From contig JBAZNY010000002.1 in assembly GCA_041649025.1 (NCBI GenBank), positions 70,694-134,693 on the forward strand: 64,000 bases of DNA, in the 5' to 3' direction. The DNA is from Bdellovibrionales bacterium (GTDB lineage: Bacteria; Pseudomonadota; Alphaproteobacteria; UBA9219). Within the stretch, counting starts at the first letter, position 1, and each line of letters opens with the position of its first letter. The notes under the pieces were generated by a model. The model ran no database searches. It worked only from the letters and a program-made list of their open reading frames with translations, and was not told the origin of the DNA. This document shows, piece by piece, positions 1 through 64,000 of the stretch. Made by a program: the position numbers and the translations under genes.

Positions 1-1
1 T

Positions 2-1168
2 CGGCGAGTCGGCGCCTATCTGGTCGTCAACATCGACAAGATGTCCTTCGTCAACGAGGCTATAGGTCCCGAAGCGGGCGATTCCGTCCTTAAGGGCGTC
101 GCGAACCGTTTGTCTCAAATCATCCCGACACGCGCCATTCTGGGCCGCGTCGGCGGCGACGTTTTCGGCATCCTTTTGCCGGAACCTTTAGGTAACGACC
201 TGCAGACGCTTGCGGAGCGCGTTATCGATGATTTTCGGAACTCTCCGCTTGTCGTCGCCAATGCGCCGCTGCACGTCGCCGTTTCCGTCGGCGGCGTACG
301 CGTGCCGACCGTTGCCAAAAACGCCAACGAGGCGATGATTTTCGCCGAACAGGCTTTGCACATGGCGCGCCAACGCGGACCAAATAATTTTATCGAATAT
401 ATCGACAGCCCCGAGCGCGTTCAGGAAAATCGCCAGCTTTTGGAGCTGGGCGAGCGCATCAAGCGCGCCTTCAAAAACAACGGTTTTCGCCTTGCCTACC
501 AGCCGATTGTCGAGGCTTCCTCCGGCAAGCCGATTTGCCATGAAGCCTTGGTTAGAATGCTTACTGATAACGATCAACCGGTTGCGGCAGCTTTATTCGT
601 GCCCATGATCGAACAGATGGGGCTTGCGAGCGAGCTTGACAGGTTGGTGCTCACGATGGCCGTTCGCGACATGGAGGCCATTCCGTCACTTAATCTGGCA
701 ATCAACGTTTCCGGCTTTACAGCGTCGCAATCCGATTGGCCGGATTATGTCAGGCAAGTTCTGGAGACGCGCCCCGACGTCGCAAAACGATCGATCATCG
801 AAATTACAGAAACGGCCGTTCTTGTCGATGTCGGAGAAACAAAACGCTTTGTCAATACGCTGAAAGAGCTTGGCGTGCGCGTTTCTCTCGACGATTTCGG
901 AGCAGGTTCGACCTCCATCCGTTATTTGAGGGAATTGGGGCTGTCGATCATGAAGATCGACAAAGACCTTTTGAAAGACATTCTTACCAACCGCGAGCAG
1001 CAACATCTTGTTTCCGTGTTGATCGATCTGGCTCACGGTCTTGGCATTCAAACGGTGGCCGAAGGCGTCGAGACGGTTGAGGTCGCCGATTGGCTGCGCA
1101 AAACCAAGGTCGATTATCTGCAAGGCTATTTCTTCGGAAAGCCTACGCTTGAGCGTCCGACGAGCTAA
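2..1168 (+). CDS. GGDEF(degenerate)-EAL domain protein, likely c-di-GMP phosphodiesterase; 5' end lies outside the window
   Basis: The frame is open from base 2 (AYLVVNIDKMSFVNEAIG resembles a GGDEF domain). The GGDEF site reads GGDVF. EAL-domain motifs HEALVRM, DDFGAGSTSIRYL, EGVET and QGYFFGKP are present. Confidence 0.85.
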   Translation, partial: RRVGAYLVVNIDKMSFVNEAIGPEAGDSVLKGVANRLSQIIPTRAILGRVGGDVFGILLPEPLGNDLQTLAERVIDDFRNSPLVVANAPLHVAVSVGGVRVPTVAKNANEAMIFAEQALHMARQRGPNNFIEYIDSPERVQENRQLLELGERIKRAFKNNGFRLAYQPIVEASSGKPICHEALVRMLTDNDQPVAAALFVPMIEQMGLASELDRLVLTMAVRDMEAIPSLNLAINVSGFTASQSDWPDYVRQVLETRPDVAKRSIIEITETAVLVDVGETKRFVNTLKELGVRVSLDDFGAGSTSIRYLRELGLSIMKIDKDLLKDILTNREQQHLVSVLIDLAHGLGIQTVAEGVETVEVADWLRKTKVDYLQGYFFGKPTLERPTS

Positions 1169-1563
1169 TCTTCTTCACTCTCCTCGTCTTTTTTCTTTTT
1201 CTTGAGGTCTTTCGCCACCTCGGGCGCGAGAAGGATTTTCTCTATCCGATGCGCCTCATCGAAGCTTTCGTCGGCGACGAATTTAAGCTTCGGCACATGG
1301 CGCAACAAGACCGCTTTCCCCACCGCATAGCGAAAAAAGCCGACGCCCTCATTCATCGCAGAGACGACCTCTTTCATCATTTTTCCGCCCAGCGGCATGA
1401 CATACACCGTCGCGTTCTTCAGATCGGGGCTGATTTTAACTTCCGTGACCGTCACCGTGGGCGACTTTAACCTCCGCGGCCACGGAATGTCGCCCCGCAT
1501 CAGAACAAGCGCCAACGCGTGGCGGATTTCTTCGCCGACGCGAAGCTGTCTTTGTGTACGCAT
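1165..1563 (-). CDS. rbfA: ribosome-binding factor A
   Basis: 132 aa. The N-terminus RQLRVGEEIRHALALVL and the segment VTVTEVKISPDLKNATVYV are typical of RbfA. The tail is acidic and lysine-rich. Confidence 0.85.
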   Translation of the reverse strand: MRTQRQLRVGEEIRHALALVLMRGDIPWPRRLKSPTVTVTEVKISPDLKNATVYVMPLGGKMMKEVVSAMNEGVGFFRYAVGKAVLLRHVPKLKFVADESFDEAHRIEKILLAPEVAKDLKKKKKDEESEED

Positions 1564-1797
1564 ATGACCTATCCAAACTTCAAAAAACCGACGGTGGAAT
1601 ATAACCCCGTTTTGCCCATAAATACTACATTTCCGAAAGGGAATAATCTCAATTTAAGGGTTTTTTTCTCGCCATAGCCCCATCCGCCTATGCTAAAGCT
1701 TCGGCGGACTTGTTTTACCCCCCCCCGTCCGCAGCTCTAGCTAAGACAGGGTTGCGGCAAACAAAAACAGCCGCTATACCCCTCTTTCCTGAATTAT

Positions 1798-1872
1798 TGG
1801 GGCGTAGCCAAGCGGTAAGGCAGTGGATTTTGATTCCACCATTCGGAGGTTCGATCCCTCCCGCCCCAACCA
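1798..1872 (+). tRNA. tRNA-Gln (anticodon UUG)
   Basis: A cloverleaf can be read by eye: acceptor tggggcg/cgcccca, anticodon stem gtgga/tccac with loop ttTTGat, T-arm ggagg-ttcgatc-cctcc, and an encoded CCA. Confidence 0.9.
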
Positions 1873-2054
1873 CATATTTTTCTTAGTGAGCGCAGCGAGC
1901 TTAGAAAAATAGTGCCCCGGCGGAAGCCGGGGCCCAGATTGAAAACTTTAATTCTTTTCAACAATCCTTGACTCATATGCGCCGCTGACGCGGCGTTCTG
2001 GACTCCGGCTTTCGCCGGAGTGACGGGCTTATTAATGCCTCAAGAACTTCCGAA

Positions 2055-2621
2055 TTACGCGTGCTGCAATTTTTCTGCCTTTGGCTCGGAAGAGACGACA
2101 TTTTTTCTCAGATTCTCCACCATGATGACGGCATGGCTCACACTTCCGGGAAACGGCACAACCACGTTCGCCCCGGCGTCCATCAGCTCTGAGGGAATGG
2201 CGTCGTCCGACATGACGCCGATGACAAGGAACCCCAGATGGTGCGCCACACGGATGCACCTTGTGCTGCTTAATATCATGATCGTATTCGATGGATTAAT
2301 ATTGTGCGCGTTTTTAATCATTTGATTATCGCGAAATCGCCGAAAGATATCGGCCCACGCAATAAATTCGCCTTGAAAAGCGGTTCCATGAACATCTTCG
2401 AAGCAATCCAGAATGCCTCCGTCCTCGGCCAATTTCCTTGCCGTTTCCGTATCTCTATCCGTTACGATAAACAAGTTCTTTTTGCTTTGTTTCATTTCCT
2501 GAAGCACACCGGGAATGTCTTCGCACACCACGGCGGCGCATGGGGCGTTTTTCAAGGAACATCCCTTTTCCTTCCAAAGAACATTGTCCGCTTCGATGAC
2601 GACGTGTAAAATTTTACTCAT
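2055..2621 (-). CDS. HAD-superfamily-like protein with degenerate motif I
   Basis: 188 aa. The C-terminal half (IMILSSTRCIRVAHHLGFLVIGV...AGANVVVP) resembles HAD phosphatases. The nucleophile motif reads EADN rather than DxDxT. Confidence 0.4.
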   Translation of the reverse strand: MSKILHVVIEADNVLWKEKGCSLKNAPCAAVVCEDIPGVLQEMKQSKKNLFIVTDRDTETARKLAEDGGILDCFEDVHGTAFQGEFIAWADIFRRFRDNQMIKNAHNINPSNTIMILSSTRCIRVAHHLGFLVIGVMSDDAIPSELMDAGANVVVPFPGSVSHAVIMVENLRKNVVSSEPKAEKLQHA

Positions 2622-3288
2622 GTCGCGGCTCCGTCGCGAAGCGTTGTGTCATAAAGAGCAATACGATTTGTCACAGAACAAACTCCCCCTTGAAGAGGTT
2701 AAATAAAAAGACCGATGCTATGGGTGAGACGTTCTGTGTTTCCTGCTTTACGCAGGAATAATAATGGCGGCAATAATGATTGCGGACACGAGCGAACCCC
2801 GCGCCTTAAAGGCGCTTTGCGTCAAAACAGACGTGGGCAGGAAGGTGTTGCTCATGGGGGCATTTTATGCCGTCGCTCGTTATAAAGGCAAGAAAATTGG
2901 TGTAACTGTTTTGTTGAACGAGCTTTTTTCCATTAACAATACAAACGTTTCTTATGCGTAATTTTTACAATTAACATTCTTCTGAGCATGATTTTTCTAC
3001 ATATCCCCAACTTTATCTCAAAATTAACCAGAGAGTGCTTGGCTTGGATTCTTGCTTCCTTTACAATCGATTCTCTAGCAAACAAAGGAACGTCGCATGC
3101 CCGTTATCACAGAAAAAAAGCGTCCTGAAGCGAAGACTCCCTTTAATTTCACTTATGATAGAAGCCAATACGTTGTCCTTTCCTCCAGCATTAGAAGAGA
3201 GGCAGAAACTGGACGCCTCGTTTCTCAACCCAGACAAGCCAAAAATCAAAGCCCAGCAAAGAGCACGGGCAATAAGCGGTAATATGCT

Positions 3289-4194
3289 ATGCCCAATATC
3301 GCGATTGTTTGGGACTTTGATGGAACATTAACCCCGGAAGATTCGACTATTAAAACTGTCGATGTTCTTGAAGGACGGGATGGTGGAGGGCGTGCTTTTT
3401 TTGATAACGTCAAAAAATTAAAAGGAGACAAAAAACAGCCTAAGTGGGAACATGTACTTGCGATGGATGCGCCTATTTGGATGTATTCATTATCAAAGCT
3501 TGCCAGAGAGAAAAACGTCCCTTTAAATGAACAGTTCTTTCAACATTTCGTTCTTCCCCAAATATCTCTTTTTCCAAATGTCGTTGAATTTTTGCATAAA
3601 ATTAAAGCGTTAGAAAAAACGAAGCCTTTCAAGAACGTAAATCTTAAAATTCATCATTTTATCATCACGGCAGGCCTTAAAGATTTAGTAGAACAGGTTT
3701 TTCCTCGTGGCCTTATTCGTATGACTTTTGGATGTCGTTACACGGTTGTTATTGACCCATTAAACCCCGATGCTCCGCCTGAAAGCGTTCCTGTTTTTTG
3801 CATGGATGAAACTGTCAAAACTCGCTCTCTATTTGAAATATCAAAAGGATCCTTTCGTAATAAAAAAATCAAGGTGAATACAAGAATTCGCAATGATAAG
3901 TATTGGGCTCCTTTTAGCGACATGATTTACATCGGAGATGGAGATACAGACGTTCCATCCTTATCTTTAGTCAGAAGCAAAGGGGGGATGGGTGTAGCAG
4001 TTTACAATTCGCAAAAATCCGCTACTGAAATTCAAAACCGTCTTCATAATATGAGTTTAGATAAACGAGCAGATTTCATCACTCCTGCTGATTTTTCATT
4101 TGATGGAGCTCTTCTAAAATTCATTGAATCTCGATGCATTCAAATCCGTCAACGTTGTGAAGCAGCAAAATTTAATTTAGAACAAACTGCTTAG
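3289..4194 (+). CDS. HAD-superfamily hydrolase
   Basis: Motif I is IVWDFDGTLT at the N-terminus and motif IV is YIGDGDTDVPS. The gene and its flanks look AT-rich by eye. Confidence 0.6.
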   Translation: MPNIAIVWDFDGTLTPEDSTIKTVDVLEGRDGGGRAFFDNVKKLKGDKKQPKWEHVLAMDAPIWMYSLSKLAREKNVPLNEQFFQHFVLPQISLFPNVVEFLHKIKALEKTKPFKNVNLKIHHFIITAGLKDLVEQVFPRGLIRMTFGCRYTVVIDPLNPDAPPESVPVFCMDETVKTRSLFEISKGSFRNKKIKVNTRIRNDKYWAPFSDMIYIGDGDTDVPSLSLVRSKGGMGVAVYNSQKSATEIQNRLHNMSLDKRADFITPADFSFDGALLKFIESRCIQIRQRCEAAKFNLEQTA

Positions 4195-4200
4195 ACGCCC

Positions 4201-4926
4201 ATGATCGAAAGCGCGCAAAACGACACGTTCAAGAAGCTGCTCAGCCTTACGTCCTCCAAAGGACTTAAAGAGGAAGGGTTGTTTCTGTTGTCCGGCGAAA
4301 AGCTGATACGCGAATTTCTGAAAAAGCCCCATTTAAAAATCGTTTCGGAAATTCCGGCTCCCCATCAAAGCCCCTTGGTCAAAGATGCGGTACAGGTGGA
4401 GCTTGCCGCTCCCCTCTTCAACCAAATCGACGTGCTGGGCACGCATTTCAATATTCTGGTTCTGGAACAGCCCCCCGTTCCCGCCTTAACCGCCGCGGAT
4501 ATGGCTTCTTACAAACCTAAGGGCATTGAGGTTGTCGCGCCTATCGGAGATCCCGGAAATCTCGGCGCGCTCATCCGCAGTTGCGAGGCTTTTTCCGTTC
4601 CGCGCGTTATTTTGTCGCGCGAGGCGGCGCATCCTTTTCTTCCGAAATCCGTCAAGGCCTCGGCGGGCAGCGTCTTGCGCGTGCCTTTAGCGCGCGGGCC
4701 TGCACTGAATGAATTTCCTTCCACGTGCATCGCGCTTGACATGCACGGCGCTTCCATCAACGATTTTGCATGGCCTAAGAGCGGGTTGCTGCTTTTGGGC
4801 GAAGAAGGCCCCGGCTTGGATGCGACAAAATTTCAGACCCGCGTTCGCATCCCCACATCAGGCGTTGAAAGCCTGAATGTCGTCGTCGCCGCAAGCATCG
4901 CTTTGTCGCGGATTCCCCTGCGCTAA
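4201..4926 (+). CDS. TrmH/SpoU-family RNA 2'-O-methyltransferase
   Basis: SPOUT motifs GDPGNLGALIRSCEAF, LLLGEEGPGL and IPTSGVESLNVVVAASIAL are present. Confidence 0.8.
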   Translation: MIESAQNDTFKKLLSLTSSKGLKEEGLFLLSGEKLIREFLKKPHLKIVSEIPAPHQSPLVKDAVQVELAAPLFNQIDVLGTHFNILVLEQPPVPALTAADMASYKPKGIEVVAPIGDPGNLGALIRSCEAFSVPRVILSREAAHPFLPKSVKASAGSVLRVPLARGPALNEFPSTCIALDMHGASINDFAWPKSGLLLLGEEGPGLDATKFQTRVRIPTSGVESLNVVVAASIALSRIPLR

Positions 4927-4932
4927 GCGTCT

Positions 4933-6252
4933 TTATTCTTTTTTTTCTTCTTCTTTTTTCAGAAGATCTTTAAGCACCTTTTTTTGTTCCGCATCAAGCT
5001 GCGTGCCGTCCAAATTGGCGCCCTTGAAATCGGTACCCGTCACGTCCGCCCCGCGCAAATCGGCATCGCACAGATCGGCGTCGCGCAGAATGACATCCCT
5101 AAGATTTGCCTTGGCCAAACTGGCGTGGCGCAGAGAAACGCCCGTCAGATTGGTTCTCATGACATGCCCTTCGGACAAAGTCAGTTTTTGCAAACGCGCG
5201 CCCTGAAGGTTGGCGTTTCTCAGTTGAGCCTTGCTGAAATTTGCGCCGCGCAAATCGGCCCCGCTAAAATTGACGCGACGTAAGTCGGCCTCGCGGAAAT
5301 CGGCCCCCTGCAACTGGGATTTGGAAAAATCGAGTTCATAGAGAACAGCCCCTTTTCCCTTCATCAAAATCAGACATTGACCGTTGAATCCGGTGCTTCC
5401 GCGCAAGTCGAAACCGCTGACATCAAATTGTTTGCCGATGCTGCCGTTGTTTTCAACCCACTGTCTGTGAGTTTGCAAAAGCTGATCAACCGGCACAGCC
5501 AAATCCTTAATCGTGCGCCCGACGGGCGCGGCCATCATCGCACCCTCCAGATTCTCTTTGGGAACCTGACTCAGATTAATCGCGGTTCCCGACAGAACGG
5601 CCCCGCGCAAAATCACATTTTCCAGATCGCATTCGCTAAAATCGGCGTTTTCCAAGTTTGTGCCGCTAAAGTCGGCATCCCTGAGGCTCGCTTTTTTGAC
5701 CTTGGCGCCCTTCATCGTCGCATCGCTGAAATTGCTCCCTACCGCGACTGCGCCTGACATTTTGGCGTTGTCGAGTTTGGCTCCGCTGAGATTAGCGCCT
5801 CCCTTATCTGAAACTGTCAGTTCGTCGTGCGCTTCCTTGAGTTCGCCTTTGCTGTCCGCGCTTGAAAGAGAGCCTTCCCGCAAATCGATCCCGACCATAT
5901 TGGCGCCGACCAAATTGGCGCCGCGTAGCGAGGCTCCGCGCAAATCGGCGCTTTTCAAGCTGGCGCCATAAAGATTGGCTTTTCGCAAATCGGCGCAATA
6001 AAAAGTTGCGCGATCTAATTTTGCTTCCGAAAAATCAGCCTCACTCAGATAGGCTCCGGTAAAATCGGCATCGGATAGATTCCGACCAGAAAAAACACGT
6101 CCTTCAAGGTTGTAATTGGCCAAGCAGGCGCGCAATCCCCCCTTACGCCCGGAGATGTAGTCTTCATGCAATTTAATAACGGCATCCAATTCCGTTTGAT
6201 TCAGGATGCGTTCTTTTTCATCGCTCTTTTCTTTATCTTCTTCAGTTTTCAT
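4933..6252 (-). CDS. pentapeptide-repeat protein
   Basis: Long runs of A(D/N)LxG-type pentapeptides (ADLRGANFSKAQLRNANLQGARL and similar). Both termini are K/E-rich. Confidence 0.85.
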   Translation of the reverse strand: MKTEEDKEKSDEKERILNQTELDAVIKLHEDYISGRKGGLRACLANYNLEGRVFSGRNLSDADFTGAYLSEADFSEAKLDRATFYCADLRKANLYGASLKSADLRGASLRGANLVGANMVGIDLREGSLSSADSKGELKEAHDELTVSDKGGANLSGAKLDNAKMSGAVAVGSNFSDATMKGAKVKKASLRDADFSGTNLENADFSECDLENVILRGAVLSGTAINLSQVPKENLEGAMMAAPVGRTIKDLAVPVDQLLQTHRQWVENNGSIGKQFDVSGFDLRGSTGFNGQCLILMKGKGAVLYELDFSKSQLQGADFREADLRRVNFSGADLRGANFSKAQLRNANLQGARLQKLTLSEGHVMRTNLTGVSLRHASLAKANLRDVILRDADLCDADLRGADVTGTDFKGANLDGTQLDAEQKKVLKDLLKKEEEKKE

Positions 6253-6608
6253 CGGCTTTTCAACCTATGGGGCGCAAAAACCATCATTGATCATGACTGG
6301 GTCGTCACAACGGAAGGGTTCTGTTTTTTGCATATGGAGAGCTATTATACCAAAGAAAACCTTAAAAAAGAGATTATGTTCTACCGATAATTGAGCAAAT
6401 AATTAGCAAAAATGCGTGTTTTTTGTCTTTTTTCTGCGCAAGCGCACTCCACCGTATTTGAGCCGCAAGGACGAAAAATTCGTGATTTGCAGCCCAAAAA
6501 CGCTCCTTTGGTGATACGCCAGATGAAAAAACCCTCTATTTGAATTTTCGTAATATATGCTATTCCTCATCGCTGTTTGTTACAGGCAGAATCTTCAGAG
6601 ACATACTT

Positions 6609-9278
6609 ATGACCAAAACGCTTTCCGACATCCGTTCGACCTTTCTTGATTACTTTGTGTCCCAAGGACATACGCGCATTGACTCCAGCCCTTTGGTTCC
6701 GCGCAACGATCCTACTTTGATGTTCACGAACGCGGGCATGGTTCAATTCAAAAACGTCTTCACAGGCGCGGAAAAACGCCCTTATACGAGAGCGACAACA
6801 GCCCAAAAATCGGTACGCGCGGGCGGTAAACATAATGATTTGGAAAATGTCGGCTATACGGCGCGGCATCATACTTTCTTTGAAATGCTTGGTAATTTCT
6901 CGTTTGGCGATTATTTCAAGCCTGAAGCGATTGACTTCGCATGGACTCTCGTCACAAAGCATTTTGGACTGAATAAAGACCGCCTGCTTGTCACGGTTTA
7001 TCATGAGGACGAACAAGCCGCCCAGTTATGGAAGAAAATTGCGGGATTTCCCGATTCCAAGATCATCCGTATCAAAACCGACGCCAACTTTTGGCGCATG
7101 GGCGATGTTGGCCCGTGCGGGCCATGTTCCGAGATATTTATCGATCAAGGCGACAAGCTTCAGGGAGGCCCGCCGGGAAGCAAAGACGAAGACGGCGACC
7201 GTTTCCTTGAATTCTGGAACCTTGTTTTTATGCAATCCGAGGAACTTCCGGGCGGCAAACGCATCAATCTGCCCAAGCCTTCCGTCGATACAGGCATGGG
7301 ATTGGAGCGCATCGCCGCCATTCTGCAAGGCGTCACGTCCAACTATGACATCGATTTGTTCCGCGCGATCATCGGCGGACTCGCAGATATGGTCGATATC
7401 GATCCCGAAGGCGCGCAGAAACCATCCTTCCGCGTCATTGCCGACCACTTGCGCGCGGTTTCCTTCCTTATCGCCGACGGCGTTTTGCCGAGCAACGAAG
7501 GACGCGGCTATGTCCTTCGCCGCATCATGCGCCGCGCCATGCGCCACGCCCATATGCTGGGCGCCAAAGATCCGCTGATTTACCGCCTCGTTCCCGAATT
7601 GGTCAAACAGATGGGAACGGCATATCCCGAACTGGTTTGCGCCCAAGACCTCGTTATGGAAACTTTGAAGCTCGAAGAAACCCGCTTTAAATCGATGCTT
7701 GACCGCGGGCTGAAGTTGCTCGATGACGAAACGAAAAAGATCAACAAAAACGGCCTGTTGCCGGGCGACGTTGCCTTCAAGCTTTATGATACTTTCGGCT
7801 TTCCCCTCGACCTGACGCAGGACGTTCTGCGCGGCCAAGGCCAGAAGGTGGATACGGCGGGGTTTGATGCCGCCATGGCCAAACAACGGGCAACCGCGCG
7901 CGCCGCGTGGGCGGGATCGGGCGACACAAAGACGGAAAAAATCTGGTTCGACTTGCGCGAGGAATTGGGCGCGACGGAGTTTCTGGGTTACAGCACCGAA
8001 GAAGCCGAAGGGAAGATACTCGCGCTCATTCAAAACGGCGCGCGCGTCAACGAGGCCAAGTCCGGATCGAACGTGGATGTCGTCGTCAACCAAACGCCGT
8101 TCTATGGCGAATCCGGCGGCCAGATGGGCGATACGGGAATTATCAAAACGGCGGGCGGCGCCGTCATTGCCGTTACGGATACGCAGAAAGAGGCCGACGG
8201 CGTCATCGTCCATCGCGGAAAAGTTCAAAGCGGCGTTGTCAAAACAGGCGACGACGCAACATTGGCGGTTGACGGCGACTATCGCGCGGCCTTGCGCGCC
8301 CATCATTCGGCCACGCATTTGCTGCACGAAGCCTTACGCCGCAAACTCGGCGAGCACGTCGCACAGAAGGGTTCGCTCGTCGCGCATAACCGCTTGCGCC
8401 TCGACTTTGCCCAAAACACTGCCATTCCTCCCGAAGTCTTGGCCAAGATCGAGGCCGAGGTGAATAAGCGCATTCGCATGAACACCGAAGTCGAAACGCG
8501 CCTTATGTCGCCTGAGGAAGCCATCGGCCACGGTGCACGCGCTCTCTTCGGCGAGAAATACGGAGATGAAGTCAGAGTTTTATTTATGGGCGGCCATGAA
8601 TTTGAAGACGCGCACGAGAAAAAGCATTTCTCGGTCGAGCTGTGCGGCGGCACGCATGCCAAGCGGACGGGCGATATCGGTTTGTTTAAGATTATCTCGG
8701 AAAGCGCAGTGTCGGCAGGCGTTCGGCGCATCGAAGCCGTCGTGGGCGCTGCAGCGCTGGCGTGGCTTGATGCGCAAAGCGGGTTGCTTAAAGCGGCCGC
8801 AGAGGCTCTTAAGGCATCGCCTTCGGACGTTCCGGCGCGCGTCGCGCAACTCGTCGACGACCGCAAAAAAATGGAGCGCGAAATTGCGGACTTACGCAAG
8901 CAAGCCGCGCTTGGCGGAGCCGCCGCAGGCGCGTGCGATGCGCCACGTTTTATCAACGGCATCAACTTCATCAGCCGCGTTTTAACGGACGTTCCCGCCA
9001 AAGACCTGAAGCCGATGGCTGACGAATTCAAGGTAAAGATAAAATCGGGCGTCGTCGCTTTGGCCTCAAGTTTTGAAGGCAAAGTGTCGCTGGTTGTCGC
9101 CGTCACGCCGGATTTGATTAAGCGTATCAGCGCCGTCGATCTCGTGAAAGCGGGAGCCGAACAACTCGGCGGCAAAGGGGGCGGAGGCCGCCCCGACATG
9201 GCTCAAGCCGGAGGCGCGGACGCCGCAGCTATGCCTAAGGCAATTGAGGCGATTGAGAAGGCGCTCGAGAAAAAATAA
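6609..9278 (+). CDS. alaS: alanine--tRNA ligase
   Basis: [67 protein letters not shown], the editing-domain motif HSATHLLH and a C-terminal GGGG segment. I prefer the ATG at 6609 to the upstream ORF start at 6540. Confidence 0.97.
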
Positions 9279-9289
9279 GCCGCACACGT

Positions 9290-9514
9290 TTATTGATGAA
9301 GAAGCGCTTTTAACATTTCGGCATGTATGCCCCTGGGATAGAGCAAGGCATCCCTTACGCCTGCGCCCTTTCCTTGAGGGTTCGGTTTTAAGAGTTCTTC
9401 CTCAACATGTTCGGTTTGGTTTCCAAAATCAATCCAACCGGAAAACTTCGAATTTCTCGGGATTTCATGGGCGGCGCTTTTCCTCGCGCTTGCGTCGAAA
9501 TTTTTGTTCATCAT
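9290..9514 (-). CDS. hypothetical small protein
   Basis: ORF only, 74 aa. It is co-directional with the genes at 9568-10528 and has no recognisable motif. Confidence 0.25.
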   Translation of the reverse strand: MMNKNFDASARKSAAHEIPRNSKFSGWIDFGNQTEHVEEELLKPNPQGKGAGVRDALLYPRGIHAEMLKALLHQ

Positions 9515-9567
9515 ATTTCCCCTAAAAAATTTTTGCCCAGCGCCATCCCGTTTGAACGCTTAAAAAA

Positions 9568-9756
9568 TTATTTGTCAAAACACGTTCCCGCCAGCTGTGT
9601 TTTTTCGCGAGAATTTTCTTTCGGATGCGACGGCGCCTGTTTTACGTTTTTTTCGGCCTCAATCTGGGCTATCGTTTGTTCGACAATCCGCTTTATGTCG
9701 GTTCTTAGAATACCAAGACGGGAACGCTCCGGCGCATCTTTTATTGTCAACATCAT
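9568..9756 (-). CDS. hypothetical small protein
   Basis: ORF only, 62 aa. It starts 8 bp after the stop of the upstream NTF2-like gene. Confidence 0.25.
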   Translation of the reverse strand: MMLTIKDAPERSRLGILRTDIKRIVEQTIAQIEAEKNVKQAPSHPKENSREKTQLAGTCFDK

Positions 9757-9763
9757 ATCCCCC

Positions 9764-10528
9764 TTAAAACTTGACGCTCTTGCTCTCGTAATGGCGGCCT
9801 AAAAAGGCGGGAAGCTTGCCGCCCGACTGCGAGCCGGGGAAATTCGCCATCTGGTACGAAGCATCCGTGCGGGTGCGCGTACTCCACAAAGCGTCGGGGT
9901 TCTGATGATAGAATATATCCGACGCGCTTTCCGTGCGCGCGAAGTCGAGAATTTCCTTGCGGTGCATGATCTTCCACACGCCTGCAGAACCCGAAGGACG
10001 GCGCTCGAAACGATCGAGATCGCGCCCGCCGAGGAACACGTCTTCGCGGCCTATCGGCTTTTCGATGCGGATATGAAGATGGAAGTAGGATTCAACCAAC
10101 GCTGAATCGCCGTCAAGCTCGACGCGAACATTGCCGATCAGGTGATGCGAGGAACGAACGCCCTGATAAACACCCAGGATCCAATGCACAAAATCGCCGC
10201 CCATTCCCTGAAAAACGCCGGGCCCGAGATCAAGCGTCGCATCGTGATACAGAACCGAGCGCAAAAGATTTTCATCAAGGCGGTCTATGCCTCGCGCAAA
10301 CTTGGCAAGAACTTCGGCAATCTCGCTTTTGTCGATGGCGGCCTGTAGCCGGGGAGGCAAATGTTCGCCCCTGCCCGACAATTGCGCCGCCATGCTGGGA
10401 CGCGGAAACTTCAGAAGAGAAAGAGCAGACTTGCTTCTGGTGTGAATCGCTGGTTTTTTCAATTTAGCTGGCTTTTTCTGCGCTGCCTGTTTTTTTACAG
10501 CAGCGCCTTTGTGTTGAGCAGTCATCAA
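9764..10528 (-). CDS. NTF2/SnoaL-like fold protein with a basic N-terminal extension
   Basis: The core LLRSVLYHDATLDLGPG...SSHHLIGNVRVELDGDSALVESYFHLHI is typical of SnoaL_4/NTF2-like domains. The N-terminal roughly 60 aa is K/A-rich. Confidence 0.55.
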   Translation of the reverse strand: MMTAQHKGAAVKKQAAQKKPAKLKKPAIHTRSKSALSLLKFPRPSMAAQLSGRGEHLPPRLQAAIDKSEIAEVLAKFARGIDRLDENLLRSVLYHDATLDLGPGVFQGMGGDFVHWILGVYQGVRSSHHLIGNVRVELDGDSALVESYFHLHIRIEKPIGREDVFLGGRDLDRFERRPSGSAGVWKIMHRKEILDFARTESASDIFYHQNPDALWSTRTRTDASYQMANFPGSQSGGKLPAFLGRHYESKSVKF

Positions 10529-10961
10529 GCCTCTCTCCTGCTTTCGATTTTTCTTAAGGACAACATTACGCCTCTAGCGAGGTGCCTTGAGGCAATATTC
10601 GTCCGGCCACCGGAACGATTAGCACGTCTGTTGTCTTTTTGCACGAAAATACAGAGGGTTAGCAAAAATTCCTTTAAAGAACACAAAATTGCACCATTTT
10701 TTCAACGAATTATATGGTAAAATTGACGTTTACAAGTAAAAAATAGCAGATTTTTGACGTTTTATCAGGAGAAAGAGTCAATTTTTTACAAACACGGCTT
10801 TTGAACGTGTGTTTTTATGACCTTAATGACTATAAATGCCCTTCAAACAGATAAAATTTCCTTTGAACATCATGAAACGATCATTGAACACCCTTTTTTG
10901 GCCTTTTCGCGTTTAGTCTTTGCGATATCGGAACAAAGAAGCAACAGACATTTACGAGCGT

Positions 10962-11156
10962 CTATTGAACCCTGAAAAGCGCAAAAAAGAGAACATAAAG
11001 CCAGCTGAACCAGCCATGAATGATCATCCAAAGAATGGAGTTGTTGACGCTATAAGACAAAATCATCGCCGCAACAGCGCCATAGCCAATCCCGTACTTT
11101 ATAAAAGCAGGGCCAAACGAGCCGAACCTGTGTTCTACGATATAAGTCATTGTCAC
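10962..11156 (-). CDS. small hydrophobic membrane protein
   Basis: 64 aa with two predicted hydrophobic helices (GIGYGAVAAMILSY and WMIIHGWFSWLYVLFFALF). Confidence 0.4.
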   Translation of the reverse strand: MTMTYIVEHRFGSFGPAFIKYGIGYGAVAAMILSYSVNNSILWMIIHGWFSWLYVLFFALFRVQ

Positions 11157-11179
11157 CTCCTAAGGGAAAAATGAAGCCG

Positions 11180-11929
11180 TTATATTACTAAGCCACGCTC
11201 GACGTTACGCAATGTCTTTCTGCGCGCTTTATAGTCGGGCATGGCTTGAGCAAGAAAATTCCAAAAACCGGCTGAATGGTTTTTGTGCCGGATATGGCTC
11301 AGCTCATGCGCCACGACATAGTCGAGGATCGGCAAGGGCGCCATAATGAGCCGCCAGTTTAACCGGATGGCGTTATCCCTGCTGCAGCTTCCCCACCGGC
11401 GCTCAGGGTTTGTGACGCTAAATTTCTTATATTTTACGTCCAGCTTTTTTGCCCAAAAGTCGAGCCGTTTCTGCATTTTCGTCCGCGCCCGTTTTTTAAT
11501 CCATATTAAAATTTCCAACCGGACTTCCTGCCACAAACTATCGGGCGACAGGCCTTCTTCCGCTATGTGCACATGCATGACTCGCGACGAAAGGCGGCAT
11601 GAGGAAGGCGCCGCCGCCCCTTCTGTAACCCGCAAGACACATGGATATCCGAGGTAAGAAAAAGACGCGCCGTCCTTAAATTCTGTTTTTCCGATTTCTT
11701 TCTTTCGCGCCGTTCGTTCGCGCATAATCCACGACGCCCGATAATGCAGGATCTTTTCTATCCTGCCGATAGGAGACGAATAGGGCGCCAGAACACGTAT
11801 GGTTCCATCGCACTCAATTCTAAAGGCTATCGTCCTTTTCCTTCTTTTCGATCTGGAAATGGAAAAAGGAACCTGCTCTCCGTTAAGAGTTATTAAGCCT
11901 GACTCGATGCTGGAAATCACTTTAGGCAT
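11180..11929 (-). CDS. YgjP-like (DUF45/M48-type) metal-dependent hydrolase
   Basis: A C-terminal HELSHIRHKNHS zinc motif (HExxH) sits in YgjP-like context. The start is taken at the internal Met (MPKVISS), because the upstream extension runs into a palindromic repeat. Confidence 0.7.
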   Translation of the reverse strand: MPKVISSIESGLITLNGEQVPFSISRSKRRKRTIAFRIECDGTIRVLAPYSSPIGRIEKILHYRASWIMRERTARKKEIGKTEFKDGASFSYLGYPCVLRVTEGAAAPSSCRLSSRVMHVHIAEEGLSPDSLWQEVRLEILIWIKKRARTKMQKRLDFWAKKLDVKYKKFSVTNPERRWGSCSRDNAIRLNWRLIMAPLPILDYVVAHELSHIRHKNHSAGFWNFLAQAMPDYKARRKTLRNVERGLVI

Positions 11930-12005
11930 ACCTAAGCATATCAAACAGAGCTTGGCTTTCCGAAGCAATTTTTCAAGAGGGTTTCCCACACTATTTCTAT
12001 CCCTA

Positions 12006-12034
12006 AGCCCTCTCCTGCCCAACAGGAGAGGGCT
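12006..12034. repeat. perfect 12-bp-stem palindrome
   Basis: agccctctcctg-cccaa-caggagagggct, read directly from the sequence in a divergent intergenic region. Confidence 0.8.
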
Positions 12035-12115
12035 TTGTTATGCGCCCGATAGGTGGTACTGAGGACTATTACAAGTCAGCGCATGAACTAGCCCGCGAAA
12101 AATGCGAGAGAGAAC

Positions 12116-12240
12116 TTCCCCTCCCCCCTGCGGGGAGGGTTAGGGAGGGGGGAGCTCAGCAGGAAAGGCGTTTCTTGATTCTGAACCGCACTGTCGGCGT
12201 CTCTCCCCCTCCCCTGACCCCTCCCGCGAGGGGAGGGGAA
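12116..12240. repeat. pair of inverted copies of a G/C-rich palindromic element (GGGGAGGGG family)
   Basis: ttcccctcccccctgcggggagggttagggaggggggag at 12116-12160 is the approximate reverse complement of ctccccctcccctgacccctcccgcgaggggaggggaa at about 12203-12240. The same element recurs at 54963-55066. Confidence 0.8.
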
Positions 12241-12315
12241 TATTTTTTCGCTTCACGAGTCGTTTCATGAGCAGATTAATATCATCGCTTCCACACCCCC
12301 TTAGAGGAGATTTCC

Positions 12316-12864
12316 ATGCCCGCCTTCAAAATCGCCGTTCTTGTCGGAAGCCTTAGGAAAGAGTCTTTCAACCGCAAGCTGGCCGATGCCCTTGCAGTTA
12401 TGGCGCCGCCCGATTTTTCGTTCAAGCAACTGCAAATCGGGGATTTGCCTCTTTACAATCAGGATGACGATTCAAATCAGGCGCCTTCCGTTAAACGCCT
12501 GAAAAAAGAAATTCAGGACTCTCAGGGCGTTTTGTTCGTCACGCCGGAATATAACCGCTCGGTTTCCGGCGTTCTTAAAAACGCCATTGACCACGCCTCG
12601 CGCCCCTATGGGCAAAGCGCATGGGCGCACAAGCCTGCCGCAGTCATCGGCGTGTCGCCGGGGGCAGTCGGAACAGCAGTCGCGCAGCAACACCTGCGCA
12701 ACATTCTCGTCACGATCAACATGCCGACGCTTGCCGCGCCGGAAGCTTTTATTCAGGCGACAGATGCCCTGTTCGACGCGTCGGGAAACATCGGCGAAGG
12801 CAGCAAAAAGTTCCTTGAAAAATGGATGAGTGCCTACGTCGCGTGGATTAAAAAGAACGCTTGA
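12316..12864 (+). CDS. NAD(P)H-dependent FMN reductase (ChrR/YieF-like)
   Basis: KIAVLVGSLRKESFNRKLA and LFVTPEYNRSVSGVLKNAIDHASRP are typical of the FMN_red family. Confidence 0.8.
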   Translation: MPAFKIAVLVGSLRKESFNRKLADALAVMAPPDFSFKQLQIGDLPLYNQDDDSNQAPSVKRLKKEIQDSQGVLFVTPEYNRSVSGVLKNAIDHASRPYGQSAWAHKPAAVIGVSPGAVGTAVAQQHLRNILVTINMPTLAAPEAFIQATDALFDASGNIGEGSKKFLEKWMSAYVAWIKKNA

Positions 12865-12869
12865 TCCCC

Positions 12870-13430
12870 TTACGAATCCAATCGCCATAACTCAAGCCTC
12901 CAGGTTTTCCAAAGTGGCGTTGGATAGCTCTTGGAGTCGGGGTATCTTTCGCGATTTTTTTTCACGATCTCAATATACGTTTTGATCTTCACATGCATGT
13001 TATCAGAAGCTTCTTTTCTTATGCCTTCGGCATTAGGAGCTATTTTCCCATCCGAGTAGAATTGTGAAGAAATAATGTTTTGTGGATAGAAAGCTTCATT
13101 CACCGAATGGGCATACCACCCGAGAACAAGAGCCGAAACGGCAAGCCCGGAACCCAAAAAAATCAAACGCTGCTCGCCCGTAGCGGACATCCCCCCTGCC
13201 AAAAGAGCCGCGGCAGTGATAATCCCGACTGTAAATCCTGCAACACCTTTTAGGCCTAAAGGCTTTACTACCTCATCCGCAGCGGCGCAAAAAGCTCCGG
13301 CAACAGTCTCCAAAGCCTTTTCTTTGGAAAGGCCTAACTTTTCCAACTCTTCCCGATAACCATATTGCGTCAAAAACTTATAAAGATTATCGCCTTGCTC
13401 GGCTTGTCCCAGATTAAAAAGAGCCCCCAT
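12870..13430 (-). CDS. hypothetical membrane protein
   Basis: 186 aa ORF with a central hydrophobic segment (GFTVGIITAAALLAGG...LGSGLAVSALVLGWY). No recognised motif. Confidence 0.4.
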   Translation of the reverse strand: MGALFNLGQAEQGDNLYKFLTQYGYREELEKLGLSKEKALETVAGAFCAAADEVVKPLGLKGVAGFTVGIITAAALLAGGMSATGEQRLIFLGSGLAVSALVLGWYAHSVNEAFYPQNIISSQFYSDGKIAPNAEGIRKEASDNMHVKIKTYIEIVKKNRERYPDSKSYPTPLWKTWRLELWRLDS

Positions 13431-13583
13431 ATCAATCTCCTTAAAATAATTTCCAAAAATTCTAATATAAAAAACATGGGCTGTCTCTATACCTTTTTAC
13501 AAAAAAACGCTTAAAAATAAGGGCTTGTTTGCAAGAACTAATAATTCTAATTTCCACCAATTCATATTTCTGGAGATACTCAC

Positions 13584-14354
13584 GTGCACGACGTTCCCGA
13601 TGACCATCCCCGCGCCGCCTCTTTGCGCTTACGACACGCTATCGCAGAGCATCACGCGACGGGGCTTGTCGCGGAAACGGGACCCATCGCGCACGGGCGC
13701 GGCGAAGCGTTCGATTACATATTGGGCGAGGCAACCCCTGCCCCCGTTTTGGACGACATCACATCGGCGGCGGCGCTTCTGCTTCAAGCAAAATATCCCG
13801 TCATCAGCGTCAACGGAAACACGGCGGCTCTTGCGCCGGAGTCTCTTATCGCCTTGGCGGACACAATTCCGGCCAAGCTGGAGGTCAACGTTTTCTATGG
13901 CCGGACGGCGAACCGCGAAAAAATGATCGCGGAGTTTCTTCAGTCGCACGGAGCGAAGGACGTGCTAGGCGTCAATGCAAAGGCGCGCGTTCCGCACCTG
14001 ACGTCAGCGCGCGCCAGCGTGGACAAGGACGGCATCGCCAAAGCCGACGTCGTGATCGTTCCCCTTGAGGACGGCGACAGGACGGAAGCCCTTATCGCGT
14101 GGGGAAAGAAAGTCATTTCCATCGACCTTAACCCCCTGTCGCGCACGGCGCAGGCCGCAACCATCAACATCTGCGATAACGTCACGCGCGCGCTGCCCTT
14201 GCTGGCAAAAGCCGTCGAAGAACTCAGGGGCAATGAGCGGGAAATCGCCAAGCGCGTCAAAGGCATCGATAACGCATTGACAAGCGCGCGAGTCCTTGCC
14301 TTCATGCGGGAACGGCTCGCCACATTAGAAAAACAGCTTTGCCGTAAACGCTGA
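13584..14354 (+). CDS. archaeal-type phosphopantothenate synthetase homologue (COG1701 / 4-phosphopantoate--beta-alanine ligase family)
   Basis: A GTG start, then HPRAASLRLRH, IAHGRGEAFDYILGE, PVISVNGNTAALAP, LEVNVFYGRT, VIVPLEDGDRTEALI and SIDLNPLSRTAQAA. As I recall them, these are the hallmark blocks of the archaeal PPS family. Confidence 0.75.
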   Translation: MHDVPDDHPRAASLRLRHAIAEHHATGLVAETGPIAHGRGEAFDYILGEATPAPVLDDITSAAALLLQAKYPVISVNGNTAALAPESLIALADTIPAKLEVNVFYGRTANREKMIAEFLQSHGAKDVLGVNAKARVPHLTSARASVDKDGIAKADVVIVPLEDGDRTEALIAWGKKVISIDLNPLSRTAQAATINICDNVTRALPLLAKAVEELRGNEREIAKRVKGIDNALTSARVLAFMRERLATLEKQLCRKR

Positions 14355-14372
14355 AAACAAAGGGAATTGCAA

Positions 14373-15185
14373 ATGCTTTTAGCCCTGGACGTCGGAAACA
14401 CGAATGTCGCGATGGGATTTTATCGCGGGCGCGGCAAGGACGCCAAGCTTGTCGCGGATTGGCGCCTCAGCACCATCAGAACCCGCACGGCGGACGAATA
14501 CGGCGCGGTCGTGCTTGGCTTTCTGATTTCAAGCGGCCTGAAATTGGAAGACGTCAAACACGTCGCCATTTCGAGCGTCGTGCCGCAGACCAACAGAGAC
14601 CTGACCGAATTCTCCCGCCGCTATTTTCATACCGAGCCGTTTTTTGCCACCGCCGATGCGGATTTGGGCATGAAGATACGCTACAACACGCCGCCCGCCG
14701 TCGGGGCCGACCGCATATGCAACGCAGTGGGCGCTTTCCATAAATACGGCGGCCCTTTGATCATCATCGACTATGGTACGGCGACAACGTTCTGCGCCAT
14801 CGCCAAAAACGGCGATTATCTGGGCGGCGCTATCGCCCCGGGCATCAACATTTCTATGAACGCTCTGTTTCAAAGCGCGGCAAGGCTTTATCCCGTCGAG
14901 TTCAAAACGCCGCCTGCGGCCATCGGCAAAAACACCATCCACTCCATGCAAAGCGGCGCGGTTTTCGGCTTTGCCGGACAAACGGATGCTTTGGTCAGAC
15001 GCATTCAAAAAGAGCTTGGCGGAAAAAAGGCCAAGGTCATTGCGGCCGGAGGGCTTGCCACGCTCATTAAGCACGAAAGCGAAACCATCGACGTCGTCGA
15101 TCAAATGATCACGCTGGAGGGCCTTCGGATTTTGTTCGAGCGGCACACGGAAAAAGCCGCCAAAAAGAAGCAGAAAAAGAAATAA
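14373..15185 (+). CDS. coaX: type III pantothenate kinase
   Basis: MLLALDVGNTN, IIIDYGTATTF and GGLA motifs are present. The ATG at 14373 is preferred over the TTG at 14367. The tail is lysine-rich. Confidence 0.9.
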   Translation: MLLALDVGNTNVAMGFYRGRGKDAKLVADWRLSTIRTRTADEYGAVVLGFLISSGLKLEDVKHVAISSVVPQTNRDLTEFSRRYFHTEPFFATADADLGMKIRYNTPPAVGADRICNAVGAFHKYGGPLIIIDYGTATTFCAIAKNGDYLGGAIAPGINISMNALFQSAARLYPVEFKTPPAAIGKNTIHSMQSGAVFGFAGQTDALVRRIQKELGGKKAKVIAAGGLATLIKHESETIDVVDQMITLEGLRILFERHTEKAAKKKQKKK

Positions 15186-15338
15186 CCCCCTTTAGATTAA
15201 GCCTTTTACAAGGCTCGACTCTGCCTTTAAGTCTGATATAAAGGCCGAACTCGATCTGCCCCCTGTTTGGATATAAGGAGCGAGCGCGTATTTTTTGCTT
15301 GATAGCCAAAAGCAGAAAATGTTTATTATCAATGGATT

Positions 15339-15432
15339 GGAGACGTGGCCGAGTGGCTGAAGGCGGCGGTTTGCTAAACCGTTATACGTTTGAAAAGATG
15401 TATCGAGGGTTCGAATCCCTCCGTCTCCGCCA
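15339..15432 (+). tRNA. tRNA-Ser (anticodon GCU)
   Basis: Acceptor ggagacg/cgtctcc, anticodon loop ttGCTaa, a long variable arm, T-arm gaggg-ttcgaat-ccctc and an encoded CCA. Confidence 0.9.
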
Positions 15433-15478
15433 ATTACCTTTTGTCCGACCCGGACACATGGGTAACAGAACGTACCGG

Positions 15479-16028
15479 CTACATAGGTGACACCCGCGAG
15501 CCAAACGGGTTGTCCAGGGGTTGCAAGATCTTCTCCTCCAAGTCGATATAACCTGGATCATAATCCATAAAACTGACAAGCCAAGTGCCTTCTTCGACCT
15601 CTTTGAGGCCGACAGCTTGTCCTGCGAACACGGTCGATAAATTGATTTTTTTTGCGGTGTAAACAGATCCGACCACAATGGGTAACGTTCGCGCTCAGGT
15701 CGTGGAGAGGATACACAAGTTCTGGAAGACCAGTATACACGCGTGGGGAAGGTTTATAAATCTCGGCCGGATACTTCATGCCCAAGGCTTCATGCGGACG
15801 GTCGTTGTTGTATTCTTCGATGAAGTCATCGAACTTGGCTTGCTGTTGGAAGATATTCTCTCCGGGTGGACGCGTAGCTTCTTTCTTCAGCGTCAGATGC
15901 ATGCGTTCATGGCGACCATTCTGTTGAGGATGTGCGCAAATACTGCTCATCCCGCGCTCGTGAGCCAACACAAAGCAAATATTTTTGGGCCGATCTCGCA
16001 ATTTCAGTGTTTGCGGCAATAATCTCAT
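15479..16028 (-). pseudogene. IS481-like DDE transposase remnant (N-terminally truncated and frameshifted)
   Basis: Two overlapping frames carry HPQQNGRHERMH (P-Q-x-N-G-x-x-E-R motif), NNDRPHEALGMKYP and the C-terminal LAGQAVGLKEVEEGTWLVSF. There is no N-terminal HTH or catalytic DD region. Confidence 0.75.
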
Positions 16029-16494
16029 GCGCAGATGTTAGCAGACGAAGCGTTTTGCCTTTTGCGGGCTGCTGGACAAGCGCGCTCGGTTCGAGCTTAA
16101 AAAAAGCTGCAAGGGCAGCAAGCGTTCCTGCGCGGCAACTATAGTTTGGATTGCTTTCCAGATTGCGAATAGTTTTTAAAGAAATTCCGGTTAGATCAGA
16201 TAGCCTTTCCTGCGAAATACCGCTGAGTTTGCGGTATCGCTTTATTTCAATGAAGCTTGGTTTGATTTTTCCGTCGTCTTTAATGACAAGCTCAGGAGCT
16301 AATTGATCTTGAGTATCTTTTTCGCGCTTATGTTGACGCGCAATGTCCGTAAGCATTGAAAAAGATTCTTCTTCACCAAAATCGCCGTTTTTAAAAACCT
16401 CCTTCTGGTTTTCAACACTGGCCCCTTGGTCCAACGGCTCTCGAAGCAAACTCCGGTTCCCCTGTACCATGACTTGCCACACCGCCCCGCGCAC
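15907..16494 (-). CDS. XRE-family HTH protein, apparently 3'-disrupted by the IS remnant (start uncertain)
   Basis: HTH segment LSGISQERLSDLTGISLKTIRNLESN. The ORF runs out of frame into the transposase fragment. It is paralogous in type to 28694-29344 and 30192-30857. Confidence 0.4.
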   Translation of the reverse strand: MRGAVWQVMVQGNRSLLREPLDQGASVENQKEVFKNGDFGEEESFSMLTDIARQHKREKDTQDQLAPELVIKDDGKIKPSFIEIKRYRKLSGISQERLSDLTGISLKTIRNLESNPNYSCRAGTLAALAAFFKLEPSALVQQPAKGKTLRLLTSAHEIIAANTEIARSAQKYLLCVGSRARDEQYLRTSSTEWSP

Positions 16495-16771
16495 AGATTA
16501 AAACCTTGCCAAAACCTTGCACCGCAGCATGCATACTCCATAACATACCTGCGTGTTTTTGGGAACGGGGGCAAACCAACCAAGAAAATCGCTATTTTCC
16601 ATGTATTCTTGATTGCTTCTTTACCTACTTCAAATAGGTCTATCGGTTAAAAACACAGCTTTCAGAAGAGAAAATCGGATGCACAGACATATCCAATAGC
16701 CGAACATCTTAATCTCCTACTAACTATAGGTTCGTCTTTTAAACTCCCATTTCAAGTTCTTTGCTCAGATT

Positions 16772-17245
16772 TTAATTCCACCCAATTTCACAGTATGGCT
16801 TCGGAGAAAGCGATCTGGCGATTCCTTCACGAACATAAGGAACCATGTTCTTGGGGAGCTTATTTACAGGGAAGAAGCGCAAGCCTCCGCATTTGTGAGG
16901 CTCCTTATTACAAATCTCGTTTTTCCATTTCTTGCAGACATAAAAGAGGTCGATTGACTCCCGATCAGGCGAAAAGCGATGAACAATACAAGAAAAGGCC
17001 ATGTCCTTCGGGCGAACAACAATGTCCGCTTCTTCAAAGGCTTCCCGAACCATCGCCGCCGTTGAGCTTTCTCCCCCATCAAGATGTCCCGCGATGACAC
17101 TATAGCTTCCGTCGCAGAAGCCTGTGTTCTGCCGAAGGAGAAGCAGAACCTCTTTTCCCTTAAGCAAAACCAAATGAACGGCAACAGGCATTTCAAAATG
17201 CTTAGACGGAGATTTCTTTTTGGCTTTGCCAACGATCTTACTCAT
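16772..17245 (-). CDS. Nudix hydrolase
   Basis: The Nudix box GHLDGGESSTAAMVREAFEEADI fits Gx5Ex7REuxEExxu. The start is taken at MSKIVGK, which makes an ATGA overlap with the upstream gene stop at 17242-17245. Confidence 0.8.
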   Translation of the reverse strand: MSKIVGKAKKKSPSKHFEMPVAVHLVLLKGKEVLLLLRQNTGFCDGSYSVIAGHLDGGESSTAAMVREAFEEADIVVRPKDMAFSCIVHRFSPDRESIDLFYVCKKWKNEICNKEPHKCGGLRFFPVNKLPKNMVPYVREGIARSLSPKPYCEIGWN

Positions 17246-18225
17246 GACTTCCCCCTGAACTTTTTCGCGAAGCTGTCCGTCGCTCTCACCGTCGCATCCA
17301 AAATGCCCGGATCGTTGTAAACGTGCGCAGCAACCTCCACCATGACCCATTGTGAAGAAGGCCAATTCTTGTGGAGTTCCCATGCCGTCGTCGCTGGGCA
17401 TACGGCATCGTAGCGTCCTTGAATAATTATGCCGGGAATGTTCTTCAGCTTTTTGGCCCCCTTAATAAGAGCACCTTCCTTCATAAATCCCGCGTTCAGG
17501 AAGTAATGGTTCTCAATAGCGGCGAAAGCTAACGCGAATTTATCTCTGGATTTATCGATAGTGTATTCCCCCTTCGGGATAAGGCACATCGCATCGCCTT
17601 CCCAGTCAGACCATGCCCGCGCAGCTTCAATTCTTGTTGCCCGCTTCTTTGAGGCCAATCTTTTCCGATAGGATTTCATAATGTCTTTTTGCTCGGCACG
17701 CGAAAGGATGCCGATAAAGCGATCCCAAGCTTCTGGAAACAGATAAGAAGCGCCCTCCTGATAAAACCACTTCAGCTCTTTCTTTCTGAGCATAAAGGTG
17801 CCTCTTAATATCAGACCGAGTACATTGCGCGGATACCGCTCAGCATAAGCCAAGGCAAGAGTGCTTCCCCATGAGCCTCCCAACATGATCCATCGATTAA
17901 TCCCCAAAAGATGGCGAAGCTTCTCAATATCGGCGACAAGATGCTGTGTTGTGTTTGCCTTCAAACATGTATGAGGGGTGCTGCGCCCACAGCCGCGTTG
18001 ATCAAATAGAATTATCCGATACTTCTTTGGATCAAATAAGCGCCGATGGTCTTTACCGCAGCCGCCGCCAGGCCCACCATGTATAAAGAGAGCTGGAATT
18101 CCGTTCGGATTGCCGCACGTCTCCCAATAAATCTTGTGTCCGTCCCCCACGGAAAGCATGCCGTGATCGTAGGGTTCGATGGAAGGAAAGAAGGAACGCA
18201 AAGATGGGGTTTTATGGGAATTCAT
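17242..18225 (-). CDS. prolyl-aminopeptidase-family (S33) alpha/beta hydrolase
   Basis: YWETCGNPNGIPALFIHGGPGGG, FDQRGCGRS and the nucleophile elbow GGSWGSTLALAYAERYP. The start is taken at MNSHKT, giving an ATGA overlap at 18222-18225. Confidence 0.8.
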   Translation of the reverse strand: MNSHKTPSLRSFFPSIEPYDHGMLSVGDGHKIYWETCGNPNGIPALFIHGGPGGGCGKDHRRLFDPKKYRIILFDQRGCGRSTPHTCLKANTTQHLVADIEKLRHLLGINRWIMLGGSWGSTLALAYAERYPRNVLGLILRGTFMLRKKELKWFYQEGASYLFPEAWDRFIGILSRAEQKDIMKSYRKRLASKKRATRIEAARAWSDWEGDAMCLIPKGEYTIDKSRDKFALAFAAIENHYFLNAGFMKEGALIKGAKKLKNIPGIIIQGRYDAVCPATTAWELHKNWPSSQWVMVEVAAHVYNDPGILDATVRATDSFAKKFRGKS

Positions 18226-18773
18226 GGCGATGGAGCATCCTTTTTTAAACCAATGTGAAAAGCGCGGGAGGGTTCTTTCATGAACTTTGAAACTTCTGGA
18301 TCGCTGTGACAACTATAACCGGCATCATATGTTTTTGCATGCCCCATGTTGCACCAGAAAGAAATCTGGCCTATCCGCATCATCGGATAAACCCTAAAGG
18401 GATGAGCTGACACGATTTCCAGCGTCCACTGGTGACAAGAGCCGGTGTGCCCAAGGTTTGCAGAAATCTGTAAAAACAAGCCGAGCCGCCCCAGAGAGCT
18501 GCGTCCGATTAAGGACATTGCGTATTCTTTGCTGCCCAGAGTCTCATGGGTATGTCCCAGATAGACCGTGTGAGGCTCTAGGACATAGCCCTCCTCAGGA
18601 ATTTTTATCTCTTTGAATCCATAAAGGCGTTCTTCGTCATATTCGGGAACAAGAAGCTTCGGCCCAAGCCTATAGTTATAGCTGTTGGGATTGATTTGAT
18701 CGTCGTTGAACGGAACAATCGTAATATCGCCCGCATCGACCATCTTCTTAATTTCTGTTCCCGTCAAAATCAT
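18222..18773 (-). CDS. dCTP deaminase/dUTPase-fold protein, divergent copy 1
   Basis: MILTGTEI, NPNSYNYRLG, GRSSLGRLGLFL and WTLEI. The Glu equivalent to E. coli Dcd E138 is retained, and DPGW is replaced by HTGS. Confidence 0.7.
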   Translation of the reverse strand: MILTGTEIKKMVDAGDITIVPFNDDQINPNSYNYRLGPKLLVPEYDEERLYGFKEIKIPEEGYVLEPHTVYLGHTHETLGSKEYAMSLIGRSSLGRLGLFLQISANLGHTGSCHQWTLEIVSAHPFRVYPMMRIGQISFWCNMGHAKTYDAGYSCHSDPEVSKFMKEPSRAFHIGLKKDAPSP

Positions 18774-18778
18774 ACTAG

Positions 18779-19870
18779 TTACGCAAAATCCACGGCAAGT
18801 TTTGTAAGTCTCTTATTAAGTATCGCCCTGTCAGGCCCCATTTTTTCTTTCAAATCTTGATAAGAGGAAACGTATGCCGCGATTAAGCCGCCAGCGCTTT
18901 TAGATGCCGTTCCGAAGCAGACCTTTTCCATCTGTTTTGATGCGCGCTCAAGATCGGCTGGCGTTGACATCGTGCGAGGCAATAGCTCGGCGATGCCCTG
19001 AAGATAACTGCGCAAAACCCGTCCGCGCCCGTCCGCAACGGGTTTTATTCCCGATCTCATAATGAAAGTGCTTGCAGCAACGGCATCCGCGATTTTCAAT
19101 TCGTCGTTGGTTTCAGTCGGCAGAAATTCTGCGATAGGAGCTGCATGAATGGGGGTCGGCAGCCCCGTCATTCTGCTGATTGCCGTCTCCACCCCGAAAG
19201 CCATTTCCACCCCAAGCTTTCGTTCACCAGCTTCGATGATGATAATATTTCCAATATCCCCGTACTCCTCGGAATATGGCCCTTTGATTGCAATGTTGCA
19301 GTTTCGCCCCGTTATGCCGTCAATGCCAAATTTATGCGTGTAGTAAACGGGTTCTTTCGTGTCGAACACCAAATACTGGTCGAGCCCAAGGTTTTTCCAG
19401 AAATCAACCAGATCAACGTCCGAGCTGGCGATATGAATCTTGATGGTGTTTGGGTTCAAACACAGCCGTTCCGTCAAAAACTGCCAGAAAAGTTTGGATA
19501 CTTTTTCGACATCATCATATTGCGACAGCGTCCCTGTGCTGAGAAACATGGATGACCAGTTGGGCACATAATTATTGTCTTGAATTCGCCTGGAGTTTTG
19601 CGTCCGCAAACAATCTTGAACCATAAACAGGCCGTTAGGAGGAATGCTCCCGCTAAGAAGAACCGGCTTCAAAGTGCTTATCGTTGAGCCGGTAAAAAGA
19701 ACAGAAGCATCATCCTTAGGAACTAATTTTCCGGCAGGAGCTTGTGAAAACCCATTCTCCAGAAAGAATGACTGAAAATGTGTCGAGAACTCGTTTCTCA
19801 ATCTGCGCAATATCGTTTTGTCGTCGTAATCCTCTATCGCGCGCGTTAGAAGGGAATTATAGTTTGTCAT
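18779..19870 (-). CDS. stand-alone AlaRS catalytic-core-like protein (class IIc aaRS paralogue)
   Basis: 363 aa, collinear by eye with the AlaRS N-terminal domain: FQSFFLENGF.. (vs [10 protein letters not shown]), LVPKDDASVLFTGSTI (vs [16 protein letters not shown]), QDCLRTQN (vs QKSVRAGG), and VEMAFGVETAISRMTG (vs [16 protein letters not shown] in the alaS of this window). No tRNA-recognition, editing or C-Ala domains. Confidence 0.6.
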   Translation of the reverse strand: MTNYNSLLTRAIEDYDDKTILRRLRNEFSTHFQSFFLENGFSQAPAGKLVPKDDASVLFTGSTISTLKPVLLSGSIPPNGLFMVQDCLRTQNSRRIQDNNYVPNWSSMFLSTGTLSQYDDVEKVSKLFWQFLTERLCLNPNTIKIHIASSDVDLVDFWKNLGLDQYLVFDTKEPVYYTHKFGIDGITGRNCNIAIKGPYSEEYGDIGNIIIIEAGERKLGVEMAFGVETAISRMTGLPTPIHAAPIAEFLPTETNDELKIADAVAASTFIMRSGIKPVADGRGRVLRSYLQGIAELLPRTMSTPADLERASKQMEKVCFGTASKSAGGLIAAYVSSYQDLKEKMGPDRAILNKRLTKLAVDFA

Positions 19871-19873
19871 AAT

Positions 19874-20419
19874 TTATGGCTCCGGCTTTTGTTGTGCACT
19901 CTTCTTAAAATCCCTAAATACTTCGGAAGACCTTGGCCCATTTGCCCCCTGATATTTGCCTTTGTAGAGAACGATCTCTCCCTTCGGAACCCAGAAGGAC
20001 ACTTGCCCGACGAGCATTCCTGGATAAAGCCGAATGGGCAGCGTTGCGTAGAGCTGAAACGACAGATTTCCGTGCATACCGAGATCGACGAGATCGGCTG
20101 TTACATGAACAAACAGCCCAAGCCGAGCGATGCTGGAACGCGCGTGAATAATTGGGACAAAGTAGTCGCTTCCAACTTTTTCCTGTGTATGTCCCACAAG
20201 AAAATCCCCCTTCTTCATCAAGATTCCCTTTTCATCTGCGATGATCTCTCGGAACTCCGGCGGATTTCGGGGATCGATAACTGGCGATGTGTACTGGATG
20301 AACTTATTGCCCAGCCGCAGATCATATGAATTTGTCGTCGCCCGTTCAGGATCGAAGGGGCAAATTTCAATCTTTCCCAAGTTCCACTGATTGATAATTT
20401 CTTTTCCGGTCAAAATCAT
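19874..20419 (-). CDS. dCTP deaminase-like protein, copy 2 (catalytic Glu replaced by Gln)
   Basis: MILTGKEI, TNSYDLRLGNKF, ARSSIARLGLFVHVTADLVDLG and RLYPGMLVGQVSF are close to canonical Dcd. The VLEF position reads SFQL. Confidence 0.7.
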   Translation of the reverse strand: MILTGKEIINQWNLGKIEICPFDPERATTNSYDLRLGNKFIQYTSPVIDPRNPPEFREIIADEKGILMKKGDFLVGHTQEKVGSDYFVPIIHARSSIARLGLFVHVTADLVDLGMHGNLSFQLYATLPIRLYPGMLVGQVSFWVPKGEIVLYKGKYQGANGPRSSEVFRDFKKSAQQKPEP

Positions 20420-20493
20420 CGTCGTCTCTATCGCTTGTTAAAATATACCCCGCAGTCGTTTGAATAACCGCAACTGCGGGGCCATTATTATAT

Positions 20494-21594
20494 TTATGGC
20501 GCAGGGCCTTCTTTTCTCTTCTTTTCCCATTGGAGCTTTTTCAGCCAAACGGGCTCATTCTGACGCGGCTTAAAGGAAACGCACAAAGGAACAAACTCAC
20601 CAAAATGATTCCCCTTGTTCTGATTGGTGCACGGAGTGTCCTTGGTCATGTCGTGGCCAAGAAGTTCATTCGTCGGCGTGTTGTTCCAATAGATTTTTTT
20701 GCTATCGTAAAAACCGATGCCGTAAGGAGTCCCAATCATGAGAGAGCAAAGACGGAGCATCCCATTCGGAAAAGCTAGAATACGATCGAACTGCTTGGCG
20801 GAGCAGTATCCATAATATTCCTTGTTTCTCTCAAATTCCTCCTTGACCGTAACGCACTGGGGCATCCGAACATCGATGCCCTTCTCTGTCTCTTTGTACT
20901 TTTGCACTTCTGCAAAGGCCTCCATGTATTCCTTGACGCTGGTATTGATATTATTTGACCAAACGTCGCGCGGAATTCCGCCCTTGAACAAATCATGCAT
21001 GTTGAGCGTCTTGACCCCAAGACCCTTCATAAATTCGATCATGTTGATAAGAGCGAGCTGTCCGTTTTCGGCTTGTGCAGTAAGCCCTTTGTGCACGCAG
21101 CTTGTTACGTGAACGTTGTAGCCCTTTTCGATGGCTTTCTTGATGTTTGAGGTACAGTTTTTGAAGCTACCTTTGCCACGGATGGCATCGTTCATTTCCT
21201 CCGTATAGCCGTCCAGGCTGAACGTAATTTCATCAAGCTCGCGGAAATAGGGATTGTCGAGCAAGGACGGATTGAACATCCCGTTCGTATCGATGCGAAC
21301 GTGCGAATACCCCATTTGCTTCGCTTCATGAATGAGTTCCGGCAGCTTCTTGTATAAAGTCGGCTCTCCTCCCATAAACGTCATCTTAATTGCGCCAAGT
21401 TCGCGCATATTTTTCATGAGATTTAACGCGTCGCCATATTCCATTTCCTTTTTCTGAAGCTGGAATGTGAGTTCAGGCTTGTACAAGCACTGCACGCACC
21501 TCAAATTGCAGGTGTCAGTGAGATACATAAAAACCTGTCCAATTTTATTGTTGAACGCCTGATAAAATTGTTCGTCAATTTCCATTTCGCTCAT
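20494..21594 (-). CDS. radical SAM enzyme with a Cys-rich C-terminal region
   Basis: CNLRCVQC (CX3CX2C) near the N-terminus, then MTFMGGEPTLY, VRIDTNGMF and ITFSLDG. There are additional C-terminal cysteines, possibly an auxiliary cluster domain. Confidence 0.75.
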   Translation of the reverse strand: MSEMEIDEQFYQAFNNKIGQVFMYLTDTCNLRCVQCLYKPELTFQLQKKEMEYGDALNLMKNMRELGAIKMTFMGGEPTLYKKLPELIHEAKQMGYSHVRIDTNGMFNPSLLDNPYFRELDEITFSLDGYTEEMNDAIRGKGSFKNCTSNIKKAIEKGYNVHVTSCVHKGLTAQAENGQLALINMIEFMKGLGVKTLNMHDLFKGGIPRDVWSNNINTSVKEYMEAFAEVQKYKETEKGIDVRMPQCVTVKEEFERNKEYYGYCSAKQFDRILAFPNGMLRLCSLMIGTPYGIGFYDSKKIYWNNTPTNELLGHDMTKDTPCTNQNKGNHFGEFVPLCVSFKPRQNEPVWLKKLQWEKKRKEGPAP

Positions 21595-21721
21595 ATTCGC
21601 CCCCTAAAAATTTATTTCCAAAATGAGAAGCGCTCATTTTGTGTTTGAAAATTAGTGGGTGCCGGTTTTACCCGCATCCCCCGTTCGGGGGTTTTTGATG
21701 TCTCTTCGATAAAAAGAGGTC

Positions 21722-23830
21722 TTAGTTTTTATCTAACGACGAAGTGTTAGATGACGAGTGCGATGCCGGCCTTGTCGGATCGCAGGAAGGCGCGCGTGCT
21801 TTGATTGCTTTCAGGTCGCCAACATCATCGAAGAAACGTTGAAGCCAAATAAGCATCCCTATTCTATTTTCTCTGATGCTTACGTTGTCATCGTTGATGC
21901 GAACGTTTTCAAAAAACTCCGTAACAGTTGTCTCGGTCTCGCTTAAGCGTTGTAGCTTTGCTCCGTAGTCCAGCACAGGAAATTGCAGCGTCATCTTCGC
22001 CAACATCCCGCACATGCGCACATCATAATCCGAAGCCAAGAGCTTGCTGCTTGTGGCATACTCTTTGGTAGCCCAGTCCTTCGGCAATATCTTGCGAACG
22101 CGCGTAGCTACCGCCAATAATTTTGCCCCTTCCGGAGTTTTCATAAACTCCCGAATGGCAGTGCCGCGCTCAAACAAACGGCTTACGTTGTTGGTCTTGT
22201 CGTTATTTAATACCGATGAAATCACATCTTCGGGCAACCCGCGTTCCAGGAACGTTGACCTGATCCGATCCCGCATAAAATCGTCAATCCCTTCAGGAAA
22301 CTTTGCACTGTAAAGTTCCGAAGAAAGAGCAATACCTTCGGAAAGATCATAATCAATATTGTTTTCCAAAAGAATTCTGACCATCCCCAATGCCGTCCGC
22401 CTTAATGAAAATGGGTCGCGGCTGGAGCTAGGTATTTCTCCGATGCTGAAAAAACCGGTCAATGTGTCGATCTTATCTGCCAGCGCTATGGTTGCCGCCG
22501 TCTTCTCTTTCGGGCAAGCATCGCTTGGGCCGAGAGGCGCATAATGGCTTCTTATTGCTTCGGCAACGATTGGGGTTTCCCCCTGCTGCAAAGCACATCT
22601 ATATCCGACAATCCCTTGCAATTCTGGAAATTCATAAACAAGCGATGTGGTGAGATCGGCTTTTGATAAATTGGCCGCATGCTGAACTAAAGAAACGTCA
22701 GCCCCTAGCTTCCGCGCAATTGCCTTTGACAAAGCGGCAACGCGCTGCGTTTTGTCATACATGCTGCCCAATTTGTTATGGAACTTGAGCGTTTGAAGAT
22801 TCTGGACTCTATCGATAAGCGGAACGCTGACATCCTTTGACCAGAAGAAAAGTGCGTCCGACAAACGCGCAGAAATTACTTTCTCATTGCCGACAACGAC
22901 CGTTTTTCCTCCATCCTCTGTTACAGTTCCTGCGGCAAATATAAAGTTGGAAGAAAGGCCTCCATTCTCCTTCTTTAACGAGAAATACTTTTGGTTTGCC
23001 TTCATTGAGGTTGTGATAACCTCCGGAGGAACGTTCAAGAATCTTTCTTCAAACTGCCCAAGCAAAACAATGGGCCATTCTGTCAATCCGGCAACTTCCT
23101 CCAGAAGATCATTATCTTCATTAAGATGCAGTCCCTGTGCTTCTGCTATCCTTTGCGCATCGTTATAAATAATCGATTTGCGTTCGTTTCTATCTATTAC
23201 AACATGTCTCAATGCCAATTCATTTTTGTATTGTGCAAAATCTGTAATACAAAACGACTCTGGATTTAAGAACCTGTGTCCCACAGATTGATTTGTGTAT
23301 TCGAGATTAGTGCCGTTTCCGAGGTCAAAAGCTCCTTCTACGGCCTTGCCGTCAAAAACAACCGAGATGCTTTTCAGAGGACGCGCCCAACGGAACGTAG
23401 TTGATCCCCAACGCATGGATTTCTTCCATGACATCTCCCTTATCGACTTATCGATAACGACTGCCAAAACCTGCTTTGTTTCTCGTTCCTGGACTACCTT
23501 GTTCAAAACATAACATTCCCCTTTTGAAGTGTTCTTTGTTGACAGGTTTGTCTTTTGAGACCCCGTTGCTTTCAAAAAAGCGGAGATAATTTTCTCATTG
23601 CTATTTGTTTTTGGCCCTAATCTTTCAATATTTCTCGCTGGCAAGACGGTTGGAATTCCTTCGATTGCCACAACAAGCCGCCGTGGAGTCGATCCCCGAT
23701 GTAACTCTCCCATGGGGACGCCCGCATCCGAAAGTTCTTTACACAAAATGCTGGCAAATTGTTCTTCCGCTGCTGCTTGCACGTTTGCAGGAAGTTCTTC
23801 CGATAAAAGCTCAACGAGTAATTCCGACAT
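21722..23830 (-). CDS. glyS: glycine--tRNA ligase beta subunit
   Basis: MSELLVELLSEELPAN at the N-terminus, about 700 aa, directly downstream of glyQ (18 bp gap). The start is taken at the internal Met of the ORF. Confidence 0.9.
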   Translation of the reverse strand: MSELLVELLSEELPANVQAAAEEQFASILCKELSDAGVPMGELHRGSTPRRLVVAIEGIPTVLPARNIERLGPKTNSNEKIISAFLKATGSQKTNLSTKNTSKGECYVLNKVVQERETKQVLAVVIDKSIREMSWKKSMRWGSTTFRWARPLKSISVVFDGKAVEGAFDLGNGTNLEYTNQSVGHRFLNPESFCITDFAQYKNELALRHVVIDRNERKSIIYNDAQRIAEAQGLHLNEDNDLLEEVAGLTEWPIVLLGQFEERFLNVPPEVITTSMKANQKYFSLKKENGGLSSNFIFAAGTVTEDGGKTVVVGNEKVISARLSDALFFWSKDVSVPLIDRVQNLQTLKFHNKLGSMYDKTQRVAALSKAIARKLGADVSLVQHAANLSKADLTTSLVYEFPELQGIVGYRCALQQGETPIVAEAIRSHYAPLGPSDACPKEKTAATIALADKIDTLTGFFSIGEIPSSSRDPFSLRRTALGMVRILLENNIDYDLSEGIALSSELYSAKFPEGIDDFMRDRIRSTFLERGLPEDVISSVLNNDKTNNVSRLFERGTAIREFMKTPEGAKLLAVATRVRKILPKDWATKEYATSSKLLASDYDVRMCGMLAKMTLQFPVLDYGAKLQRLSETETTVTEFFENVRINDDNVSIRENRIGMLIWLQRFFDDVGDLKAIKARAPSCDPTRPASHSSSNTSSLDKN

Positions 23831-23848
23831 AATTGTTCTCAACCAAAG

Positions 23849-24715
23849 TTATGGATTTGCTTTAAGAAGCGTCTCGCAACATGCCTTCGCCAAATTTCTC
23901 ACGCGCCCTATATATGCTTGTCTTTCCTGTGGACTGATGACGCCGCGCGCATCAAGCGAATTAAACGTGTTTGCGGCCAAAACACATTGCTCATAGGCCG
24001 GAATTGGAAGTCTCTTCTTTAACAATTCCTCACATGTTTCTTCAAAATCATTGAAGTGCAAGAACAGTTTTTGAGGATTTGAGTGTTCAAAATTATAGGC
24101 CGACATCTGTTTCTCGTTTTCGAGATAAACGTCGCCATATGTCAGGCCTGAATTGTTGTAAGGAAGATCGTAAACGTTGTTCACGTCTAGTACATACATA
24201 GCAAGACGCTCTAACCCATAGGTAAGTTCAAGCGTCACGGGGGAACACTCCAAACCGCCCATTTGCTGAAAATATGTGAACTGCGAGATTTCCATCCCGT
24301 CACACCAGACTTCCCAACCAAGGCCGCTGGCTCCTAAGGTTGGGCTTTCCCAGTCATCCTCAACAAATCGGATATCGTGCAACGCTGGCGTTATCCCGAT
24401 CTCCTTGATGCTGTCCAAATACAATTCCTGGGAATTAGCCGGAGATGGCTTTATCACGACCTGGAATTGATGGTGCATTTGCAGCCGGTTGGGATTCTCT
24501 CCGTATCTGCCGTCTGTCGGACGCCTTGCCTGCTGCACATACGCAGCTTTCCATGGCTTCCCTCCGAGCACCCTAAATACCGTTGCGGGATGATATGTGC
24601 CCGCGCCCATTTGCATATCGTAGGGCTGAAGAAGTGCGCACCCCTTCGATCCCCAGTATTTTTGCAAACCAAGAATAATGTCTTGGTAGCAGCGCAGCTT
24701 TTTGGAATCCTGCAT
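23849..24715 (-). CDS. glyQ: glycine--tRNA ligase alpha subunit
   Basis: [60 protein letters not shown], and [22 protein letters not shown]. Confidence 0.93.
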
Positions 24716-24807
24716 TGCAATTCGTCCTAAAGTTGTTTTTTAATGAATGTGTCTGAATTGATCTGAGGCCACATCCCCCTTTTGGGGGTTTCTGTGCCAA
24801 AAACGCT

Positions 24808-26835
24808 TCAAAGCGCGCTAGTTAATGACAGCAGAGGAAACACCGGTTTTTTCAAGCGAGCCCTTAGTTCATTGAAGTGTTTTCCAGCAAGATCAAACCC
24901 CCCTTTGCTCAGCATCGCGGAACTAATAAAATAGCCATCCCCTTTAACATTCTGCTCATCAACTGCTTTAGCGATGTCATCATGCGTAAGGAGACCAGCA
25001 ACACAGATATTTCCGCCAAAGTGTTGGTTAGACGCGGCAATTATGCGTAAATTACGAACTTTTTCATCAGGACGAAGCAGCTCCGTTGCTGCGTCTAAAA
25101 AAGGCTTCATGATAGAGCTTGTGACAAGAACGGGTTGTTGCAATTCATACTGCCGTTGGTGCGCAGCAATACGCCGGAAAATTGAGAAATCCACATCGTC
25201 ATTCATGAGGATTCCCCATGTTCCGACCTTCTTATCAACCAGCGTTCGCGCCCGCTTCAGTGACTTATAGGCAGAAAGCTCCACATCTCTTTGCATTCCC
25301 CTCGGGTCTCGCACAGCGACGACCATCTTGTTGGCTTGAAGATCATTTAATAGCTGAAGTGCTTCGGTTCGTGACCGTGGAGTTTTCCCATTAACTTCGA
25401 TGATTGTTGATCCCGCTTCGATGCCAGCTTGATCGGCGTTTGATCCTTCAATGACATCTTCTATCGTTGGCGTAAGCCCAGTTCGATTTAGCAATCCTAC
25501 CGTTACAATTATGGCTGTTTTGACAGATGGGCGTAGAGCGGTGACAAATGAATCAATCCGTGCCAATTCTTCTGGTGACAAAAGCAGTTTTGGATTGTGA
25601 TGAAGCGTGCCCGCCGGAAGAGCAACTCGTATATATGACGTCGGCTCATACTTGTCCGCATAACGAATTGTATGCTCGATGTCCTCTAATGGTATCCAAC
25701 TCGTGGCTGCAACAAGAGAAACATCAAACTGAATTCCCAAATCGTGCATTAGCGGTAATGATTGAATAGCAACTTCATGTTGTTCAGGTCTGCCCCCAGG
25801 CATAAGTATTTTTCTGTAGGCAGGGTCCGCGCTGTTCAGCGAGACTTGGAACAGGACTTGCTGGCGAAGCTGATCGTCTTCTGCAATTGCCTTAAGAAGC
25901 TTCTGTTTTAGGTTTCCGCCATGTGTCAGGATGGGGACTTGCGCCTTAGGATCAGCGGCGCATATAAGCTTCAGAACCTTTAGAAATTCAGGATGTTCCG
26001 TTGGCTCCCAATCCATCAGCGCATAACGTAACGGCGGATGCCCAAAACGAGTATTTGCGTCGTAGGAATTTAGAGCGTCCTTAATGTCATCAAGCGATCT
26101 CGCCCATCCGCGCGGGTATCTGACCGTCGAAAAACCTCGATCAACATAACAGAACCGGCATCCCTGATTGCAGTTATTCCATACGAAAGGAATTGCTGCA
26201 TTTTGAGCCGACCCAATAGGAACTTGAAGGGCTTGGGCATCAACGACTTTTGCCACACCTGGTTCAGAAAAATCAAATGTATTCAAAAGCCACTTCCGTA
26301 CCACAGCCTCAAGCGTATCGTTATTATGAACACTCGGTAATGGAATTGCCGGAGAAGGAAATGTTGCCCCGCCAAGAATATGTTGTACCGCCGCTACGCG
26401 CCCATTTAGCACACCCCCTTCATTGAGAAGTTCCACATCGTGCAATAGGGCAAAAGAAATATCTCCCCAATTGATTTGGGCTTTACCTGGATTAGATGCA
26501 GCTCCTGCTTCGAAAGAGCCTTTTCCTAAACGCATATAGGCATCGCATAACAATACTATGGGAGATTCAAACCCAAAAAGTTGACCCTGAACGCTTTGCA
26601 TTTCTTGTTGAGGGATAGGTTTGCTGAGATCGTTAGTACTATTTGAAACTCGAATACGATCAGGAACTAGGATATTGCCGTGAGCATCAAAAAACTGCGA
26701 AAACAGTATGACTGCTTGTGCCAAACCAAGAAAACGAGATTCTTTCGACCCAGCATCGTCAAGAAGACCATATTTCTGAATTTCGATAGCCTTTATCGTT
26801 GAAGAAAATTGTTTTGGCAGCGCGTTATTTACCAT
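24808..26835 (-). CDS. radical SAM / PDZ / DUF512-like multidomain protein with an unassigned roughly 230 aa N-terminal domain
   Basis: CNQGCRFC (CX3CX2C) at about residue 232. A PDZ-like segment IEDVIEGSNADQAGIEAGSTIIEVNGK. The C-terminal FGGNICVAGLLTHDDI resembles DUF512. Confidence 0.6.
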   Translation of the reverse strand: MVNNALPKQFSSTIKAIEIQKYGLLDDAGSKESRFLGLAQAVILFSQFFDAHGNILVPDRIRVSNSTNDLSKPIPQQEMQSVQGQLFGFESPIVLLCDAYMRLGKGSFEAGAASNPGKAQINWGDISFALLHDVELLNEGGVLNGRVAAVQHILGGATFPSPAIPLPSVHNNDTLEAVVRKWLLNTFDFSEPGVAKVVDAQALQVPIGSAQNAAIPFVWNNCNQGCRFCYVDRGFSTVRYPRGWARSLDDIKDALNSYDANTRFGHPPLRYALMDWEPTEHPEFLKVLKLICAADPKAQVPILTHGGNLKQKLLKAIAEDDQLRQQVLFQVSLNSADPAYRKILMPGGRPEQHEVAIQSLPLMHDLGIQFDVSLVAATSWIPLEDIEHTIRYADKYEPTSYIRVALPAGTLHHNPKLLLSPEELARIDSFVTALRPSVKTAIIVTVGLLNRTGLTPTIEDVIEGSNADQAGIEAGSTIIEVNGKTPRSRTEALQLLNDLQANKMVVAVRDPRGMQRDVELSAYKSLKRARTLVDKKVGTWGILMNDDVDFSIFRRIAAHQRQYELQQPVLVTSSIMKPFLDAATELLRPDEKVRNLRIIAASNQHFGGNICVAGLLTHDDIAKAVDEQNVKGDGYFISSAMLSKGGFDLAGKHFNELRARLKKPVFPLLSLTSAL

Positions 26836-26901
26836 GTTGAAATTCCAAAAATGAAATGCTTTAAAAACAATCCGCTCATGTAACCCTTATAAAGAACGTG
26901 T

Positions 26902-27339
26902 TTATAACCCCCTTTGGGGGGTATAAGTTTCAACAAAACAGCGCGTCCCCTCTATTGCATAAGGGGAGATCAAGCCAAGCGTACATGCAATCGAAACGGC
27001 GTTTGCCTTGTTAACCGCGTTAAGCTTGTTCGATATTTTCCGGTGATAATCTTTGACTGTCTCTTCAGATAGACAAACAATGTCCGATATTTCTTTCCGT
27101 GTTTTTCCCCTTGCCGTCCAAGTCAGGATTTCTGCTTCTCTCGCTGTTAGAGGTTCGATGAGGAAGGACTCTGATGAATTCGGTGTGGCATTAGGATAAG
27201 CCAAATATAGCGTGGCCAGATGGGTGCGAACACGAACGCTGGAGCCGTTTTTGCGCAGCGCTGTATGACCAGAGCGGATTTCCTCTACTGGAAACCTTCC
27301 CCCGGACACGTTGCTCAAATTTTCAAAAAGCTCGTCCAT
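26902..27339 (-). CDS. LuxR/FixJ-type HTH transcriptional regulator
   Basis: The C-terminal LTAREAEILTWTARGKTRKEISDIVCLSEETVKDYHRKISNKLNAVNKANAV is a GerE/LuxR HTH. The N-terminal roughly 70 aa is unassigned. Confidence 0.8.
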   Translation of the reverse strand: MDELFENLSNVSGGRFPVEEIRSGHTALRKNGSSVRVRTHLATLYLAYPNATPNSSESFLIEPLTAREAEILTWTARGKTRKEISDIVCLSEETVKDYHRKISNKLNAVNKANAVSIACTLGLISPYAIEGTRCFVETYTPQRGL

Positions 27340-27416
27340 TTATCTTCTTTTGCAAATAGATTAATTTAGTATTCCCGTTGTTAGACAGGTGAATTAATAA
27401 GTTATTGCGTTCTTTC

Positions 27417-27755
27417 CTAAGCAAACAACGCCTTTATCTGTTGGTTTTCCATATTCAGTGTATGTATTTTCAGTGCTTTGGAAGGAGTCATTGTTTTCCG
27501 ATATCTTCCATCATTATTTTTCATTAACCGCTGCTCGACATCAGCCATCGCGTTCGCCATGTGCCACAGCTCGTCGATTTCTTCTTTTGAAAAACCGAGG
27601 AGCAGTAAATCCTGCGGCAAACAGCCCCCATTCTTATGCGTCAGGTCGATAATGACGGTCGCCATGCGTTGATACGGAGCAAATTTGCTATCAAACTCGG
27701 TACTGATATGATCGATTGCTTGCGGAATGAGGCTTGTTTGTAATGCGGATTTCAT
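27417..27755 (-). CDS. hypothetical protein (third gene of a 3-gene overlapping set)
   Basis: 112 aa ORF. Its start overlaps the upstream stop by 4 bp (27752-27755). No recognised motif. Confidence 0.45.
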   Translation of the reverse strand: MKSALQTSLIPQAIDHISTEFDSKFAPYQRMATVIIDLTHKNGGCLPQDLLLLGFSKEEIDELWHMANAMADVEQRLMKNNDGRYRKTMTPSKALKIHTLNMENQQIKALFA

Positions 27756-28189
27756 TGGGGAGTCTCCGCATTCGTGTCTTCGATTTCTTCATCGAGATAT
27801 TTCAGCACCAGATCAGCAACTTTTCCTTGCTTTGCCGTAGCGTAGAGTTGCCACTGCATCCGGCGCGATTTTCGCGTTTGGAGCCGATCATAAAGTTGGA
27901 TGAGGGATTCCTTGTCTTGGGGAATTTGTGTCGAGCCTTTCGTTTTACGTTCTTCAATATATGTCGCAATTGCGTCGTCGATTTTCGCGGCGTCCTCGTC
28001 ATCAACAAAATTGATGGTTCCTGAAGGAAATGCTTGGAAAATATTGAGATTACAGAACTCATCCATGCGCTTGGCAAATTTCACAACCCTTTTTGCCATA
28101 TCCGGTGTTTTGCCTGCCTTCCCGTCGGCAATAACGGTTTGAAAAGCCAGCATAAGGCAAAGGCGCTGATAGAGGATATTCGACGTCAT
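27752..28189 (-). CDS. hypothetical protein (second gene of a 3-gene overlapping set)
   Basis: 145 aa ORF with 4 bp overlaps at both ends. No recognised motif. Confidence 0.45.
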   Translation of the reverse strand: MTSNILYQRLCLMLAFQTVIADGKAGKTPDMAKRVVKFAKRMDEFCNLNIFQAFPSGTINFVDDEDAAKIDDAIATYIEERKTKGSTQIPQDKESLIQLYDRLQTRKSRRMQWQLYATAKQGKVADLVLKYLDEEIEDTNAETPQ

Positions 28190-28473
28190 TTGGATTTCTC
28201 CTCGTTCGCCTTTGCTTCCTTGAATTTGGCAAGAAGGCGCGAAAATGAGCCAATCGCCGGACGGTCGGTCGGCGGCTCAATGAAATTCGCGGAACTCAGT
28301 ATGCTAAGGCCCGTGTGCGAGAAAGCCTGAAGAAACGCTTCACGGGCTGCTGAAGAGTCGAAAGTTCCCTGAAGAATGACGCTGTAGCGCAACTGAGGGT
28401 TTAACGAAGGAGCGACACGCGATGCTGCATCTTCTTTATGTAACGAGAAGGCTACTGTGTTGTCCCTCATCAT
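28186..28473 (-). CDS. hypothetical protein (first gene of a 3-gene overlapping set)
   Basis: 95 aa ORF with a 4 bp overlap to the downstream gene. No recognised motif. Confidence 0.4.
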   Translation of the reverse strand: MMRDNTVAFSLHKEDAASRVAPSLNPQLRYSVILQGTFDSSAAREAFLQAFSHTGLSILSSANFIEPPTDRPAIGSFSRLLAKFKEAKANEEKSK

Positions 28474-28693
28474 ATAAACCCTGAAATAGCGTTTAATTAA
28501 TGAGGCTAGTGTCTGCCGCCCAAGATAGAAGTTCCACGTTCCATCTCGTTGTTTTTCGTCAATTTCGGCTGGAAGAATTGACGAAAAACACTGTTTGTAT
28601 TTATTCGTCGTTTGTGAGGACTGTTCTTGTGAAGAAAAGAATGAAAACGCGGCAAGTAGATTTGCCGCGTTGGGATGCTTTATCAGAATATGG

Positions 28694-29344
28694 TTAGAAA
28701 CTTATCGCCGACGCTTCATTCCAGAGAGACAGAAAGTCTTTTCGTTCGCCTTGAGCGACCCAGGCGATATCGTAAATAACCGCCATGTAATTCAATGCGC
28801 CGTCCGTCAGAACATGGGCGTACTTATTCCCGTAGATAAACATCGAAACTGCGCCGCAGGGGCGATGATCAACCATCCGGCAAGGAAAGAAAGGCTTCTG
28901 AAACGAAGGCTTCGCGATGTCAGACATCAAACACTTGATATCAACAACGGCGCGCAGGGCTTCCAACCGATCCATATTGCTGAGAAAATCGACACCGCAT
29001 TTCCGTGTTAGAATCTTGTCATCCTTCGTAAATACGAGGATTTCTTTCTGTTCCTGATCGATGGTCTTGCAAATATCTTCAAAGAACAGATCGCAACTAT
29101 CGACCCCTCTCAACGTACACACGCCGAAATCGCGGCGGCGAACGCCCTCGCCTTCCGTAAATTCAAGCCCATTGTCCTGAAGCGTCGTGCAAATATCTTG
29201 CAAGGTAGTAATGCGCGGAATTTTTCCAAGTTCCATCGTCCTGATGGTCGAAATGGAAACGCAAGACTTCTCTGCCAGGTCTTCTTGAGACCAGTCGAGC
29301 AAGGCTCTTGCCGCCTTGATTTGTCCTGCACTGACTGGACGCAT
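28694..29344 (-). CDS. XRE-family HTH regulator with an unassigned C-terminal domain
   Basis: N-terminus IKAARALLDWSQEDLAEKSCVSISTIRTMELGK...GLEFTEGEGVRRR. Paralogue of 30192-30857. Confidence 0.7.
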   Translation of the reverse strand: MRPVSAGQIKAARALLDWSQEDLAEKSCVSISTIRTMELGKIPRITTLQDICTTLQDNGLEFTEGEGVRRRDFGVCTLRGVDSCDLFFEDICKTIDQEQKEILVFTKDDKILTRKCGVDFLSNMDRLEALRAVVDIKCLMSDIAKPSFQKPFFPCRMVDHRPCGAVSMFIYGNKYAHVLTDGALNYMAVIYDIAWVAQGERKDFLSLWNEASAISF

Positions 29345-29373
29345 ATTATAAATCCTTCAAAAAAATTCAAAAA

Positions 29374-29727
29374 TCAGTTCATCGCCATTCGAGGATCGAG
29401 ATCAACGAGATAAGCAACGGCTTTGTCAAAATCATTCCGACGAATCTTTTGAATGTCGTCGGTTCTAAAATAATCTTCTACAAGGGAACGAATAACGACT
29501 TCATTGAACTTGTGGGTATATGCAACATAGTCAATAAGCGCGCGAACCGAAGATAATTCCAAACCATTCAGAGTTGGTTCATCGGAACACAAGCCTTCCA
29601 GTGCAGCGTGCAACGCCTTGATAGCAGGATGAAAAACATCTTCTTTCTGGGCAGACACCGACAGCTCGGATTCCTTATTATCGTTGGAAGGGCCTTCTGA
29701 AGAATTGGTGTTGTGCGTTTTGCTCAT
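29374..29727 (-). CDS. hypothetical protein
   Basis: I prefer the internal start MSKTHNT of the 227 aa ORF. The upstream part of that ORF overlaps a better-looking 61 aa ORF in another frame. Confidence 0.35.
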   Translation of the reverse strand: MSKTHNTNSSEGPSNDNKESELSVSAQKEDVFHPAIKALHAALEGLCSDEPTLNGLELSSVRALIDYVAYTHKFNEVVIRSLVEDYFRTDDIQKIRRNDFDKAVAYLVDLDPRMAMN

Positions 29728-29732
29728 GATGA

Positions 29733-29918
29733 TTATCTGGCAACCGCCGTCATGGGCAGAAATTCGGTTGTATCGGGATGGGATAAAAGCGAGGCCCAAC
29801 GTTTTTCCAAGGGAATATTTGTATTGGCAACAATGCCTTGGTAGCGCTCCATACGCTCGATCAAATCTTGAACGCCAAATTCTCCATGGCGCATCATAAA
29901 ATCGTGATAATCCGGCAT
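29733..29918 (-). CDS. hypothetical small protein
   Basis: 61 aa ORF (MPDYHDFMMRHGEFGVQDLIERMERYQ...) that ends 6 bp before the MSKTHNT start. Confidence 0.3.
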   Translation of the reverse strand: MPDYHDFMMRHGEFGVQDLIERMERYQGIVANTNIPLEKRWASLLSHPDTTEFLPMTAVAR

Positions 29919-30191
29919 AATAAGGCTCCGTAATAATTATTTTTGTCTTCCAATATTGGGCAATATATATGGCGGTCTCACTGAAAGCAATTAGAAATTG
30001 TGTTTCATATCGTCCCGCGCTTGATCTCATATCAACTTCAATGGTTGGCATGCCCACAGTAGTTAACAGAAGTTAATTATAAAACTACCTTTTTTGGGTA
30101 GGAACATGCCTTTTGGAGGTAAAAAACATATTGTTCTTGAGTTTTTCAAAAAATAATTTTATAACAAGCGCCACTTGATGTGGGGTATATA

Positions 30192-30857
30192 ATGCCAACA
30201 GGAAAACAAATACGAGCTGCACGCGTTCTGGCTGGGTGGGACATAAAAGACCTCGCCCCACGCGCGGGACTGAGTGTAACCGCCGTTCAGAACATTGAAA
30301 CGGGCGTAGTTCCCAAAACATCTACAATTGAAAGAATCGTCAGAGCATTTTCTGGTGCAGGAATTGAGTTCACTGACAATGAAGGTGTGCGTCGTCGCCC
30401 TCAAGGTGTGGAGATATTTGAAGGCCAAGAGCGTTTCGAGGAATTTACAAATTTTGTTTATGAGCAAATCAAAGAGCACGGTGGACATATTTGTTTGAGC
30501 GTGACTGACGAGCGATTGTTTTCAAAGTATCGCACGAATACCATAGACTACTATGAAAGAATGAAGGATTTGTTCAATCGAGGAGTGATTAAATCCTTTC
30601 GCATATTGGCTAACAAGAGCAACTTTGCAACGAAGTATACTTATAGCACCTACAAGTGGCAGCCTGAAACAACAATGGCACCAACGGCTTTTTATACGTT
30701 TGCCGATTACCTTGCACTTATATCCTTTGAACATAGCAATCCCCCATACGTCCTAGTTATTCAATCAGCGGCTTTGGCTGATTCCTATCGTCGCGCTTTT
30801 GAGATCGCTTGGGCGGCGGGGAAAGAACCTCCGAAAACAAAGGGGGGTAAATCTTGA
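30192..30857 (+). CDS. XRE-family HTH regulator with an unassigned C-terminal domain
   Basis: MPTGKQIRAARVLAGWDIKDLAPRAGLSVTAVQNIETG...GIEFTDNEGVRRR. The stop overlaps the start of the downstream GNAT gene. Confidence 0.7.
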   Translation: MPTGKQIRAARVLAGWDIKDLAPRAGLSVTAVQNIETGVVPKTSTIERIVRAFSGAGIEFTDNEGVRRRPQGVEIFEGQERFEEFTNFVYEQIKEHGGHICLSVTDERLFSKYRTNTIDYYERMKDLFNRGVIKSFRILANKSNFATKYTYSTYKWQPETTMAPTAFYTFADYLALISFEHSNPPYVLVIQSAALADSYRRAFEIAWAAGKEPPKTKGGKS

Positions 30858-31531
30858 CCTGTGTCCAAATCCAATCAGTAGGCGCAGCCTCTTTGCCACA
30901 ACAATTTGAGCTTAGGCCTTTAACCGGGAATGACACTTCGGCTTATTTTGAGCGGCGTGATCATATTTTGAAAATCGGCGAAGGTCATTTTTTCAGCGAT
31001 TCATACGAGCGAGAAGATAAATTAATAACTGAACAGAAACGACGCGATTGGTGCACAGAAAAGCACGATCATTGTATTTTGGGCGCATTTGCCGACCGGA
31101 ATCTTGTTGGTTTTGTTATGATTACGCAATACGGCCCGCCAGCGGACAAAACCGTTGAGTGGGAGGCCGCTTGGGTTGATCCTCGCTATCGCGGCACCGG
31201 ACTTACAAAAGCACTTTATGAAGAAGTGGAAAAGTGGACCGTCTCTGAGGGATACCGCTTTGTTAAATCGTTTATCCGAGAAGATAACAAACGTTGGTTA
31301 GACATTCGCCGCAGGACGGGGTTTGTCGAAATCGGCACCAAATATGTTTCTCACTGGGCGGATAACACAGACGGAAACATGGTTATCCTCATACGTGATC
31401 TTTCTGTTCCAAAACCTCAGCAACAGAAATCGCTCCATTTTCTTGAAGACACCATTTCTTCTTTGGAGGGTCTTCCTGCTGTTTCGCACGGCATAGTAAG
31501 AGCGCGAAAGGTGCAGGCGTTAGGTCTATAG
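30854..31531 (+). CDS. GNAT-family N-acetyltransferase
   Basis: LVGFVMITQY...AAWVDPRYRGTGLTKALYEEVEKW is an acetyl-CoA-binding (R/Q-x-x-G-x-G/A type) motif. The TTG start overlaps the upstream stop (TTGA). Confidence 0.65.
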   Translation: MTCVQIQSVGAASLPQQFELRPLTGNDTSAYFERRDHILKIGEGHFFSDSYEREDKLITEQKRRDWCTEKHDHCILGAFADRNLVGFVMITQYGPPADKTVEWEAAWVDPRYRGTGLTKALYEEVEKWTVSEGYRFVKSFIREDNKRWLDIRRRTGFVEIGTKYVSHWADNTDGNMVILIRDLSVPKPQQQKSLHFLEDTISSLEGLPAVSHGIVRARKVQALGL

Positions 31532-31743
31532 CGGATCACATATTATTTTTCAGAAGACTGAAGAAGAAATTTGTTGTAGTCTGTTCGTAACTCAGGGGGA
31601 GAGAAAAAAATCGAGACCTCAAGTTTTAGGGATTTGAATTCTCGGTTTTCAGGAAATCCCTTTTGGGGATATAAGTGGGGGCATAAGAGGAAATTATGAT
31701 CGGTGATTGTTTAGCAATATCAATCTAATACAAGCCGCGTCCT

Positions 31744-31762
31744 AATCCCTCCGTCTCCGCCA
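31744..31762 (+). repeat. direct repeat of the tRNA-Ser 3' end (att-like, exact 19/19)
   Basis: aatccctccgtctccgcca is identical to 15414-15432 inside tRNA-Ser. Confidence 0.9.
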
Positions 31763-31801
31763 TTCTCATCCGACCCGCCGATTGGCGGGTCGGATGAGAA
31801 T
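31762..31801. repeat. perfect 18-bp-stem hairpin abutting the att-like repeat
   Basis: attctcatccgacccgcc-gatt-ggcgggtcggatgagaat, read directly. Confidence 0.85.
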
Positions 31802-31939
31802 GGAGAAAGCGGGATTCGAACCCGGCAAAAGGGTTCGATGGCAAGCCATTCAAATAGCGTTCGCGGAAGCTCCGCGAACGCACAAAAACAAAAATTTATG
31901 GCGCAGACAGGGCGAGCGGCGCGACAGCGCCGAGAAGCC

Positions 31940-31958
31940 AATCCCTCCGTCTTCGCCA
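31940..31958 (+). repeat. second direct repeat of the tRNA-Ser 3' end (18/19)
   Basis: aatccctccgtcttcgcca differs at one position from 15414-15432. Confidence 0.8.
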
Positions 31959-32070
31959 TAAATATAAGGGACGCTTGGCTCTTTTTTATTATGACATAGT
32001 GGGTTTCGAAACCGACAAAAGGGTTGATGGCAATCTTAGCTTAGAGGTAAGACAATCACGTTAAAGTTTT

Positions 32071-32724
32071 ATGCGGGGCTACTCAATGACAGAACAAGAG
32101 CTTTTAGATATTCTGAAAGAGACGGGCGGGTATATTACAGGAAGCCACATTGTCACGACTTCCGGAAAACATATTGATACCTACCTGAACAAGGATGCAA
32201 TCTATCCGCATACGCATGTCACTTCTGCGGTGTGCAAAGCAATGGCCGAACTGTTTGTGGATTCGAATATCGAAGCGGTGGTCGGACCAGCGCTTGGGGG
32301 CATCATCCTGTCGCAGTGGACCGCCTATCACCTGAGTGAGCTCACGGGAAAGGAAGTCCTCGGCATCTATGCTGAGAAGACAGCAAATAAGGATCAAATC
32401 CTCACGAGAGGATATGACGCCCTCGTTCGCGGAAAGCGGGTTCTTGTTGTTGAAGATATTCTTACTACGGGACAATCACTTGCGAAGGTCGTTCGCAGTG
32501 TTAAGGAGGTTGGAGGGATAGTCGTAGCTGCGTGCGCAATGATAAACAGGGCTCCTGACAAGGTCGATTCGACCGTTGTCGGCGCTCCTCTTAAAACCCT
32601 TGCCGAGCTTCGCCTGCCCGCTTGGGACAAGGCCGATTGCCCCCTGTGCAAAAACAACGTTCCAATTAATACGACAGTCGGCAAAGGCCGTGAGTATCTT
32701 GCACAACTTCAGCAAAAAGATTAG
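32071..32724 (+). CDS. type I phosphoribosyltransferase, orotate-PRTase-like
   Basis: PRPP-binding loop VLVVEDILTTGQSL. The N-terminus LLDILKETGGYITGSHIVTTSGKHIDTYL resembles the PyrE-like subfamily. The start could be the Met at 32086. Confidence 0.6.
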   Translation: MRGYSMTEQELLDILKETGGYITGSHIVTTSGKHIDTYLNKDAIYPHTHVTSAVCKAMAELFVDSNIEAVVGPALGGIILSQWTAYHLSELTGKEVLGIYAEKTANKDQILTRGYDALVRGKRVLVVEDILTTGQSLAKVVRSVKEVGGIVVAACAMINRAPDKVDSTVVGAPLKTLAELRLPAWDKADCPLCKNNVPINTTVGKGREYLAQLQQKD

Positions 32725-32826
32725 CCACAGTATAATCGCCCTTTACCATAAATAACATTTTTGAAAGAATTGCGCCTACGCTACACTTGCCTCCATTGGT
32801 TTTTTTCATTTTGAACAGAGAGAATT

Positions 32827-33855
32827 ATGCAGGACCTTCGTATTCCAAAAAATTCAGCCGATGTTTATTCGTACGCAAAAGAGTGGGAAGCCCTCTACGG
32901 CGACGATTTCTTTTTCGTCACCGGAAACGTCAAGAGCCTTCCCGACCGGCCGCGCCTTATGGATTATTCCATTCTCGGAAATACCGTTTTCACCCTGTCC
33001 GATAAGGTCGCCGTCAATCCCCACATCTCCGGCTTCGGCCTGACGCAAGACCAGATGGCGCGACGCGAGATATTTTTTGAGCTCCGCGAAGACGGAAAGC
33101 AAAGCGGCGTGCCGCAAGACAGGTTTCCTACGATTGCCGATGTGCGCAAGCAGAAAGAATCCGGAAAGGGCGTCACTCTTTTCTCGGGCGGCGCAGAGGT
33201 TTTTGTTCGTCAGGAAGAAGAGCGCGGCCCCGCCTATCGCTGGGGGCTCTTTGCGCGCACGGAATCCTCGACCTACGGCATGCTTACGGGGCCGAACGGC
33301 CTTTGCTCCGGCCCGCACACGGCGGAGATCGAGGCCGTTGATGAGTTCACCCCTGTGGACGTCAAATCCGAAAATGAGTCTATCGTCTATGGCCTTGTCT
33401 TCGACGATCGGCTTCAAAGCCTTCAAACGACCAAATCCGTCAAGCATAGGCAAGCGAGCGTCATCTCAAAAAATCTCATGGCGGAGGGTTTTTCCGGTAA
33501 ATTGAAATGCGGCACGCTGACGACATCGCCTCTTACGATCAAAGGATTAACGGTCAACCGCCATGCGGCGATATGCGATGGGTCAGGCAACTATTGCAGC
33601 ATAGATTATGGGTTTCTGGTTTTCGAGCACGACCAAAGCACGGTCAACCTGCGCAAGATCGTTGGCGTCACGCCGCCTAAAGATGCCGTCATTCACTTGA
33701 CCGACGGAGAGTATTTATCTCCGGGCAACAGACCGGGCAAATTGTATGATTCGGATTCTCTTGAGGTTGCCGTCAGGGATAACGGGGCTTTGTCCTCACT
33801 ACTCGCACTCCAAGAACATCTCAAAAAACACGAAAGCTGGCCGCAACCTTTGTAA
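32827..33855 (+). CDS. hypothetical protein
   Basis: 342 aa ORF with good coding appearance and no recognised motif. Confidence 0.5.
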   Translation: MQDLRIPKNSADVYSYAKEWEALYGDDFFFVTGNVKSLPDRPRLMDYSILGNTVFTLSDKVAVNPHISGFGLTQDQMARREIFFELREDGKQSGVPQDRFPTIADVRKQKESGKGVTLFSGGAEVFVRQEEERGPAYRWGLFARTESSTYGMLTGPNGLCSGPHTAEIEAVDEFTPVDVKSENESIVYGLVFDDRLQSLQTTKSVKHRQASVISKNLMAEGFSGKLKCGTLTTSPLTIKGLTVNRHAAICDGSGNYCSIDYGFLVFEHDQSTVNLRKIVGVTPPKDAVIHLTDGEYLSPGNRPGKLYDSDSLEVAVRDNGALSSLLALQEHLKKHESWPQPL

Positions 33856-33914
33856 TCAGAATAAGTCGGCTGGCTTACGGCGCGCCCTGTGGGTAGACTG
33901 CGTTTCGACTCAAC

Positions 33915-34478
33915 ATGGAAGCCTTTCTTGTCTCAACGGGCATTGTGGCCCTTGCCGAAATCGGCGACAAAACCCAGCTTTTGTCCTTCATTCTGGCTGC
34001 GAAATTCCGCAAGCCATGGCCGATTATGATCGGCATCCTTCTGGCGACTTTGGCCAACCACAGTTTTGCCGGCGCGATCGGTTCGTGGATCACCACGCTT
34101 GTTGAGCCGGATACGCTCCGTTGGATTCTCGGCCTTTCCTTTATCGCCATGGCGGCATGGACTCTCATTCCCGATACGTTCGATGAAAAAGACGCGGGCG
34201 CGGCGCGTTTTGGCGTTTTCGGCACGACGCTTGTCGCCTTTTTCCTTGCTGAAATGGGCGACAAAACGCAAATCGCGACAGTCGCCCTTGCCGCTCACTA
34301 CAAAAACCTGTTTGCCGTCGTCGCCGGAACGACCCTTGGCATGATGCTGGCGAACGTCCCCGCCGTCATTTTAGGCAATAAAATAGCCGACAAAATGCCC
34401 GCAAAGTTGGTGCACAGAATCGCCGCCGCAACCTTTATCGCGCTTGGGGTTGCGACTCTTCTCGGTACCGGCGTATAA
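33915..34478 (+). CDS. UPF0016 (GDT1/TMEM165/MneA-like) cation transporter
   Basis: Two copies of the E-x-G-D-K-T motif (AEIGDKTQLL and AEMGDKTQIAT) in a roughly 6-TM protein. Confidence 0.85.
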   Translation: MEAFLVSTGIVALAEIGDKTQLLSFILAAKFRKPWPIMIGILLATLANHSFAGAIGSWITTLVEPDTLRWILGLSFIAMAAWTLIPDTFDEKDAGAARFGVFGTTLVAFFLAEMGDKTQIATVALAAHYKNLFAVVAGTTLGMMLANVPAVILGNKIADKMPAKLVHRIAAATFIALGVATLLGTGV

Positions 34479-34507
34479 GCGTTAGTTCTCTCTTTTGCGG
34501 TGTTCTC

Positions 34508-35863
34508 ATGTTCGAAACGGCTTATTCTTGGGTTGGTCCCGCGATCCTCATTGTGTTTGTTCTTGCCTACGGATTTGTCTTTGCGGAAGAGAAGCTTCAC
34601 TTGCGCAAATCAAAGCCCATGATGATCGGCGCTGGCTTGATATGGATATTTGTCGCCATCGCCTTTCATGCCGAGGGACGCCAGAGCGAGGTTGCCCAAA
34701 AACTTAACGTCATTTTGGTCGAATACACGGGCTTACTCTTGTTCCTTTTATCCGCCATGAGCTTTGTCAACACGATGGTGGAGCGAAACGTTTTCGAATC
34801 CTTGCGTTCGCGCCTTATGGCGGCAAGGTTTTCGACGCGGAGTATCTTCTGGATCACGGGAGCATCAGCGTTTTTTCTTTCCCCTATTGCGGACAATCTT
34901 ACAACCGCGCTCGTGCTGGGCACTGTTATTTTATCCTGTCTGGCAGGAGATAAAAAAGCGACGGCAGGCGCCTTGGTCAGCGTCGTCGTCGCGGCCAATG
35001 CCGGCGGCACTTTTTCGCCGTTCGGCGACATTACGACCCTGATGATTTGGCAAAAAGGCGTTGTGGAATTTCAACAGTTCTTTGCCCTCTTCCTTCCCGT
35101 TCTTGTATGCTGGCTTGTCCCCGCCGCGCTTATTTCAATAACGCTTAAAGACAAACCTTCGACGGCTTCGTGCGAAATTGTCAAAGTCCGCAAAGGCGGA
35201 TACGTCGTTGTCGGCCTTTTTCTGGCGACCATCGCGACAACAGTGCTTCTGGATCATGAACTGGGGCTGCCCCCGTTCCTCGGCATGATGATGGGCTTCG
35301 GCGCCCTTAATCTGTACGGTTATTTTCTTCACGGCTCAGAATCCCGCCTCCTGTCCGAAACGCCCATCGCGTCGGCCTCCTCTCCCCATAACGGGGCTTC
35401 ATGGCCTTCGCGCAAGCCTTTTGATATTTCCGATATTCTGGAAAAGATCGAATGGGACACTCTGCTGTTCTTTTATGGCGTCATGCTGTGTATCGGCGGC
35501 ATCGGCGCCATGGGATATCTGGATAACTTCTCAAAAATTCTTTACACCGACCTTGGAAGCACAACGGCGAATATTTCCGTCGGCATTCTGTCGGCCATCG
35601 CGGGCAATATCCCGTTGACCTTTGCCGTTTTGACGATGAACCCGCCCATGGATTTGGGACAATGGCTGCTTATGACGTTAATGGTAGGCGTCGGCGGCTC
35701 TCTTTTGTCGATAGGATCGGCGGCGGGAGTCGCTTTGATGGGCATCGGCAGAGGAACCTATACATTCGCCTCTCACTTAAAATGGACATGGGCAATTTTG
35801 TTGGGCGTTGCCGCAAGCGTCGCCGTTCATTTCGCAATCAACAAGGCTTTGTTCTTGCTCTGA
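34508..35863 (+). CDS. NhaD/ArsB-superfamily ion transporter (NhaD-like Na+/H+ antiporter)
   Basis: 451 aa polytopic membrane protein. The N-terminal FVFAEEKLHLRKSKPMMIGAGLIW resembles NhaD. Confidence 0.65.
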   Translation: MFETAYSWVGPAILIVFVLAYGFVFAEEKLHLRKSKPMMIGAGLIWIFVAIAFHAEGRQSEVAQKLNVILVEYTGLLLFLLSAMSFVNTMVERNVFESLRSRLMAARFSTRSIFWITGASAFFLSPIADNLTTALVLGTVILSCLAGDKKATAGALVSVVVAANAGGTFSPFGDITTLMIWQKGVVEFQQFFALFLPVLVCWLVPAALISITLKDKPSTASCEIVKVRKGGYVVVGLFLATIATTVLLDHELGLPPFLGMMMGFGALNLYGYFLHGSESRLLSETPIASASSPHNGASWPSRKPFDISDILEKIEWDTLLFFYGVMLCIGGIGAMGYLDNFSKILYTDLGSTTANISVGILSAIAGNIPLTFAVLTMNPPMDLGQWLLMTLMVGVGGSLLSIGSAAGVALMGIGRGTYTFASHLKWTWAILLGVAASVAVHFAINKALFLL

Positions 35864-36013
35864 TGCGCCGCGTTTTGGCCTTATATTTCTTTCTGCAACG
35901 CTTGCTGTGCCGATTCCCAAGTGTTACGATTTGCGTCGATTCTACCTCAGGTGGTTTCAAGCGCGTAAAGGCCTTAATATCCCTCCCCCTTTTTGTCCTA
36001 AGGTTTTCTGTAA

Positions 36014-38965
36014 ATGGCTGCAGTTATCATTCTGGACGAAGTCAAATGCGTCGGATGCAACAAGTGTATTGCAGAGTGCCCTGTCGAAGGGGCCAACGTT
36101 TCCTATCTCAAAGACGGCCGCAGTAAAGTTCGGACTAATCAGGATGCCTGCATTCTTTGCGGTCGATGCGTCGACGTATGCGACCACGGAGCCCGCGATT
36201 ATCGGGACGATACGGAAGCCTTTTTCAGAGATTTGGCCAACGGGGAGCGAATTTCCGTCATTGCCGCGCCCTCTATCCGTTTTAATATTTCCAATTACAA
36301 AAAGCTGTTCGGCTACCTGTCGCAACTCGGAAGCAATCTGATCTACGACGTTTCGTTCGGCGCCGACATATGCACGTGGAGCTATCTTAGGTGCGCCGAG
36401 CAAAAACATCTCGATTCCTTCATCTCCCAAGCTTGTCCGGCCATTGTTTCGTACATTGAAAAACATTGCCCCGAGCTTATCGACCGCCTTGCCCCCTCTC
36501 ACAGCCCGATGCTTTGCACCGCCATTTATTTGAGAAAATACAAGAACATAACGAACAGAATCGCCTTTCTTTCCCCCTGCATCGCCAAGGAGCAAGAGTG
36601 CATCGATACCGACGGCCTTATTTCCTACAACGTCACTTTTAAAAAAATTAAAGCGTATCTTTCAAAAAACAACATCGCCCTCGATATGTATCCCGAAAAG
36701 GATTTCGACGACATCGGATGCGGCTTGGGCGTCGCCTTCAGCCGCCCCGGAGGCTTGCGTGAAAACGTCGAATACCATACGAACAACCAGGCTTGGATAC
36801 GTCAGGTCGAAGGCGTCCGCCCCGCCTGCGATTATCTGAGAAGATATGCCGCACGCGTGAAGACGGGAGAAAAATTACCTTTCCTTATCGACATTCTGAA
36901 TTGTTCGCACGGATGCAATCTTGGAACGGGCACCTGCAAAGAAATCAACGTCGACGACATCGACGCAAAAACGGATCAGCTCAAGAAAGAAAAGCTGAAA
37001 GAGAAGGAAATCGATAGATCGGGAAAAATCATCTACTCTTTGTTTGAAACGTTCGACAAAGAGCTTAGCCTTCAGGATTTTTCGCGAACGTACAAAAACA
37101 AATTGGTTTCGGGCAAACAAAGAGAGTTTACCGAAAGAGAATACGATAAAATGTTCAATGATCTCTACAAGTTCGACGCTGAAAGCCGCCGCATCAATTG
37201 TTTTGCCTGCGGCTATGGCAACTGCAAGGACTTCGCCAAAGCCGTTCTCAGCGGAGACAACCACCCCGGCAATTGCATCAACTACAACCGCGCCGTGGCC
37301 AAAGCGGAACATCAGGAAGTAATGCAACAAAAGCTGAAGGCCGAGGCGGCGACAAGGGCGAAAAGCGACTTTTTAGCCAATATGAGCCATGAAATCCGCA
37401 CGCCTCTCAACGCGGTTCTCGGCATGACCCAGCTTCTTCTCGACACGGAGATGTCTCAGGAACAGCACACATGGGCCCAAATCATCAACCAATCCGGAGA
37501 AAGCCTTCTTGGGTTGATCAACGACATTCTCGATCTCACGAAAATCGAAGCCGAACACCTCAATCTCGAAAGCGTAGACTTTAATCTGTGCTCCGCCGTT
37601 GCCGAAGTGACCGACACGCTCTCCATCAAAGCCCGCGAAAAAGGTCTGGAGATGATCGTTTCTTTCGTCGGCGAGGTACCGGAATATATTAAAGGAGACC
37701 CCGGCAGATTTAAGCAGATTCTTTACAACCTGATCGGCAACGCGACAAAATTCACCCAGAACGGACATATACTGACGCGGATCGTTTCGGAAAAAGTCAA
37801 TAATGACATAATGCTTAAAATTGACGTTGAAGACACGGGCATCGGCATTCCGGAAGAGAAGCTCGCCTACATCTTTGAAAAATTCGCGCAGGGCGAAGAG
37901 TCGACAACGCGCCGTTTCGGCGGAACCGGACTTGGCTTGGCAATCTCGCAAAAGCTTATTCGTCTTATGGGCGGCGAAATCAACGTTACAAGCAAGGAGG
38001 GCCTGGGATCGACATTCTCTTACACCATCCGCATGCGCCCGGGTTCCTCTGAAAACACCATTCAGGAAGTACCCGATGTCTCCCTTAAAAATAAGCGCGC
38101 CCTTATCGTCGACGATTATCTTTTTGGCTGCGAAATCACCAAAGGATGCCTGGATGGTTTTGGCATCAGAGCCGACATCGCAACGACGAAAAAAGAAGCC
38201 CTACAGAAGGTTCTGGACGCGCTGAAAGCCAAGGATCCTTATGATTTTATGATCCTTGATTATAAGCTCGGCGAAGAGAACGGGCTTACGCTATGCGACG
38301 ATATCGCGTTCGCGAAAGGCAGCGCCCTTATGCCTATGATTATTATGGTCACGGCGTACGGATACTTTTCAACGCTTGAAAATCTGGCGGCTCACGGCGT
38401 TATGGGCTTTATGGTCAAACCGTTCTATCCCGCTCAAATGGAAACGACGCTCAAGCTGATTTTGAACGGACGATTGAAAAACATTCCTTTACCGGTCGTC
38501 ACGCGCCACACCGTGTGCAAGATTTTGCATGACGATCTGGCTTCGGAAAATTTAGAAACGGAATCATTTAAAGGCACAAAAATTCTCGTCGTCGAGGACA
38601 TGCCCTTCAATCAGCTTCTTATGACTAAAATTTTGAATAAATTCGGGTGCAACGTCGATATGGCGTCGGACGGATCACAAGCACTGCAGAAAGTCAAAAA
38701 AGTTGATTACGATATCGTCTTTATGGATTGCCAGATGCCGGTTATGGACGGCTATGTTGCAACGCGAGAAATTAGAGAAATTGAAAATAAACTCAATAAA
38801 CACACGCCCATTATCGCCCTGACCGCCGACGCCATGACGGAAGATCGCGAGAGGTGTTTTCAAGCCGGCATGGACGATCATCTTGGCAAGCCCTTTAAAC
38901 AGGAGCAGATTGTGGAGATGATTAAAAAATACAAACCCAAAGATAATTCAGGAAACCCCGCTTGA
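36014..38965 (+). CDS. hybrid sensor histidine kinase with an N-terminal 2x[4Fe-4S] ferredoxin plus [FeFe]-hydrogenase-like domain, HisKA, HATPase_c and two receiver domains
   Basis: CVGCNKCIAECP and CILCGRCVDVC are ferredoxin motifs. H-cluster-like motifs are SQACPAIV (L1 variant), SPCIAKEQE (L2, PCxxKxxE) and NCSHGCNLGTG (L3, CxxGCxxG). H-box SHEIRTPLN; N/G boxes NLIGNATKF and DTGIGI...GGTGLGL. REC domains have ILDYKL and VFMDCQMPVMDG. Confidence 0.85.
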   Translation: MAAVIILDEVKCVGCNKCIAECPVEGANVSYLKDGRSKVRTNQDACILCGRCVDVCDHGARDYRDDTEAFFRDLANGERISVIAAPSIRFNISNYKKLFGYLSQLGSNLIYDVSFGADICTWSYLRCAEQKHLDSFISQACPAIVSYIEKHCPELIDRLAPSHSPMLCTAIYLRKYKNITNRIAFLSPCIAKEQECIDTDGLISYNVTFKKIKAYLSKNNIALDMYPEKDFDDIGCGLGVAFSRPGGLRENVEYHTNNQAWIRQVEGVRPACDYLRRYAARVKTGEKLPFLIDILNCSHGCNLGTGTCKEINVDDIDAKTDQLKKEKLKEKEIDRSGKIIYSLFETFDKELSLQDFSRTYKNKLVSGKQREFTEREYDKMFNDLYKFDAESRRINCFACGYGNCKDFAKAVLSGDNHPGNCINYNRAVAKAEHQEVMQQKLKAEAATRAKSDFLANMSHEIRTPLNAVLGMTQLLLDTEMSQEQHTWAQIINQSGESLLGLINDILDLTKIEAEHLNLESVDFNLCSAVAEVTDTLSIKAREKGLEMIVSFVGEVPEYIKGDPGRFKQILYNLIGNATKFTQNGHILTRIVSEKVNNDIMLKIDVEDTGIGIPEEKLAYIFEKFAQGEESTTRRFGGTGLGLAISQKLIRLMGGEINVTSKEGLGSTFSYTIRMRPGSSENTIQEVPDVSLKNKRALIVDDYLFGCEITKGCLDGFGIRADIATTKKEALQKVLDALKAKDPYDFMILDYKLGEENGLTLCDDIAFAKGSALMPMIIMVTAYGYFSTLENLAAHGVMGFMVKPFYPAQMETTLKLILNGRLKNIPLPVVTRHTVCKILHDDLASENLETESFKGTKILVVEDMPFNQLLMTKILNKFGCNVDMASDGSQALQKVKKVDYDIVFMDCQMPVMDGYVATREIREIENKLNKHTPIIALTADAMTEDRERCFQAGMDDHLGKPFKQEQIVEMIKKYKPKDNSGNPA

Positions 38966-39045
38966 ATGGACTGGTGCAGGACGCGCCAACGGCGTTGGGT
39001 CTTAATGTTTGCTTTAACTCTTGAAGAAATGCACGGATCCCTTTC

Positions 39046-40446
39046 ATGCGCAAAGAAACCGACATTTTAGGAAACGTAGAAATCGATGATTCCGCTTTGT
39101 GGGGCATTCATACAGAGCGCGCCCTGCAAAATTTTGCCGTTTCAGAACGGCGTGTTCCTTTTTCTCTGATTGCAGCCATCGTCACAGTCAAACAGGCGGC
39201 GGCACAGGCCAACGGAGAGCTGGGATATCTTCCACAAAACATCGCCGACGTCCTTGTGGCAGCCTGCGGCAAAATTTGCGGAAATGAAAACGACACGATG
39301 GCTTCTTTTCCCCTCGACGCGTTGCAGGGCGGCGCCGGCACATCCACGAATATGAACGTCAACGAAGTCATCGCCAATGTCGCGCTTCAGGCGATGGGGA
39401 AAAAAGCAGGCGCTTACGACGCCCTCCATCCGCTTAACCACGTCAATCTGCATCAATCGACGAACGACGTGTATCCGACGGCTCTCAGGATCGCCGCCAT
39501 ATCCGGCCTGAGGTCGCTTTCGGACGCGCTCGCAAAACTTCAGGGCGCGATGCAGAACAAGGAAAAAGAATTTCACGACATCCTTAAAATGGGGCGCACG
39601 GAATTGCAGCCTGCCGTGCCGATGACGCTGGGACAGGAGTTTTCCGCCTATTCCGAAGCCGTCGCGCGCGACCGCTGGCGCACGTTTAAATGCGAAGAAC
39701 GCCTGCGCATGGTCAACATAGGAGGAACAGCTATCGGAACGGGTCTGACGGCGCCCAGGGACTATATCTTCCGCGTCATTGAAATACTGCGCTCGCTCAC
39801 GGGCATGGGGCTTGCGCGAAGCGAAAACGTCATCGACGGCACGGCAAACGCCGACGTTTTTGTCGAAGTTTCCGGCATTTTAAAAGCCGCCGCGACGACG
39901 ATGGCCAAAATCGCGGGAGATTTGCGCCTTCTGCATTTTTTGGGCGAAATCGCCCTGCCGCCCATGCAAACCGGATCGTCCATCATGCCGGGAAAAATTA
40001 ATCCCGTCATGACGGAAAGCGTGATGCAAGCAAGTCTTGTCGTCCGCGCTAACGATTTTATGATCGCCGAGTGCGCGGCACACGGTACGCTTCAGATCAA
40101 CGAGTTTATGCCGCTCATTGCCAGCGCCCTTCTTGAATCCATCGATATCCTGAAGAATTCAGCCCTTGCGCTCGCGCCGCATATCGACGCTATCAAGGCC
40201 GACGCCGAACGCTGCCGCAGTTTCGTCGAAAACAGCCCCGCCCTGATGACGGCTTTGCTGCCGCACGTCGGCTATGAAAAGACGCTGCTTCTGATGAACG
40301 AATTCAACGCCCTTAAAAAGAAAAACGCCGAAACTTTCATTACGAGCTTTCTCGCCGAAAAACTAGGCAACGAGATCGCCAAAACCGTTTTATCCACGAC
40401 GAATTTTATCGGCCTTGGATACGTGAAAAAGGAACATAAAGAATGA
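39046..40446 (+). CDS. aspA: aspartate ammonia-lyase family (class II fumarase/aspartase superfamily) protein
   Basis: Collinear by eye with AspA: DILG...YGIHTERALQNF, GGAGTSTNMNVNEVIAN, HQSTNDVYPTA, KMGRTELQPAVPMTLGQEF and the signature GSSIMPGKINPV. Confidence 0.8.
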   Translation: MRKETDILGNVEIDDSALWGIHTERALQNFAVSERRVPFSLIAAIVTVKQAAAQANGELGYLPQNIADVLVAACGKICGNENDTMASFPLDALQGGAGTSTNMNVNEVIANVALQAMGKKAGAYDALHPLNHVNLHQSTNDVYPTALRIAAISGLRSLSDALAKLQGAMQNKEKEFHDILKMGRTELQPAVPMTLGQEFSAYSEAVARDRWRTFKCEERLRMVNIGGTAIGTGLTAPRDYIFRVIEILRSLTGMGLARSENVIDGTANADVFVEVSGILKAAATTMAKIAGDLRLLHFLGEIALPPMQTGSSIMPGKINPVMTESVMQASLVVRANDFMIAECAAHGTLQINEFMPLIASALLESIDILKNSALALAPHIDAIKADAERCRSFVENSPALMTALLPHVGYEKTLLLMNEFNALKKKNAETFITSFLAEKLGNEIAKTVLSTTNFIGLGYVKKEHKE

Positions 40447-41699
40447 TCGACCAGACTCCCAACACTCCGAAAGCGATGCGCCTGCATATTGGAATCATGG
40501 GCAGAATGAACGTCGGAAAGTCTTCGTTCTTGAATATGGTGGCCGGACAAGATGTCGCCATTACTTCGCCTGAGGCTGGAACGACGACGGATGTCGTTGA
40601 AAAGACTATGGAATTGTTGCCTTTGGGGCCTGTCGTTTTGCTGGATACGGCGGGGATCGACGACACGTCCGCGCTCGGCATCGCGCGTGTCGATAAGGCG
40701 AAAAAAGCCGTCCAGCGCATGGATGTTCTTGTGCTTATCGTCACGCCCAACGACTGGAGCGAATTCGAAGACGCCTTGGTGAACGAGGCTCATGCCCACA
40801 ACATTCCGGCGCTTGTCGTCATCAACAAGACCGATTTGGCGGAACCTTCGACCGATTTTCTCGCCCTTCTGGACGTCAAAAAACTTTCTTGGGTCGCAGG
40901 AAGTTCGACCGACGAATCCAAAAAAGAAGATTTCAAAAATGAATTCAAGCAAAGCCTGCGCGCTATGCTTCCCCGCCTTTTCGCCGCGCCGCAATCCCTT
41001 ATCGGCGACTTGCTGCCGCCCGGAGGCATGGCGGTTTTTGTCGTTCCCATCGATCTTGGCGCGCCGCAGGGGCGCCTTATCGTTCCTCAAGTGCAGGCGT
41101 TGCGCGATCTTCTCGACAACGACGCGTCAGCCCTTGTCGTCAAAGACAGGGAATACGCCGCGACGCTTGCGCGGCTTAAAAAAATGCCCGATCTCGTCGT
41201 GTGCGACTCTCAGGTGGTCGCGCGCGTCGTCGCGGATACGCCTGAAAGCGTTCCCCTGACGACTTTTTCCATTCTTTTCTCGCGCTTTAAGGGAGATCTC
41301 GCGCTGCAAGCCGAAGGCGCGGCAGCGCTTGAAAAATTGAATGACGGAGACAAGGTTCTGATTGCGGAAGGATGCTCGCACCATCCGATGGAGGATGACA
41401 TCGGGCGCATCAAAATCCCGCGCTGGCTTAAGCAATATAGCGGAAAAAACATTACGATTGAGTCTTCCGCAGGGCACGATTTCCCCGCGAATTTACAGGA
41501 TTATAAGGTCGTCATTCATTGCGGCGGCTGCGTCATGACAAAGCAGGAAATGTCGTCGCGCCTGTCCATCGCCAAAGGAAAATCCGTGCCGATGACAAAC
41601 TACGGCATTGCGATTTCCGCCCTGCAGGGGGTTTTGAAGCGCGCCCTGTCCCCCTTCCCCGCCGCGCTCGCAGCCTATGAGAAGGCAAAGAAATTTTAG
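40443..41699 (+). CDS. hydF: [FeFe]-hydrogenase H-cluster maturation GTPase HydF
   Basis: GTPase motifs GRMNVGKSS, TTD, DTAG and NKTD. C-terminal cluster motif CSH...(about 50 aa)...HCGGC, i.e. CxH-x(n)-HCxxC. The ATGA overlap with the aspA stop is at 40443-40446. Confidence 0.85.
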   Translation: MIDQTPNTPKAMRLHIGIMGRMNVGKSSFLNMVAGQDVAITSPEAGTTTDVVEKTMELLPLGPVVLLDTAGIDDTSALGIARVDKAKKAVQRMDVLVLIVTPNDWSEFEDALVNEAHAHNIPALVVINKTDLAEPSTDFLALLDVKKLSWVAGSSTDESKKEDFKNEFKQSLRAMLPRLFAAPQSLIGDLLPPGGMAVFVVPIDLGAPQGRLIVPQVQALRDLLDNDASALVVKDREYAATLARLKKMPDLVVCDSQVVARVVADTPESVPLTTFSILFSRFKGDLALQAEGAAALEKLNDGDKVLIAEGCSHHPMEDDIGRIKIPRWLKQYSGKNITIESSAGHDFPANLQDYKVVIHCGGCVMTKQEMSSRLSIAKGKSVPMTNYGIAISALQGVLKRALSPFPAALAAYEKAKKF

Positions 41700-42301
41700 T
41701 GCCTCAGGCTTTCAGGGTTAAGGCCTTTTAGTCTATCCACGAACGTATTTCTCTGATCTTCCGGCTCCGAGATTCCGGATGCCTTCAATATCATAGAACG
41801 AGCGGACGCGATATGCATCTCATCTCTCTTCCCGATATACGGATCTCCCGCACCCTCTTTCACAACGCCATACGCGACATTTGCAAGATGCGGGTTGCGT
41901 TTCAAAACGGAGCTTAACGGATCACGCTTCCCCATGACATGGGGTGTCGCGGTCGCCTGTGATAAAATAGGTAACAACCTATCATCAGCACCCGGAAATT
42001 TTTGCAGAAGCTCGTCAACAAAATCCAGCGCAGCGCCAAGAGAAAAATTCCGATCCTCCGCCTTAGCCTGCATAATATTTCGTTGGACACCCTTTTCAAT
42101 TGCATCGCCAATCAGAGTCTCGCCCATCACTCTCGGATTATTTTCTATCCTATTCATGATATGTTGGCGCAGTTTATCAAATCCTGAGGTCTGACCGAGA
42201 GCCGCATCTGGGTCCCCCATCCAAGCGAATAGATGTTCCATATCTTTTGTGAGTTCTTCGATCGCAGAATTTGTAATTAAATGGTCGTTCATTTTCTTCA
42301 T
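41696..42301 (-). CDS. hypothetical protein
   Basis: 201 aa ORF, convergent with hydF (4 bp stop overlap). No recognised motif. Confidence 0.45.
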   Translation of the reverse strand: MKKMNDHLITNSAIEELTKDMEHLFAWMGDPDAALGQTSGFDKLRQHIMNRIENNPRVMGETLIGDAIEKGVQRNIMQAKAEDRNFSLGAALDFVDELLQKFPGADDRLLPILSQATATPHVMGKRDPLSSVLKRNPHLANVAYGVVKEGAGDPYIGKRDEMHIASARSMILKASGISEPEDQRNTFVDRLKGLNPESLRH

Positions 42302-42464
42302 CCATATAAAATGAAAGAAATTAAATATGGGATGGATATTACCATGGATTCATGAAAGTAAAGATAACAGCCAGAAACCCATTGGTTTGTTTATATAATA
42401 TTTGTCTAAATCTTATTCCGCATCCACGCGTTTTCTGTAATGCGTATGCAGAAGCTTGTGCGCT

Positions 42465-42752
42465 TTACTGTGCTTTGCAGGTGGGCAGGCAGCTTTTGAG
42501 CGCGTTGCGGCATTCGCCGCTGGCGCCATATACGCCCGAAGGGCCGATGACGCCGCTGTTGTTATCGCCGGCGGCGCGGGAGTCCATGCAACGGGAATAG
42601 CTTTCGTTGCAGGAACGGCGGCAGGTTTCGCTGTCGCTTTCAATAAATGTTGTAAGGCCGTCTTTACCGACGTACGTATCCGCCGGTTTCGTTCCCGACA
42701 CGCATCCGATCAGCATTCCCATAACCATGATTATGAGAACGCGTTTCGTCAT
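42465..42752 (-). CDS. small Cys-rich lipoprotein
   Basis: Signal peptide plus lipobox MVMGMLIGC. Six further Cys occur in about 75 aa. The start ATG overlaps the rplQ stop (ATGA at 42749-42752). Confidence 0.6.
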
Positions 42753-43288
42753 GGGGTCACTCTATTTCCGGCAGGCTTGGCTACTGTTGCCGCTTTGGCA
42801 TGTTTTGCCGCTTTATCCGGTTTTGCCGTTTTCACGGGCTTTGCCGGTTCGGCCGTCTTCTCGGCCTTTTCGGCTTCCACCGGAGCTTCCGTGGCCTTCA
42901 ACGCGCGTTGCTTGGCGCCTTTGGCTTCAACGTCGCGGTCGATAAATTCGATCATCGCCATCGCTGCGGCGTCGCCGTAGCGGAATCCCGCCTTGATAAC
43001 GCGGGTGTAGCCGCCTTGGCGGCTCTTGTAGCGTTCGGCGAGCGCACCGAACAGTTTCTTGATGGCGGCTTCGTCGCGCAAGATCGACAGCGCGCGGCGG
43101 CGATTGGACAAACCGCCCTTTTTGCCGAGCGTAATCAGGCTTTCGATGACGGGGCGCATTTCCTTGGCTTTGGGCAAGGTCGTCGTGATCTGTTCGTTTT
43201 CGATCAGGGCTACAGCCATATTGGCGAACATAGCCTTGCGGTGTGTCGATGTCATCCCAAGCTTACGATATTGATTTCCGTGACGCAT
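42749..43288 (-). CDS. rplQ: 50S ribosomal protein L17 with a Lys/Ala-rich C-terminal extension
   Basis: [24 protein letters not shown]...[11 protein letters not shown]. The C-terminal roughly 45 aa is of [19 protein letters not shown] type. Confidence 0.95.
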
Positions 43289-43466
43289 GTTCTTCTTCCT
43301 TTATATGGCCGCGACTACTCTGCGGTACGCTTGCTTCGCAAGCTCCCCGCAACCGTGACTGCGGCGCTGCTTGGCTCTGTGATTTCGTCCTTATGACGCT
43401 CTTGCAGAAACCGGTTGTACATAAGTCCCGCGCCTGATCTCAGCACGCAGGACTATCCTCACTACC

Positions 43467-44483
43467 TCAGAACGGCTCTTCCATTCTTTTCGCAAGGTCT
43501 TCGATATTCTCTGGCGGCCAATTGGGAATTTGCATGCCCAAGGTCAGCCCCATCTGGGTCAACACTTCCTTGATCTCGTTCAGGCTCTTGCGGCCAAAGT
43601 TCGGCGTGCGGAGCATTTCGCTTTCGGACTTTTGAACCAGATCGCCGATGTAGACGATGTTATCGTTCTTGAGGCAGTTGGCCGAACGAACCGACAATTC
43701 AAGCTCGTCCACCTTGCGGAGCAAGTTGCGGTTGAAGGGCAGATCGGTGGCAGCTTCCGGCGCAACGGCCACGGCGTGGGGTTCTTCGAAGTTGATGAAG
43801 AACTGCAATTGGTCTTGCAGAATACGGGCGGAAATCGCCACGGCGTCTTCCGGCAAAATCGAGCCGTCCGTTTCGACCGTCAACATCAGCTTGTCATAGT
43901 CGGTCACTTGGCCGACGCGGCTGTGTTCGACCTTATAAGCGACCTTGCGGACGGGGCTGAACAACGCGTCAATCGGCAGCAGGCCGATGGGCGTGTCTTC
44001 CTTGCGCAACGCGGCGGCGGGAATGTAGCCGCGACCCGTTTCGACCATCAATTCCATCGACAGCTTGGCGCCCTTGTCGAGCGTGCAAACGACGAGTTCG
44101 GGATTCATGATCTCGACATCGGATCCCGTTTCGATTTGCTTGGCCGTCACTTCTCCGGGGCCTTCGGCGCGCAGACGCACGCGACGCGGAACGTCGTTAT
44201 GCGCACGCAAAGAGAGGCTCTTGAGGTTCAGGATGATGTCGGTAACGTCTTCTCTGACGCCCGGGATCGACGAGAATTCATGAAGCACGCCTTCGATCTG
44301 CACGGACGTAACGGCAGTTCCCTGCAAAGACGAAAGCAATACGCGGCGCAGCGCGTTGCCTAAAGTCATGCCAAAGCCGCGCTCCAGAGGCTCAATGACC
44401 AACGTCGCAATATTGGGATTGGCTTCGGCGGCAGAGATATTTTTTGTCGGCTGAATCAGCGACTTCCAATTTTTTTGTAACAC
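43467..44483 (-). CDS. rpoA: DNA-directed RNA polymerase alpha subunit
   Basis: [24 protein letters not shown], plus the C-terminal domain [22 protein letters not shown]. Confidence 0.97.
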
Positions 44484-44531
44484 GGCAGAACCCTTTCGGT
44501 TTATTTCAACTTAAACAAAACACTATGTCTC

Positions 44532-44960
44532 TTACACGCGACGACGTTTACGCGGACGGCATCCATTATGCGGGATGGGCGTCACGTCGCGGATCGATGT
44601 GATCGAAAAACCAACGGCTTGCAGCGCGCGCAAAGCGGATTCGCGACCGGCGCCCGGGCCTTTGACTTCGACCTCAAGCGTACGCACGCCGTTATCCATC
44701 GCTTTTTTGCCCACGTCTTCGGCGGCCATCTGCGCGGCATAAGGCGTCGACTTACGCGAGCCCTTAAAGCCCATCAACCCCGAAGACGACCAGGCAATGG
44801 TATTGCCCTGCGCGTCGGCGATCGTGATGATTGTGTTGTTGAAACTTGCATTGACATGCGCTGTAGCATTGACAATGTTTTTACGCTCTTTGCGGCGTCT
44901 GACCGGGGTTGCCTTTTCTTTGTTTTCGGCTTTGCCTTCAGTCTTTTCTGCTTTTGCCAT
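44532..44960 (-). CDS. rpsK: 30S ribosomal protein S11 (with a short basic N-terminal extension)
   Basis: [28 protein letters not shown]...[11 protein letters not shown]...[13 protein letters not shown]. Confidence 0.95.
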
Positions 44961-45109
44961 TTTTCTTTCTTTTCCCTGTTACTCCCCGGGAATAATTCCC
45001 GGAGCTTGCACTTCATCCCGCTACTTAGTAAGCAATCCGGCTTCGCAAAATTGCTTCGCCGGATGAGATTTTTCTAAGGCTTGCCAATCGGCAAGCCGTA
45101 AGAAAAAAC

Positions 45110-45490
45110 TCACTTCTTGGTAGCGATCTTCTTGCCGGCAATCGGCCTGGCCTTGCCCTTGCGGGTGCGCGCATTGGTATGCGTGCGTTGTCCGCGGACG
45201 GGAAGGCCCTTACGATGGCGCAGGCCGCGGTAGCAGCCCAAATCCATCAAACGCTTAATGTTCATTGAAACTTCACGGCGCAAATCGCCTTCGACTTTAT
45301 AGTTCTTGTCGATGTCTTCGCGCACTTTCAGAATTTCGCCTTCGGTCAACGTATTGACTCGCTTTGTCGGATCGATGCCGACACGGGCGCAGATTTCCAG
45401 GGCATTCGTCGGCCCAATGCCGAAGATGTAACGTAACGCAATGTGCAACGGCTTTGCCGCCGGAATATTAACGCCTGCAATACGAGCCAC
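45110..45490 (-). CDS. rpsM: 30S ribosomal protein S13
   Basis: (V)ARIAGVNIP...ALRYIFGIG...[26 protein letters not shown]. The GTG start at 45490 is preferred over the long upstream ORF extension. Confidence 0.93.
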
Positions 45491-45653
45491 TTTGTTCTCC
45501 AAAAAAACAACAAAAACACCGCATTGGCGAGAGATGCCTCGCGCGCCAAAACGGAGTTCATTTGCATAAGTTTTTAGCCCCAATCCCGAAGCTAAGGTGG
45601 CGCAGTATAGGGATTGATCGACCAGAGTCAAGCACGGAAGAAGCATTTAGGGG

Positions 45654-45771
45654 TTAGCATTTAGCATCTAGGGATTAGCATTCAGCATTTAGGGAAATAA
45701 TAACAAAGATGCTTGAATATCAATAGGTTGACAAAACGTTTCTTCCTTATCCTTAAATGCTAAATGCTAAC
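45654..45771. repeat. 21-bp repeat, two tandem direct copies plus one inverted copy, upstream of rpsM
   Basis: ttagcatttagcatctaggga (45654-45674), ttagcattcagcatttaggga (45675-45695), and tccttaaatgctaaatgctaac (about 45749-45771), which is the reverse complement. Confidence 0.8.
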
Positions 45772-45806
45772 TCGTAACTGCTACCCCTCCCCTGAATGCC
45801 CCACCC

Positions 45807-47540
45807 TCATATCGAAAGCATATAGGGCACACGAATCTCGAACTTTGTTCCGAGGTTTAGCTCGGAAAAGACCTCCAGAGTGCCGTTAAGATTGTCGACC
45901 TCGCGCTTGACGACGTTCATGCCGACTCCGCGACCGGATAGTTCCGAGACGTTTTCGCGCGTCGAAACGCCAAACGTAAATACGTTTTGGATGATGGCGT
46001 GATCATCCAGATCGTTCCATGGCTTCCCCGGCTCCATTTGCATAAGTTTTTCGCGAACGCGCGCAGGATCAATGCCGCCGCCGTCGTCGGAAATGGTTAT
46101 GGTGAGCCATTGTTTTTCGGTCTCTTTGTCCTGAACAACGTTCGTTTCAACCGAAACAAGCCCCGCAGGGTCTTTTCCCCGCGCAAGACGCGTCACCGTC
46201 GGTTCGATGCCGTGATCGATGATGTTGCGGCAAACGTGGGTCAAAGAAAAAAGCAACGACTGATATTCCCGCATTAGGATCGGCGGATTCGATCCGGAAT
46301 AACGAACGGGTTTTATTTGCTTGCCCGTAATCTCGGCGAGGTCGAGCAGTTCGCGTTCAAACTGGCGGAAACAATCCTGAATGGGAACCGCCACGATAAA
46401 CCGTAAATAATGATCGATGACGTCATGACCAATTCCCGATACGCTCATGACAAGCGCAAAATTATATAAAGCGCTTTCTTCGATTTCACGCGTATTGCCG
46501 CGCCGTTCGTAATCCTGCCCGATAAGGTCTTTGATGCCGTCAAGCACGGCGGTTAGTTCTTTATCGACGCAAAGGCGTCCCGCTTCCAAAACCTTATTGA
46601 ATTCTTCATCGGAGTCTATCGCTTCGCTGCGCAACTCGGACTCCAACCCATGCACCGTGTCGGCGAGATTTTTGAGATGAAAGTGTTTGACGGCCGCTTT
46701 CAGCGTATGAAGAAGCCGCAACAACGGCGTCGAGTCTTTGCGGGTAATGGACGCCGCCGCCTGCTCCAAAAACGTCCGCACATGGGTGATTGTCGCGAGG
46801 AACTGGTTGCGCTCGCGGAAGATGCGGCAAATCATGTCGGCATATTCCTGCCGCTGCTTGGCAAGCTCTTGCGCTTCGTATTCTTCCGTCACGTCGGTCG
46901 CGATCAAAACGACGCGCATCAGCGCATGCCCTTTCGCATAAATCGGCTTGTAGACAAGATTGACCCGCCGTTTTTTCGGATGGGGGAAAAGCTGCGGTAA
47001 AAAATTGATGACGTCGGGAAATCCAAGCGCGTGATCCGGCATAAACAATATCTCTAGCCATCCCTTGAAATCGGCGCGCGCTTCTTCGGAAACCCGCAGG
47101 ACATCCAAGATATCCTTGCCGCCAGGATCCGTTCCCAATAACTCAAGGCAAGCCTGGGAATAGACTTTGTCGCATATGCCGTCCCGCCCGAAAGACAGGA
47201 AGCCCTGCCCCAAGCTGTTGACAAGAACCTCGTTCAGGCGGTCATGATCGCTGACGAGCTTATACACGGCGTAGTTAAGGTAAGAGAGATAACTTATGCC
47301 CCCAAACGTTGCGGCCAATATGACAAAAAAACTATTTTTGTGCGTCACAGGCTCATATCCGAAAACAGGCAAGGCGACGGCGAAAAGCAGGATCAAGATG
47401 ATCGCCACCATTCCCGCTAACGACGTGTGCAAAAGGCTAAAACGGCGCGCCGCTTCGGTTACGACAGATTTCCCGTCTGCAGGTACCGGCTGCGCCGCCA
47501 TATCAGGCAGAATCTTGAGCCTATCCTTTGAATCAAACAT
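45807..47540 (-). CDS. membrane-anchored CheA-like histidine kinase (Hpt plus HATPase_c, no CheW-like domain recognised)
   Basis: N-terminal TM helices. Hpt-like LLHTLKAAVKHF. ATPase boxes NIIDHGIE, ISDDGGGID and GRGVGMNVVKREVDNLNGTLEV. Confidence 0.65.
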   Translation of the reverse strand: MFDSKDRLKILPDMAAQPVPADGKSVVTEAARRFSLLHTSLAGMVAIILILLFAVALPVFGYEPVTHKNSFFVILAATFGGISYLSYLNYAVYKLVSDHDRLNEVLVNSLGQGFLSFGRDGICDKVYSQACLELLGTDPGGKDILDVLRVSEEARADFKGWLEILFMPDHALGFPDVINFLPQLFPHPKKRRVNLVYKPIYAKGHALMRVVLIATDVTEEYEAQELAKQRQEYADMICRIFRERNQFLATITHVRTFLEQAAASITRKDSTPLLRLLHTLKAAVKHFHLKNLADTVHGLESELRSEAIDSDEEFNKVLEAGRLCVDKELTAVLDGIKDLIGQDYERRGNTREIEESALYNFALVMSVSGIGHDVIDHYLRFIVAVPIQDCFRQFERELLDLAEITGKQIKPVRYSGSNPPILMREYQSLLFSLTHVCRNIIDHGIEPTVTRLARGKDPAGLVSVETNVVQDKETEKQWLTITISDDGGGIDPARVREKLMQMEPGKPWNDLDDHAIIQNVFTFGVSTRENVSELSGRGVGMNVVKREVDNLNGTLEVFSELNLGTKFEIRVPYMLSI

Positions 47541-47576
47541 ATAAAAAATCTTTCAATCTGAAAGCCTCGACGATTC

Positions 47577-48086
47577 TCATCCCAATTCATGAGAGTCATG
47601 CAAGGCGACATAAACTTGGAACAATTTCCCATCAAGATGGAAGGGAACGATCATGTATTTGCCGCGATGAAACTGACAGACAAAATGCCCCTTGCCAGTC
47701 ACAACACAGGGAATACCAAGCTTGATCTGGTGTTTTCTTTGGTTCAGCTCGTTTTTGACTTGTCCAAAGATCATGTTCGTCAATTCGCCGACGGCATCGA
47801 TGGTCATTTCCTGCGTGACGGTAATGGACTTCCCCAGCACCTGCGGCAAAATGTCGCGTAACGTTTCGGACGTCATGCACAGAATCAACGTCCCGTCCAA
47901 TTGCGACTGAACCAAACCGATAAGGCCGGAAATATCGCCGACGAGCGACACCATGCCTTCGCCAAATTCGGGCTTTCCTGCAACAACGGTGCAGCTGAAC
48001 ATCTCGCTCATCGAACGAATGACGGCTTTAGTAATGTCTTTGGCTAAGACGTCATCGAGAGAAATGGGTGTTTGCTCATCGGACAT
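47577..48086 (-). CDS. CheX/CheC-like chemotaxis phosphatase family protein
   Basis: ISGLIGL...GTLILCM...DAVGELTNMIFGQVKNEL resembles CheX. Confidence 0.6.
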   Translation of the reverse strand: MSDEQTPISLDDVLAKDITKAVIRSMSEMFSCTVVAGKPEFGEGMVSLVGDISGLIGLVQSQLDGTLILCMTSETLRDILPQVLGKSITVTQEMTIDAVGELTNMIFGQVKNELNQRKHQIKLGIPCVVTGKGHFVCQFHRGKYMIVPFHLDGKLFQVYVALHDSHELG

Positions 48087-48098
48087 GGGAAACTCCTT

Positions 48099-48587
48099 TT
48101 AATTAAAAATTCCGCTCGAAACCTGACGCTTACGTTTGAGCCATTCGTTGATTTCAAAAAGCTTCTTACCCAAATCCGAAGGAGAAACGGGCTTGACAAT
48201 ATATGAGGTCGCTCCGGCCTTAATGGCCTTCATAATGTTCTGTTGTTCCGATTCCGCCGTCAGCATAACGAAGGCGGTATCCGAATATTCGGGTTTAGCC
48301 CGAAAATAACTCAGCACCTCCAATCCCGAAATCGTGGGCATATTCCAATCAAGGAAAACAATGTCAAAGGGTTGCCCTGCGAGCTTCGACTTCTGGACGA
48401 GATCTATTGTCTCGTTACCGTCCGCCGCCGTTTGCACGTTTTCAATCTTCGACTCTTTCAAAGTGTTGCGAACAAACTGCCGTATTAAAAAATGGTCATC
48501 GGCAATAAGCACGTTCAGACTAGCCAGTTGACTCACGTTTGTTCTCCTCAACAGGTATGGATCGTTTTCGATCCCCCGCTCGTTCAC
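48099..48587 (-). CDS. single-domain CheY-like response regulator
   Basis: VLIADDHFLIR, DIVFLDWNMPTISGLEV, MLTAES and YIVKP. Confidence 0.85.
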   Translation of the reverse strand: MNERGIENDPYLLRRTNVSQLASLNVLIADDHFLIRQFVRNTLKESKIENVQTAADGNETIDLVQKSKLAGQPFDIVFLDWNMPTISGLEVLSYFRAKPEYSDTAFVMLTAESEQQNIMKAIKAGATSYIVKPVSPSDLGKKLFEINEWLKRKRQVSSGIFN

Positions 48588-48973
48588 GAAAAGGGCGTAG
48601 CTAAAGGGACGGGGATTCTCGAAGATAAAGCCGTTGATTCATGCCATAAAAACCTTGCTGCATGGTTAAGAGCCGGAAAGCATAAAGGCTTGGAAAGACG
48701 TTTCAAACATTAGACAACGCCTTGATATGTATAAAAGAATAGAGCCAATTGGAAGCCGCCGCGAGTCTCCTAAAGGACGCACTAAACGCTAAAATCGATA
48801 AACCTTAGGCTTGGCTGTTTGTCTTCGAAACGTGCGGGGGGGGAGTTGGAATATATCAGTTAACACAAAGTCCTGACGCACGTTTTTCGAGTCTTGAGAC
48901 GGTTAATCTTGAGTTAATTCTTCCCATTCCTTTATAATCGTCCCTTGCGTGATTCGAGCGTCAGGGAAACGTT

Positions 48974-49585
48974 ATGACTTTCGTTTTAAGGGTAATTTTG
49001 CTCGCTGTTTTTGCGGTTGCGGCTTCCTCCGGAGCGCACGCCGAAGGCGATTTTATGTCCGAGCGCTCTTTGGGCAAAAAAGAGGCGCCGATCAGGGTTG
49101 ACGAATATACGTCAATGACGTGCATTCATTGCGCCGATTTTACCCTCACTATCTTACCGGAACTTGAAAAACGCTATATCGATACTGGTAAAGTGCTTTT
49201 CGTGATGCACGATTTTCCTCTCAGCGCCTTCAGCCTCAAAGCCGCCGTCGTCGCGCGGTGCATGCCTAAAGATACTTATCTTCCTTTTATCAAGGTTCTT
49301 TACGGAGCTTTGAGAGAAGGAAAACTTAACGAGGGCACTTCCGAAGATATGTTGTACCAATACGCCGCGCTGGGCGGTTTAGCCGCCGATAGAGCCAAAG
49401 CCTGCGCTAACGACCCTGCGTTGCAAAATGAAATTATCGCAGGACGCACGGAAGCCACGGCAAAATATAACATTCAAGCGACGCCGACTTTCGTGATCAA
49501 CAACGGCGTAGAGACAATCAACGGCGCCGTGAACGCGGATTCTTTTTCCGCCGTATTCGACCGTTTGCTCGCGGCCAAGAAGTGA
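48974..49585 (+). CDS. DsbA-family thiol:disulfide oxidoreductase (secreted)
   Basis: Signal peptide, CIHC (CxxC) active site, and the thioredoxin-fold C-terminal region QATPTFVINNG. Confidence 0.8.
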   Translation: MTFVLRVILLAVFAVAASSGAHAEGDFMSERSLGKKEAPIRVDEYTSMTCIHCADFTLTILPELEKRYIDTGKVLFVMHDFPLSAFSLKAAVVARCMPKDTYLPFIKVLYGALREGKLNEGTSEDMLYQYAALGGLAADRAKACANDPALQNEIIAGRTEATAKYNIQATPTFVINNGVETINGAVNADSFSAVFDRLLAAKK

Positions 49586-49630
49586 AATGTTTTCTTGGTT
49601 CGCCGTTCGGCGGCCTTAGAAAACATTTCA
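49583..49630 (+). terminator. long hairpin overlapping the dsbA-like stop codon (possible terminator or regulatory stem)
   Basis: tgaaatgttttct ... agaaaacatttca are 13-bp arms enclosing an inner cgccg-tt-cggcg stem. No clear T-tract follows. Confidence 0.35.
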
Positions 49631-49679
49631 TCCCTGTGAAAACGGGGATCCATACCATAGAAAAGGATAGAGGTTTGTT

Positions 49680-52600
49680 GTGAATTTTACTCGTTTACGT
49701 CTTCAGGGTTTTAAGTCTTTTGTCGAACAGACCGATCTTCATATCGGCGCCGGCATGACGGGCATTGTCGGGCCGAACGGCTGCGGCAAATCGAACCTCG
49801 TCGAGGCCTTACGCTGGGTCATGGGCGAAAACTCCGCCAAAAATCTGCGCGGCGGCGAAATGGACGACGTTATTTTCGGCGGCACCGCCATGCGTCCCTC
49901 GCGCAACGTGGCCGAAGTCACGCTCGAGCTCGACAACGCCAATCACAGCGCCACGGCCGAGTTCAATAACGATGAGACGTTGCATGTCACGCGCAAAATC
50001 GAACGTGGGGAAGGTTCCGATTACAGGGTCAACGGAAAGCCCGTGCGCCGCCGCGACGTGCAGCTCTTGTTTGCCGATCAATCGACAGGGTCGCATTCGA
50101 CCAATCTCGTCGGACAAGGACAAATCGACGCGCTGATCCGCGCCAAACCGCAGGACCGCCGCCAAATTCTGGAGGAAGCCGCCGGAACTTCGGGTCTTCA
50201 GGCGCGCCGGCATGAGGCCGAACTAAAGCTCAATGCCGCCGAGCAAAACCTGACCCGCGTCGACGACGTTCTGCAAGCTTATGACGCGCAGTTGCGCGGC
50301 CTTAAAACCCAGGTGCGCCAAGCTTCCCGTTATCGGAATCTTGCCGACCATATCCGCAGAACCGAAGCCGCTCTTCTTCATTTGCGCTGGCTTGAAGCCG
50401 GACAAAACGACGCGACGGCGAAGGCCGCCCTGCAAGCCGCAGAAGCCCGTGTGAGCGAATTGCTGGCTGTCGTGACGCAGGATAACGCCGCGCGCGCCGA
50501 AATCGCCGCCGAACTGCCTCCCATGCGCCAGGCGGAAGCCGTTGCCGCCGCCATCGTGCAAAAACTGACTCTTGCCCGCGAACAAATCGACGCCGAATTG
50601 AAACGCGTCGCCTTTGAAACGCGCGAACAGGAACAAAGGCTGGAACAGGCTAAGGGCGACCGCGACCGCGAACACGCCCGAAGCAAGGATAGCGAAGCCG
50701 CCATCGTCAAATTGCAGGAAGAAGCCGCTCAACTGGTGAAAACGCAGGCTTCACTCGACGAGGAAATTCCCCGCGCTTCCGAAGCTTTGGTCGCCATCTC
50801 TCAGGAAGTCGAAGCGATGGATATCGCGTTCAACAAGCTGATGCAGGAAACGGCGAATGCGGCAGCTCATAAAAACGCGCTGCAAAAAGAAACGGATTCT
50901 CTTGGGACAAGACGCGCGCAGATGATCCAAAGATGCGATCAGCTCAAGGCGCAGTACGCCTCTTTGAAGGCGGAAGCCGCCGCACGTCCCGATCTTGCCA
51001 TGGCGGCCTCTCTCGTCGAAGCGACCGAGACCGAGCTGGCCAAGCGCCAGGAACAGGCTCACACGGCGGAAGGCTATTATCGTGACGCGGAAGTCTTGCA
51101 AAATCAGGCTCGTGAGCTTGCTCAAAACGCGCAGGATGAAGTAACGAAGCTTCAGGCCGAGAGCGACGCCTTGACCTCTCTCTTGCAAACGCATGACGAC
51201 AACAACGAGCAAGTCATCGACTTAATCTCGGTAACACCGGGTCTGGAAAACGCTTTGGCCGTCGCCGTCGGCGAAGCTTTGACGGCAGCGCTCGACCCCT
51301 CTGCCGCCAAGCACTGGCGCGACGTGGGGCCTTTGGTCAACGCGCCTGCGTTGCCCATCGGCGTGATGTCCCTTGCGCAATACGTGAAGGCGCCCCCTGC
51401 CCTCGCCCGCTGCCTTTCGCAAATCGGCTTGGTCGAAAATGCGGCGGCGGGAGAAGCCGTCGCGCATACGCTCAGAGCCGGACAAATTCTCGTCAGCCGC
51501 GACGGGTGGGCTTGGCGTTGGGACGGCTTTACGCTGACGCCGGAAGCCAAAACGGCAACCGCTTTGCGCCTTCAACAACGCAACCGCGTCGAGGCGTTGC
51601 AGGAGCTTATCGAGAAAGCCGCAGCGGAAGCGCAGATAGCGCAGGGCACGCTGACCGACTCCAGCGCCTTTTTGGCGCAGCGCCAAAACGAAGACCTTCA
51701 GGCGCGCGAAGCCTTGCGCGCCGCCTTTGCCGCGTTGAACGATGCGCGTTCGACTTACGCCGAACAGGAAAAAGAAGTGGTCGGAATTACGTCGAAGATT
51801 TCCGCTTTGGACGACACTTTGCATCAAGTCGACGCGGATATCGGCCTTCTTGAGGCGCGTAAAGCAGAAGTCGAACAAGAACAAAAGGCATTGCCGGACC
51901 TTGACGCGGCGCGCATGACGATCAGCGAGAAACGCGCCGTCCTTGCGGATCAGCGCAACCAACAGGCCATGTGCCAAAGCGAATGCGACCGCCTGTCGCG
52001 CGAGATGGAAGCAAGTTTATCCCGCGCCAAGGCTGTCACGACGGAAATCGAGGAGTGGCAGGCGCGCCTTGAAAACGCCAACCAGCAAATCGGCGATCTG
52101 ACGTCGCGCATCGCCGACATTGACGCCCGCTTGGAAAATCTGCGCGGACGCCCTGCCGAATTGGAAACGTCGCGCGGAACTCTTTTGACCGAGCTTTCCG
52201 ACGCCGAGGCCAAACGCAAGGAAGCCGCCGATCTTTTGATCTCAACGGAACAAAATTTGAGCGGCGTCGAACAGCGCTTGAAGCACGATGAAAACGCGTT
52301 GACCGAAGCGCGCGAGTCCCGCGTCCGCGCCGAGGGCGCCGTGCAGGCTTCGGCGGAACACTTCAATACGTTGCGCGAACGCATGACGGAAAAGCTGAGC
52401 TGCGGCCCGGAAGAACTTCCGGCTCTTGCCGAATTTTCAGAAAGTCAGCCGTTGCCCGTTGTGGCCGATCTGGAACAAACGCTTTCCCGCTATATTCACG
52501 AGCGCGACAATATGGGCCCCGTCAATCTGCGCGCCGACACGGAAAGCCAGATGCTGCAAAACCAGATCGATACGCTCACCAAGGAAAGAAACGATCTGGT

Positions 52601-53174
52601 CGCCGCCATCGCCAAACTGCGGCAGGGAATTACGCATCTCAACACCGAAGCCCGCGATCGCCTGATCGGCGCGTTTACGAGCGTCAACGAGCATTTCCAG
52701 GAATTGTTCAAGGGCCTGTTCAACGGCGGCCGCGCTTACCTGGAGCTTATCGACAACGAAGACCCGATGAACGCCGGACTTGAGATTTTTGCGGCTCCTC
52801 CCGGCAAGAAGATGCAGGCTTTGTCTCTGTTGTCCGGCGGCGAACGCACGCTCACGGCGCTCGCGCTTTTGTTCGCCGTTTTCCAGACGCATCCCTCGCC
52901 CATCTGCGTCCTCGACGAAGCCGAGGCCGCGCTCGACGAAAGCAACATCGACCGCTTCTGCGGACTGGTTGAGAGAATTTCCAAGGAAACGGGGTCGCGC
53001 TTTATCATCATCACGCATCAACGCGTCACCATGGCGCGCATGGATCGCCTGTACGGCGTCACGATGGGCGAAAAAGGAGTCTCGCAGCTGGTTTCGGTCG
53101 ATCTGGATTCCGCCGTGGCCATCCGCGACGGCAGCAAGGCCGAAGAAGCGTTGCGCGGAGTCAGGGCGGCTTAA
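49680..53174 (+). CDS. smc: chromosome segregation protein SMC
   Basis: GTG start. Walker A GPNGCGKSN, long coiled coils, signature LSGGERTLTALALLFA and Walker B VLDEAEAALD. Confidence 0.95.
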   Translation: MNFTRLRLQGFKSFVEQTDLHIGAGMTGIVGPNGCGKSNLVEALRWVMGENSAKNLRGGEMDDVIFGGTAMRPSRNVAEVTLELDNANHSATAEFNNDETLHVTRKIERGEGSDYRVNGKPVRRRDVQLLFADQSTGSHSTNLVGQGQIDALIRAKPQDRRQILEEAAGTSGLQARRHEAELKLNAAEQNLTRVDDVLQAYDAQLRGLKTQVRQASRYRNLADHIRRTEAALLHLRWLEAGQNDATAKAALQAAEARVSELLAVVTQDNAARAEIAAELPPMRQAEAVAAAIVQKLTLAREQIDAELKRVAFETREQEQRLEQAKGDRDREHARSKDSEAAIVKLQEEAAQLVKTQASLDEEIPRASEALVAISQEVEAMDIAFNKLMQETANAAAHKNALQKETDSLGTRRAQMIQRCDQLKAQYASLKAEAAARPDLAMAASLVEATETELAKRQEQAHTAEGYYRDAEVLQNQARELAQNAQDEVTKLQAESDALTSLLQTHDDNNEQVIDLISVTPGLENALAVAVGEALTAALDPSAAKHWRDVGPLVNAPALPIGVMSLAQYVKAPPALARCLSQIGLVENAAAGEAVAHTLRAGQILVSRDGWAWRWDGFTLTPEAKTATALRLQQRNRVEALQELIEKAAAEAQIAQGTLTDSSAFLAQRQNEDLQAREALRAAFAALNDARSTYAEQEKEVVGITSKISALDDTLHQVDADIGLLEARKAEVEQEQKALPDLDAARMTISEKRAVLADQRNQQAMCQSECDRLSREMEASLSRAKAVTTEIEEWQARLENANQQIGDLTSRIADIDARLENLRGRPAELETSRGTLLTELSDAEAKRKEAADLLISTEQNLSGVEQRLKHDENALTEARESRVRAEGAVQASAEHFNTLRERMTEKLSCGPEELPALAEFSESQPLPVVADLEQTLSRYIHERDNMGPVNLRADTESQMLQNQIDTLTKERNDLVAAIAKLRQGITHLNTEARDRLIGAFTSVNEHFQELFKGLFNGGRAYLELIDNEDPMNAGLEIFAAPPGKKMQALSLLSGGERTLTALALLFAVFQTHPSPICVLDEAEAALDESNIDRFCGLVERISKETGSRFIIITHQRVTMARMDRLYGVTMGEKGVSQLVSVDLDSAVAIRDGSKAEEALRGVRAA

Positions 53175-53175
53175 G

Positions 53176-53976
53176 TCAGCGCGGCGCCGTTGCCGGAGAA
53201 ATGCCGGATTGAGGAACGGGGCCCCGAACGATGAACGCGGTGATATCTTCCCATTTTATCGATAAATCCTCATCGTCGGGCGTCTCCGGCTTCAGGTGAT
53301 CGGCCAGATCAAGCCTGAGCCCCAAGGCGTGCATGCCGAAGCTTCTGGCCTTGTCCCGATATTCCTTTTTGTTTTCAAGGACGAGGAAGTTTTCGCGCTT
53401 GAGGGGCGGCAAGTTATTGGCGAGGCGCTCTTTGTTTATTTCATTGAAAATATCATCATACGCATTCCCGTCTTTGCGCTTGCCGAGAACAACGTCTTTC
53501 CGCTTGCCGGAAACGGGGTCTTTGTTCCAGAGCGCCGTGCCGATTTCGGATTTAATACGGTCAAGTTGCATGTCGGCGAGCTCTCCGGTCGCATGCGTCA
53601 CAACGATGAACCTGACTCCGAAGCGGGTCAGCATGTCGATGGCATCGGCTTCGCCTTCCAGAAACTGTGCCGCATAGAAGTGCTTCAGATAATATTTATT
53701 GATTTGTTCCCGAACCACTTCCCATTTAGGAAGTTTTTTCGATGTCGGCGCGTTTGCCTGAAGTTTTTTGTAAACCGCCTCATCGCCGATGCCGATGAGT
53801 TGCGATTTCCACAATTTTCTGAATCCCTCTTCCGTGTATCCGGCTCGAAGGGCTATGCGCTCCCACTTTTCATAATGGAGCTGTTCCGTATTGACGAGCT
53901 GCCCTTCGATGCCGACGATAATAACGCGGATGTCGAGCGGCGAGCCGTCGTCGTTTTGAAAAGGTGTTGTCATCAT
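53176..53976 (-). CDS. hypothetical protein
   Basis: 266 aa ORF with coding-like composition and no confident motif. It is convergent with smc. Confidence 0.45.
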   Translation of the reverse strand: MMTTPFQNDDGSPLDIRVIIVGIEGQLVNTEQLHYEKWERIALRAGYTEEGFRKLWKSQLIGIGDEAVYKKLQANAPTSKKLPKWEVVREQINKYYLKHFYAAQFLEGEADAIDMLTRFGVRFIVVTHATGELADMQLDRIKSEIGTALWNKDPVSGKRKDVVLGKRKDGNAYDDIFNEINKERLANNLPPLKRENFLVLENKKEYRDKARSFGMHALGLRLDLADHLKPETPDDEDLSIKWEDITAFIVRGPVPQSGISPATAPR

Positions 53977-54460
53977 TTCTCATCCAGAATGGGACGAAGT
54001 TTATCACTCTGCCAAGTCGCGCCGCAACAGAGCCGATTAGTTCCAAAGGACGGAAACGGAAGTATATGTATCTTATTGAAAAGAATGTTCTTTTAAGTCA
54101 TTTGTCGATCCTTTAAAAAATTACTTCATAAAAAACTTCTTTAAAAATAGGTGGCGCGCGCCCCCTTCTTGCGGGTGATAATCGCAAGCCGGCAGCTGAC
54201 TACCATTCCAGTCCTTCTCCGTTTTTTTCCCACATCTGCTAGCCGAGTGGGCACGAAGTCAAACCGGATGCACCTTTCTTAAGGGTGCAAAGCCAATATA
54301 ATACAGGTCAAACGGAATGTCAAGGGATGTATCACATTAAATAAGGATATTTCTGTTAACCAACGAAGGGGTTGAAAGGATGTGATGTTTCCTTTGTATG
54401 GGAGGGGACGAAGGTGTTGAGGTGGGGAATGCAGCGTTATTGCAATGGTCGTTGTCCTTT

Positions 54461-54692
54461 TGCCGCGCGGACGCGCGGCGCTGGATTCCCGCTTTCGCGG
54501 GAACGACGAAGAAGATAAGGCGCGTTCAGGAATGACGAAAAAAAGAAAACAAATGGGGTCCCCGCCTTCCGGCTTCGCTAAGGCTACGCCGGACAAGTCG
54601 CGGGGATGACGAAGAAGAAAGAAAACAAAATCGGATTCCGCATAAATTCGCATTTTGCGATTTGCAAAAAGCGAATTTTGCGGAATGACAAA
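54461..54692. repeat. cluster of palindromic units of the ggattcc...ggaatgacgaa family
   Basis: ttgccgcgcggacgcgcggcgctggattcccgctttcgcgggaacgacga and ggattccgcataaattcgcattttgcga...gcaaaaagcgaattttgcggaatgac. Near-identical copies lie at 62639-62825. Confidence 0.85.
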
Positions 54693-54699
54693 AGTAAGA

Positions 54700-56640
54700 T
54701 TACTCTTTCAGAGAGGCTTTGAGTTCTTCGAGTTCCAGCCAACGCTCTTCGGCAGCGTGGAGCGACTCCAGCGCCTTGCCAAAGTCGCGCGTAAGCTTGT
54801 CAAACAACTCGGCGTCGCGCGTGTAAAGACCGTGGTCGGTAAGTTGGTCTTCGAGATACGCGATTTCTTTTTCGAGCGCCTTAATTTTTGCCGGTAGCTT
54901 TTCAAGCTCGTGCTGTTGGGTGAAGGACAGCTTTCCTTTATCTGAGGGCTTTCTTGCGGAACGCCCCCCTCCCTGACCCTCCCCGCGAGGGGGAGGGAAA
55001 TTGTTTATGTTTTCATCTGTTGTTCTATCATTGCCATCTGATTTTCCCCGCGAGGGGGAGGGGATTTCTTTCTTATCTTTCGCCTTCTGCTTGGTTGCAG
55101 GTTGGGGTTTTTCTTTGCCTTTGCGCTTGGCGAGATAGTCCTGATAGCCGCCGATGACGGCTTCGATTTTGCCGTCGCCTTCAAACGCCAAAACCTTCGT
55201 CACCGTCTGGTCGAGAAAGTCGCGGTCATGGCTGACGACAAGCAATGTCCCTTTGTATGCCGCCAGCATGTCTTCCAACCTGTCGAGCGTGTCCATATCG
55301 AGATCGTTCGTCGGCTCGTCGAGAATGAGGAGGCTTTGGGGATTGGCCATGATCTTGGCCAACATCAGGCGGTTTTTCTGCCCGCCCGACAGGGCGCTGA
55401 CGGGATGATGAACCATCTTCGGGTCAAACAGAAAATCTTTCAGATAGCCGCAGACGTGGCGCGTTTTACCCATCACATCGACGTAATCGCTGCCGTTCGG
55501 GCACAAGACGCGCTGCATCGTATGATGCGGGACAAGGTCTTTGCGCTTTTGGTCGAAGTACGAGAATTGCAAATCCTTCGCGACCTTCACCTTGCCCATA
55601 GAGGGCTTTAATTCGCCCACCAGCATGCGTAAAAAGCTTGTTTTGCCGCTTCCGTTCTTGCCGATGACGCCGATGCGGTCGCCGCGCAGAATGCGCAAAT
55701 TAAATTTATCGAGGATGATTTTTTCGCGCCCGCCTTCGTTAAACGATAGATGCACGTTGTGGAAATCGGCGGCGATTTTCGAGGAGGCTTCAGCCACTTC
55801 GCCCGGCGTGTACTCGATTTTCGCCAGCATGCGGGAGAGCGCGTTTTTGTCGGCGCGGAGCTTGTCGCGTTCCGCCTTCATCAGTTCGACACGGCGGACG
55901 TTGCGCTTGCGGCGCGCTTTGACTCCCCTACTCGCCCATTCGACTTCGTAATCCAAAACTTTCTGGCGGTTGTGAAGCTCGCGCTCTTCCTGCTCCAGAA
56001 TCATCGTCGCCCATTCATCGAAGAACGAGAACCCGCGCGGACAAACTCTTAACTTGCCGCGATCGAGCCAGAAAATTTCTTCCGATACATTGGCGAGAAA
56101 AGTTTTGTCGTGGCTGATGCACATGACAGCGCCGATATAGGATTTTAAATAGGTTTCAAGCCATTCGATAACGTCGAGATCAAGGTGGTTCGTCGGCTCG
56201 TCGAGCAGCAGAACGTCGGGTTCCTCCACCAGCGCCCGCGCCAACGCGGCGCGGCGCAATTGCCCGCCAGATAAATTCGTCATTTGATCTTCGAGATGGA
56301 GCTCCAGAGGTTCGACGACGCGTTCGATCTTGTAGTCGTGGCTGCCGTCCTGATTGTTAAGCGCGGCAAAGATAAACTCGTGGACCGTCTGGCCGGGTAT
56401 GGGCACGACTTCCTGTTGCAGGTAGCCGATGGTTGAGCCTTGCAGTTGCCAGCGCGTGCCTGCGTCAAGTTCTCGTTCGCCCTTGATGATGTTCATCAAG
56501 GTGGTTTTGCCCGCGCCGTTCTGACCGATGAGGCAGACTTTTTCGCCCTGTCGGATGTTGAACGTCAGGCCGTCAAACAGCGTTTTGTCGCCGAACTGAA
56601 TGACGCCGTCCTGAACGGTAAGGAGAAGGGTTGAGGCCAT
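54700..56640 (-). CDS. uup: ABC-F family ATPase (Uup-like)
   Basis: Two ABC cassettes (GQNGAGKTT...LSGGQLRRAALARAL...LLLDEPTNHLD; GKNGSGKTS...LSGGQKNRLMLAKIM...LILDEPTNDLD) and a C-terminal coiled coil. The start is taken at MASTLL (56640). Confidence 0.9.
   Translation of the reverse strand: MASTLLLTVQDGVIQFGDKTLFDGLTFNIRQGEKVCLIGQNGAGKTTLMNIIKGERELDAGTRWQLQGSTIGYLQQEVVPIPGQTVHEFIFAALNNQDGSHDYKIERVVEPLELHLEDQMTNLSGGQLRRAALARALVEEPDVLLLDEPTNHLDLDVIEWLETYLKSYIGAVMCISHDKTFLANVSEEIFWLDRGKLRVCPRGFSFFDEWATMILEQEERELHNRQKVLDYEVEWASRGVKARRKRNVRRVELMKAERDKLRADKNALSRMLAKIEYTPGEVAEASSKIAADFHNVHLSFNEGGREKIILDKFNLRILRGDRIGVIGKNGSGKTSFLRMLVGELKPSMGKVKVAKDLQFSYFDQKRKDLVPHHTMQRVLCPNGSDYVDVMGKTRHVCGYLKDFLFDPKMVHHPVSALSGGQKNRLMLAKIMANPQSLLILDEPTNDLDMDTLDRLEDMLAAYKGTLLVVSHDRDFLDQTVTKVLAFEGDGKIEAVIGGYQDYLAKRKGKEKPQPATKQKAKDKKEIPSPSRGKSDGNDRTTDENINNFPPPRGEGQGGGRSARKPSDKGKLSFTQQHELEKLPAKIKALEKEIAYLEDQLTDHGLYTRDAELFDKLTRDFGKALESLHAAEERWLELEELKASLKE
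54963..55066. repeat. GGGGAGGGG-family palindromic element copies inside the uup coding sequence
   Basis: gcccccctccctgaccctccccgcgagggggagggaaa (54963-55000) and ttccccgcgagggggaggggattt (about 55044-55066). These match the elements at 12116-12240. Confidence 0.8.
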
Positions 56641-56703
56641 GGAGGAACAATCCTTTTTAGGAAAAGCATTCACCCAAGCGATTTCGGACAAATGAGCGCT
56701 TAC

Positions 56704-57195
56704 TTATGATAGAGCCGCCTCTGCTTCTTTCATGGAAATCATAAGGAGCCACGAGTTAATCGGAGACTCGCGAAATCCGGACTGTTCATAGAAATGCTTG
56801 GCTCTGTGGGAAAGGGCGCGCACGAAGATTCCCCTTATGCCAACAATGGCTGCAGCTTCTGTCGTTCGCCAAACGGCGTCCCGAAGAAGCGCTCGTCCTA
56901 GTCCTTGGCGTTGATGCTCTTGATCGACAGCAAGGCGTCCAAACAACATCATCGGAATCGGATCAGGCATATTGCGTTTTATGTTTTTGTAAGCTTCGTT
57001 TATTTGGACGGCTCCGGCTGAAAGACAATAGTAACCTATAACTCGATCGGCCTCGCAGATCACATAAGTTTTCGAAGCTCCGCTTTTTTGATTGGCGAGC
57101 GCTCTTTGTCGCAACCACATATCAAGAACGGATTCACCGCAGCTAAACAAGGTTATATCATGATCTTCCGTCAAAAGTTTGGGGGCTAATATCAT
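56704..57195 (-). CDS. GNAT-family toxin of a TacT/AtaT-like type II toxin-antitoxin pair
   Basis: 163 aa. FSCGESVLDMWLRQRALAN..., LAVDQEHQRQGLGRALLRDAV, directly downstream of a DUF1778-type gene. Confidence 0.8.
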   Translation of the reverse strand: MILAPKLLTEDHDITLFSCGESVLDMWLRQRALANQKSGASKTYVICEADRVIGYYCLSAGAVQINEAYKNIKRNMPDPIPMMLFGRLAVDQEHQRQGLGRALLRDAVWRTTEAAAIVGIRGIFVRALSHRAKHFYEQSGFRESPINSWLLMISMKEAEAALS

Positions 57196-57208
57196 GAATT
57201 GAGTTCTT

Positions 57209-57511
57209 TTACTCCCAAGGAGCCGCTGTTTGCATCAGTTTACGCAACTCTGCATTACTCCCTGCGGGAGCATCAAGCATAGCGACAAATTTCTTGTAGA
57301 CCCCCGGATCAACCTGAAAAAGGGTTTTATTTAGAATAGTGTTTATCGCTTCGCGGCGGGCAGCTTCAAGCATGAAATCGGAACGTGTTTTACCCTCGGA
57401 TTCCGCAGCTTGATCAATAAGCGCGCGATCACAAATCTTCGCGCGGATATTGATAACTCCGGTACGCTTGAGCATAGGCTTTTGTTTCAACAAATTCGAT
57501 GATTTTGCCAT
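57209..57511 (-). CDS. DUF1778 (TacA-like) antitoxin
   Basis: INIRAKICDRALIDQAAESEGKTRSDFMLEAARREA...FVAMLDAP is the typical DUF1778 pattern. Confidence 0.8.
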   Translation of the reverse strand: MAKSSNLLKQKPMLKRTGVINIRAKICDRALIDQAAESEGKTRSDFMLEAARREAINTILNKTLFQVDPGVYKKFVAMLDAPAGSNAELRKLMQTAAPWE

Positions 57512-57616
57512 AAGTCCTCCATGTATAAATTATACACCAAATGTATTGACAATGTGTATACAATTATTAGATACGCAGAAAAGAAGCAACTTATTGTTAT
57601 AACAACATAAATTTGC

Positions 57617-60262
57617 TTATTGACCTGTGAGCTTTTTCCACCAGCCGCCCTTGGGTTTGTCCGTTTCCGGGTTGGTGACTTCATACGGCGACGGGGGAGG
57701 CGCAAATTTCATGGGCTTGTTCGGCTGAGCCGGAGGCAAGCGGGTCGGAGCCGCAGAAATCGGAGCTCGAGGAGCCGAGACCGGCGCCGAAGCGCGGGGA
57801 TCGCGCGGCGTCGTATCGAGTTCGTGAACGCTCACGGGGATCACCGGCGGAATATAGGGACTTTGCGGCTCTCCGCCGTAGCTGGGGCGGCCTTCGTTTC
57901 TGTTGTCGGGGCGTATATCGTCCCGATTATCGCGCGACCCGTTATGGCGGTTACGGCCTCCGCGACGACCGCGACGGCGGCTTTGACGGCGGGGATCCTG
58001 ATGATCGTCGCTGTACGGCGTATTGGTGGGGACGCCCTCGCCCACAACGCCGGGCACAAAGGTATTGCCGATATTGTCTTCGAGTTGCGTTTCGGGAACA
58101 ATGGGATTGCCGCTGGGATCGACTTGCGGCTGTTGGTCCTGGACGGGGCCTGCGTGCGGGGCGCGATTGCGGTCGCCGCGATCGCGGCCACGGCCAAAGC
58201 GGCCTCTGCCACGACGAGGCGCGCGTTCGCGGTCGCCTTCGGGACGCGGCGCGGGTTGATAGTCCGCGCTTTCGGCGACACGCGTAACTTCTCCATCCGC
58301 AGGCGCCTCGGCAAAAACCTGATCGCTATCAACGGCAGGAGCATGGATTTTATTTTCGCCGCTTCCGGTCTTTGCGCGTTCGAGGCGGCAATCGGGAGGC
58401 ACTAGCGTATCGTCGCTGTGCAAAAACACCTGAAGAGTGTAGCGGGCTTCGATATCGTGAAGCAGGCCGCGCTTCTGGTTCAGAATATAAAGAGCGACGT
58501 TCGTCGGCACGTGAAGAATAATCTCACCGCCCGGCTGACGAAGCGCTTCTTCTTCGATCTGGCGCAAGATGGATATTGCGGAAGAGTCCACCGAACGGAT
58601 CATTCCCGTGCCTGCGCAATGCGGGCATTTCTCAAAATTAATTTCCGTCAGACTGGGGTGAAGGCGCTGGCGCGAAAGTTCCATGAGACCAAAAGCCGAC
58701 AAACGGCCTATTTGCAGGCGCGCGCGGTCGGATTTCATCGCTTCTTTCATGCGACGTTCGACGGCGGCGTTGTTGCGCCCGTCTTCCATGTCGATGAAGT
58801 CGATGACGATAAGCCCCGCCAGATCGCGCAAGCGCAATTGCCGCGCGACTTCGTCAGCCGCTTCCAAGTTCGTTTTAAGAGCGGTTCCTTCGATGTGCCT
58901 TTCGCGCGTCGCGCGTCCGGAGTTCACGTCGATGGAGACGAGGGCTTCCGTCGGGTTGATGACGATGTAGCCGCCCGAACGCAATTGCACGACGGGATTA
59001 TAAAGCCCGTCAATCTGCTTTTCGACGTTGTAGCGGAAAAACAAAGGAACGGGGTCTTCGTAAAGCTTAATCTTCTCGGCGTCTTCCGGCATGATCGAGC
59101 GCATAAATTCGTGCGCCAGCTCAAAGCCTTTGCTTCCCGCCACCAGAATTTCGGCAACTTCGGGCGCGTACAAATCGCGGATGGAGCGCTTGATCAGATT
59201 GGCTTCTTCGTAAATCAATGTCGGCGCGGTCGAAACAAGCGTCTGCTCGCGGATGTTGTTCCAGAGGCGCAAGAGATGTTCCAGATCGCGCTGAATTTCG
59301 GATGTTTCCTGCTCCATGCCTGCGGTGCGCAGGATGACCGCCATGCCTTCCGGCGTTTCAAGCTTGTCGAGGATTTCCTTCATCCGACGGCGATCCTGAT
59401 GGCTTGTAATCTTGCGGCTGACTCCGCCGCCGCGATCGGTGTTGGGCATAAGGACGCAATAGCGGCCTGCGAGCGACAAGAAGGTGGTCAATGCCGCGCC
59501 TTTGTTGCCGCGTTCTTCTTTGACCACCTGGATCAACATGATCTGGCGGCGCTTGACGACTTCCTGAATTTTATAGCGCGGGCGGCGTTGGCGCGGACGT
59601 TCTTCGATTTCTTCCGCTTCGACCCCATGGCCGCCGACGGTTTCGACGGGCGCCGGAATAAACGGAGGTTCGACAACGGCGTTGCCGAAGTCGGTGATAA
59701 GCCCCAAATCGTCGGCTACTGCGCCAAGATCTGCGGGTTGTTGTTCCAAAACCGCTGTCGATGCCAAAGGCGTCACGGGAGCGATGTTTTCGTCAATAAG
59801 GGCGGCGGGCGCTTCCGAAGGAAGGGGCGCTGCGGCTGTTTCCGAAACCGGAGAGTCGGAAGCTTGATCCTGGATATGGCCGTGTTCTTCGTCGTGTTCG
59901 ACGGCTTCGTTCTGGTAGGCGCTCATCTCCTCGGCATAGGCTTCGGGAGAAATTTCGACTTCATCCTCGCCGCCTTCTTCTTCCTCTTCACCTTCGTCGT
60001 GAGGGCGATCCGCCATCGGGATGCGGAAATAGTCGGGATGAATTTCGGTAAAGGGCAGGAAGCCATGGCGATTGCCGCCATATTCCACAAACGCCGCTTG
60101 CAGGGACGGCTCGATCCTTATGACCTTCGCCAGATAAATATTGCCTTTGAGTTGTTTTTTGCTGGCGCTCTCGAAGTCGAAATCTTCTAAACGGCGCTCA
60201 TCAACAATTGCTACACGTGTTTCTTCCGGATGCGTCGCATCCACCAACATACGCTTCGTCAT
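57617..60262 (-). CDS. rne: ribonuclease E
   Basis: MTKRMLVDATHPEETRVAIVD...GNIYLAKVIRIEPSLQAAFVEYG, GGYIVINPTEALVSIDVNSG, and a long Arg/Pro-rich C-terminal scaffold. The start is taken at the internal Met (60262). Confidence 0.95.
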   Translation of the reverse strand: MTKRMLVDATHPEETRVAIVDERRLEDFDFESASKKQLKGNIYLAKVIRIEPSLQAAFVEYGGNRHGFLPFTEIHPDYFRIPMADRPHDEGEEEEEGGEDEVEISPEAYAEEMSAYQNEAVEHDEEHGHIQDQASDSPVSETAAAPLPSEAPAALIDENIAPVTPLASTAVLEQQPADLGAVADDLGLITDFGNAVVEPPFIPAPVETVGGHGVEAEEIEERPRQRRPRYKIQEVVKRRQIMLIQVVKEERGNKGAALTTFLSLAGRYCVLMPNTDRGGGVSRKITSHQDRRRMKEILDKLETPEGMAVILRTAGMEQETSEIQRDLEHLLRLWNNIREQTLVSTAPTLIYEEANLIKRSIRDLYAPEVAEILVAGSKGFELAHEFMRSIMPEDAEKIKLYEDPVPLFFRYNVEKQIDGLYNPVVQLRSGGYIVINPTEALVSIDVNSGRATRERHIEGTALKTNLEAADEVARQLRLRDLAGLIVIDFIDMEDGRNNAAVERRMKEAMKSDRARLQIGRLSAFGLMELSRQRLHPSLTEINFEKCPHCAGTGMIRSVDSSAISILRQIEEEALRQPGGEIILHVPTNVALYILNQKRGLLHDIEARYTLQVFLHSDDTLVPPDCRLERAKTGSGENKIHAPAVDSDQVFAEAPADGEVTRVAESADYQPAPRPEGDRERAPRRGRGRFGRGRDRGDRNRAPHAGPVQDQQPQVDPSGNPIVPETQLEDNIGNTFVPGVVGEGVPTNTPYSDDHQDPRRQSRRRGRRGGRNRHNGSRDNRDDIRPDNRNEGRPSYGGEPQSPYIPPVIPVSVHELDTTPRDPRASAPVSAPRAPISAAPTRLPPAQPNKPMKFAPPPSPYEVTNPETDKPKGGWWKKLTGQ

Positions 60263-60683
60263 TTTAATCTCCCGCCGGAATGTCGCCCTGAGGGTGAGTA
60301 CAAAACCCTCTGGCGCCAGAATCGGCAAATTGGTTGTCTACACTACCGAAGTCCCCAAATTCGGGTCTTTCGGCACTTTGCGCGCCCCCTGCTCACCAAG
60401 AGCAAAACGAGGCCGCTTCTTTAATCTGTCCGTTGACGAGGATAACTCTATGAATTTCCTGCCTTTAACCCCGATGCGCGAACCATTCGCACAAAAAGGG
60501 CCGGAAAGCGAAGGCATGATAGACGGAACGTGGCGGAAGAGCAACACGCAATTTTTACCGTTTATTTTCCAGATAAAGCGTTACGCAATGGTCGCTTAGC
60601 ATGAATTGGCTCGTTTCTGTTATTTAGTTTCAATGTATTCCGATATAATAGCCCGCATAGTTAATTTCATATTGAGGATTTAA
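60263..60683 (-). promoter_or_regulatory. long untranslated region upstream of rne (candidate autoregulatory 5' leader)
   Basis: About 420 bp with no credible ORF between the rne start and the divergent gene. Long structured rne leaders are known in other proteobacteria. No structure was verified here. Confidence 0.3.
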
Positions 60684-61055
60684 ATGACCCCGACTGTTGC
60701 AGATCATACCCAGCAACTCTCTGTCCCTGCAGAAATTGGGAAAACCGCAGAAAATCTGTTTGCGGCTGGCATGGGCATTGGAACGGCGCTCGTTAGCGCC
60801 GATGCTTTTATTTCTGCCTCTAATATTATGTTTTCCAATGTTCCCGGCGCGGGGTCTTTGGTCAATCCGCCGAATATTCTTGGACTTTCTGCGGCCAGCC
60901 CGGCGCTTACGGCCGCGGTCGTTATTGTCAGCGTGCCGGTCGGGATGCTTGGACTCGGCGCCTTTCTTGCTTACGGCGCGGGTGCAGAAGCCTGTGTCAG
61001 GAGAGCAGGCGCGGCAATTTTAAATAAAATCAATCCCCTCACAAACGTTCTTTAA
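60684..61055 (+). CDS. hypothetical Gly/Ala-rich membrane protein
   Basis: 123 aa with hydrophobic Gly/Ala-rich stretches. The C-terminal half resembles that of the next ORF. Confidence 0.4.
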   Translation: MTPTVADHTQQLSVPAEIGKTAENLFAAGMGIGTALVSADAFISASNIMFSNVPGAGSLVNPPNILGLSAASPALTAAVVIVSVPVGMLGLGAFLAYGAGAEACVRRAGAAILNKINPLTNVL

Positions 61056-61180
61056 CAACACGAGAAAAAATGATGTCGGACAATAGCAATACAAATAACA
61101 ACCAAAATGATCACCTGTCATTAGCGGGAAGCATTGCGTGATTAGTTCCGTCAGGGGCGGCTCTTTATGCAGGCGCCAGC

Positions 61181-61465
61181 ATGTTTGGCGGCACTCTTCG
61201 AGCGACTAACGGCAACCTCTTTCAAACGGCCAAACCCGCAACGATCAATCTTGTTACCGATCCTACCCTGTTGCCAAATATTGCGGCTGCTACCTGGAAA
61301 TTCGTCGCAGCGAATCCCGGTGCTGCGCCTATCGTCGGCATCCTTGGCATGGCCATCATGGCCGCCGGTTTTGTTTGCGGAAGCGAATGTGTTGTGATCG
61401 CAAGTGATGCCGTCAATAGGCTGCGTTTAAGAAAAAATGCTGTCCAAACGCTCGGGGCTCATTAA
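61181..61465 (+). CDS. hypothetical Gly/Ala-rich membrane protein
   Basis: 94 aa. ILGMAIMAAGFVCGSECVV compares with LGLGAFLAYGAGAEACV in the preceding ORF. Confidence 0.35.
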   Translation: MFGGTLRATNGNLFQTAKPATINLVTDPTLLPNIAAATWKFVAANPGAAPIVGILGMAIMAAGFVCGSECVVIASDAVNRLRLRKNAVQTLGAH

Positions 61466-61486
61466 GCGACAATAAAATCTACGCCA

Positions 61487-61641
61487 GTTTTTTGATCTGC
61501 TTCGCAATCAGGTGAAGGACTTCCTTGACGCGCGTATGGGCGACGGCAAAGAGGGCGTGGACGGGTTTTTTCGTCACTTTCTTGAGCGCGGCGACTTTCT
61601 TTTTAATTTCGGCGGCGTCTAAGGCACTGCATTTGTTGAAG
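61487..61641 (-). pseudogene. displaced duplicate of the obg 3' end (last roughly 50 codons)
   Basis: About 155 bp aligns by eye with 62851-63005 at roughly 85-90 percent identity (gttttttgatctgcttcgcaatcaggtgaag...ggcggcgtctaaggc). Confidence 0.8.
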
Positions 61642-61821
61642 TTAGCTTTTACTGCAAAGCCATTTTTAAAGCGCCCTTTTTATCCACAGCTTATTTCAGA
61701 CCTAATTTTATTTCTCGCGTTGACAAAAAATAGCAACAATGCAATCGAAAGGCGTTTGAATTTATTGATGCGGATTCATTTTTCGAAATGAAACGTTCCT
61801 TATCACTCCAGATCGAGGGAA

Positions 61822-62511
61822 ATGACAATGAAGAAATTATTACTCGCTGTTCTTGCCGTTCTGGCGCTGACGGCTCCCGCACAAGCGGCAACGGTAGGCA
61901 TCGCGTCAGTCGGCGCGCTTGGCACGACCGATACTTATGATTGGGGCCAATTGGGAGACGCTTTCCAAGAGCTTTCAAGCCCACAGAACGTCACATCGAA
62001 CGGCGGGGCAACGGCTGTTGTCAGTTCGGATGGGGCTCTCGCACGGTTTGATCAAGGCATAGAGTGGAGCGGAAATTTTCCGAACGGCGAAAAGCTACTT
62101 TACAGCAGCCCTTACGGCTTTGCTTTCTCGCTTACGAATCCCGTTCAAGGCATTGGTATGCAGATTCAGCCTAATTACTTCGGTTCGTTTGTCGCCGAGA
62201 TTACGGCTTATGATTCAAACGATACGGTTCTCGGAACCTTTATGGAACCCGGTTCTTCCACCTACAATGAAATTGGCGACGGTATTTTTCTCGGTGTTTT
62301 GAGCGATCTGATAAACATCTCGAAAATTGGACTCGTTGTGTACGACCCTGCCGCCTTTCAAGAGGATGGCTCTATAGAACCCGGTTATCTGTTAGATTTT
62401 GCCGTCGGCACTGTTTATACCACCGTGCCCGCCGTGCCCCTTCCGGCTGCCCTGCCCCTGTTTGCGGGCGGATTGCTGGGCTTGGGCTTGTTCAAGCGCA
62501 GGAAGGCGTAA
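61822..62511 (+). CDS. secreted protein with a VPLPA-CTERM (PEP-CTERM-like) sorting signal
   Basis: Signal peptide MKKLLLAVLAVLALTAPAQA. The C-terminus VPAVPLPAALPLFAGGLLGLGLFKRRKA has the motif, a TM helix and a basic tail. Confidence 0.8.
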   Translation: MTMKKLLLAVLAVLALTAPAQAATVGIASVGALGTTDTYDWGQLGDAFQELSSPQNVTSNGGATAVVSSDGALARFDQGIEWSGNFPNGEKLLYSSPYGFAFSLTNPVQGIGMQIQPNYFGSFVAEITAYDSNDTVLGTFMEPGSSTYNEIGDGIFLGVLSDLINISKIGLVVYDPAAFQEDGSIEPGYLLDFAVGTVYTTVPAVPLPAALPLFAGGLLGLGLFKRRKA

Positions 62512-62541
62512 AAAAGCCCGTTTAGGCTTTCTGAAGAAATT

Positions 62542-62574
62542 CTCCCCGCACGGAAACGAGCGGGGAGTTTTTTT
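62542..62574 (+). terminator. rho-independent terminator
   Basis: ctccccg-cacggaaacga-gcggggag followed by ttttttt, 30 bp after the stop of the VPLPA-CTERM gene. Confidence 0.8.
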
Positions 62575-62638
62575 GTCTTTTTGGCGCGGGTCGATGCGGA
62601 CATTATCGCGGCGGCGGAGAGAGATAAAAAAAACAAAT

Positions 62639-62825
62639 TGGATTCCGGATAAATTCGCATTTTTGCAAGAGCAAAAAAGCGAATTTTCCGGAATGACGAA
62701 GGAGGAGTGGAGGCGAATTATTTCTGTTTGCAAAAGAAACGACTCTTGCCGCGCGGACGCGCGGCGCTGGATTCCCGCTTTCGCGGGAATGACGATAGCG
62801 GGGAGCGCGAACGTCGGAATGACGA
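62639..62825. repeat. second cluster of ggattcc...ggaatgacgaa-family palindromic units
   Basis: ggattccggataaattcgcatttttgcaagagcaaaaaagcgaattttccggaatgacgaa and cttgccgcgcggacgcgcggcgctggattcccgctttcgcgggaatgacga. Confidence 0.85.
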
Positions 62826-62843
62826 GACTTTACGACCCGTTAA

Positions 62844-63998
<1,155 letters not shown>

Positions 63999-64000
63999 CA

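What the first reader, a model, noticed from the sequence alone, without database searches (positions are those of the whole stretch)
13584..15185. Archaeal-type phosphopantothenate synthetase homologue immediately upstream of bacterial type III pantothenate kinase
Seen: the 256 aa ORF contains, in order, HPR, GRGEAFDY, PVISVNGN, LEVN(V/L)F, PLEDGDRTEAL and DLNPLSRTA. I recognise these as the conserved blocks of COG1701. It ends 12-18 bp before coaX, in the same orientation.

Established knowledge: in archaea, pantoate kinase plus phosphopantothenate synthetase (COG1701) replace the bacterial PanC plus PanK steps of CoA synthesis.

Inference: pairing a PPS-like ligase with CoaX suggests a hybrid route. 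CoaX, or another kinase, might phosphorylate pantoate. Alternatively, the COG1701 protein might act as a PanC analogue that makes pantothenate for CoaX. It would be interesting if panC is missing from this genome.
Basis: partly seen in the sequence, partly recalled or inferred. Interest (0 to 1): 0.6.

Follow-up and report, generated by a model that had tools for sequence, protein, structure and literature searches.

The report
Archaeal-type phosphopantothenate synthetase paired with bacterial CoaX
A bacterium carries the archaeal enzyme that joins beta-alanine to phosphorylated pantoate directly upstream of its ordinary bacterial pantothenate kinase; this gene pair recurs across unrelated bacteria and points to an undescribed hybrid route to the coenzyme A precursor.

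Summary
ORF 13584-14354 is a full-length PF02006 phosphopantothenate synthetase (PPS), E 1e-65 to the solved Thermococcus enzyme. A canonical type III pantothenate kinase (CoaX, 14373-15185) follows after 18 bp. GenBank already names both proteins (MFA4993961.1 and MFA4993962.1).

What is new is the pairing. In all 15 non-redundant bacterial-type PPS loci whose neighbours I could read, a Pan_kinase-family gene lies adjacent or within 1.8 kb. Flanks are unrelated, and both gene orders occur. No GHMP pantoate kinase (PoK) lies nearby.

In 80 archaeal-type loci the pattern is reversed. None has Pan_kinase, and about half have PoK immediately upstream in PoK-PPS-panB/panE-coaBC operons.

Every conserved polar residue of archaeal PPS is kept in the bacterial enzymes. 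Some lineages pair PPS with a rare, divergent Pan_kinase subfamily found only beside PPS.

My best reading (confidence about 0.45) is that the CoaX-family kinase supplies 4-phosphopantoate and PPS ligates beta-alanine. Two rivals remain: PPS acting as a pantothenate synthetase, or an unlinked PoK. Whether panC is absent from this genome could not be tested, and a cyanobacterial relative has panC in the same cluster. I found no paper describing this pairing.

The parts
13431..13583 (+). AT-rich intergenic region upstream of PPS. The promoter is presumably here. It includes a GGAG ribosome-binding site at 13572-13575.
   Evidence: Sequence read. The upstream gene (12870-13430) is on the opposite strand. 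The simple sigma-70 scan found no + strand match here, so the promoter is inferred, not shown.
13584..14354 (+). Phosphopantothenate synthetase homologue (PF02006 / COG1701; GenBank MFA4993961.1), 256 aa, GTG start.
   Evidence: All archaeal-invariant polar residues are kept.
14355..14372 (+). 18-nt spacer with AAGGGA (14360-14365) as the ribosome-binding site for coaX. It holds no terminator, so the two genes are probably co-transcribed.
   Evidence: Sequence read. The terminator scan found nothing in the gap.
14373..15185 (+). Type III pantothenate kinase CoaX (PF03309; GenBank MFA4993962.1), 270 aa from the ATG. An alternative TTG start lies at 14367.
   Evidence: E 4e-70 to B. anthracis CoaX (2h3g). 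Motifs DVGNTN, Y..GADR, DYGTATT and GKNT are all intact. One search returned a 100% identical public protein.

Best explanation
The two genes form an operon that converts pantoate to 4'-phosphopantothenate by a hybrid of the archaeal and bacterial routes.

Proposed mechanism:
1. The ASKHA-fold, CoaX-family kinase does the job that the GHMP-fold pantoate kinase (PoK) does in archaea. It phosphorylates the 4-hydroxyl of pantoate.
2. The PPS homologue then ligates beta-alanine to 4-phosphopantoate, using ATP.
3. In the window's lineage the kinase is a sequence-canonical CoaX. It probably also keeps pantothenate kinase activity for salvage.

In other lineages the partner is a rare, divergent Pan_kinase paralogue that looks dedicated to PPS.

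Shown here: the identity of both proteins, the tight operon-like arrangement, the conserved PPS/Pan_kinase pairing in bacteria against the PoK/PPS pairing in archaeal-type loci, and the intact PPS residue set.

Inferred: the order of the two reactions, and pantoate as a substrate of the kinase.
For: 1. Pairing in bacteria. Fifteen non-redundant bacterial-type PPS loci (PPS at least 57% identical to the window's, plus L104 and L105) all carry a Pan_kinase gene.
- It is adjacent (within 38 bp, or overlapping) in all but Lyngbya, where coaBC lies between and the kinase is 1.8 kb away.
- The loci are the window, L001-L005, L011, L013, L016-L020, L104 and L105.
- Flanking genes are unrelated between lineages, and the gene order is reversed in L018.

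2. No PoK nearby in bacteria. No GHMP kinase lies within 6-10 kb in any of these loci (Pfam tables).

3. The reverse pattern in archaeal-type loci. Of 80 loci with PPS 46-56% identical, none has Pan_kinase. About 40 have a GHMP kinase immediately upstream on the same strand, followed by panB, panE and coaBC.

4. PPS looks unchanged. Every polar or charged position conserved at 90% or more in 75 archaeal-type PPS is invariant in 24 bacterial sequences. This includes nine arginines, H8, H37 and K175. The clade-specific changes are conservative: L34P, A55V, L103V, I136V, A179S, T195N and V197C.

5. A dedicated partner in some lineages.
- In L013, L016, L017, L104 and L105 the partner is a divergent Pan_kinase subfamily, called type B here.
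- It passes no NCBIfam CoaX equivalog, including PRK13331, which I recall as the cyanobacterial model (60 bits vs 251).
- It keeps DxGN(S/T) and GxDR.
- It has Phe for Tyr100, no Asp129, and no GKNT Thr184.

6. Type B is rare and tied to PPS. A profile search found only 16 clusters among 5.8 billion proteins. At least 7 share a contig with a PPS hit, and 2 more that I checked lie directly downstream of PPS.

7. Pantoate is made locally in some cases. panB lies 1.7-6.7 kb from the pair in L105 and L019.

8. Precedent from established knowledge (my recollection of Yokooji et al. 2009). T. kodakarensis PoK also phosphorylates pantothenate, so kinases acting on the pantoyl 4-OH can accept both substrates.
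Against: - The window's CoaX is canonical by sequence. It passes two CoaX equivalog models. It is 64% identical to Chthonomonadaceae CoaX genes that are not next to any PPS. It keeps Tyr100, GADR, Asp129, Thr132 and Thr184. Nothing in the sequence indicates a preference for pantoate.
- As far as I know, and in the papers I could search, no type III PanK has been reported to phosphorylate pantoate.
- An unlinked PoK elsewhere in the genome cannot be excluded.
- The roles I assign to Tyr100 and Thr184 (ligands of the pantothenate carboxylate end) rest on my memory of UniProt/HAMAP annotation. Only the GADR, Asp129 and Thr132 roles are confirmed by a paper I could read.
- Much of the bacterial PPS clade may descend from one linkage event, so the loci are not fully independent.
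Confidence: 0.45

Rival explanations
1. The PPS homologue works as a pantothenate synthetase. It ligates unphosphorylated pantoate and beta-alanine, and the adjacent CoaX then phosphorylates pantothenate in the usual bacterial order. PF02006 would be a non-orthologous replacement for PanC.
For: - Adjacency of two consecutive steps fits this reading as well as the main one.
- The window's CoaX is a sequence-canonical pantothenate kinase with close relatives not linked to any PPS.
- The family name carries 'pantothenate synthetase' because of an earlier claim for Methanosarcina mazei MM2281 (my recollection of Ronconi et al. 2008; the Pfam name appears).
- No panC lies in the 64-kb window.
Against: - No conserved basic or polar residue of bona fide archaeal PPS is lost or changed in the bacterial clade. 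At least one loss would be expected if the phosphate of the substrate no longer had to be bound.
- From memory of Yokooji et al. 2009, T. kodakarensis PPS has no pantothenate synthetase activity.
- In Lyngbya the PPS homologue sits beside a canonical panC-cmk, which would make it redundant.
- A PPS-exclusive, divergent kinase subfamily lacking Tyr100 and Thr184 is hard to explain if the kinase step were ordinary pantothenate phosphorylation.
Confidence: 0.2
2. The two enzymes do not act in sequence. PPS works with an unlinked GHMP pantoate kinase, giving a complete archaeal route as in Entoporibacteria. CoaX serves pantothenate salvage. The genes are co-located only because both make 4'-phosphopantothenate and share regulation.
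For: - PoK plus PPS without PanK has been described in sponge-associated Poribacteria (PMC7883664).
- About half of the archaeal-type PPS loci also lack an adjacent PoK, so adjacency is not obligatory.
- Both proteins look canonical for their families.
Against: - 0 of 15 bacterial-type loci have a PoK-like gene within 6-10 kb, against about 40 of 80 archaeal-type loci.
- Strict Pan_kinase adjacency persists through reshuffled flanks, reversed gene order and exchange of the partner subfamily. That implies direct functional dependence.
- The type B kinase is seen only next to PPS.
Confidence: 0.2
3. The Pan_kinase-family partner is a ligand sensor or regulator of PPS rather than a pathway kinase, or the bacterial PPS ligates substrates other than 4-phosphopantoate and beta-alanine.
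For: - M. tuberculosis CoaX is a pseudokinase. It binds pantothenate and regulates PanB depupylation (PMC11626117).
- Type B partners lack the K+-binding Asp129.
- Cyanobacterial PPS homologues carry a C-terminal GNAT domain of unknown role.
Against: - The window's CoaX keeps the residues whose loss marks the mycobacterial pseudokinase: Gly in DVGNT and the GG in AAGGLA.
- It also keeps the catalytic Asp of GADR.
- Type B also keeps DxGN(S/T), GxDR and TGG.
- The PPS active-site residue set is unchanged.
Confidence: 0.07

Closest known systems
Archaeal PoK/PPS route (Thermococcus kodakarensis TK2141 + TK1686; PDB 3wdk/3wdl/3wdm)
   Same: - The ligase belongs to the same family: full-length match to the solved enzyme at E 1e-65, with all family-invariant residues kept.
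- The ligase is encoded next to a kinase gene, as in the archaeal-type PoK-PPS-panB/panE-coaBC operons.
   Different: - The adjacent kinase is an ASKHA-fold Pan_kinase (PF03309), not a GHMP kinase (PF00288).
- It lies downstream rather than upstream of PPS.
- panB, panE and coaBC are not in the operon.
- The host is a bacterium: the window encodes alpha/beta glycyl-tRNA synthetase, RpoA, RNase E and SMC.
PoK + PPS in sponge-associated 'Candidatus Poribacteria' (Thomes & Lescure 2020, PMC7883664)
   Same: An archaeal-type PPS in a bacterial genome, probably acquired by horizontal transfer.
   Different: - In those genomes PoK came along, and both PanK and PanC are absent.
[quoted passage not shown]
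- Here PPS is fused into an operon with the bacterial kinase, and no PoK is nearby. In Lyngbya it also coexists with panC.
Classical bacterial PanC + type III PanK (CoaX) route
   Same: The CoaX is a bona fide family member. It passes NCBIfam equivalogs, gives E 4e-70 to B. anthracis CoaX, and is 64% identical to CoaX genes not linked to any PPS.
   Different: The gene immediately upstream is a PF02006 ligase instead of the usual neighbours, and no panC is in view.
Methanosarcina mazei MM2281, the reported 'archaeal pantothenate synthetase' (from memory: Ronconi et al. 2008)
   Same: - Same protein family.
- It raises the same question, whether the ligase takes pantoate or 4-phosphopantoate.
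- Its reported rescue of an E. coli panC mutant would also be explained if a bacterial PanK can phosphorylate pantoate.
   Different: That is an archaeal protein from a genome with PoK. I could not re-read the paper here.
Mycobacterium tuberculosis CoaX pseudokinase (PMC11626117)
   Same: A Pan_kinase-family protein wired into the pantothenate pathway in a non-standard way.
   Different: The mycobacterial protein lacks ATPase residues and regulates PanB turnover. The window's CoaX keeps all catalytic motifs.

Membership tests
Phosphopantothenate synthetase (PF02006 / COG1701; EC 6.3.2.36) | Profile match above curated thresholds | tested here: met
   PF02006 scores 223.4 bits against a cut-off of 26.4. 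NCBIfam subfamily NF010324 scores 312.2 against 227.
Phosphopantothenate synthetase (PF02006 / COG1701; EC 6.3.2.36) | Passes the archaeal equivalog model (NF041123, 4-phosphopantoate--beta-alanine ligase) | tested here: not met
   280.5 bits against a cut-off of 300, a near miss. The Lyngbya homologue scores 266.7. NCBI therefore gives these proteins the ambiguous name 'phosphopantothenate/pantothenate synthetase'.
Phosphopantothenate synthetase (PF02006 / COG1701; EC 6.3.2.36) | Full-length homology to the solved enzyme, and retention of family-invariant residues | tested here: met
   Residues 2-251 align to 3wdk_A at E 1.4e-65. All positions that are polar or charged and conserved at 90% or more in the archaeal set are kept.
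Phosphopantothenate synthetase (PF02006 / COG1701; EC 6.3.2.36) | Ligase activity with 4-phosphopantoate + beta-alanine + ATP, and none with pantoate | not testable with these tools
   This needs an enzyme assay.
Archaeal PoK/PPS pathway | A GHMP-family pantoate kinase (COG1829) is present as the partner | tested here: not met
   - No GHMP kinase lies anywhere in the 64-kb window.
- None lies in any bacterial-type PPS locus.
- About 40 of 80 archaeal-type loci have one adjacent.
- The rest of the genome could not be searched.
Type III pantothenate kinase (CoaX; PF03309) | Profile match above curated thresholds, including equivalog level | tested here: met
   PF03309 scores 228.6 bits. NF009855 scores 294.5 against 233, and NF009848 scores 252.7 against 248.
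Type III pantothenate kinase (CoaX; PF03309) | ATP, K+, catalytic-base and substrate motifs: DxGNT, Tyr100, GADR, Asp129-x-G-T-A-T-T, GKNT | tested here: met
   - All motifs are present in the window protein and in 15 of 15 PPS-linked clade members.
- The roles of GADR, Asp129 and Thr132 are confirmed in PMC11315101.
- The roles of Tyr100 and Thr184 are from my memory.
Type III pantothenate kinase (CoaX; PF03309) | Phosphorylates pantothenate | not testable with these tools
   This needs an assay. Pantoate should be tested alongside pantothenate.
Bacterial PanC/PanK pathway | Pantoate--beta-alanine ligase PanC (PF02569) is present | tested here: inconclusive
   - PanC is absent from the 64-kb window.
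- It is absent within 10 kb of the pair in every bacterial locus except Lyngbya, where panC-cmk lies 2.8 kb downstream.
- A whole-genome check was not possible.

The most novel reading that the evidence does not exclude
Pan_kinase-family (ASKHA) enzymes serve as pantoate kinases in bacteria. Together with a horizontally acquired PPS they would define a third, PanC-independent route to 4'-phosphopantothenate, CoaX/PPS. The rare 'type B' Pan_kinase subfamily would be a dedicated, previously unrecognised pantoate kinase. Canonical CoaX, as in this window, would be bifunctional.
Probability: 0.4. Interest if true: 0.8.

Novelty: new variant of a known kind. Interest (0 to 1): 0.68.

Why it matters
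- The order of the phosphorylation and condensation steps between pantoate and 4'-phosphopantothenate has been treated as a marker separating bacteria and eukaryotes from archaea. The one paper on bacterial PPS (PMC7883664) states that coexistence of the two routes has not been seen.
- A conserved PPS/CoaX module, and in cyanobacteria PPS together with panC, shows the two routes can share a genome and even an operon.
- The module suggests that an ASKHA kinase has displaced the GHMP pantoate kinase in place.
- If confirmed, it would add a new enzyme activity to the CoaX family.
- It would explain 'missing panC' cases in genome-based vitamin B5 auxotrophy predictions.
- It would be relevant to projects that target PanC or CoaX with inhibitors.
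- Public annotation currently labels these proteins with the ambiguous name 'phosphopantothenate/pantothenate synthetase'.

Tried and rejected
- Whole-genome check for panC and PoK. This was not possible. The one genome-contig scan went on PPS itself, and the context look-ups show only about 10 kb either side of a named protein. The source is a 185,791-bp MAG contig, of which only 64 kb was available.
- Structural papers naming the phosphate-binding residues of PPS and the pantothenate-binding residues of type III PanK are not held in the library. I used group-wise conservation instead.
- Specificity-shift signal in the window's CoaX. Comparing 15 PPS-linked with 90 unlinked relatives gave only clade-specific substitutions. 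One is notable: an Arg invariant in the unlinked set (B. anthracis R170) is Pro in all 15 linked sequences. L018 keeps Arg and L019 has His, so this may be only a clade marker.
- Regulatory RNA or a riboswitch upstream. Rfam found nothing near the operon.
- Promoter and terminator scan. It found no + strand promoter match upstream and no terminator in the gap, which is uninformative beyond supporting co-transcription.
- GNAT domain of the cyanobacterial PPS fusions. It gave only generic acetyltransferase hits and no link to PanM/PanZ.
- Horizontal-transfer island. Composition is unremarkable. Upstream synteny (FMN reductase, YgjP, SnoaL) is shared with L011. The tRNA-Ser and integrase fragment lie downstream of coaX, outside the pair.
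- Literature search for the pairing. Terms tried included COG1701, PF02006, phosphopantoate, and type III PanK with pantoate. Nothing turned up beyond PMC7883664.
Full report
OBSERVATION

The ORF at 13584-14354 (+) exists as described. It is 256 aa and starts with GTG, with a GGAG 8 nt upstream. All six quoted sequence blocks are present, in the stated order.

Profile and structure-sequence searches leave no doubt about the family:
- PF02006 PPS_PS scores 223 bits.
- NCBIfam subfamily NF010324 scores 312 bits against a cut-off of 227.
- The match to T. kodakarensis phosphopantothenate synthetase (PPS; PDB 3wdk) is end to end, with E 1.4e-65.
- The archaeal equivalog model NF041123 is narrowly missed, at 280.5 against 300.

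The stop codon is at 14352-14354. The next gene on the same strand is a type III pantothenate kinase (CoaX). PF03309 scores 229 bits, and two NCBIfam equivalogs pass. It gives E 4e-70 to B. anthracis CoaX, 2h3g. It most likely starts at ATG 14373, behind an AAGGGA, which leaves an 18-nt gap. A TTG at 14367 would leave 12 nt. No terminator-like hairpin lies in the gap.

Both proteins are in GenBank. They are MFA4993961.1 ('phosphopantothenate/pantothenate synthetase') and MFA4993962.1 ('type III pantothenate kinase'). The source is a 185,791-bp contig of a MAG labelled Bdellovibrionales bacterium. Close relatives are labelled Rhodospirillaceae or Alphaproteobacteria. The rest of the window is plainly bacterial: AlaRS, alpha/beta GlyRS, RpoA, S13, RNase E, SMC and Obg. 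It holds no panB, panC, panD, panE, GHMP kinase or coaBC.

IS THE PAIRING MEANINGFUL?

I collected PPS loci from species-representative genomes, from the contigs that encode the closest protein hits, and from a metagenome scan seeded with an alignment of bacterial PPS sequences.

The result is a clean split.

Bacterial-type loci. In every non-redundant locus whose PPS is at least 57% identical to the window's, a PF03309 gene lies next to PPS. These are the window, L001-L005, L011, L013, L016, L017, L018, L019 and L020.
- The kinase usually lies 12-38 bp downstream.
- It overlaps PPS in L019.
- It lies upstream in L018.
- It lies 1.8 kb away in Lyngbya aestuarii, with coaBC between.
- Flanking genes differ completely between lineages.
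- No GHMP kinase appears within 6-10 kb of any of them.

The only exceptions are L007, a GNAT-fused PPS with no Pan_kinase within 8.5 kb upstream or 10 kb downstream, and L021, where the contig ends at PPS.

Archaeal-type loci. In the 80 metagenome loci with PPS 46-56% identical, no Pan_kinase gene is present at all. Their neighbours include archaeal markers such as PAC2.
- About 40 carry a GHMP-family kinase immediately upstream on the same strand, with gaps of a few bases.
- That kinase is followed by ketopantoate hydroxymethyltransferase (panB), ketopantoate reductase (panE) and coaBC.

So the kinase encoded beside PPS is the GHMP pantoate kinase (PoK) in archaeal-type operons and a CoaX-family protein in bacteria.

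A neighbour-joining tree puts all Pan_kinase-linked PPS in one clade. The exception is L019, which sits among archaeal-type sequences and may be a second, independent association. The tree has no support values.

WHAT THE TWO PROTEINS LOOK LIKE

PPS. I compared 75 archaeal-type sequences, including the solved enzyme, with 24 bacterial ones.
- Every position that is polar or charged and conserved at 90% or more in the archaeal set is invariant in the bacterial set. In window numbering these are H8, R10, S13, R17, H37, R39, E41, D44, Y45, E49, S75, N77, N79, E100, N102, R107, R111, R143, D155, E162, D163, D165, R166, K175, D181, N183, S186, R187, D198 and R202.
- Clade-specific substitutions are conservative: L34P, A55V, L103V, I136V, A179S, T195N and V197C.
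- Nothing suggests that the enzyme has stopped binding a phosphorylated substrate.

The kinase partners fall into two classes.

Type A is canonical CoaX. It occurs in the window's clade, L018, L019 and L020.
- It has all the known motifs. L018 and L020, like the window's CoaX, pass an NCBIfam equivalog cut-off; L019 falls short of all of them (best 202 bits against 248).
- The window's CoaX is 62-66% identical to CoaX genes of other bacteria, for example Chthonomonadaceae. Two of those that I checked have no PPS nearby.
- Against 90 such unlinked relatives, the 15 PPS-linked clade members keep every motif residue.
- One difference stands out. An Arg that is invariant in the unlinked set (B. 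anthracis R170) is Pro in all 15 linked sequences. I cannot tell whether this is functional or only a clade marker.

Type B is a divergent Pan_kinase subfamily. It occurs in L013, L016 (Lyngbya), L017, L104 and L105.
- Members are 35-40% identical to each other and about 25% identical to type A.
- It retains DxGN(S/T), GxDR and TGG.
- It has Phe in place of Tyr100, a hydrophobic residue in place of the K+-binding Asp129, and an insertion in place of the GKNT motif.
- It passes only the broad TIGR00671 model. It fails every equivalog, including PRK13331, which I recall as the cyanobacterial model (60 bits against 251).

A profile search for type B found only 16 clusters among 5.8 billion proteins.
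- At least seven share a contig length with a PPS hit.
- Two more that I looked up lie 13 bp downstream of a PPS gene or overlap it by 8 bp.
- Type B therefore appears only with PPS.

Partner class does not follow the PPS tree, so partners have been exchanged during evolution.

In Lyngbya the cluster reads PPS-GNAT, coaBC, type B kinase, panC-cmk. PPS therefore coexists with the classical ligase there. panB lies 1.7-6.7 kb from the pair in L105 and L019.

INTERPRETATION

PPS needs a kinase, and bacterial PPS genes have swapped the archaeal GHMP kinase for a CoaX-family one. The most economical reading is a hybrid pathway. The CoaX-family kinase phosphorylates pantoate, and PPS adds beta-alanine to give 4'-phosphopantothenate.

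Three points support this reading:
- the intact PPS residue set;
- the PPS-exclusive type B kinase, which has lost residues that I recall as ligands of the pantothenate carboxylate end;
- the presence of panC beside the cluster in Lyngbya, which argues against PPS being merely a PanC substitute.

From memory of Yokooji et al. 2009, the archaeal PoK also phosphorylates pantothenate. Promiscuity between the two pantoyl substrates therefore has a precedent.

The weak point concerns this window specifically. Its kinase is a sequence-canonical CoaX, and I know of no report of pantoate phosphorylation by a type III PanK. I put this explanation at about 0.45.

The main rivals are these:
- PPS acts as a pantothenate synthetase feeding CoaX (0.2). 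This is parsimonious for CoaX. It sits badly with the unchanged PPS residues, with Lyngbya's panC and with the type B kinases.
- An unlinked PoK exists and CoaX serves salvage (0.2). This cannot be excluded without the genome, but it does not explain the strict and repeatedly re-established Pan_kinase adjacency.
- The partner has a sensor or regulator role, like the M. tuberculosis CoaX pseudokinase (PMC11626117). This is unlikely here because the catalytic residues are kept (0.07).

COMPARISON WITH WHAT IS KNOWN

The ligase is a member of the PPS family at subfamily level, and the kinase is a member of the CoaX family. The system is neither the archaeal PoK/PPS route, since there is no PoK in view, nor the bacterial PanC/PanK route, since there is no PanC in view.

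The only paper I found on bacterial PPS (Thomes & Lescure 2020, PMC7883664) describes PoK plus PPS in Entoporibacteria that lack PanK. It states that coexistence of the two routes has not been described. None of my searches found a description of a PPS/CoaX module.

I rate it a new variant of a known kind. The enzyme families are known and already annotated. The combination is new and conserved, and it carries a testable prediction of a new activity for CoaX-family kinases.

LIMITS

- No whole-genome census of panC or PoK was possible.
- Loci were classed as archaeal-type from PPS identity and neighbour families, not from taxonomy.
- PoK detection in loci used tblastn with archaeal queries, plus precomputed Pfam tables for nine of the bacterial loci. 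A very divergent PoK could be missed.
- The roles of Tyr100 and Thr184 are recalled from memory, not verified here.
- The tree is distance-based and has no support values.

Noticed in passing
window 18222-21594 (-): An odd four-gene cluster next to glyS/glyQ. It holds two dCTP-deaminase-like proteins (18222-18773, weak; 19874-20419, TIGR02274 at 108 bits), a 363-aa protein matching only the N-terminal part of the AlaRS catalytic domain (18779-19870), and a radical SAM enzyme with weak MoaA- and viperin-like hits (20494-21594). It may be a nucleotide-modifying or defence-type module.
   Followed up: partly
window 36014-41699 (+): A 983-aa fusion of 4Fe-4S domains, a [FeFe]-hydrogenase large-subunit domain, HisKA/HATPase and two receiver domains. 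It looks like a hydrogenase-like sensory histidine kinase. A Lyase_1 protein and the hydrogenase maturase HydF follow it.
   Followed up: no
window 15339-16494: tRNA-Ser(GCU) lies directly after coaX. It is followed on the minus strand by an integrase-core (rve_3) fragment (15558-16028) and an HTH protein (15907-16494). This looks like a decayed mobile element at the tRNA. In the syntenic relative L011 the downstream genes differ.
   Followed up: partly
L016 10001-15185 (Lyngbya aestuarii GCA_052546295.1); also P0019-P0030: Cyanobacterial PPS homologues are about 405-aa fusions with a C-terminal GNAT acetyltransferase domain. In Lyngbya the fusion sits in a cluster with coaBC, a divergent Pan_kinase and panC-cmk. 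The GNAT domain gave only generic hits.
   Followed up: partly
L013, L016, L017, L104, L105 (kinase genes next to PPS); P0241-P0256: A rare, divergent Pan_kinase subfamily ('type B'). It has Phe for Tyr100, lacks Asp129, and lacks the GKNT motif.
   Followed up: yes
window 14892-14894 (CoaX residue P174); alignment: The position equivalent to B. anthracis CoaX R170 is Arg in 90 of 90 PPS-unlinked relatives but Pro in all 15 PPS-linked clade members. L018 keeps Arg and L019 has His. The significance is unknown.
   Followed up: partly
L102 7484-8723 (GCA_037200005.1, 1.83-Mb contig): In an alphaproteobacterial MAG, PPS upstream of coaX is reduced to an 82-aa fragment. The locus is full of broken ORFs. 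This could be pseudogenisation in a shrinking genome or an assembly with frameshift errors.
   Followed up: no
window 45458-45562 (-): An Rfam Alpha_RBS (RF00140) match at 42.5 bits against a gathering score of 38, upstream of rpsM (ribosomal protein S13).
   Followed up: no
P0216, P0218, P0227, P0234: CoaX homologues 58-60% identical to the window's carry an N-terminal GerE/sigma-70 region 4 helix-turn-helix domain (336-346 aa). This suggests DNA-binding CoaX fusions.
   Followed up: no
window 24808-26835 (-): A 675-aa protein combining radical SAM, PDZ and DUF512 domains.
   Followed up: no

Follow-up and report, generated by a model that had tools for sequence, protein, structure and literature searches.

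A tRNA-Ser(GCU)-associated genomic island, probably a decayed CIME-like element, with an unusual nucleotide-modifying cargo

The DNA that begins at the 3′ end of a tRNA-Ser(GCU) gene (positions 15433-31743, ~16.3 kb of foreign-looking sequence in the 64 kb window, as we call the whole stretch analysed) is probably a decayed integrative island resembling a cis-mobilizable element (CIME), the remains of a site-specific element that used the tRNA gene as its target. Four signatures expected of a tRNA-targeted integrative island are present, namely insertion at the 3′ end of a still-intact tRNA gene, direct repeats of that 3′ end (attL/attR), a distinct base composition and codon usage, and cargo that is found again, as one unit, in different contexts (L166/L167 and L168-L170). 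An encoded integrase was not found in the 64 kb window. The sequence-only reading had placed a genomic island at this tRNA, and these signatures bear it out. The island is an ordinary kind of feature, while its cargo is unusual.

Boundaries and composition of the block

The features that define the two ends of the block are as follows.

15339-15432, + strand: intact tRNA-Ser(GCU) (ARAGORN; Rfam tRNA, 60.6 bits), whose last 19 nt (15414-15432, 19-mer search) are the attL core
15479-15935, - strand: frameshifted IS481-family transposase remnant, C-terminal ~130 aa only (NCBIfam NF033577; Pfam rve_3; translations)
15907-16494, - strand: XRE/HipB-like HTH gene (Pfam HTH_3/HTH_19; NCBIfam HipB-like, weak)
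31744-31762, + strand: attR core, copy 2 of the 19-mer, 19/19 nt, or 22/24 from 31739 (19-mer and repeat searches)
31763-31823, unstranded: perfect 17 bp hairpin (31763-31800), then an inverted tRNA-Ser-3′-like segment (31802-31823, 19/22 nt) (inverted-repeat search; sequence)
31940-32025, + strand: second attR-type unit, comprising copy 3 of the 19-mer (31940-31958, 18/19 nt) and a flank homologous to that of copy 2 (19-mer search; repeats; alignment)
32071-32724, + strand: PyrE-like phosphoribosyltransferase (PRTase) gene, just beyond the repeats (NCBIfam pyrE_Therm, 144 bits, cut-off 150)

The 19-mer, AATCCCTCCGTCTCCGCCA, occurs exactly at 15414 and 31744 and with one mismatch at 31940, always on the + strand, just as the sequence-only reading had described. 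Allowing up to three mismatches, no further copy exists on either strand of the 64 kb window, and shuffled sequences give an expectation of 0.02 chance matches. Repeat identity ends abruptly at the T-loop, like that of att cores. The sequence following the real tRNA shows no relationship to what flanks copies 2 and 3, as expected if element DNA abuts attL.

At the distal end, copy 2, the hairpin and the inverted tRNA-Ser-3′-like segment together make up a long imperfect palindrome, and the second attR-type unit holds a degenerate inverted T-arm-like segment at 31993-32025. Homology between the intervals 31744-31939 and 31940-32070 continues past the 19-mer (alignment score 62.5 vs 24.8 +/- 5.4 for shuffles). 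Copy 3 therefore repeats the copy 2 junction in tandem and does not constitute independent evidence; the third repeat belongs to a duplication of the attR junction and is not clearly a separate integration scar. The 196 bp scrap beyond 31743 extends the block to 31939.

Composition sets the block apart, and what had been judged by eye as AT-richness holds up under measurement. GC is 0.462 in 15433-31743 vs 0.510 in the left flank and 0.527 in the right, and mean GC3 is 0.49 vs 0.58 in the flanks (Mann-Whitney p = 2e-4). By codon-usage log-likelihood, 16 of the 17 block genes are negative (cassette-like, non-core), the exception being the radical SAM gene rSAM366 at practically zero (+0.004), whereas 23 of 26 flank genes are positive (core), among them alaS (+0.107) and rpoA (+0.152). 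The shift in composition and codon usage sets in at the tRNA end (15433) and ends no more than ~0.3-1 kb from the distal repeats.

The block opens with the IS481 remnant, no more than 46 bp from the tRNA end. Of the 284 positions in the NF033577 IS481 transposase model, ORF 15558-16028 covers just the final 60 (224-283; 56 bits); it also matches Pfam rve_3, and its frameshifted tail continues in ORF 15479-15676; the inner end at ~15935 was placed where similarity to the transposase begins. Since the 3′ end of the adjoining XRE/HipB-like gene enters IS-derived DNA, this gene is probably truncated. At the right end, codon usage of the PRTase gene is intermediate (-0.032), and its homologues in L151 and L152 (81-84% identity) lie <5 kb from the counterpart of the block's XRE/orphan module, where no tRNA is close by. 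Such linkage spans the proposed right boundary and counts against our preferred explanation; the PRTase remains ambiguous, being either the first core gene or a relic of an older, related element.

A conserved cassette and its additions

Inward from these ends, the block encodes the following.

16772-21594, - strand: conserved six-gene cassette, start codons uncertain (Pfam, NCBIfam; gene order shared with L166 and L168-L170, 59-89% aa identity), consisting of the next six entries, all assigned by Pfam and NCBIfam
20494-21594, - strand: radical SAM protein
19874-20419, - strand: dCTP deaminase (DCD)
18779-19870, - strand: AlaRS-related protein
18222-18773, - strand: DCD-like protein
17242-18312, - strand: prolyl-aminopeptidase-family alpha/beta hydrolase (Pip-like)
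16772-17401, - strand: NUDIX protein
21722-23842, - strand: glyS (NCBIfam glyS, 655 bits, cut-off 300)
23849-24715, - strand: glyQ (NCBIfam glyQ, 457 bits, cut-off 369)
24808-26835, - strand: radical SAM/PDZ/DUF512 gene (Pfam)
26902-27339, - strand: LuxR/GerE regulator (Pfam, PHROGs)
27417-28473, - strand: orphan genes of the regulatory module (Pfam and PHROGs scans; colinear homologues)
28694-29344, - strand: XRE216 (Pfam, PHROGs)
29374-30057, - strand: orf227 (Pfam and PHROGs scans; colinear homologues)
30180-30857, + strand: XRE225, divergent (Pfam, PHROGs)
30854-31531, + strand: GNAT acetyltransferase, co-oriented with XRE225 (Pfam Acetyltransf_1)

The XRE genes, GNAT and orphan ORFs reported earlier are all here; three XRE genes were indeed found, but only two are true paralogues (30% identity), the XRE/HipB-like gene at the left end not being paralogous to the others. 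The sequence-only reading had left glyQS, dcd and the prolyl-aminopeptidase-family gene unweighed.

The cassette has unrelated surroundings in other uncultured bacteria, in one case adjoining a tyrosine integrase, a relaxase and MobC. Read from 30857 to 16772, the window shares its gene order with L166 and L168-L170 except for an insert at 21616-26900, the order being XRE, orphan and LuxR regulators, radical SAM, DCD, AlaRS-related protein, DCD, Pip-like hydrolase and NUDIX, and nothing is shared outside the cassette. In L168-L170 one side of the cassette holds Phage_integrase, HTH_17, Relaxase and MobC/NikA and the other Vsr, Dcm and a HATPase; in L166 the surroundings are restriction enzymes, Nmad2/3, NucS_C and a phage tail gene. 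The regulatory/orphan module (26902-30857) has colinear homologues in L151, L152, L166 and L168, and the GNAT slot is variable, being occupied by a methyltransferase or other acetyltransferases in other genomes. In each of the three hosts the cassette has a low GC (0.43-0.47). The cassette is a rare nucleotide-modifying gene set.

The insert at 21616-26900, between the LuxR position and the radical SAM gene, comprises glyS, glyQ and the radical-SAM/PDZ gene, and is missing from the copies in L166 and L168, which identifies these genes as lineage-specific insertions. Judging by their profile scores, glyS and glyQ are predicted to encode a bona fide heterotetrameric GlyRS as a complete operon inside the cassette. 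Their codon usage is island-like (log-likelihood ratios -0.123 and -0.090), and the radical-SAM/PDZ gene has the lowest GC3 in the block (0.389); all three genes, which were held out of the codon-usage model, score negative.

In the sister species, L163 contains orf145-orf112-LuxR-glyQ at ~78% nt identity, similar to core divergence, and 24792-26933, the radical-SAM/PDZ region, is missing from L163 and L164, marking an indel relative to the sister species. As LuxR and glyQ were already adjacent there, the element family is old in the clade and not a recent arrival.

Origin and present state of the element

We propose that an integrative element used the 3′ end of tRNA-Ser(GCU) as its insertion site, an event that would have rebuilt the tRNA at attL, with its displaced 3′ end staying behind as attR; a tyrosine recombinase presumably made the junctions. 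Its cargo would have been one conserved, horizontally mobile cassette, from the regulators through NUDIX, which in this lineage may have gained first the glyQS operon and later the radical-SAM/PDZ gene. Integrase, excisionase and mobilisation genes would subsequently have been deleted from the element, with both att cores kept. The exact 19/19 repeat looks young although the element family is old in the clade. By our estimate, a scar of 19 bp that old should have accumulated ~2-4 changes under neutrality, so an exact repeat requires either more recent re-integration or selection on the surrounding palindrome. The last integration was probably recent relative to the age of the family in the clade.

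That mobility genes are missing had been suggested from visual reading, which saw no tyrosine or serine recombinase, and the searches agree. Pfam detected no recombinase domain in the block ORFs scanned (the smallest of 78 aa), and no relaxase, excisionase or recombinase was found anywhere in the 64 kb window, which likewise lacks the integrase and relaxase or oriT of an integrative mobilizable element. With the integrase, relaxase, MobC and HTH_17 of the related element as phmmer queries, the six-frame translation of the window returned nothing better than E = 0.05, and the integrase itself E >= 2. No structural, replication or lysis genes point to a prophage, PHROGs matching only HTH regulators and the acetyltransferase; relatives of the AlaRS-related gene were absent from IMG/VR; and the PADLOC models of defence-system proteins yielded no significant match over their full length, the hits being marginal apart from a weak one to pVip (67 bits) in the radical-SAM core. 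Because both att sites are retained, the element could still be moved in trans, and we treat its immobilisation as a presumption.

Several observations weigh against the decayed-island explanation: no empty site was seen, neither integrase nor integrase remnant is present, and apparently housekeeping genes (glyQS, dcd) lie inside the block, which could not be dispensable should its glyQS prove to be the genome's only copy; the core-like divergence of the sister-species genes also counts against it. In its favour, two contigs of the sister species, 31 kb and 67 kb long, end exactly at the last base of the tRNA CCA; among the contigs searched none joins tRNA-Ser to the right flank, the contig of the only close relative ending at that CCA.

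A possible, though less favoured, alternative is that the locus is a hot-spot mosaic in which the cassette, glyQS, the radical-SAM/PDZ gene, the IS/XRE left end and the PRTase right end came and went separately, the repeats marking only the latest event. That cassette copies elsewhere lack glyQS and the radical-SAM/PDZ gene, the latter being missing from the sister species too, is consistent with this, as are the IS481 remnant, the duplicated attR units and the intermediate codon usage of a PRTase linked to the XRE module in other genomes. On the other hand, codon usage is uniform over the whole block, inserted genes included, and gene order in the cassette otherwise agrees perfectly with that of its relatives. 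This reading is largely compatible with a decayed island, the main difference being the number of events.

It is rather unlikely that the block is a functional cis-mobilizable element, served in trans by the integrase and excisionase of an element of the same specificity or moved by accretion with an incoming element. No cognate integrase lies in the 64 kb window, and excision would be lethal if glyQS were the only GlyRS. Such mobility would nonetheless fit the published CIME concept (PMC5704250), the tandem att-type architecture at the right end, typical of accretion, and an attR core that is exact over 19/19 nt although the element family is older than the separation from the sister species; the reproducible contig break at the sister-species tRNA, moreover, suggests population heterogeneity at the site.

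We regard it as improbable that nothing was inserted and that this is ancestral chromosome, its tRNA-3′-like fragments arising by local duplication of the tRNA end and terminator palindrome or being chance or functional motifs. The boundary in composition and codon usage is sharp and falls at the tRNA end, the cassette is also found in unrelated surroundings, a mobile element among them, identity breaks off at the T-loop as in att cores, and the chance expectation is low (0.02); these outweigh the housekeeping-type genes, the conservation of the block in the sister species, the position of the fragments in palindromes and in both orientations, and the missing integrase. Delivery by IS481-mediated transposition, as a composite transposon or a one-ended event in place of site-specific recombination, is very improbable despite the nearby remnant, for the IS is a single truncated copy without a counterpart at the far end, the repeats on either side consist of tRNA 3′-end sequence, as opposed to IS inverted repeats or a short duplicated target, and the cassette relatives lack this IS.

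Relation to known systems

CIMEs (cis-mobilizable elements; PMC5704250) are the closest described class, as attL and attR are retained while integration and transfer genes are missing (block ORFs by Pfam, window by phmmer). The island shares with them the lack of integrase, excisionase and relaxase, the tandem att-type units at the distal end and a related cassette within an element bearing integrase, relaxase and MobC (L168-L170). CIMEs were, however, defined in Firmicutes, whereas this host is an uncultured proteobacterium-like MAG; the island also holds a complete aaRS operon. Like classical tRNA-linked genomic or pathogenicity islands (P4-type tyrosine integrases), it shows tRNA 3′-end insertion with a 19 bp direct repeat from T-loop to CCA, atypical GC and codon usage, an IS fragment and accessory cargo with its own regulators; it differs in having no integrase beside the tRNA and a rare nucleotide/aminoacyl-type cassette in place of virulence or resistance genes. 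The L168-L170 element (JGI Ga0123354_10000010/'Alphaproteobacteria bacterium' MAG), an integrative mobilizable element, has the same cassette in the order XRE, orphans, radical SAM, DCD, AlaRS-related, DCD, hydrolase and NUDIX (59-83% aa identity). It differs in possessing Phage_integrase, HTH_17, Relaxase, MobC, a CDPS gene and Vsr/Dcm, and in lacking LuxR, glyQS and the radical-SAM/PDZ gene; no tRNA occurs in the 21 kb of its sequence that was covered.

As to the cargo only, the ascamycin (acm) cluster encodes AcmF, a truncated AlaRS-like aminoacyl-tRNA-dependent transferase, together with the AlaRS homologue AcmD and the alpha/beta hydrolase AcmE; AcmF is reported to carry D232E and to have lost an Asn (PMC12945691). 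In line with the published description of AcmF, the AlaRS-related protein of the cassette is truncated, with aminoacylation and tRNA-recognition regions, and the Asp of the AlaRS motif DTGMGLER is replaced by an invariant Glu, as in AcmF D232E. An aminopeptidase-type alpha/beta hydrolase shares its operon, and a full aaRS belongs to the cluster in this window. By contrast, the Asn lost by AcmF is kept, the radical SAM, two DCD-family and NUDIX proteins have no acm counterpart, and the aaRS is GlyRS, not AlaRS. We offer the resemblance as a possible lead and not as a claim of membership.

The block at tRNA-Ser(GCU) and its borders

Our analysis supports the earlier proposal, made from the sequence alone, that window positions 15433-31743 are a genomic island integrated at tRNA-Ser(GCU), and we regard the block as a decayed element resembling a CIME (cis-mobilizable element): it is bounded by repeats of the tRNA end, its composition and codon usage are shifted, and its cargo is mobile elsewhere. 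One intact tRNA-Ser(GCU) lies at 15339-15432 (ARAGORN, Rfam) and ends ...CCGCCA at the left junction, attL. Its terminal 19 nt, AATCCCTCCGTCTCCGCCA, were found again exactly at 31744-31762 (copy 2) and with one mismatch at 31940-31958 (copy 3), all three on the plus strand, as the sequence-only reading had described. At copy 2 the similarity reaches further, to 22 of 24 nt. With up to three mismatches allowed, neither strand of the 64 kb window has any other match. A chance origin of the copies was rejected, since only 0.02 recurrences are expected from shuffled sequences.

The block had also been judged by eye to be more AT-rich than its flanks and a sliding composition check had been proposed; the shift is present in GC, GC3 and codon usage alike. 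GC is 0.462 in 15433-31743 versus 0.510 in the left and 0.527 in the right flank, and mean GC3 is 0.49 in the block versus 0.58 in the flanks (p = 2e-4). Codon-usage models were built from 26 flank genes and 13 cassette genes, with the tested gene excluded from its own model. By this measure 16 of 17 block genes are cassette-like, the exception being the radical SAM gene rSAM366 at about zero (+0.004), and 23 of the 26 flank genes are core-like (e.g. alaS +0.107, rpoA +0.152). Three genes outside the training set, glyS (-0.123), glyQ (-0.090) and a radical-SAM/PDZ gene (-0.170), are among the cassette-like ones. The switch is sharp on the left, from coaX (+0.145) to the first island gene (-0.109); on the right it runs from a GNAT gene (-0.106) through a phosphoribosyltransferase (PRTase) gene (-0.032) to the next gene (+0.062). 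Both flanks are ordinary chromosome, with rbfA, a genuine alaS (6540-9278), a SpoU methylase, a pantothenate-pathway gene and coaX on the left, and transporters, a hydrogenase-like sensor kinase, hydF, rpoA and chemotaxis genes on the right.

Integrative-island features at a tRNA are thus all present, the integrase excepted and presence/absence polymorphism aside. Pfam detected no recombinase, relaxase or excisionase in any scanned ORF of the block, and a phmmer search of the six-frame translated window with an integrase, a relaxase, MobC and an HTH_17 protein, all from a related element, gave nothing better than E = 0.05, in line with the earlier remark that no recombinase was visible. PADLOC, PHROGs and PDB sequence searches returned only generic radical-SAM, HTH or AlaRS matches. 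The block is neither an integrative mobilizable element (IME), a prophage nor a known defence system.

An empty site was sought by CoaX-based scans of GTDB genomes and JGI metagenomes and by PRTase-based look-ups. The scans gave a single close relative of the left flank (CoaX 84% amino acid identity), syntenic with window 4201-15432; its two contigs, of 31 kb and 67 kb, are identical across the 11 kb compared and both stop at the final A of the tRNA. Such a stop, which is no empty site, would fit heterogeneity or a repeat that begins precisely at the att boundary. The loci of PRTase homologues (81-84% identity) were unusable as empty sites, having other contexts and no tRNA.

Synteny with the sister species begins only at 4201. 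Upstream of this point, a tRNA-Gln gene (1798-1872) precedes a stretch of low GC (0.38-0.49) that runs to 4200 and holds HAD-like ORFs at 2055-2621 and 3289-4194 (GC3 down to 0.29). The stretch may represent another variable region. A repeat-flanked island linked to tRNA-Gln was rejected, as no repeats of the tRNA-Gln 3' end were found.

Cargo genes and their occurrence in other genomes

The block begins, as the sequence-only reading had it, with an IS481-family remnant: a transposase C-terminus within 46 bp of the tRNA, covering only positions 224-283 of the 284 in the NCBIfam model and followed by a frameshifted tail. A HipB-like XRE gene comes next, its 3' end continuing into IS-derived DNA. 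Delivery as an IS481 composite transposon was rejected, the copy being lone and truncated and the repeats of the wrong kind. The minus-strand genes then form one array from NUDIX (16772) to LuxR/GerE (27339).

Genes of the minus-strand array
16772-17401, minus strand: NUDIX
17242-18312, minus strand: prolyl-aminopeptidase-family alpha/beta hydrolase (397 bits, cut-off 260)
18222-18773, minus strand: DCD-like protein
18779-19870, minus strand: alanine-tRNA-ligase-related protein, 363 aa
19874-20419, minus strand: dCTP deaminase (108 bits, cut-off 93)
20494-21594, minus strand: radical SAM protein
21722-23842, minus strand: glyS (655 bits, cut-off 300)
23849-24715, minus strand: glyQ (457 bits, cut-off 369)
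24808-26835, minus strand: radical-SAM/PDZ/DUF512 protein
26902-27339, minus strand: LuxR/GerE regulator

Past the LuxR/GerE gene lie three orphan ORFs, XRE216, orf227, a divergent XRE225 and a GNAT; the GNAT and orphan ORFs had already been recognized. Three XRE-family paralogues had been claimed as well, and three XRE genes are indeed present, but only XRE216 and XRE225 are paralogous (30% identity), the left-end XRE gene being unrelated to both. Short CCCCC-N4-GGGGG hairpins follow the LuxR gene (26910-26929), the radical-SAM/PDZ gene (24775-24788) and glyS (21676-21692), and another (31658-31677) stands immediately ahead of attR copy 2. Two of these hairpins are predicted terminators, in each case on the strand opposite the genes; a hairpin of this kind also follows LuxR in the sister species (contig L163, ~1262-1280), and none occurs in the L166 and L168 cassette copies.

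The AlaRS-related family is very small, with 43 matches in 5.8 billion proteins. Contigs carrying its homologues were compared in two sets, L166/L167 (61% identity) and L168-L170 (55%, an 'Alphaproteobacteria bacterium' MAG). Both hold a minus-strand XRE gene and then orphans, XRE, orphans, (LuxR), radical SAM, DCD, AlaRS-related, DCD, hydrolase and NUDIX, which is the order of the window from 30857 down to 16772, at 59-89% amino acid identity. The six-gene cassette occupies 16772-21594 (minus strand) in the window, 8243-13122 in L166 and 8280-13123 in L168. Sharing between the window and L166 or L168-L170 is confined to the cassette, whose GC is low in every host (0.43-0.47). In L168-L170 a Phage_integrase, an HTH_17 protein, a relaxase and MobC/NikA lie 6-10 kb away, with Vsr, Dcm and HATPase on the other side; in L166 restriction enzymes lie on one side, and Nmad2/3, NucS_C and a phage tail gene on the other. 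The same cassette thus recurs among unrelated neighbours, once near an integrase: the cargo moves horizontally as a unit and elsewhere rides on an integrase-bearing mobilizable element. This mobility is the strongest support for the island interpretation. In the 21 kb examined of the integrase-bearing element, no tRNA or informative direct repeats were found. A cyclodipeptide synthase (PF16715, aminoacyl-tRNA-dependent) adjoins the cassette XRE gene in L169 and L170 (6004-6741 in each). A phage or plasmid origin was rejected: IMG/VR gave no relatives of the AlaRS-related gene and PLSDB gave genuine alaS only. Our literature search found no published description of this very rare six-gene cassette, here shown to be a horizontally mobile unit.

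In L166 and L168-L170 the radical SAM gene directly follows the regulators, and these contigs lack the equivalent of window 21616-26900, which holds glyS, glyQ and the radical-SAM/PDZ gene. The window, by comparison, has a bona fide complete glyQ-glyS operon (21722-24715, minus strand) embedded in the island operon with island-type codon usage, in contrast to the core-type usage of the left-flank alaS. In the sister species (L163/L164; GlyQ 90% amino acid and 78% nucleotide identity) the order is orf145-orf112-LuxR-glyQ; the contig is low in GC (0.45), and core genes there have GC3 ~0.6. glyQS thus joined the cassette before the two species split. The radical-SAM/PDZ gene (GC3 0.389) is missing between LuxR and glyQ in the sister species, which makes window 24792-26933 a recent indel inside the island, with L163 1197-1256 as its counterpart site; the gain or loss of this gene came after the entry of glyQS. 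Less closely related homologues of GlyQ (70-77%) are encoded in unremarkable contexts with no link to the cassette, which have no bearing on whether the source genome has a second GlyRS copy. An ENA contig, L165, has a GlyQ-like ORF of 418 aa (382-1638) with an apparent internal partial duplication, based on two overlapping matches to window 24165-24666. In one clade, this mobile unit has come to hold a full glycyl-tRNA synthetase operon whose codon usage is of the island type. If glyQS is a second copy, a natural-product or defence function linked to aminoacyl-tRNA synthetases would be indicated; if it is the sole copy, an essential gene in formerly mobile DNA would explain the fixation of the island.

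The right boundary and the age of the island

The two attR-type repeats are followed by similar DNA.

Flanks of the right-end repeats
31763 onwards, plus strand: flank right of copy 2, beginning TTCTCATCCGACCC
31959 onwards, plus strand: flank right of copy 3, beginning TAAATATAAGGG

Right after copy 2 come a perfect 17 bp hairpin and an inverted tRNA-Ser-3'-like segment (31802-31823, 19/22 nt), and the copy 3 stretch holds a second inverted, T-arm-like segment (31993-32025). A weaker inverted copy of the tRNA-Ser 3' end lies at ~31897-31918. Long imperfect palindromes (31763-31823 and 31894-31963) take in the attR cores and gave only spurious miRNA-type matches in Rfam. The flanks of the two copies are homologous well past the 19-mer (score 62.5 versus 24.8 +/- 5.4 in shuffles), which makes copy 3 a tandem duplicate of the attR junction. 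Accretion or a simple duplication could have left it behind, and it does not independently prove that a second integration took place. To the right of the real tRNA the DNA has no homology to these flanks, as would be expected of an attL adjoining element or IS DNA.

Immediately beyond the repeats lies the PyrE-like PRTase gene (32071-32724), of intermediate codon usage. Its homologues on contigs L151, L152 and L162 are 81-84% identical with no tRNA close by, and on L151 and L152 the XRE/orphan module known from the island occurs less than 5 kb away. On all three contigs, which come from other uncultured bacteria, the PRTase homologue is followed by HAD, usually MFS, and two acetyltransferase-like genes; the module comes next in L151 (10001-19763) and L152 (2187-10644), while L162 (279-4408) ends ahead of it. 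This pairing suggests a recurrent module linkage that here crosses the right boundary of the island. The PRTase gene may be left over from an older related element that has lost its outer att site to decay; equally, it may be a core gene beside which such modules tend to settle.

Cargo genes are shared with the sister species at core-like divergence, which implies an old element, and we estimate that a neutral 19 bp scar of such age should hold about 2-4 changes. The tRNA-Ser differs between the species at five positions, one of them within the 19-mer, and at that position both attR copies bear the allele of the window. The simplest reconciliation of an old element with an exact repeat would be continued activity of the element family in the clade, with a later re-integration giving the present junctions and a recent loss of the mobility genes. 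Selection on the palindrome that includes copy 2 may instead keep the repeat exact.

Possible function of the cargo

Aligned with the AlaRS of the window (hhalign), the AlaRS-related family keeps the motif-2 Arg and the Asn of '..WNLVF..', and has an invariant Glu in place of the Asp of 'DTGMGLER'. In a PDB profile search it aligns to the aminoacylation region and the start of the tRNA-recognition domain. According to a recent review, in the ascamycin pathway AcmF, a truncated AlaRS-like enzyme with a D232E change, moves alanine from Ala-tRNA to a nucleoside, and its partners are the AlaRS homologue AcmD and the alpha/beta hydrolase AcmE (PMC12945691). The invariant Glu of our family at the 'DTGMGLER' Asp matches the D232E of AcmF, and the cyclodipeptide synthase next to the cassette in L169 and L170 is another enzyme that depends on aminoacyl-tRNA. 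We treat the AcmF parallel as a lead only.

A speculative and rather improbable extension is that the cargo is a mobile, uncharacterised aminoacyl-tRNA-dependent nucleoside or nucleotide pathway of antibiotic or anti-phage function. The radical SAM, two DCD-family and NUDIX enzymes would produce a modified pyrimidine nucleotide, to which the truncated AlaRS-like enzyme would transfer an amino acid from charged tRNA, and the Pip-like hydrolase would take off the aminoacyl group. The complete glyQS operon would have been captured in this lineage as a dedicated supplier of Gly-tRNA or as a self-resistant GlyRS.

By its kind the island is an ordinary feature, a case of textbook decay at a tRNA integration site; alone it adds little, and its worth lies in the context it gives to the cargo. 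The cargo and the embedded aminoacyl-tRNA synthetase operon merit attention of their own. If the proposed pathway were true, this would be a horizontally mobile, island-borne aminoacyl-tRNA synthetase whose role is not housekeeping.

Follow-up and report, generated by a model that had tools for sequence, protein, structure and literature searches.

A tRNA-Ser-integrated island carrying glyQS and a truncated AlaRS-like gene suggests an undescribed family of loci directed at GlyRS

Among described systems, one close counterpart of the locus reported here is the ascamycin cluster of Streptomyces sp. JCM9888 / 80H647. AcmF, a truncated AlaRS-like protein of ~370 aa, is an Ala-tRNA-dependent transferase that moves Ala, as well as Gly or Ser, from the aminoacyl-tRNA to a nucleoside sulfamate; AcmD, the AlaRS of the cluster, supplies Ala-tRNA and is more resistant, and AcmE belongs to the alpha/beta hydrolases (PMC12945691, PMC4257720). 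A sequence-only reading of the present locus had drawn a parallel with AlaRS-like genes in the ascamycin cluster, and the parallel holds (PMC12945691, PMC4257720). The aaRS reviews consulted list no GlyRS case among self-resistance copies (PMC9437257). The locus lies in a window of 64,000 nt (the whole stretch of DNA that was analysed), and no description of such a system was found within the searchable part of the literature.

The ten genes from the Nudix hydrolase to the GerE/LuxR-type regulator (Table 1) are all on the minus strand. Independent gene calling on two further assemblies of this contig concurs with the ORF coordinates, and the contig agrees across three independent assemblies. 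The Nudix/Pip and Pip/DCD-A pairs overlap by 4 bp (17242-17245 and 18222-18225), and gaps of 5 bp (DCD-A to AlaRS-like), 3 bp (AlaRS-like to DCD-B), 74 bp (DCD-B to rSAM) and, between the called starts and stops, 18 bp (glyQ to glyS) separate others. The called glyS product of 702 aa places its start at 23830, while the longest ORF extends to 23842. The gene layout, spacings and domain assignments of the sequence-only reading were borne out by the ORF check and by searches with Pfam/NCBIfam-type models. It had also treated the ten genes as one unit, and this holds for the six distal genes, which are conserved as such, but not for the remainder: the position of GerE is matched in one relative only, and the rSAM/PDZ/DUF512 gene is unique to this locus.

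Table 1. Features of the tRNA-Ser island and its ends, in order of position.
Feature	Position	Strand	Supporting evidence
tRNA-Ser(GCU); 3' end 15414-15432 = attL	15339..15432	+	ARAGORN; Rfam tRNA 60.6 bits; repeat family D2
XRE-type HTH protein, left island end	15907..16494	-	PF01381 34 bits; GC3 0.43 vs 0.61-0.70 in host genes
Nudix hydrolase, last gene of six-gene core	16772..17245	-	PF00293 49 bits
Pip, prolyl-aminopeptidase-family (S33) hydrolase	17242..18225	-	TIGR01249 397 bits (cut-off 260)
DCD-A, dCTP-deaminase-fold paralogue	18222..18773	-	PF22769 112 bits; TIGR02274 64.7 bits (<92.8 cut-off)
AlaRS-like truncated protein, 363 aa	18779..19870	-	PF01411 47 bits, N-terminal 150 residues only (residues 30-172)
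DCD-B, dCTP-deaminase-fold paralogue	19874..20419	-	PF22769 116 bits; TIGR02274 108 bits
rSAM with Cys-rich C-terminal part, first gene of six-gene core	20494..21594	-	PF04055 Radical_SAM 70 bits
GC hairpin CCCCCGAACGGGGGATG, glyS/rSAM gap	21675..21691	-	one of two window copies
glyS, GlyRS beta subunit	21722..23830	-	TIGR00211 655 bits
glyQ, GlyRS alpha subunit	23849..24715	-	NF006827 457 bits
GC hairpin CCCCCAAAAGGGGGATG, second copy, rSAM-PDZ/glyQ gap	24772..24788	-	pair brackets glyQS
rSAM/PDZ/DUF512 protein	24808..26835	-	Pfam Radical_SAM + PDZ_6 + DUF512
GerE/LuxR-type regulator	26902..27339	-	PF00196 GerE 57 bits
o112, o145, o95, HTH216 (28694-29344), o227; common to L009/L011	27417..30057	-	tblastn synteny
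Divergent XRE-type HTH regulator, 225 aa	30180..30857	+	PF01381; cluster c13
GNAT acetyltransferase, right island end	30854..31531	+	PF00583 54 bits; GC3 0.43
attR, copy of tRNA-Ser 3' end	31739..31762	+	22/24 nt; perfect 19 nt at 31744-31762; repeat family D2

The ten-gene region is the cargo of a low-GC genomic island of ~16.3 kb. Integration has taken place at tRNA-Ser, and a perfect 19-nt direct repeat of the 3' end of that gene marks the two boundaries (15414-15432 and 31744-31762). GC content is 0.43-0.49 within the island and 0.52-0.57 in the flanks, and the GC3 values of glyS (0.47) and glyQ (0.53) lie below that of the host alaS (0.65). The block is more than a chance grouping, as the order of its six distal genes recurs in two other lineages and the whole of it lies within the island. 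A degenerate further copy of the att repeat occurs at 31935-31958. Beyond the block, HTH216 matches PF01381 at 40 bits, and the small ORFs around it gave no NCBIfam matches. Homologues of the 225-aa XRE-type regulator (29-36% identical) adjoin the DCD-type loci L006, L011 and L012. The GNAT protein has weak NCBIfam matches to resistance N-acetyltransferases and none stronger; speculatively, it may act as an MccE-type detoxifier. The island of the window carries neither exporter nor peptide-carrier genes.

Six genes, rSAM, DCD-B, AlaRS-like, DCD-A, Pip and Nudix, form a conserved core. A search for conservation of this neighbourhood, as the sequence-only reading had proposed, recovered it in two other MAG lineages (L009/L011 and L003/L012), where the six genes stand in the same order at 55-87% identity, without glyQS. 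The Nudix orthologues (67-68% identical) hold the same position in both lineages, those of Pip (73-76%) and rSAM (69-83%) are found in L011 and L012, and those of DCD-A are 62-80% identical in all DCD-type loci and those of DCD-B 57-87%. In L009/L011 a GerE gene stands immediately upstream of the rSAM gene, and the GerE of the window is 52% identical over the HTH to that of L009. The GlyRS genes are the exception to this synteny: L009/L011 and L012, syntenic in other respects, have no glyS, and glyQ, glyS and the rSAM/PDZ/DUF512 gene occur only in the window's version of the six-gene system. The last of these belongs to a rare family (15 homologues, ~40% identity), one member of which, in L146, has an extra archaeal-type AspRS gene, an MFS transporter and a GNAT gene in its vicinity; in the window the gene is carried as island cargo. 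The surroundings of L003 include an integrase, a relaxase, Vsr-Dcm and a HATPase protein, those of L009 include Eco57I and BsuBI restriction genes, Nmad2/3 and NucS, and L006 is adjoined by a prophage terminase and portal.

The two DCD proteins differ at their active sites. DCD-A keeps the catalytic Glu (WTLE) and has GHtgs at the DPGF motif (alignment to 4xjc; orthogroup consensus). In DCD-B, aligned with 4xjc and 2qxx and compared through the orthogroup consensus, Gln stands for the catalytic Glu (SFQL), and both the D-x-G motif and a GKYQG..GP lid at the C terminus are retained. These motifs mark the two as specialised DCD paralogues, and any role for the pair in a pathway is a guess. The core rSAM shows generic core similarity only, to MoaA (40 bits), BlsE (33) and viperin (30), and has distant homologues in loci of the arrangement rSAM-kinase-HIT-AlaRS-like-S66. 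Pip aligns with the PIP enzymes of S. marcescens (1qtr, 398 bits) and X. citri (1azw, 382 bits), and occupies the place held in sister loci by MccF-like S66 peptidases, none of which is present in any type IV locus. We infer that Pip hydrolyses an aminoacyl-nucleotide and that the Nudix protein processes a nucleotide phosphate.

The AlaRS-like protein stands at the centre of a modular family, with relatives in 389 clusters at E<1e-30 among 1.84e9 representatives. Its AF2 model (pLDDT 95.4) bears out the AlaRS-core fold expected from the sequence, comprising a catalytic and tRNA-recognition fragment, and the top PDB matches found by Foldseek are AlaRS catalytic fragments (TM 0.6-0.73). Relative to AlaRS, Asp235 is replaced by Glu, Gly237 by Ala and the motif-3 Arg by Thr or Ser across the family (Thr in the window), while the motif-2 Arg, Phe109, Asn208 and Lys68 are kept. 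The protein combines the fold of an AlaRS fragment with an active site that has been remodelled, and by analogy with AcmF we propose that it is an aminoacyl-tRNA-dependent aminoacyl transferase.

Across 101 non-redundant loci with an AlaRS-like gene, the partners include an MccF-like S66 peptidase (73/101), a methyltransferase (62/101), an AsnRS-like paralogue (59/101) and the DCD pair (22/101), as well as phosphohydrolases, ATP-grasp ligases and exporters. The S66 partner falls in the MccF-like clade, scoring 364 bits to BA_5613 and 132 to MccF against 55-63 to LdcA. Beside it, sister loci carry HIT proteins, a GNAT, ATP-grasp ligases and MFS/ABC exporters; MccF-like peptidases, HIT and GNAT proteins are known detoxifiers of aminoacyl-nucleotides. 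Two ATP-grasp ligases and an MFS transporter are added in loci of Serratia, Ewingella and Paenibacillus, ABC exporters occur in ten loci, and Patescibacteria and Firmicutes have the systems in abundance. A complete GlyRS gene, identified at 547-634 bits (cut-off 312), lies <=4.1 kb from the AlaRS-like gene in 21/101 loci. Nineteen of these are of the alpha2 type and two are glyQS, which are unrelated architectures; eight loci have two GlyRS copies through tandem duplication, and in L051 a fused GlyQS adjoins an ABC-2 exporter. The binomial P for the linkage is <=1e-17, a value that overstates certainty because the loci lack phylogenetic independence. Near AlaRS-like loci, tRNA-Gly genes showed no enrichment. 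The family shows a recurrent and statistically strong linkage to GlyRS genes and MccF-like hydrolases. As for the window's own GlyQ, its closest relatives (75-77% identical) are in ordinary contexts, and no resistance-type substitution clearly stands out in it; where it departs from the consensus, it mostly does so together with relatives in such contexts. We propose that the island GlyQS, putatively a second copy in the MAG, is a resistant target and/or a supplier of Gly-tRNA.

The sequence-only reading had offered two hypotheses, an aaRS inhibitor of aminoacyl- or peptidyl-nucleotide type with glyQS as self-resistance, and manipulation of nucleotide pools or DNA modification for defence. The presence of glyQS in the island, the GlyRS linkage and the MccF-like partners favour the former over the latter, its chemistry being conjectural. 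At about an even chance, the region is a biosynthesis-plus-immunity cassette for an aminoacyl-nucleotide antimetabolite against GlyRS, whose product, target and tRNA dependence we infer; more broadly, the AlaRS-like/GlyRS-linked loci suggest an undescribed family that makes such inhibitors. In the proposed scheme, DCD-A and DCD-B (possibly as a hetero-oligomer), the rSAM and the Nudix protein would convert a pyrimidine (d)NTP to a nucleotide acceptor with a nucleophile. The AlaRS-like enzyme, in which the nucleotide and tRNA 3'-end sites appear to be kept and the Arg for the ATP gamma-phosphate lost, would load that acceptor with an aminoacyl group, most probably glycyl taken from Gly-tRNA(Gly), following the logic of AcmF, and the product would be a stable glycyl-adenylate mimic. 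Island GlyQS would keep translation running in the producer and supply Gly-tRNA, as AcmD does for ascamycin, Pip would cleave the aminoacyl-nucleotide bond for self-protection or maturation, as S66 would in sister loci, and the GerE and XRE-type regulators would control expression.

That a housekeeping glyQS operon merely stands beside unrelated neighbours is strongly disfavoured and very improbable. GlyQ and GlyS do score as ordinary full-length enzymes, GlyQ is ~70% identical to many alphaproteobacterial GlyQ proteins, and gaps of 92-127 bp with hairpins flank glyQS on both sides (the GC hairpin has 2 matches in the window against 0.04 expected). However, glyQS sits inside the att repeats, with island GC3, between genes that are contiguous in L009/L011; coincidence would also leave the 21/101 linkage unexplained, and the concordant assemblies speak against misassembly. 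It is unlikely, too, that the product of the six-gene core is an intracellular modified nucleotide, cofactor or signal unrelated to aaRS inhibition, with GlyRS as a source of Gly-tRNA only. GlyRS linkage alone cannot separate supply from resistance, many loci (the window included) are without exporters, and the window GlyQ lacks an evident resistance substitution; against this stand the MccF-like peptidases and, in some loci, HIT and GNAT proteins, the exporters and ATP-grasp ligases of several loci, and the pairs of GlyRS paralogues in one operon, which supply alone hardly explains. In the ascamycin cluster, moreover, the aaRS combines the two functions (PMC12945691).

Likewise improbable is a system for anti-phage defence or abortive infection. 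Infection would trigger either the loss or modification of pyrimidine nucleotides through the DCD pair, rSAM and Nudix, or the synthesis of an intracellular translation poison by the AlaRS-like enzyme, and Pip/S66 would be the antidote. Such a system would suit the mobile, defence-island-like contexts of type IV loci (L003, L009, L006), the associated XRE-type regulators, the exporterless island of the window and the weak pVip-like resemblance of the rSAM core (67 bits). Yet a PADLOC search gave no match for the DCD, AlaRS-like, S66, AsnRS-like, HIT and HD proteins, no relatives were found in phage and viral collections, and DCD-B lacks the catalytic Glu, so that the nucleotide-pool or DNA-modification hypothesis found no support; other loci have exporters and peptide ligases, and a co-encoded, often duplicated GlyRS is ill-suited to an abortive poison and fits self-resistance. 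Quite unlikely is a tRNA-dependent glycylation of a cell-envelope or nucleotide-linked precursor, analogous to Fem/MurM, with the AlaRS-like enzyme moving Gly to, for instance, a UDP-linked peptide, S66/Pip trimming it and GlyRS supplying the Gly-tRNA. In its favour, LD-carboxypeptidases of murein recycling belong to the S66 family, the nucleotides bound by DCD-fold proteins are those of uracil and cytosine, the GlyRS linkage fits supply as well as resistance, and the abundance in Patescibacteria and Firmicutes is compatible. But the S66 partners are MccF-like and not LdcA-like, the distribution is sporadic, island-borne and low-GC, Mur, Fem or glycosyltransferase genes are not recurrent neighbours, and methyltransferases, HD, HIT, Nudix, metallophosphoesterase, ATP-grasp and drug-type exporters suit small-molecule chemistry better.

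Set beside known systems, the antimetabolite cassette favoured here resembles each of them in part. Both DCD proteins share with the Dcd family (PF22769/TIGR02274) the fold, a length of 181-183 aa and the RSS-GRLGLF nucleotide-binding motif, and DCD-B exceeds the TIGR02274 cut-off; unlike stand-alone housekeeping Dcd, the two are specialised paralogues, one without DPGF and the other with Gln for Glu, and occur as a conserved pair that always adjoins the AlaRS-like gene. The combination of DCD fold and rSAM in mobile islands recalls the anti-phage dCTP deaminases and prokaryotic viperins (pVip), but the window DCDs have no PADLOC match and the rSAM matches the generic core only (67 bits over positions 2-147 of 257). 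With microcin C (mccABCDEF; MccF/MccE/MccH immunity) the likeness lies in the aminoacyl-nucleotide warhead against an aaRS with hydrolytic immunity, and in sister loci with MccF-like S66, HIT, GNAT, SAM-dependent methyltransferases and MFS/ABC exporters. Here, however, the bond-forming enzyme would be the AlaRS-like protein, the cluster genes that were characterised include no ThiF-like MccB adenylyltransferase, the linked aaRS is GlyRS and not AspRS, and the window has Pip in place of S66.

In the ascamycin acmD-acmE-acmF group, AcmF is likewise a truncated AlaRS-like protein with aminoacylation and tRNA-recognition domains, has Glu where AlaRS has the Asp that binds the alpha-amino group, as the AlaRS-like family does, and has genes for an alpha/beta-hydrolase and for a complete cognate aaRS beside its own. 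The present locus differs in that its aaRS is GlyRS and not AlaRS, that a DCD-like pair, rSAM and Nudix make up the scaffold without sulfate-activation or sulfamate genes, and that its hydrolase is a cytoplasmic PIP-type enzyme, in contrast to a secreted 455-aa esterase. The AlaRS-like family also keeps a motif-2 loop of canonical length and the Asn equivalent to E. coli AlaRS N212, for which AcmF has Gln; the AcmF residue pattern, compared as published, is absent from 190 family representatives. As with the self-resistance copies for mupirocin (IleRS), indolmycin (TrpRS), albomycin (SerRS), agrocin 84 (LeuRS) and SB-203208 (SbzA), an extra full-length aaRS lies within or beside biosynthetic genes on horizontally acquired DNA (PMC9437257, PMC12945691), but here both alpha2 and alpha2beta2 GlyRS have been recruited, with a tandem duplicate in eight loci.

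All ten ORFs placed on the minus strand by the sequence-only reading were found, and gene prediction in two further assemblies of the contig placed their starts identically; the overlaps and gaps between the genes were as it had described. Its family assignments were reproduced throughout by Pfam and NCBIfam, and are listed in the table below. GlyQ (457 bits, cut-off 369) and GlyS (655 bits, cut-off 300) are those of a bacterial alpha2beta2 GlyRS. A promoter and terminator scan was uninformative, giving 17 promoter-like sites against 21 expected, and Rfam searches over the island, a low-GC segment apparently integrated at a tRNA-Ser gene, returned only the tRNA-Ser and revealed neither a T-box nor a riboswitch ahead of glyQS.

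Features of the window; the ten cluster genes carry their Pfam/NCBIfam assignments
Feature	Position	Strand	Remarks
ORF	3289-4194		GC 0.38, GC3 0.29 (genome about 52% GC); probably another foreign gene
Canonical AlaRS gene	6609-9278		889 aa
tRNA-Ser(GCU) gene	end at 15432		final 19 nt: AATCCCTCCGTCTCCGCCA
Nudix hydrolase		-
Pip	17242-18225	-	prolyl-aminopeptidase equivalog
DCD-A	18222-18773	-	PF22769, dCTP-deaminase fold
AlaRS-like protein	18779-19870	-	363 aa; match confined to first ~150 positions of AlaRS core
DCD-B	19874-20419	-	PF22769, dCTP-deaminase fold
Radical SAM enzyme (rSAM)	20494-21594	-
GC hairpin, one copy	21675-21691		17 nt: CCCCCNNNNGGGGGATG
GlyS		-	full-length
GlyQ		-	full-length
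GC hairpin, other copy	24772-24788		17 nt
Radical SAM/PDZ/DUF512 protein		-
GerE-type regulator		-
GNAT	30854-31531
tRNA-end fragments	31739-32025		beyond attR, both orientations
Repeat of tRNA-Ser end	31744-31762		perfect, 19 nt
Hairpin	31751-31812		perfect, 29 nt
Inverted T-arm-like piece	31802-31823
Degenerate tRNA-Ser 3' end	31935-31958		third repeat
Inverted T-arm-like piece	31993-32025

In other genomes the gene order is conserved for a six-gene core. The order rSAM, DCD-B, AlaRS-like, DCD-A, Pip, Nudix recurs at 55–87% identity in two other lineages, one an alphaproteobacterial MAG (L003/L012) and the other represented by loci L009/L011, but glyQS and the rSAM/PDZ gene are missing from both. 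A GerE gene lies immediately upstream of the rSAM in L009, and farther upstream are small ORFs and XRE-type regulators homologous to those of the window; given this match, rSAM/PDZ-glyQ-glyS in the window separates island genes that adjoin one another elsewhere. A GC hairpin motif with only two copies in the 64-kb window (0.04 expected) brackets glyQS exactly, one copy on each side, and on the coding (minus) strand neither copy is followed by a U-tract. The pair may mark the edges of a cassette or sites of RNA processing, or may act as antisense terminators.

Of the features expected of a tRNA-integrated island, repeats of the tRNA 3' end and an atypical composition are present, whereas no integrase was found within 15433-31762. 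Between the repeats the GC content is 0.43–0.49 versus 0.52–0.57 outside, and the GC3 of island genes is 0.39–0.59 (glyS 0.47, glyQ 0.53) versus 0.61–0.70 for host genes (canonical alaS 0.65). Since glyQS is located in the island and shares its composition, a second GlyRS copy is predicted elsewhere in the genome. A search for an empty integration site, made with the exact CoaX protein, recovered nothing beyond the contig itself and a short one that stops inside the tRNA-Ser. The Logan assembly of SRR8542065 (L150 and L002, compared with window positions 15374-15403) has a chromosomal contig that stops inside the tRNA-Ser and an island contig that begins about 29 nt further on, which could reflect a population mix of cells with and without the island. 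The cluster of tRNA-end fragments beyond attR suggests an integration hot spot that has been used repeatedly.

The AlaRS-like protein was modelled by AF2 with a pLDDT of 95.4, and its top PDB matches in Foldseek are AlaRS catalytic fragments (TM 0.6–0.73), with GlyQ and archaeal AsnA ranking far lower. A profile built from 40 homologues likewise matches AlaRS catalytic fragments only, over positions 22-157 and 237-339. Derivation from GlyQ was rejected, as the family profile has no match to the GlyQ of the window and GlyQ falls far below AlaRS in Foldseek. The canonical, full-length AlaRS gene is about 10 kb away, outside the island and with the GC3 of a host gene; the AlaRS-like protein is therefore not a remnant of the housekeeping gene. 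The protein consists of aminoacylation and helical tRNA-recognition domains, without editing or C-Ala domains. When the family was aligned to the window's own AlaRS, the motif-2 Arg (R89), Phe109 and the Asn of the 'WNLVF' strand (N208) were seen to be kept, as was an invariant Lys68, which aligns with E. coli AlaRS K73, the residue cross-linked to the tRNA 3' end. The alpha-amino-binding Asp is replaced by Glu222, Gly237 by Ala, and the motif-3 Arg by Thr or Ser, while the helical domain retains the GRG-x-LR-x-Y motif; the Asn/Asp pair that reads G3:U70 is lost. Judged from the residues, these changes argue against ATP-dependent amino-acid activation and would be compatible with a pocket, narrower than in AlaRS, that accommodates a nucleotide and the 3' end of a tRNA. 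An aminoacyl-tRNA as acyl donor, instead of ATP plus amino acid, is only suggested, by the loss of the motif-3 Arg, the invariant Lys68 and the linkage to GlyRS.

DCD-A and DCD-B form distinct orthogroups, and both occur in every locus of the DCD type. Neither has all the marks of a housekeeping dCTP deaminase (TIGR02274), taken as the catalytic Glu (E138 in E. coli), a VDPGF motif and a score above the cut-off of 92.8 bits: DCD-A scores 64.7 bits, and DCD-B scores 108 bits but has Gln in place of the Glu. The orthogroup consensus sequences reveal complementary changes, DCD-A having kept the deaminase Glu (WTLE) with its VDPGF motif altered to GHtgs, and DCD-B having kept D-x-G and the C-terminal triphosphate lid (GKYQG..GP). 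The active sites of this fold are located at subunit interfaces, and a DCD-A/DCD-B hetero-oligomer with divided or novel chemistry is therefore an attractive possibility.

Close relatives of the AlaRS-like protein number only 41 among 5.8 billion clustered proteins, and a profile search of 1.84 billion representatives gave 389 clusters at E<1e-30. From GTDB genomes and JGI metagenomes 133 loci were collected, of which 101 were left after duplicate removal, and their neighboring genes were clustered and annotated. These loci, at least 101 and non-redundant, span Patescibacteria, Firmicutes, Proteobacteria, Actinobacteria, cyanobacterial plasmids and this Bdellovibrionales-labelled MAG. The commonest partners are an S66 peptidase (73/101 loci), a SAM-dependent methyltransferase (62) and an AsnRS/AsnA-like paralogue without an anticodon domain (59), followed by an HD phosphohydrolase (29), the DCD pair (22), a metallophosphoesterase (10), an ABC exporter (10), radical SAM (7), ATP-grasp ligases (6), a HIT-like protein (4) and an MFS transporter (3). 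The DCD and AsnRS-like modules are mutually exclusive across the 101 loci. Those of Serratia, Ewingella and Paenibacillus read like classical biosynthetic clusters, with a methyltransferase, two DCDs, the AlaRS-like gene, a metallophosphoesterase, two L-amino-acid-ligase-type ATP-grasp enzymes and an MFS transporter.

Several other arrangements were also noted. A further system type (L033-L035, L043, L101-L103 and L109) has, in this order, an rSAM on the opposite strand, a P-loop kinase-like gene, a HIT-like gene, the AlaRS-like gene and an S66 gene, again on the opposite strand. BLAST clustering groups the rSAM of this type with the 20494-21594 rSAM of the window (cluster c8), at low identity (22% for L034). 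Two DCD-type loci carry, next to a divergent XRE regulator, a cyclodipeptide-synthase-like gene (PF16715 by precomputed annotation; L006 6960-7721 and L012 4004-4741, the latter the same gene as L004 6004-6741), and none occurs in the window. Cyclodipeptide synthases are another family of aminoacyl-tRNA-dependent enzymes. In an alphaproteobacterial MAG (L146/L147, 10001-20574), a protein 40% identical to the rSAM/PDZ/DUF512 protein is encoded at the head of a cluster in which it is followed by an rSAM gene (396 aa) and a Nudix gene (236 aa). Next to the cluster are genes for a resolvase, an MFS transporter, a GNAT and an additional AspRS of the archaeal, non-discriminating type (453 bits). Possibly this is a second type of aaRS-linked cluster; its second rSAM and Nudix proteins are not similar to those of the window.

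In 21 of the 101 loci the AlaRS-like gene has a complete GlyRS gene no more than 4.1 kb away, and loci of the AsnRS-like type and of the DCD type (L019, L071 and the window) alike show this linkage. In nineteen of these loci the linked enzyme is of the alpha2 dimeric type (547–634 bits, cut-off 312), while those of the window and L051 are of the unrelated alpha2beta2 type, the latter a fused GlyQS of 1040 aa beside S66, an AsnRS-like gene and an ABC-2 exporter. Eight loci (L037, L049, L053, L055, L112, L116, L120 and L133) have two GlyRS paralogues, which share 63–80% identity in the four pairs compared, and several pairs are interleaved with system genes (e.g., AsnRS-like, AlaRS-like, GlyRS, methyltransferase or S66, GlyRS). 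At most 1.6 linked loci are expected for genomes of at least 0.6 Mb (binomial P ≤1e-17 for the 21 observed, a value that is only a guide because the loci are not phylogenetically independent), and pure coincidence of the gene adjacency can in practice be dismissed. Among the 101 loci, such repeated linkage is shown by no other full-length aaRS, and ValRS or IleRS genes near three of them were judged incidental. Dedicated tRNA-Gly genes were absent from 112 loci. Relatives of the window's GlyQ at 75–77% identity occur in ordinary genomic contexts, and when it was compared with 116 homologues for resistance-type substitutions, most of its 12 deviations from the consensus proved common to relatives in ordinary contexts.

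As a tentative and somewhat doubtful proposal, the truncated AlaRS-like proteins would mark widespread, undescribed systems for tRNA-dependent synthesis of aminoacyl-nucleotides, the product being the first natural GlyRS inhibitor; in the DCD type, a heteromeric DCD pair, complementary and half-degenerate, would build a pyrimidine nucleotide scaffold (e.g., a nucleoside phosphoramidate) that is then glycylated. In the mechanism considered the most likely, DCD-A and DCD-B, together with rSAM and Nudix, would form the scaffold module, converting a pyrimidine nucleotide into the acceptor. This would be acylated by the AlaRS-like enzyme from an aminoacyl-tRNA, and the linkage to GlyRS together with the narrower pocket makes Gly-tRNA the likeliest donor. 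The island GlyQS would serve as both resistant target and source of the donor substrate, Pip would hydrolyse the aminoacyl-nucleotide bond in place of an MccF-like peptidase and, more speculatively, the GNAT could be an MccE-like detoxifier.

A defence or abortive-infection system is one alternative, which would suit both the type IV loci, set in mobile regions that resemble defence islands, and the absence of an exporter. Against this, PADLOC v2 scans of the window proteins and of the type I partner proteins gave nothing specific, with no match for the DCDs or the AlaRS-like, S66, AsnRS-like, HIT or HD proteins (the window rSAM matched the pVip core only), no viral relatives were found in INPHARED or IMG/VR, and a GlyRS is co-encoded. 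The related reading of phage DNA hypermodification, raised earlier from the sequence, was dropped because the AlaRS-like protein had no match among PLSDB plasmids, INPHARED phages or IMG/VR. A Fem-like glycylation system would account for GlyRS as a supplier, but it leaves the MccF-like clade, the phosphohydrolases, the exporters and the island location unexplained. The aminoacyl-nucleotide model, for its part, predicts a second glyQS in the genome, toxicity that is relieved by the island GlyQS, and a glycyl-nucleotide detectable by LC-MS.

No natural product that inhibits GlyRS is known to us or described in the reviews consulted, and the same is true of a self-resistance gene for GlyRS. A full-text literature search found neither the AlaRS-like/DCD system nor a GlyRS self-resistance gene described, and a search combining AlaRS-like with MccF gave nothing relevant. 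A 2022 review of duplicated aaRSs includes no antibiotic-linked GlyRS (PMC9437257). If the model holds, it would provide a new antibiotic target together with its warhead, and a resistance marker ready for use in genome mining; it would also explain what the conserved pair of specialised Dcd paralogues does, and give the dCTP-deaminase fold a new role. AcmF-type chemistry, with an aaRS-like transferase dependent on aminoacyl-tRNA, would no longer be confined to a single Streptomyces pathway but would extend across a large family of wide phylogenetic range, including ultra-small Patescibacteria and predatory lineages, in which chemical weapons are poorly known.

The nearest characterised analogue of the AlaRS-like protein is AcmF of the ascamycin pathway, compared here through its published description. 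AcmF is a truncated AlaRS-like protein of about 370 aa with an essential Glu232, which transfers Ala, Gly or Ser from aminoacyl-tRNA to a nucleoside sulfamate; the cluster also encodes AcmD, an AlaRS of higher resistance that serves as the source of Ala-tRNA, and an alpha/beta hydrolase, AcmE (PMC12945691, PMC4257720). The 363-aa protein of the window has the AcmF-type architecture, and both have Glu for the alpha-amino-binding Asp (E232 in AcmF, Glu222 here). They differ in that residue 219 of AcmF is Gln and its motif-2 loop is shorter (PMC12945691), whereas the present family keeps the motif-2 Arg, Phe109 and Asn208, and the published residue pattern of AcmF was not found among 190 family representatives. 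Microcin C relies on a ThiF/MccB-type adenylyltransferase acting on the ribosomal MccA peptide, and in this respect the systems differ: Pfam detected no ThiF-like domain in the ten cluster genes or ten flanking island and window ORFs (a set that excludes the 95-aa ORF at 28186-28473), nor was one present among the recurrent neighbor families annotated or identified by similarity (which exclude unannotated ORFs and peptides under 70 aa, such as an MccA-like one). The MccF-type S66 immunity peptidase of microcin C is absent from the window, which instead has the S33 hydrolase Pip, a prolyl aminopeptidase by TIGR01249 (397 bits, cut-off 260) that scores 398 and 382 bits to the proline iminopeptidases 1qtr (S. 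marcescens) and 1azw (X. citri). S66 is the peptidase of the 73 sister loci, and the one example tested, from L006, is MccF-like, scoring 364 bits against B. anthracis BA_5613 and 132 against MccF but only 55–63 bits against murein LD-carboxypeptidases. The logic is common to the ascamycin, SB-203208 and microcin C systems, and what is new is the scaffold module, the presumed target and the breadth.
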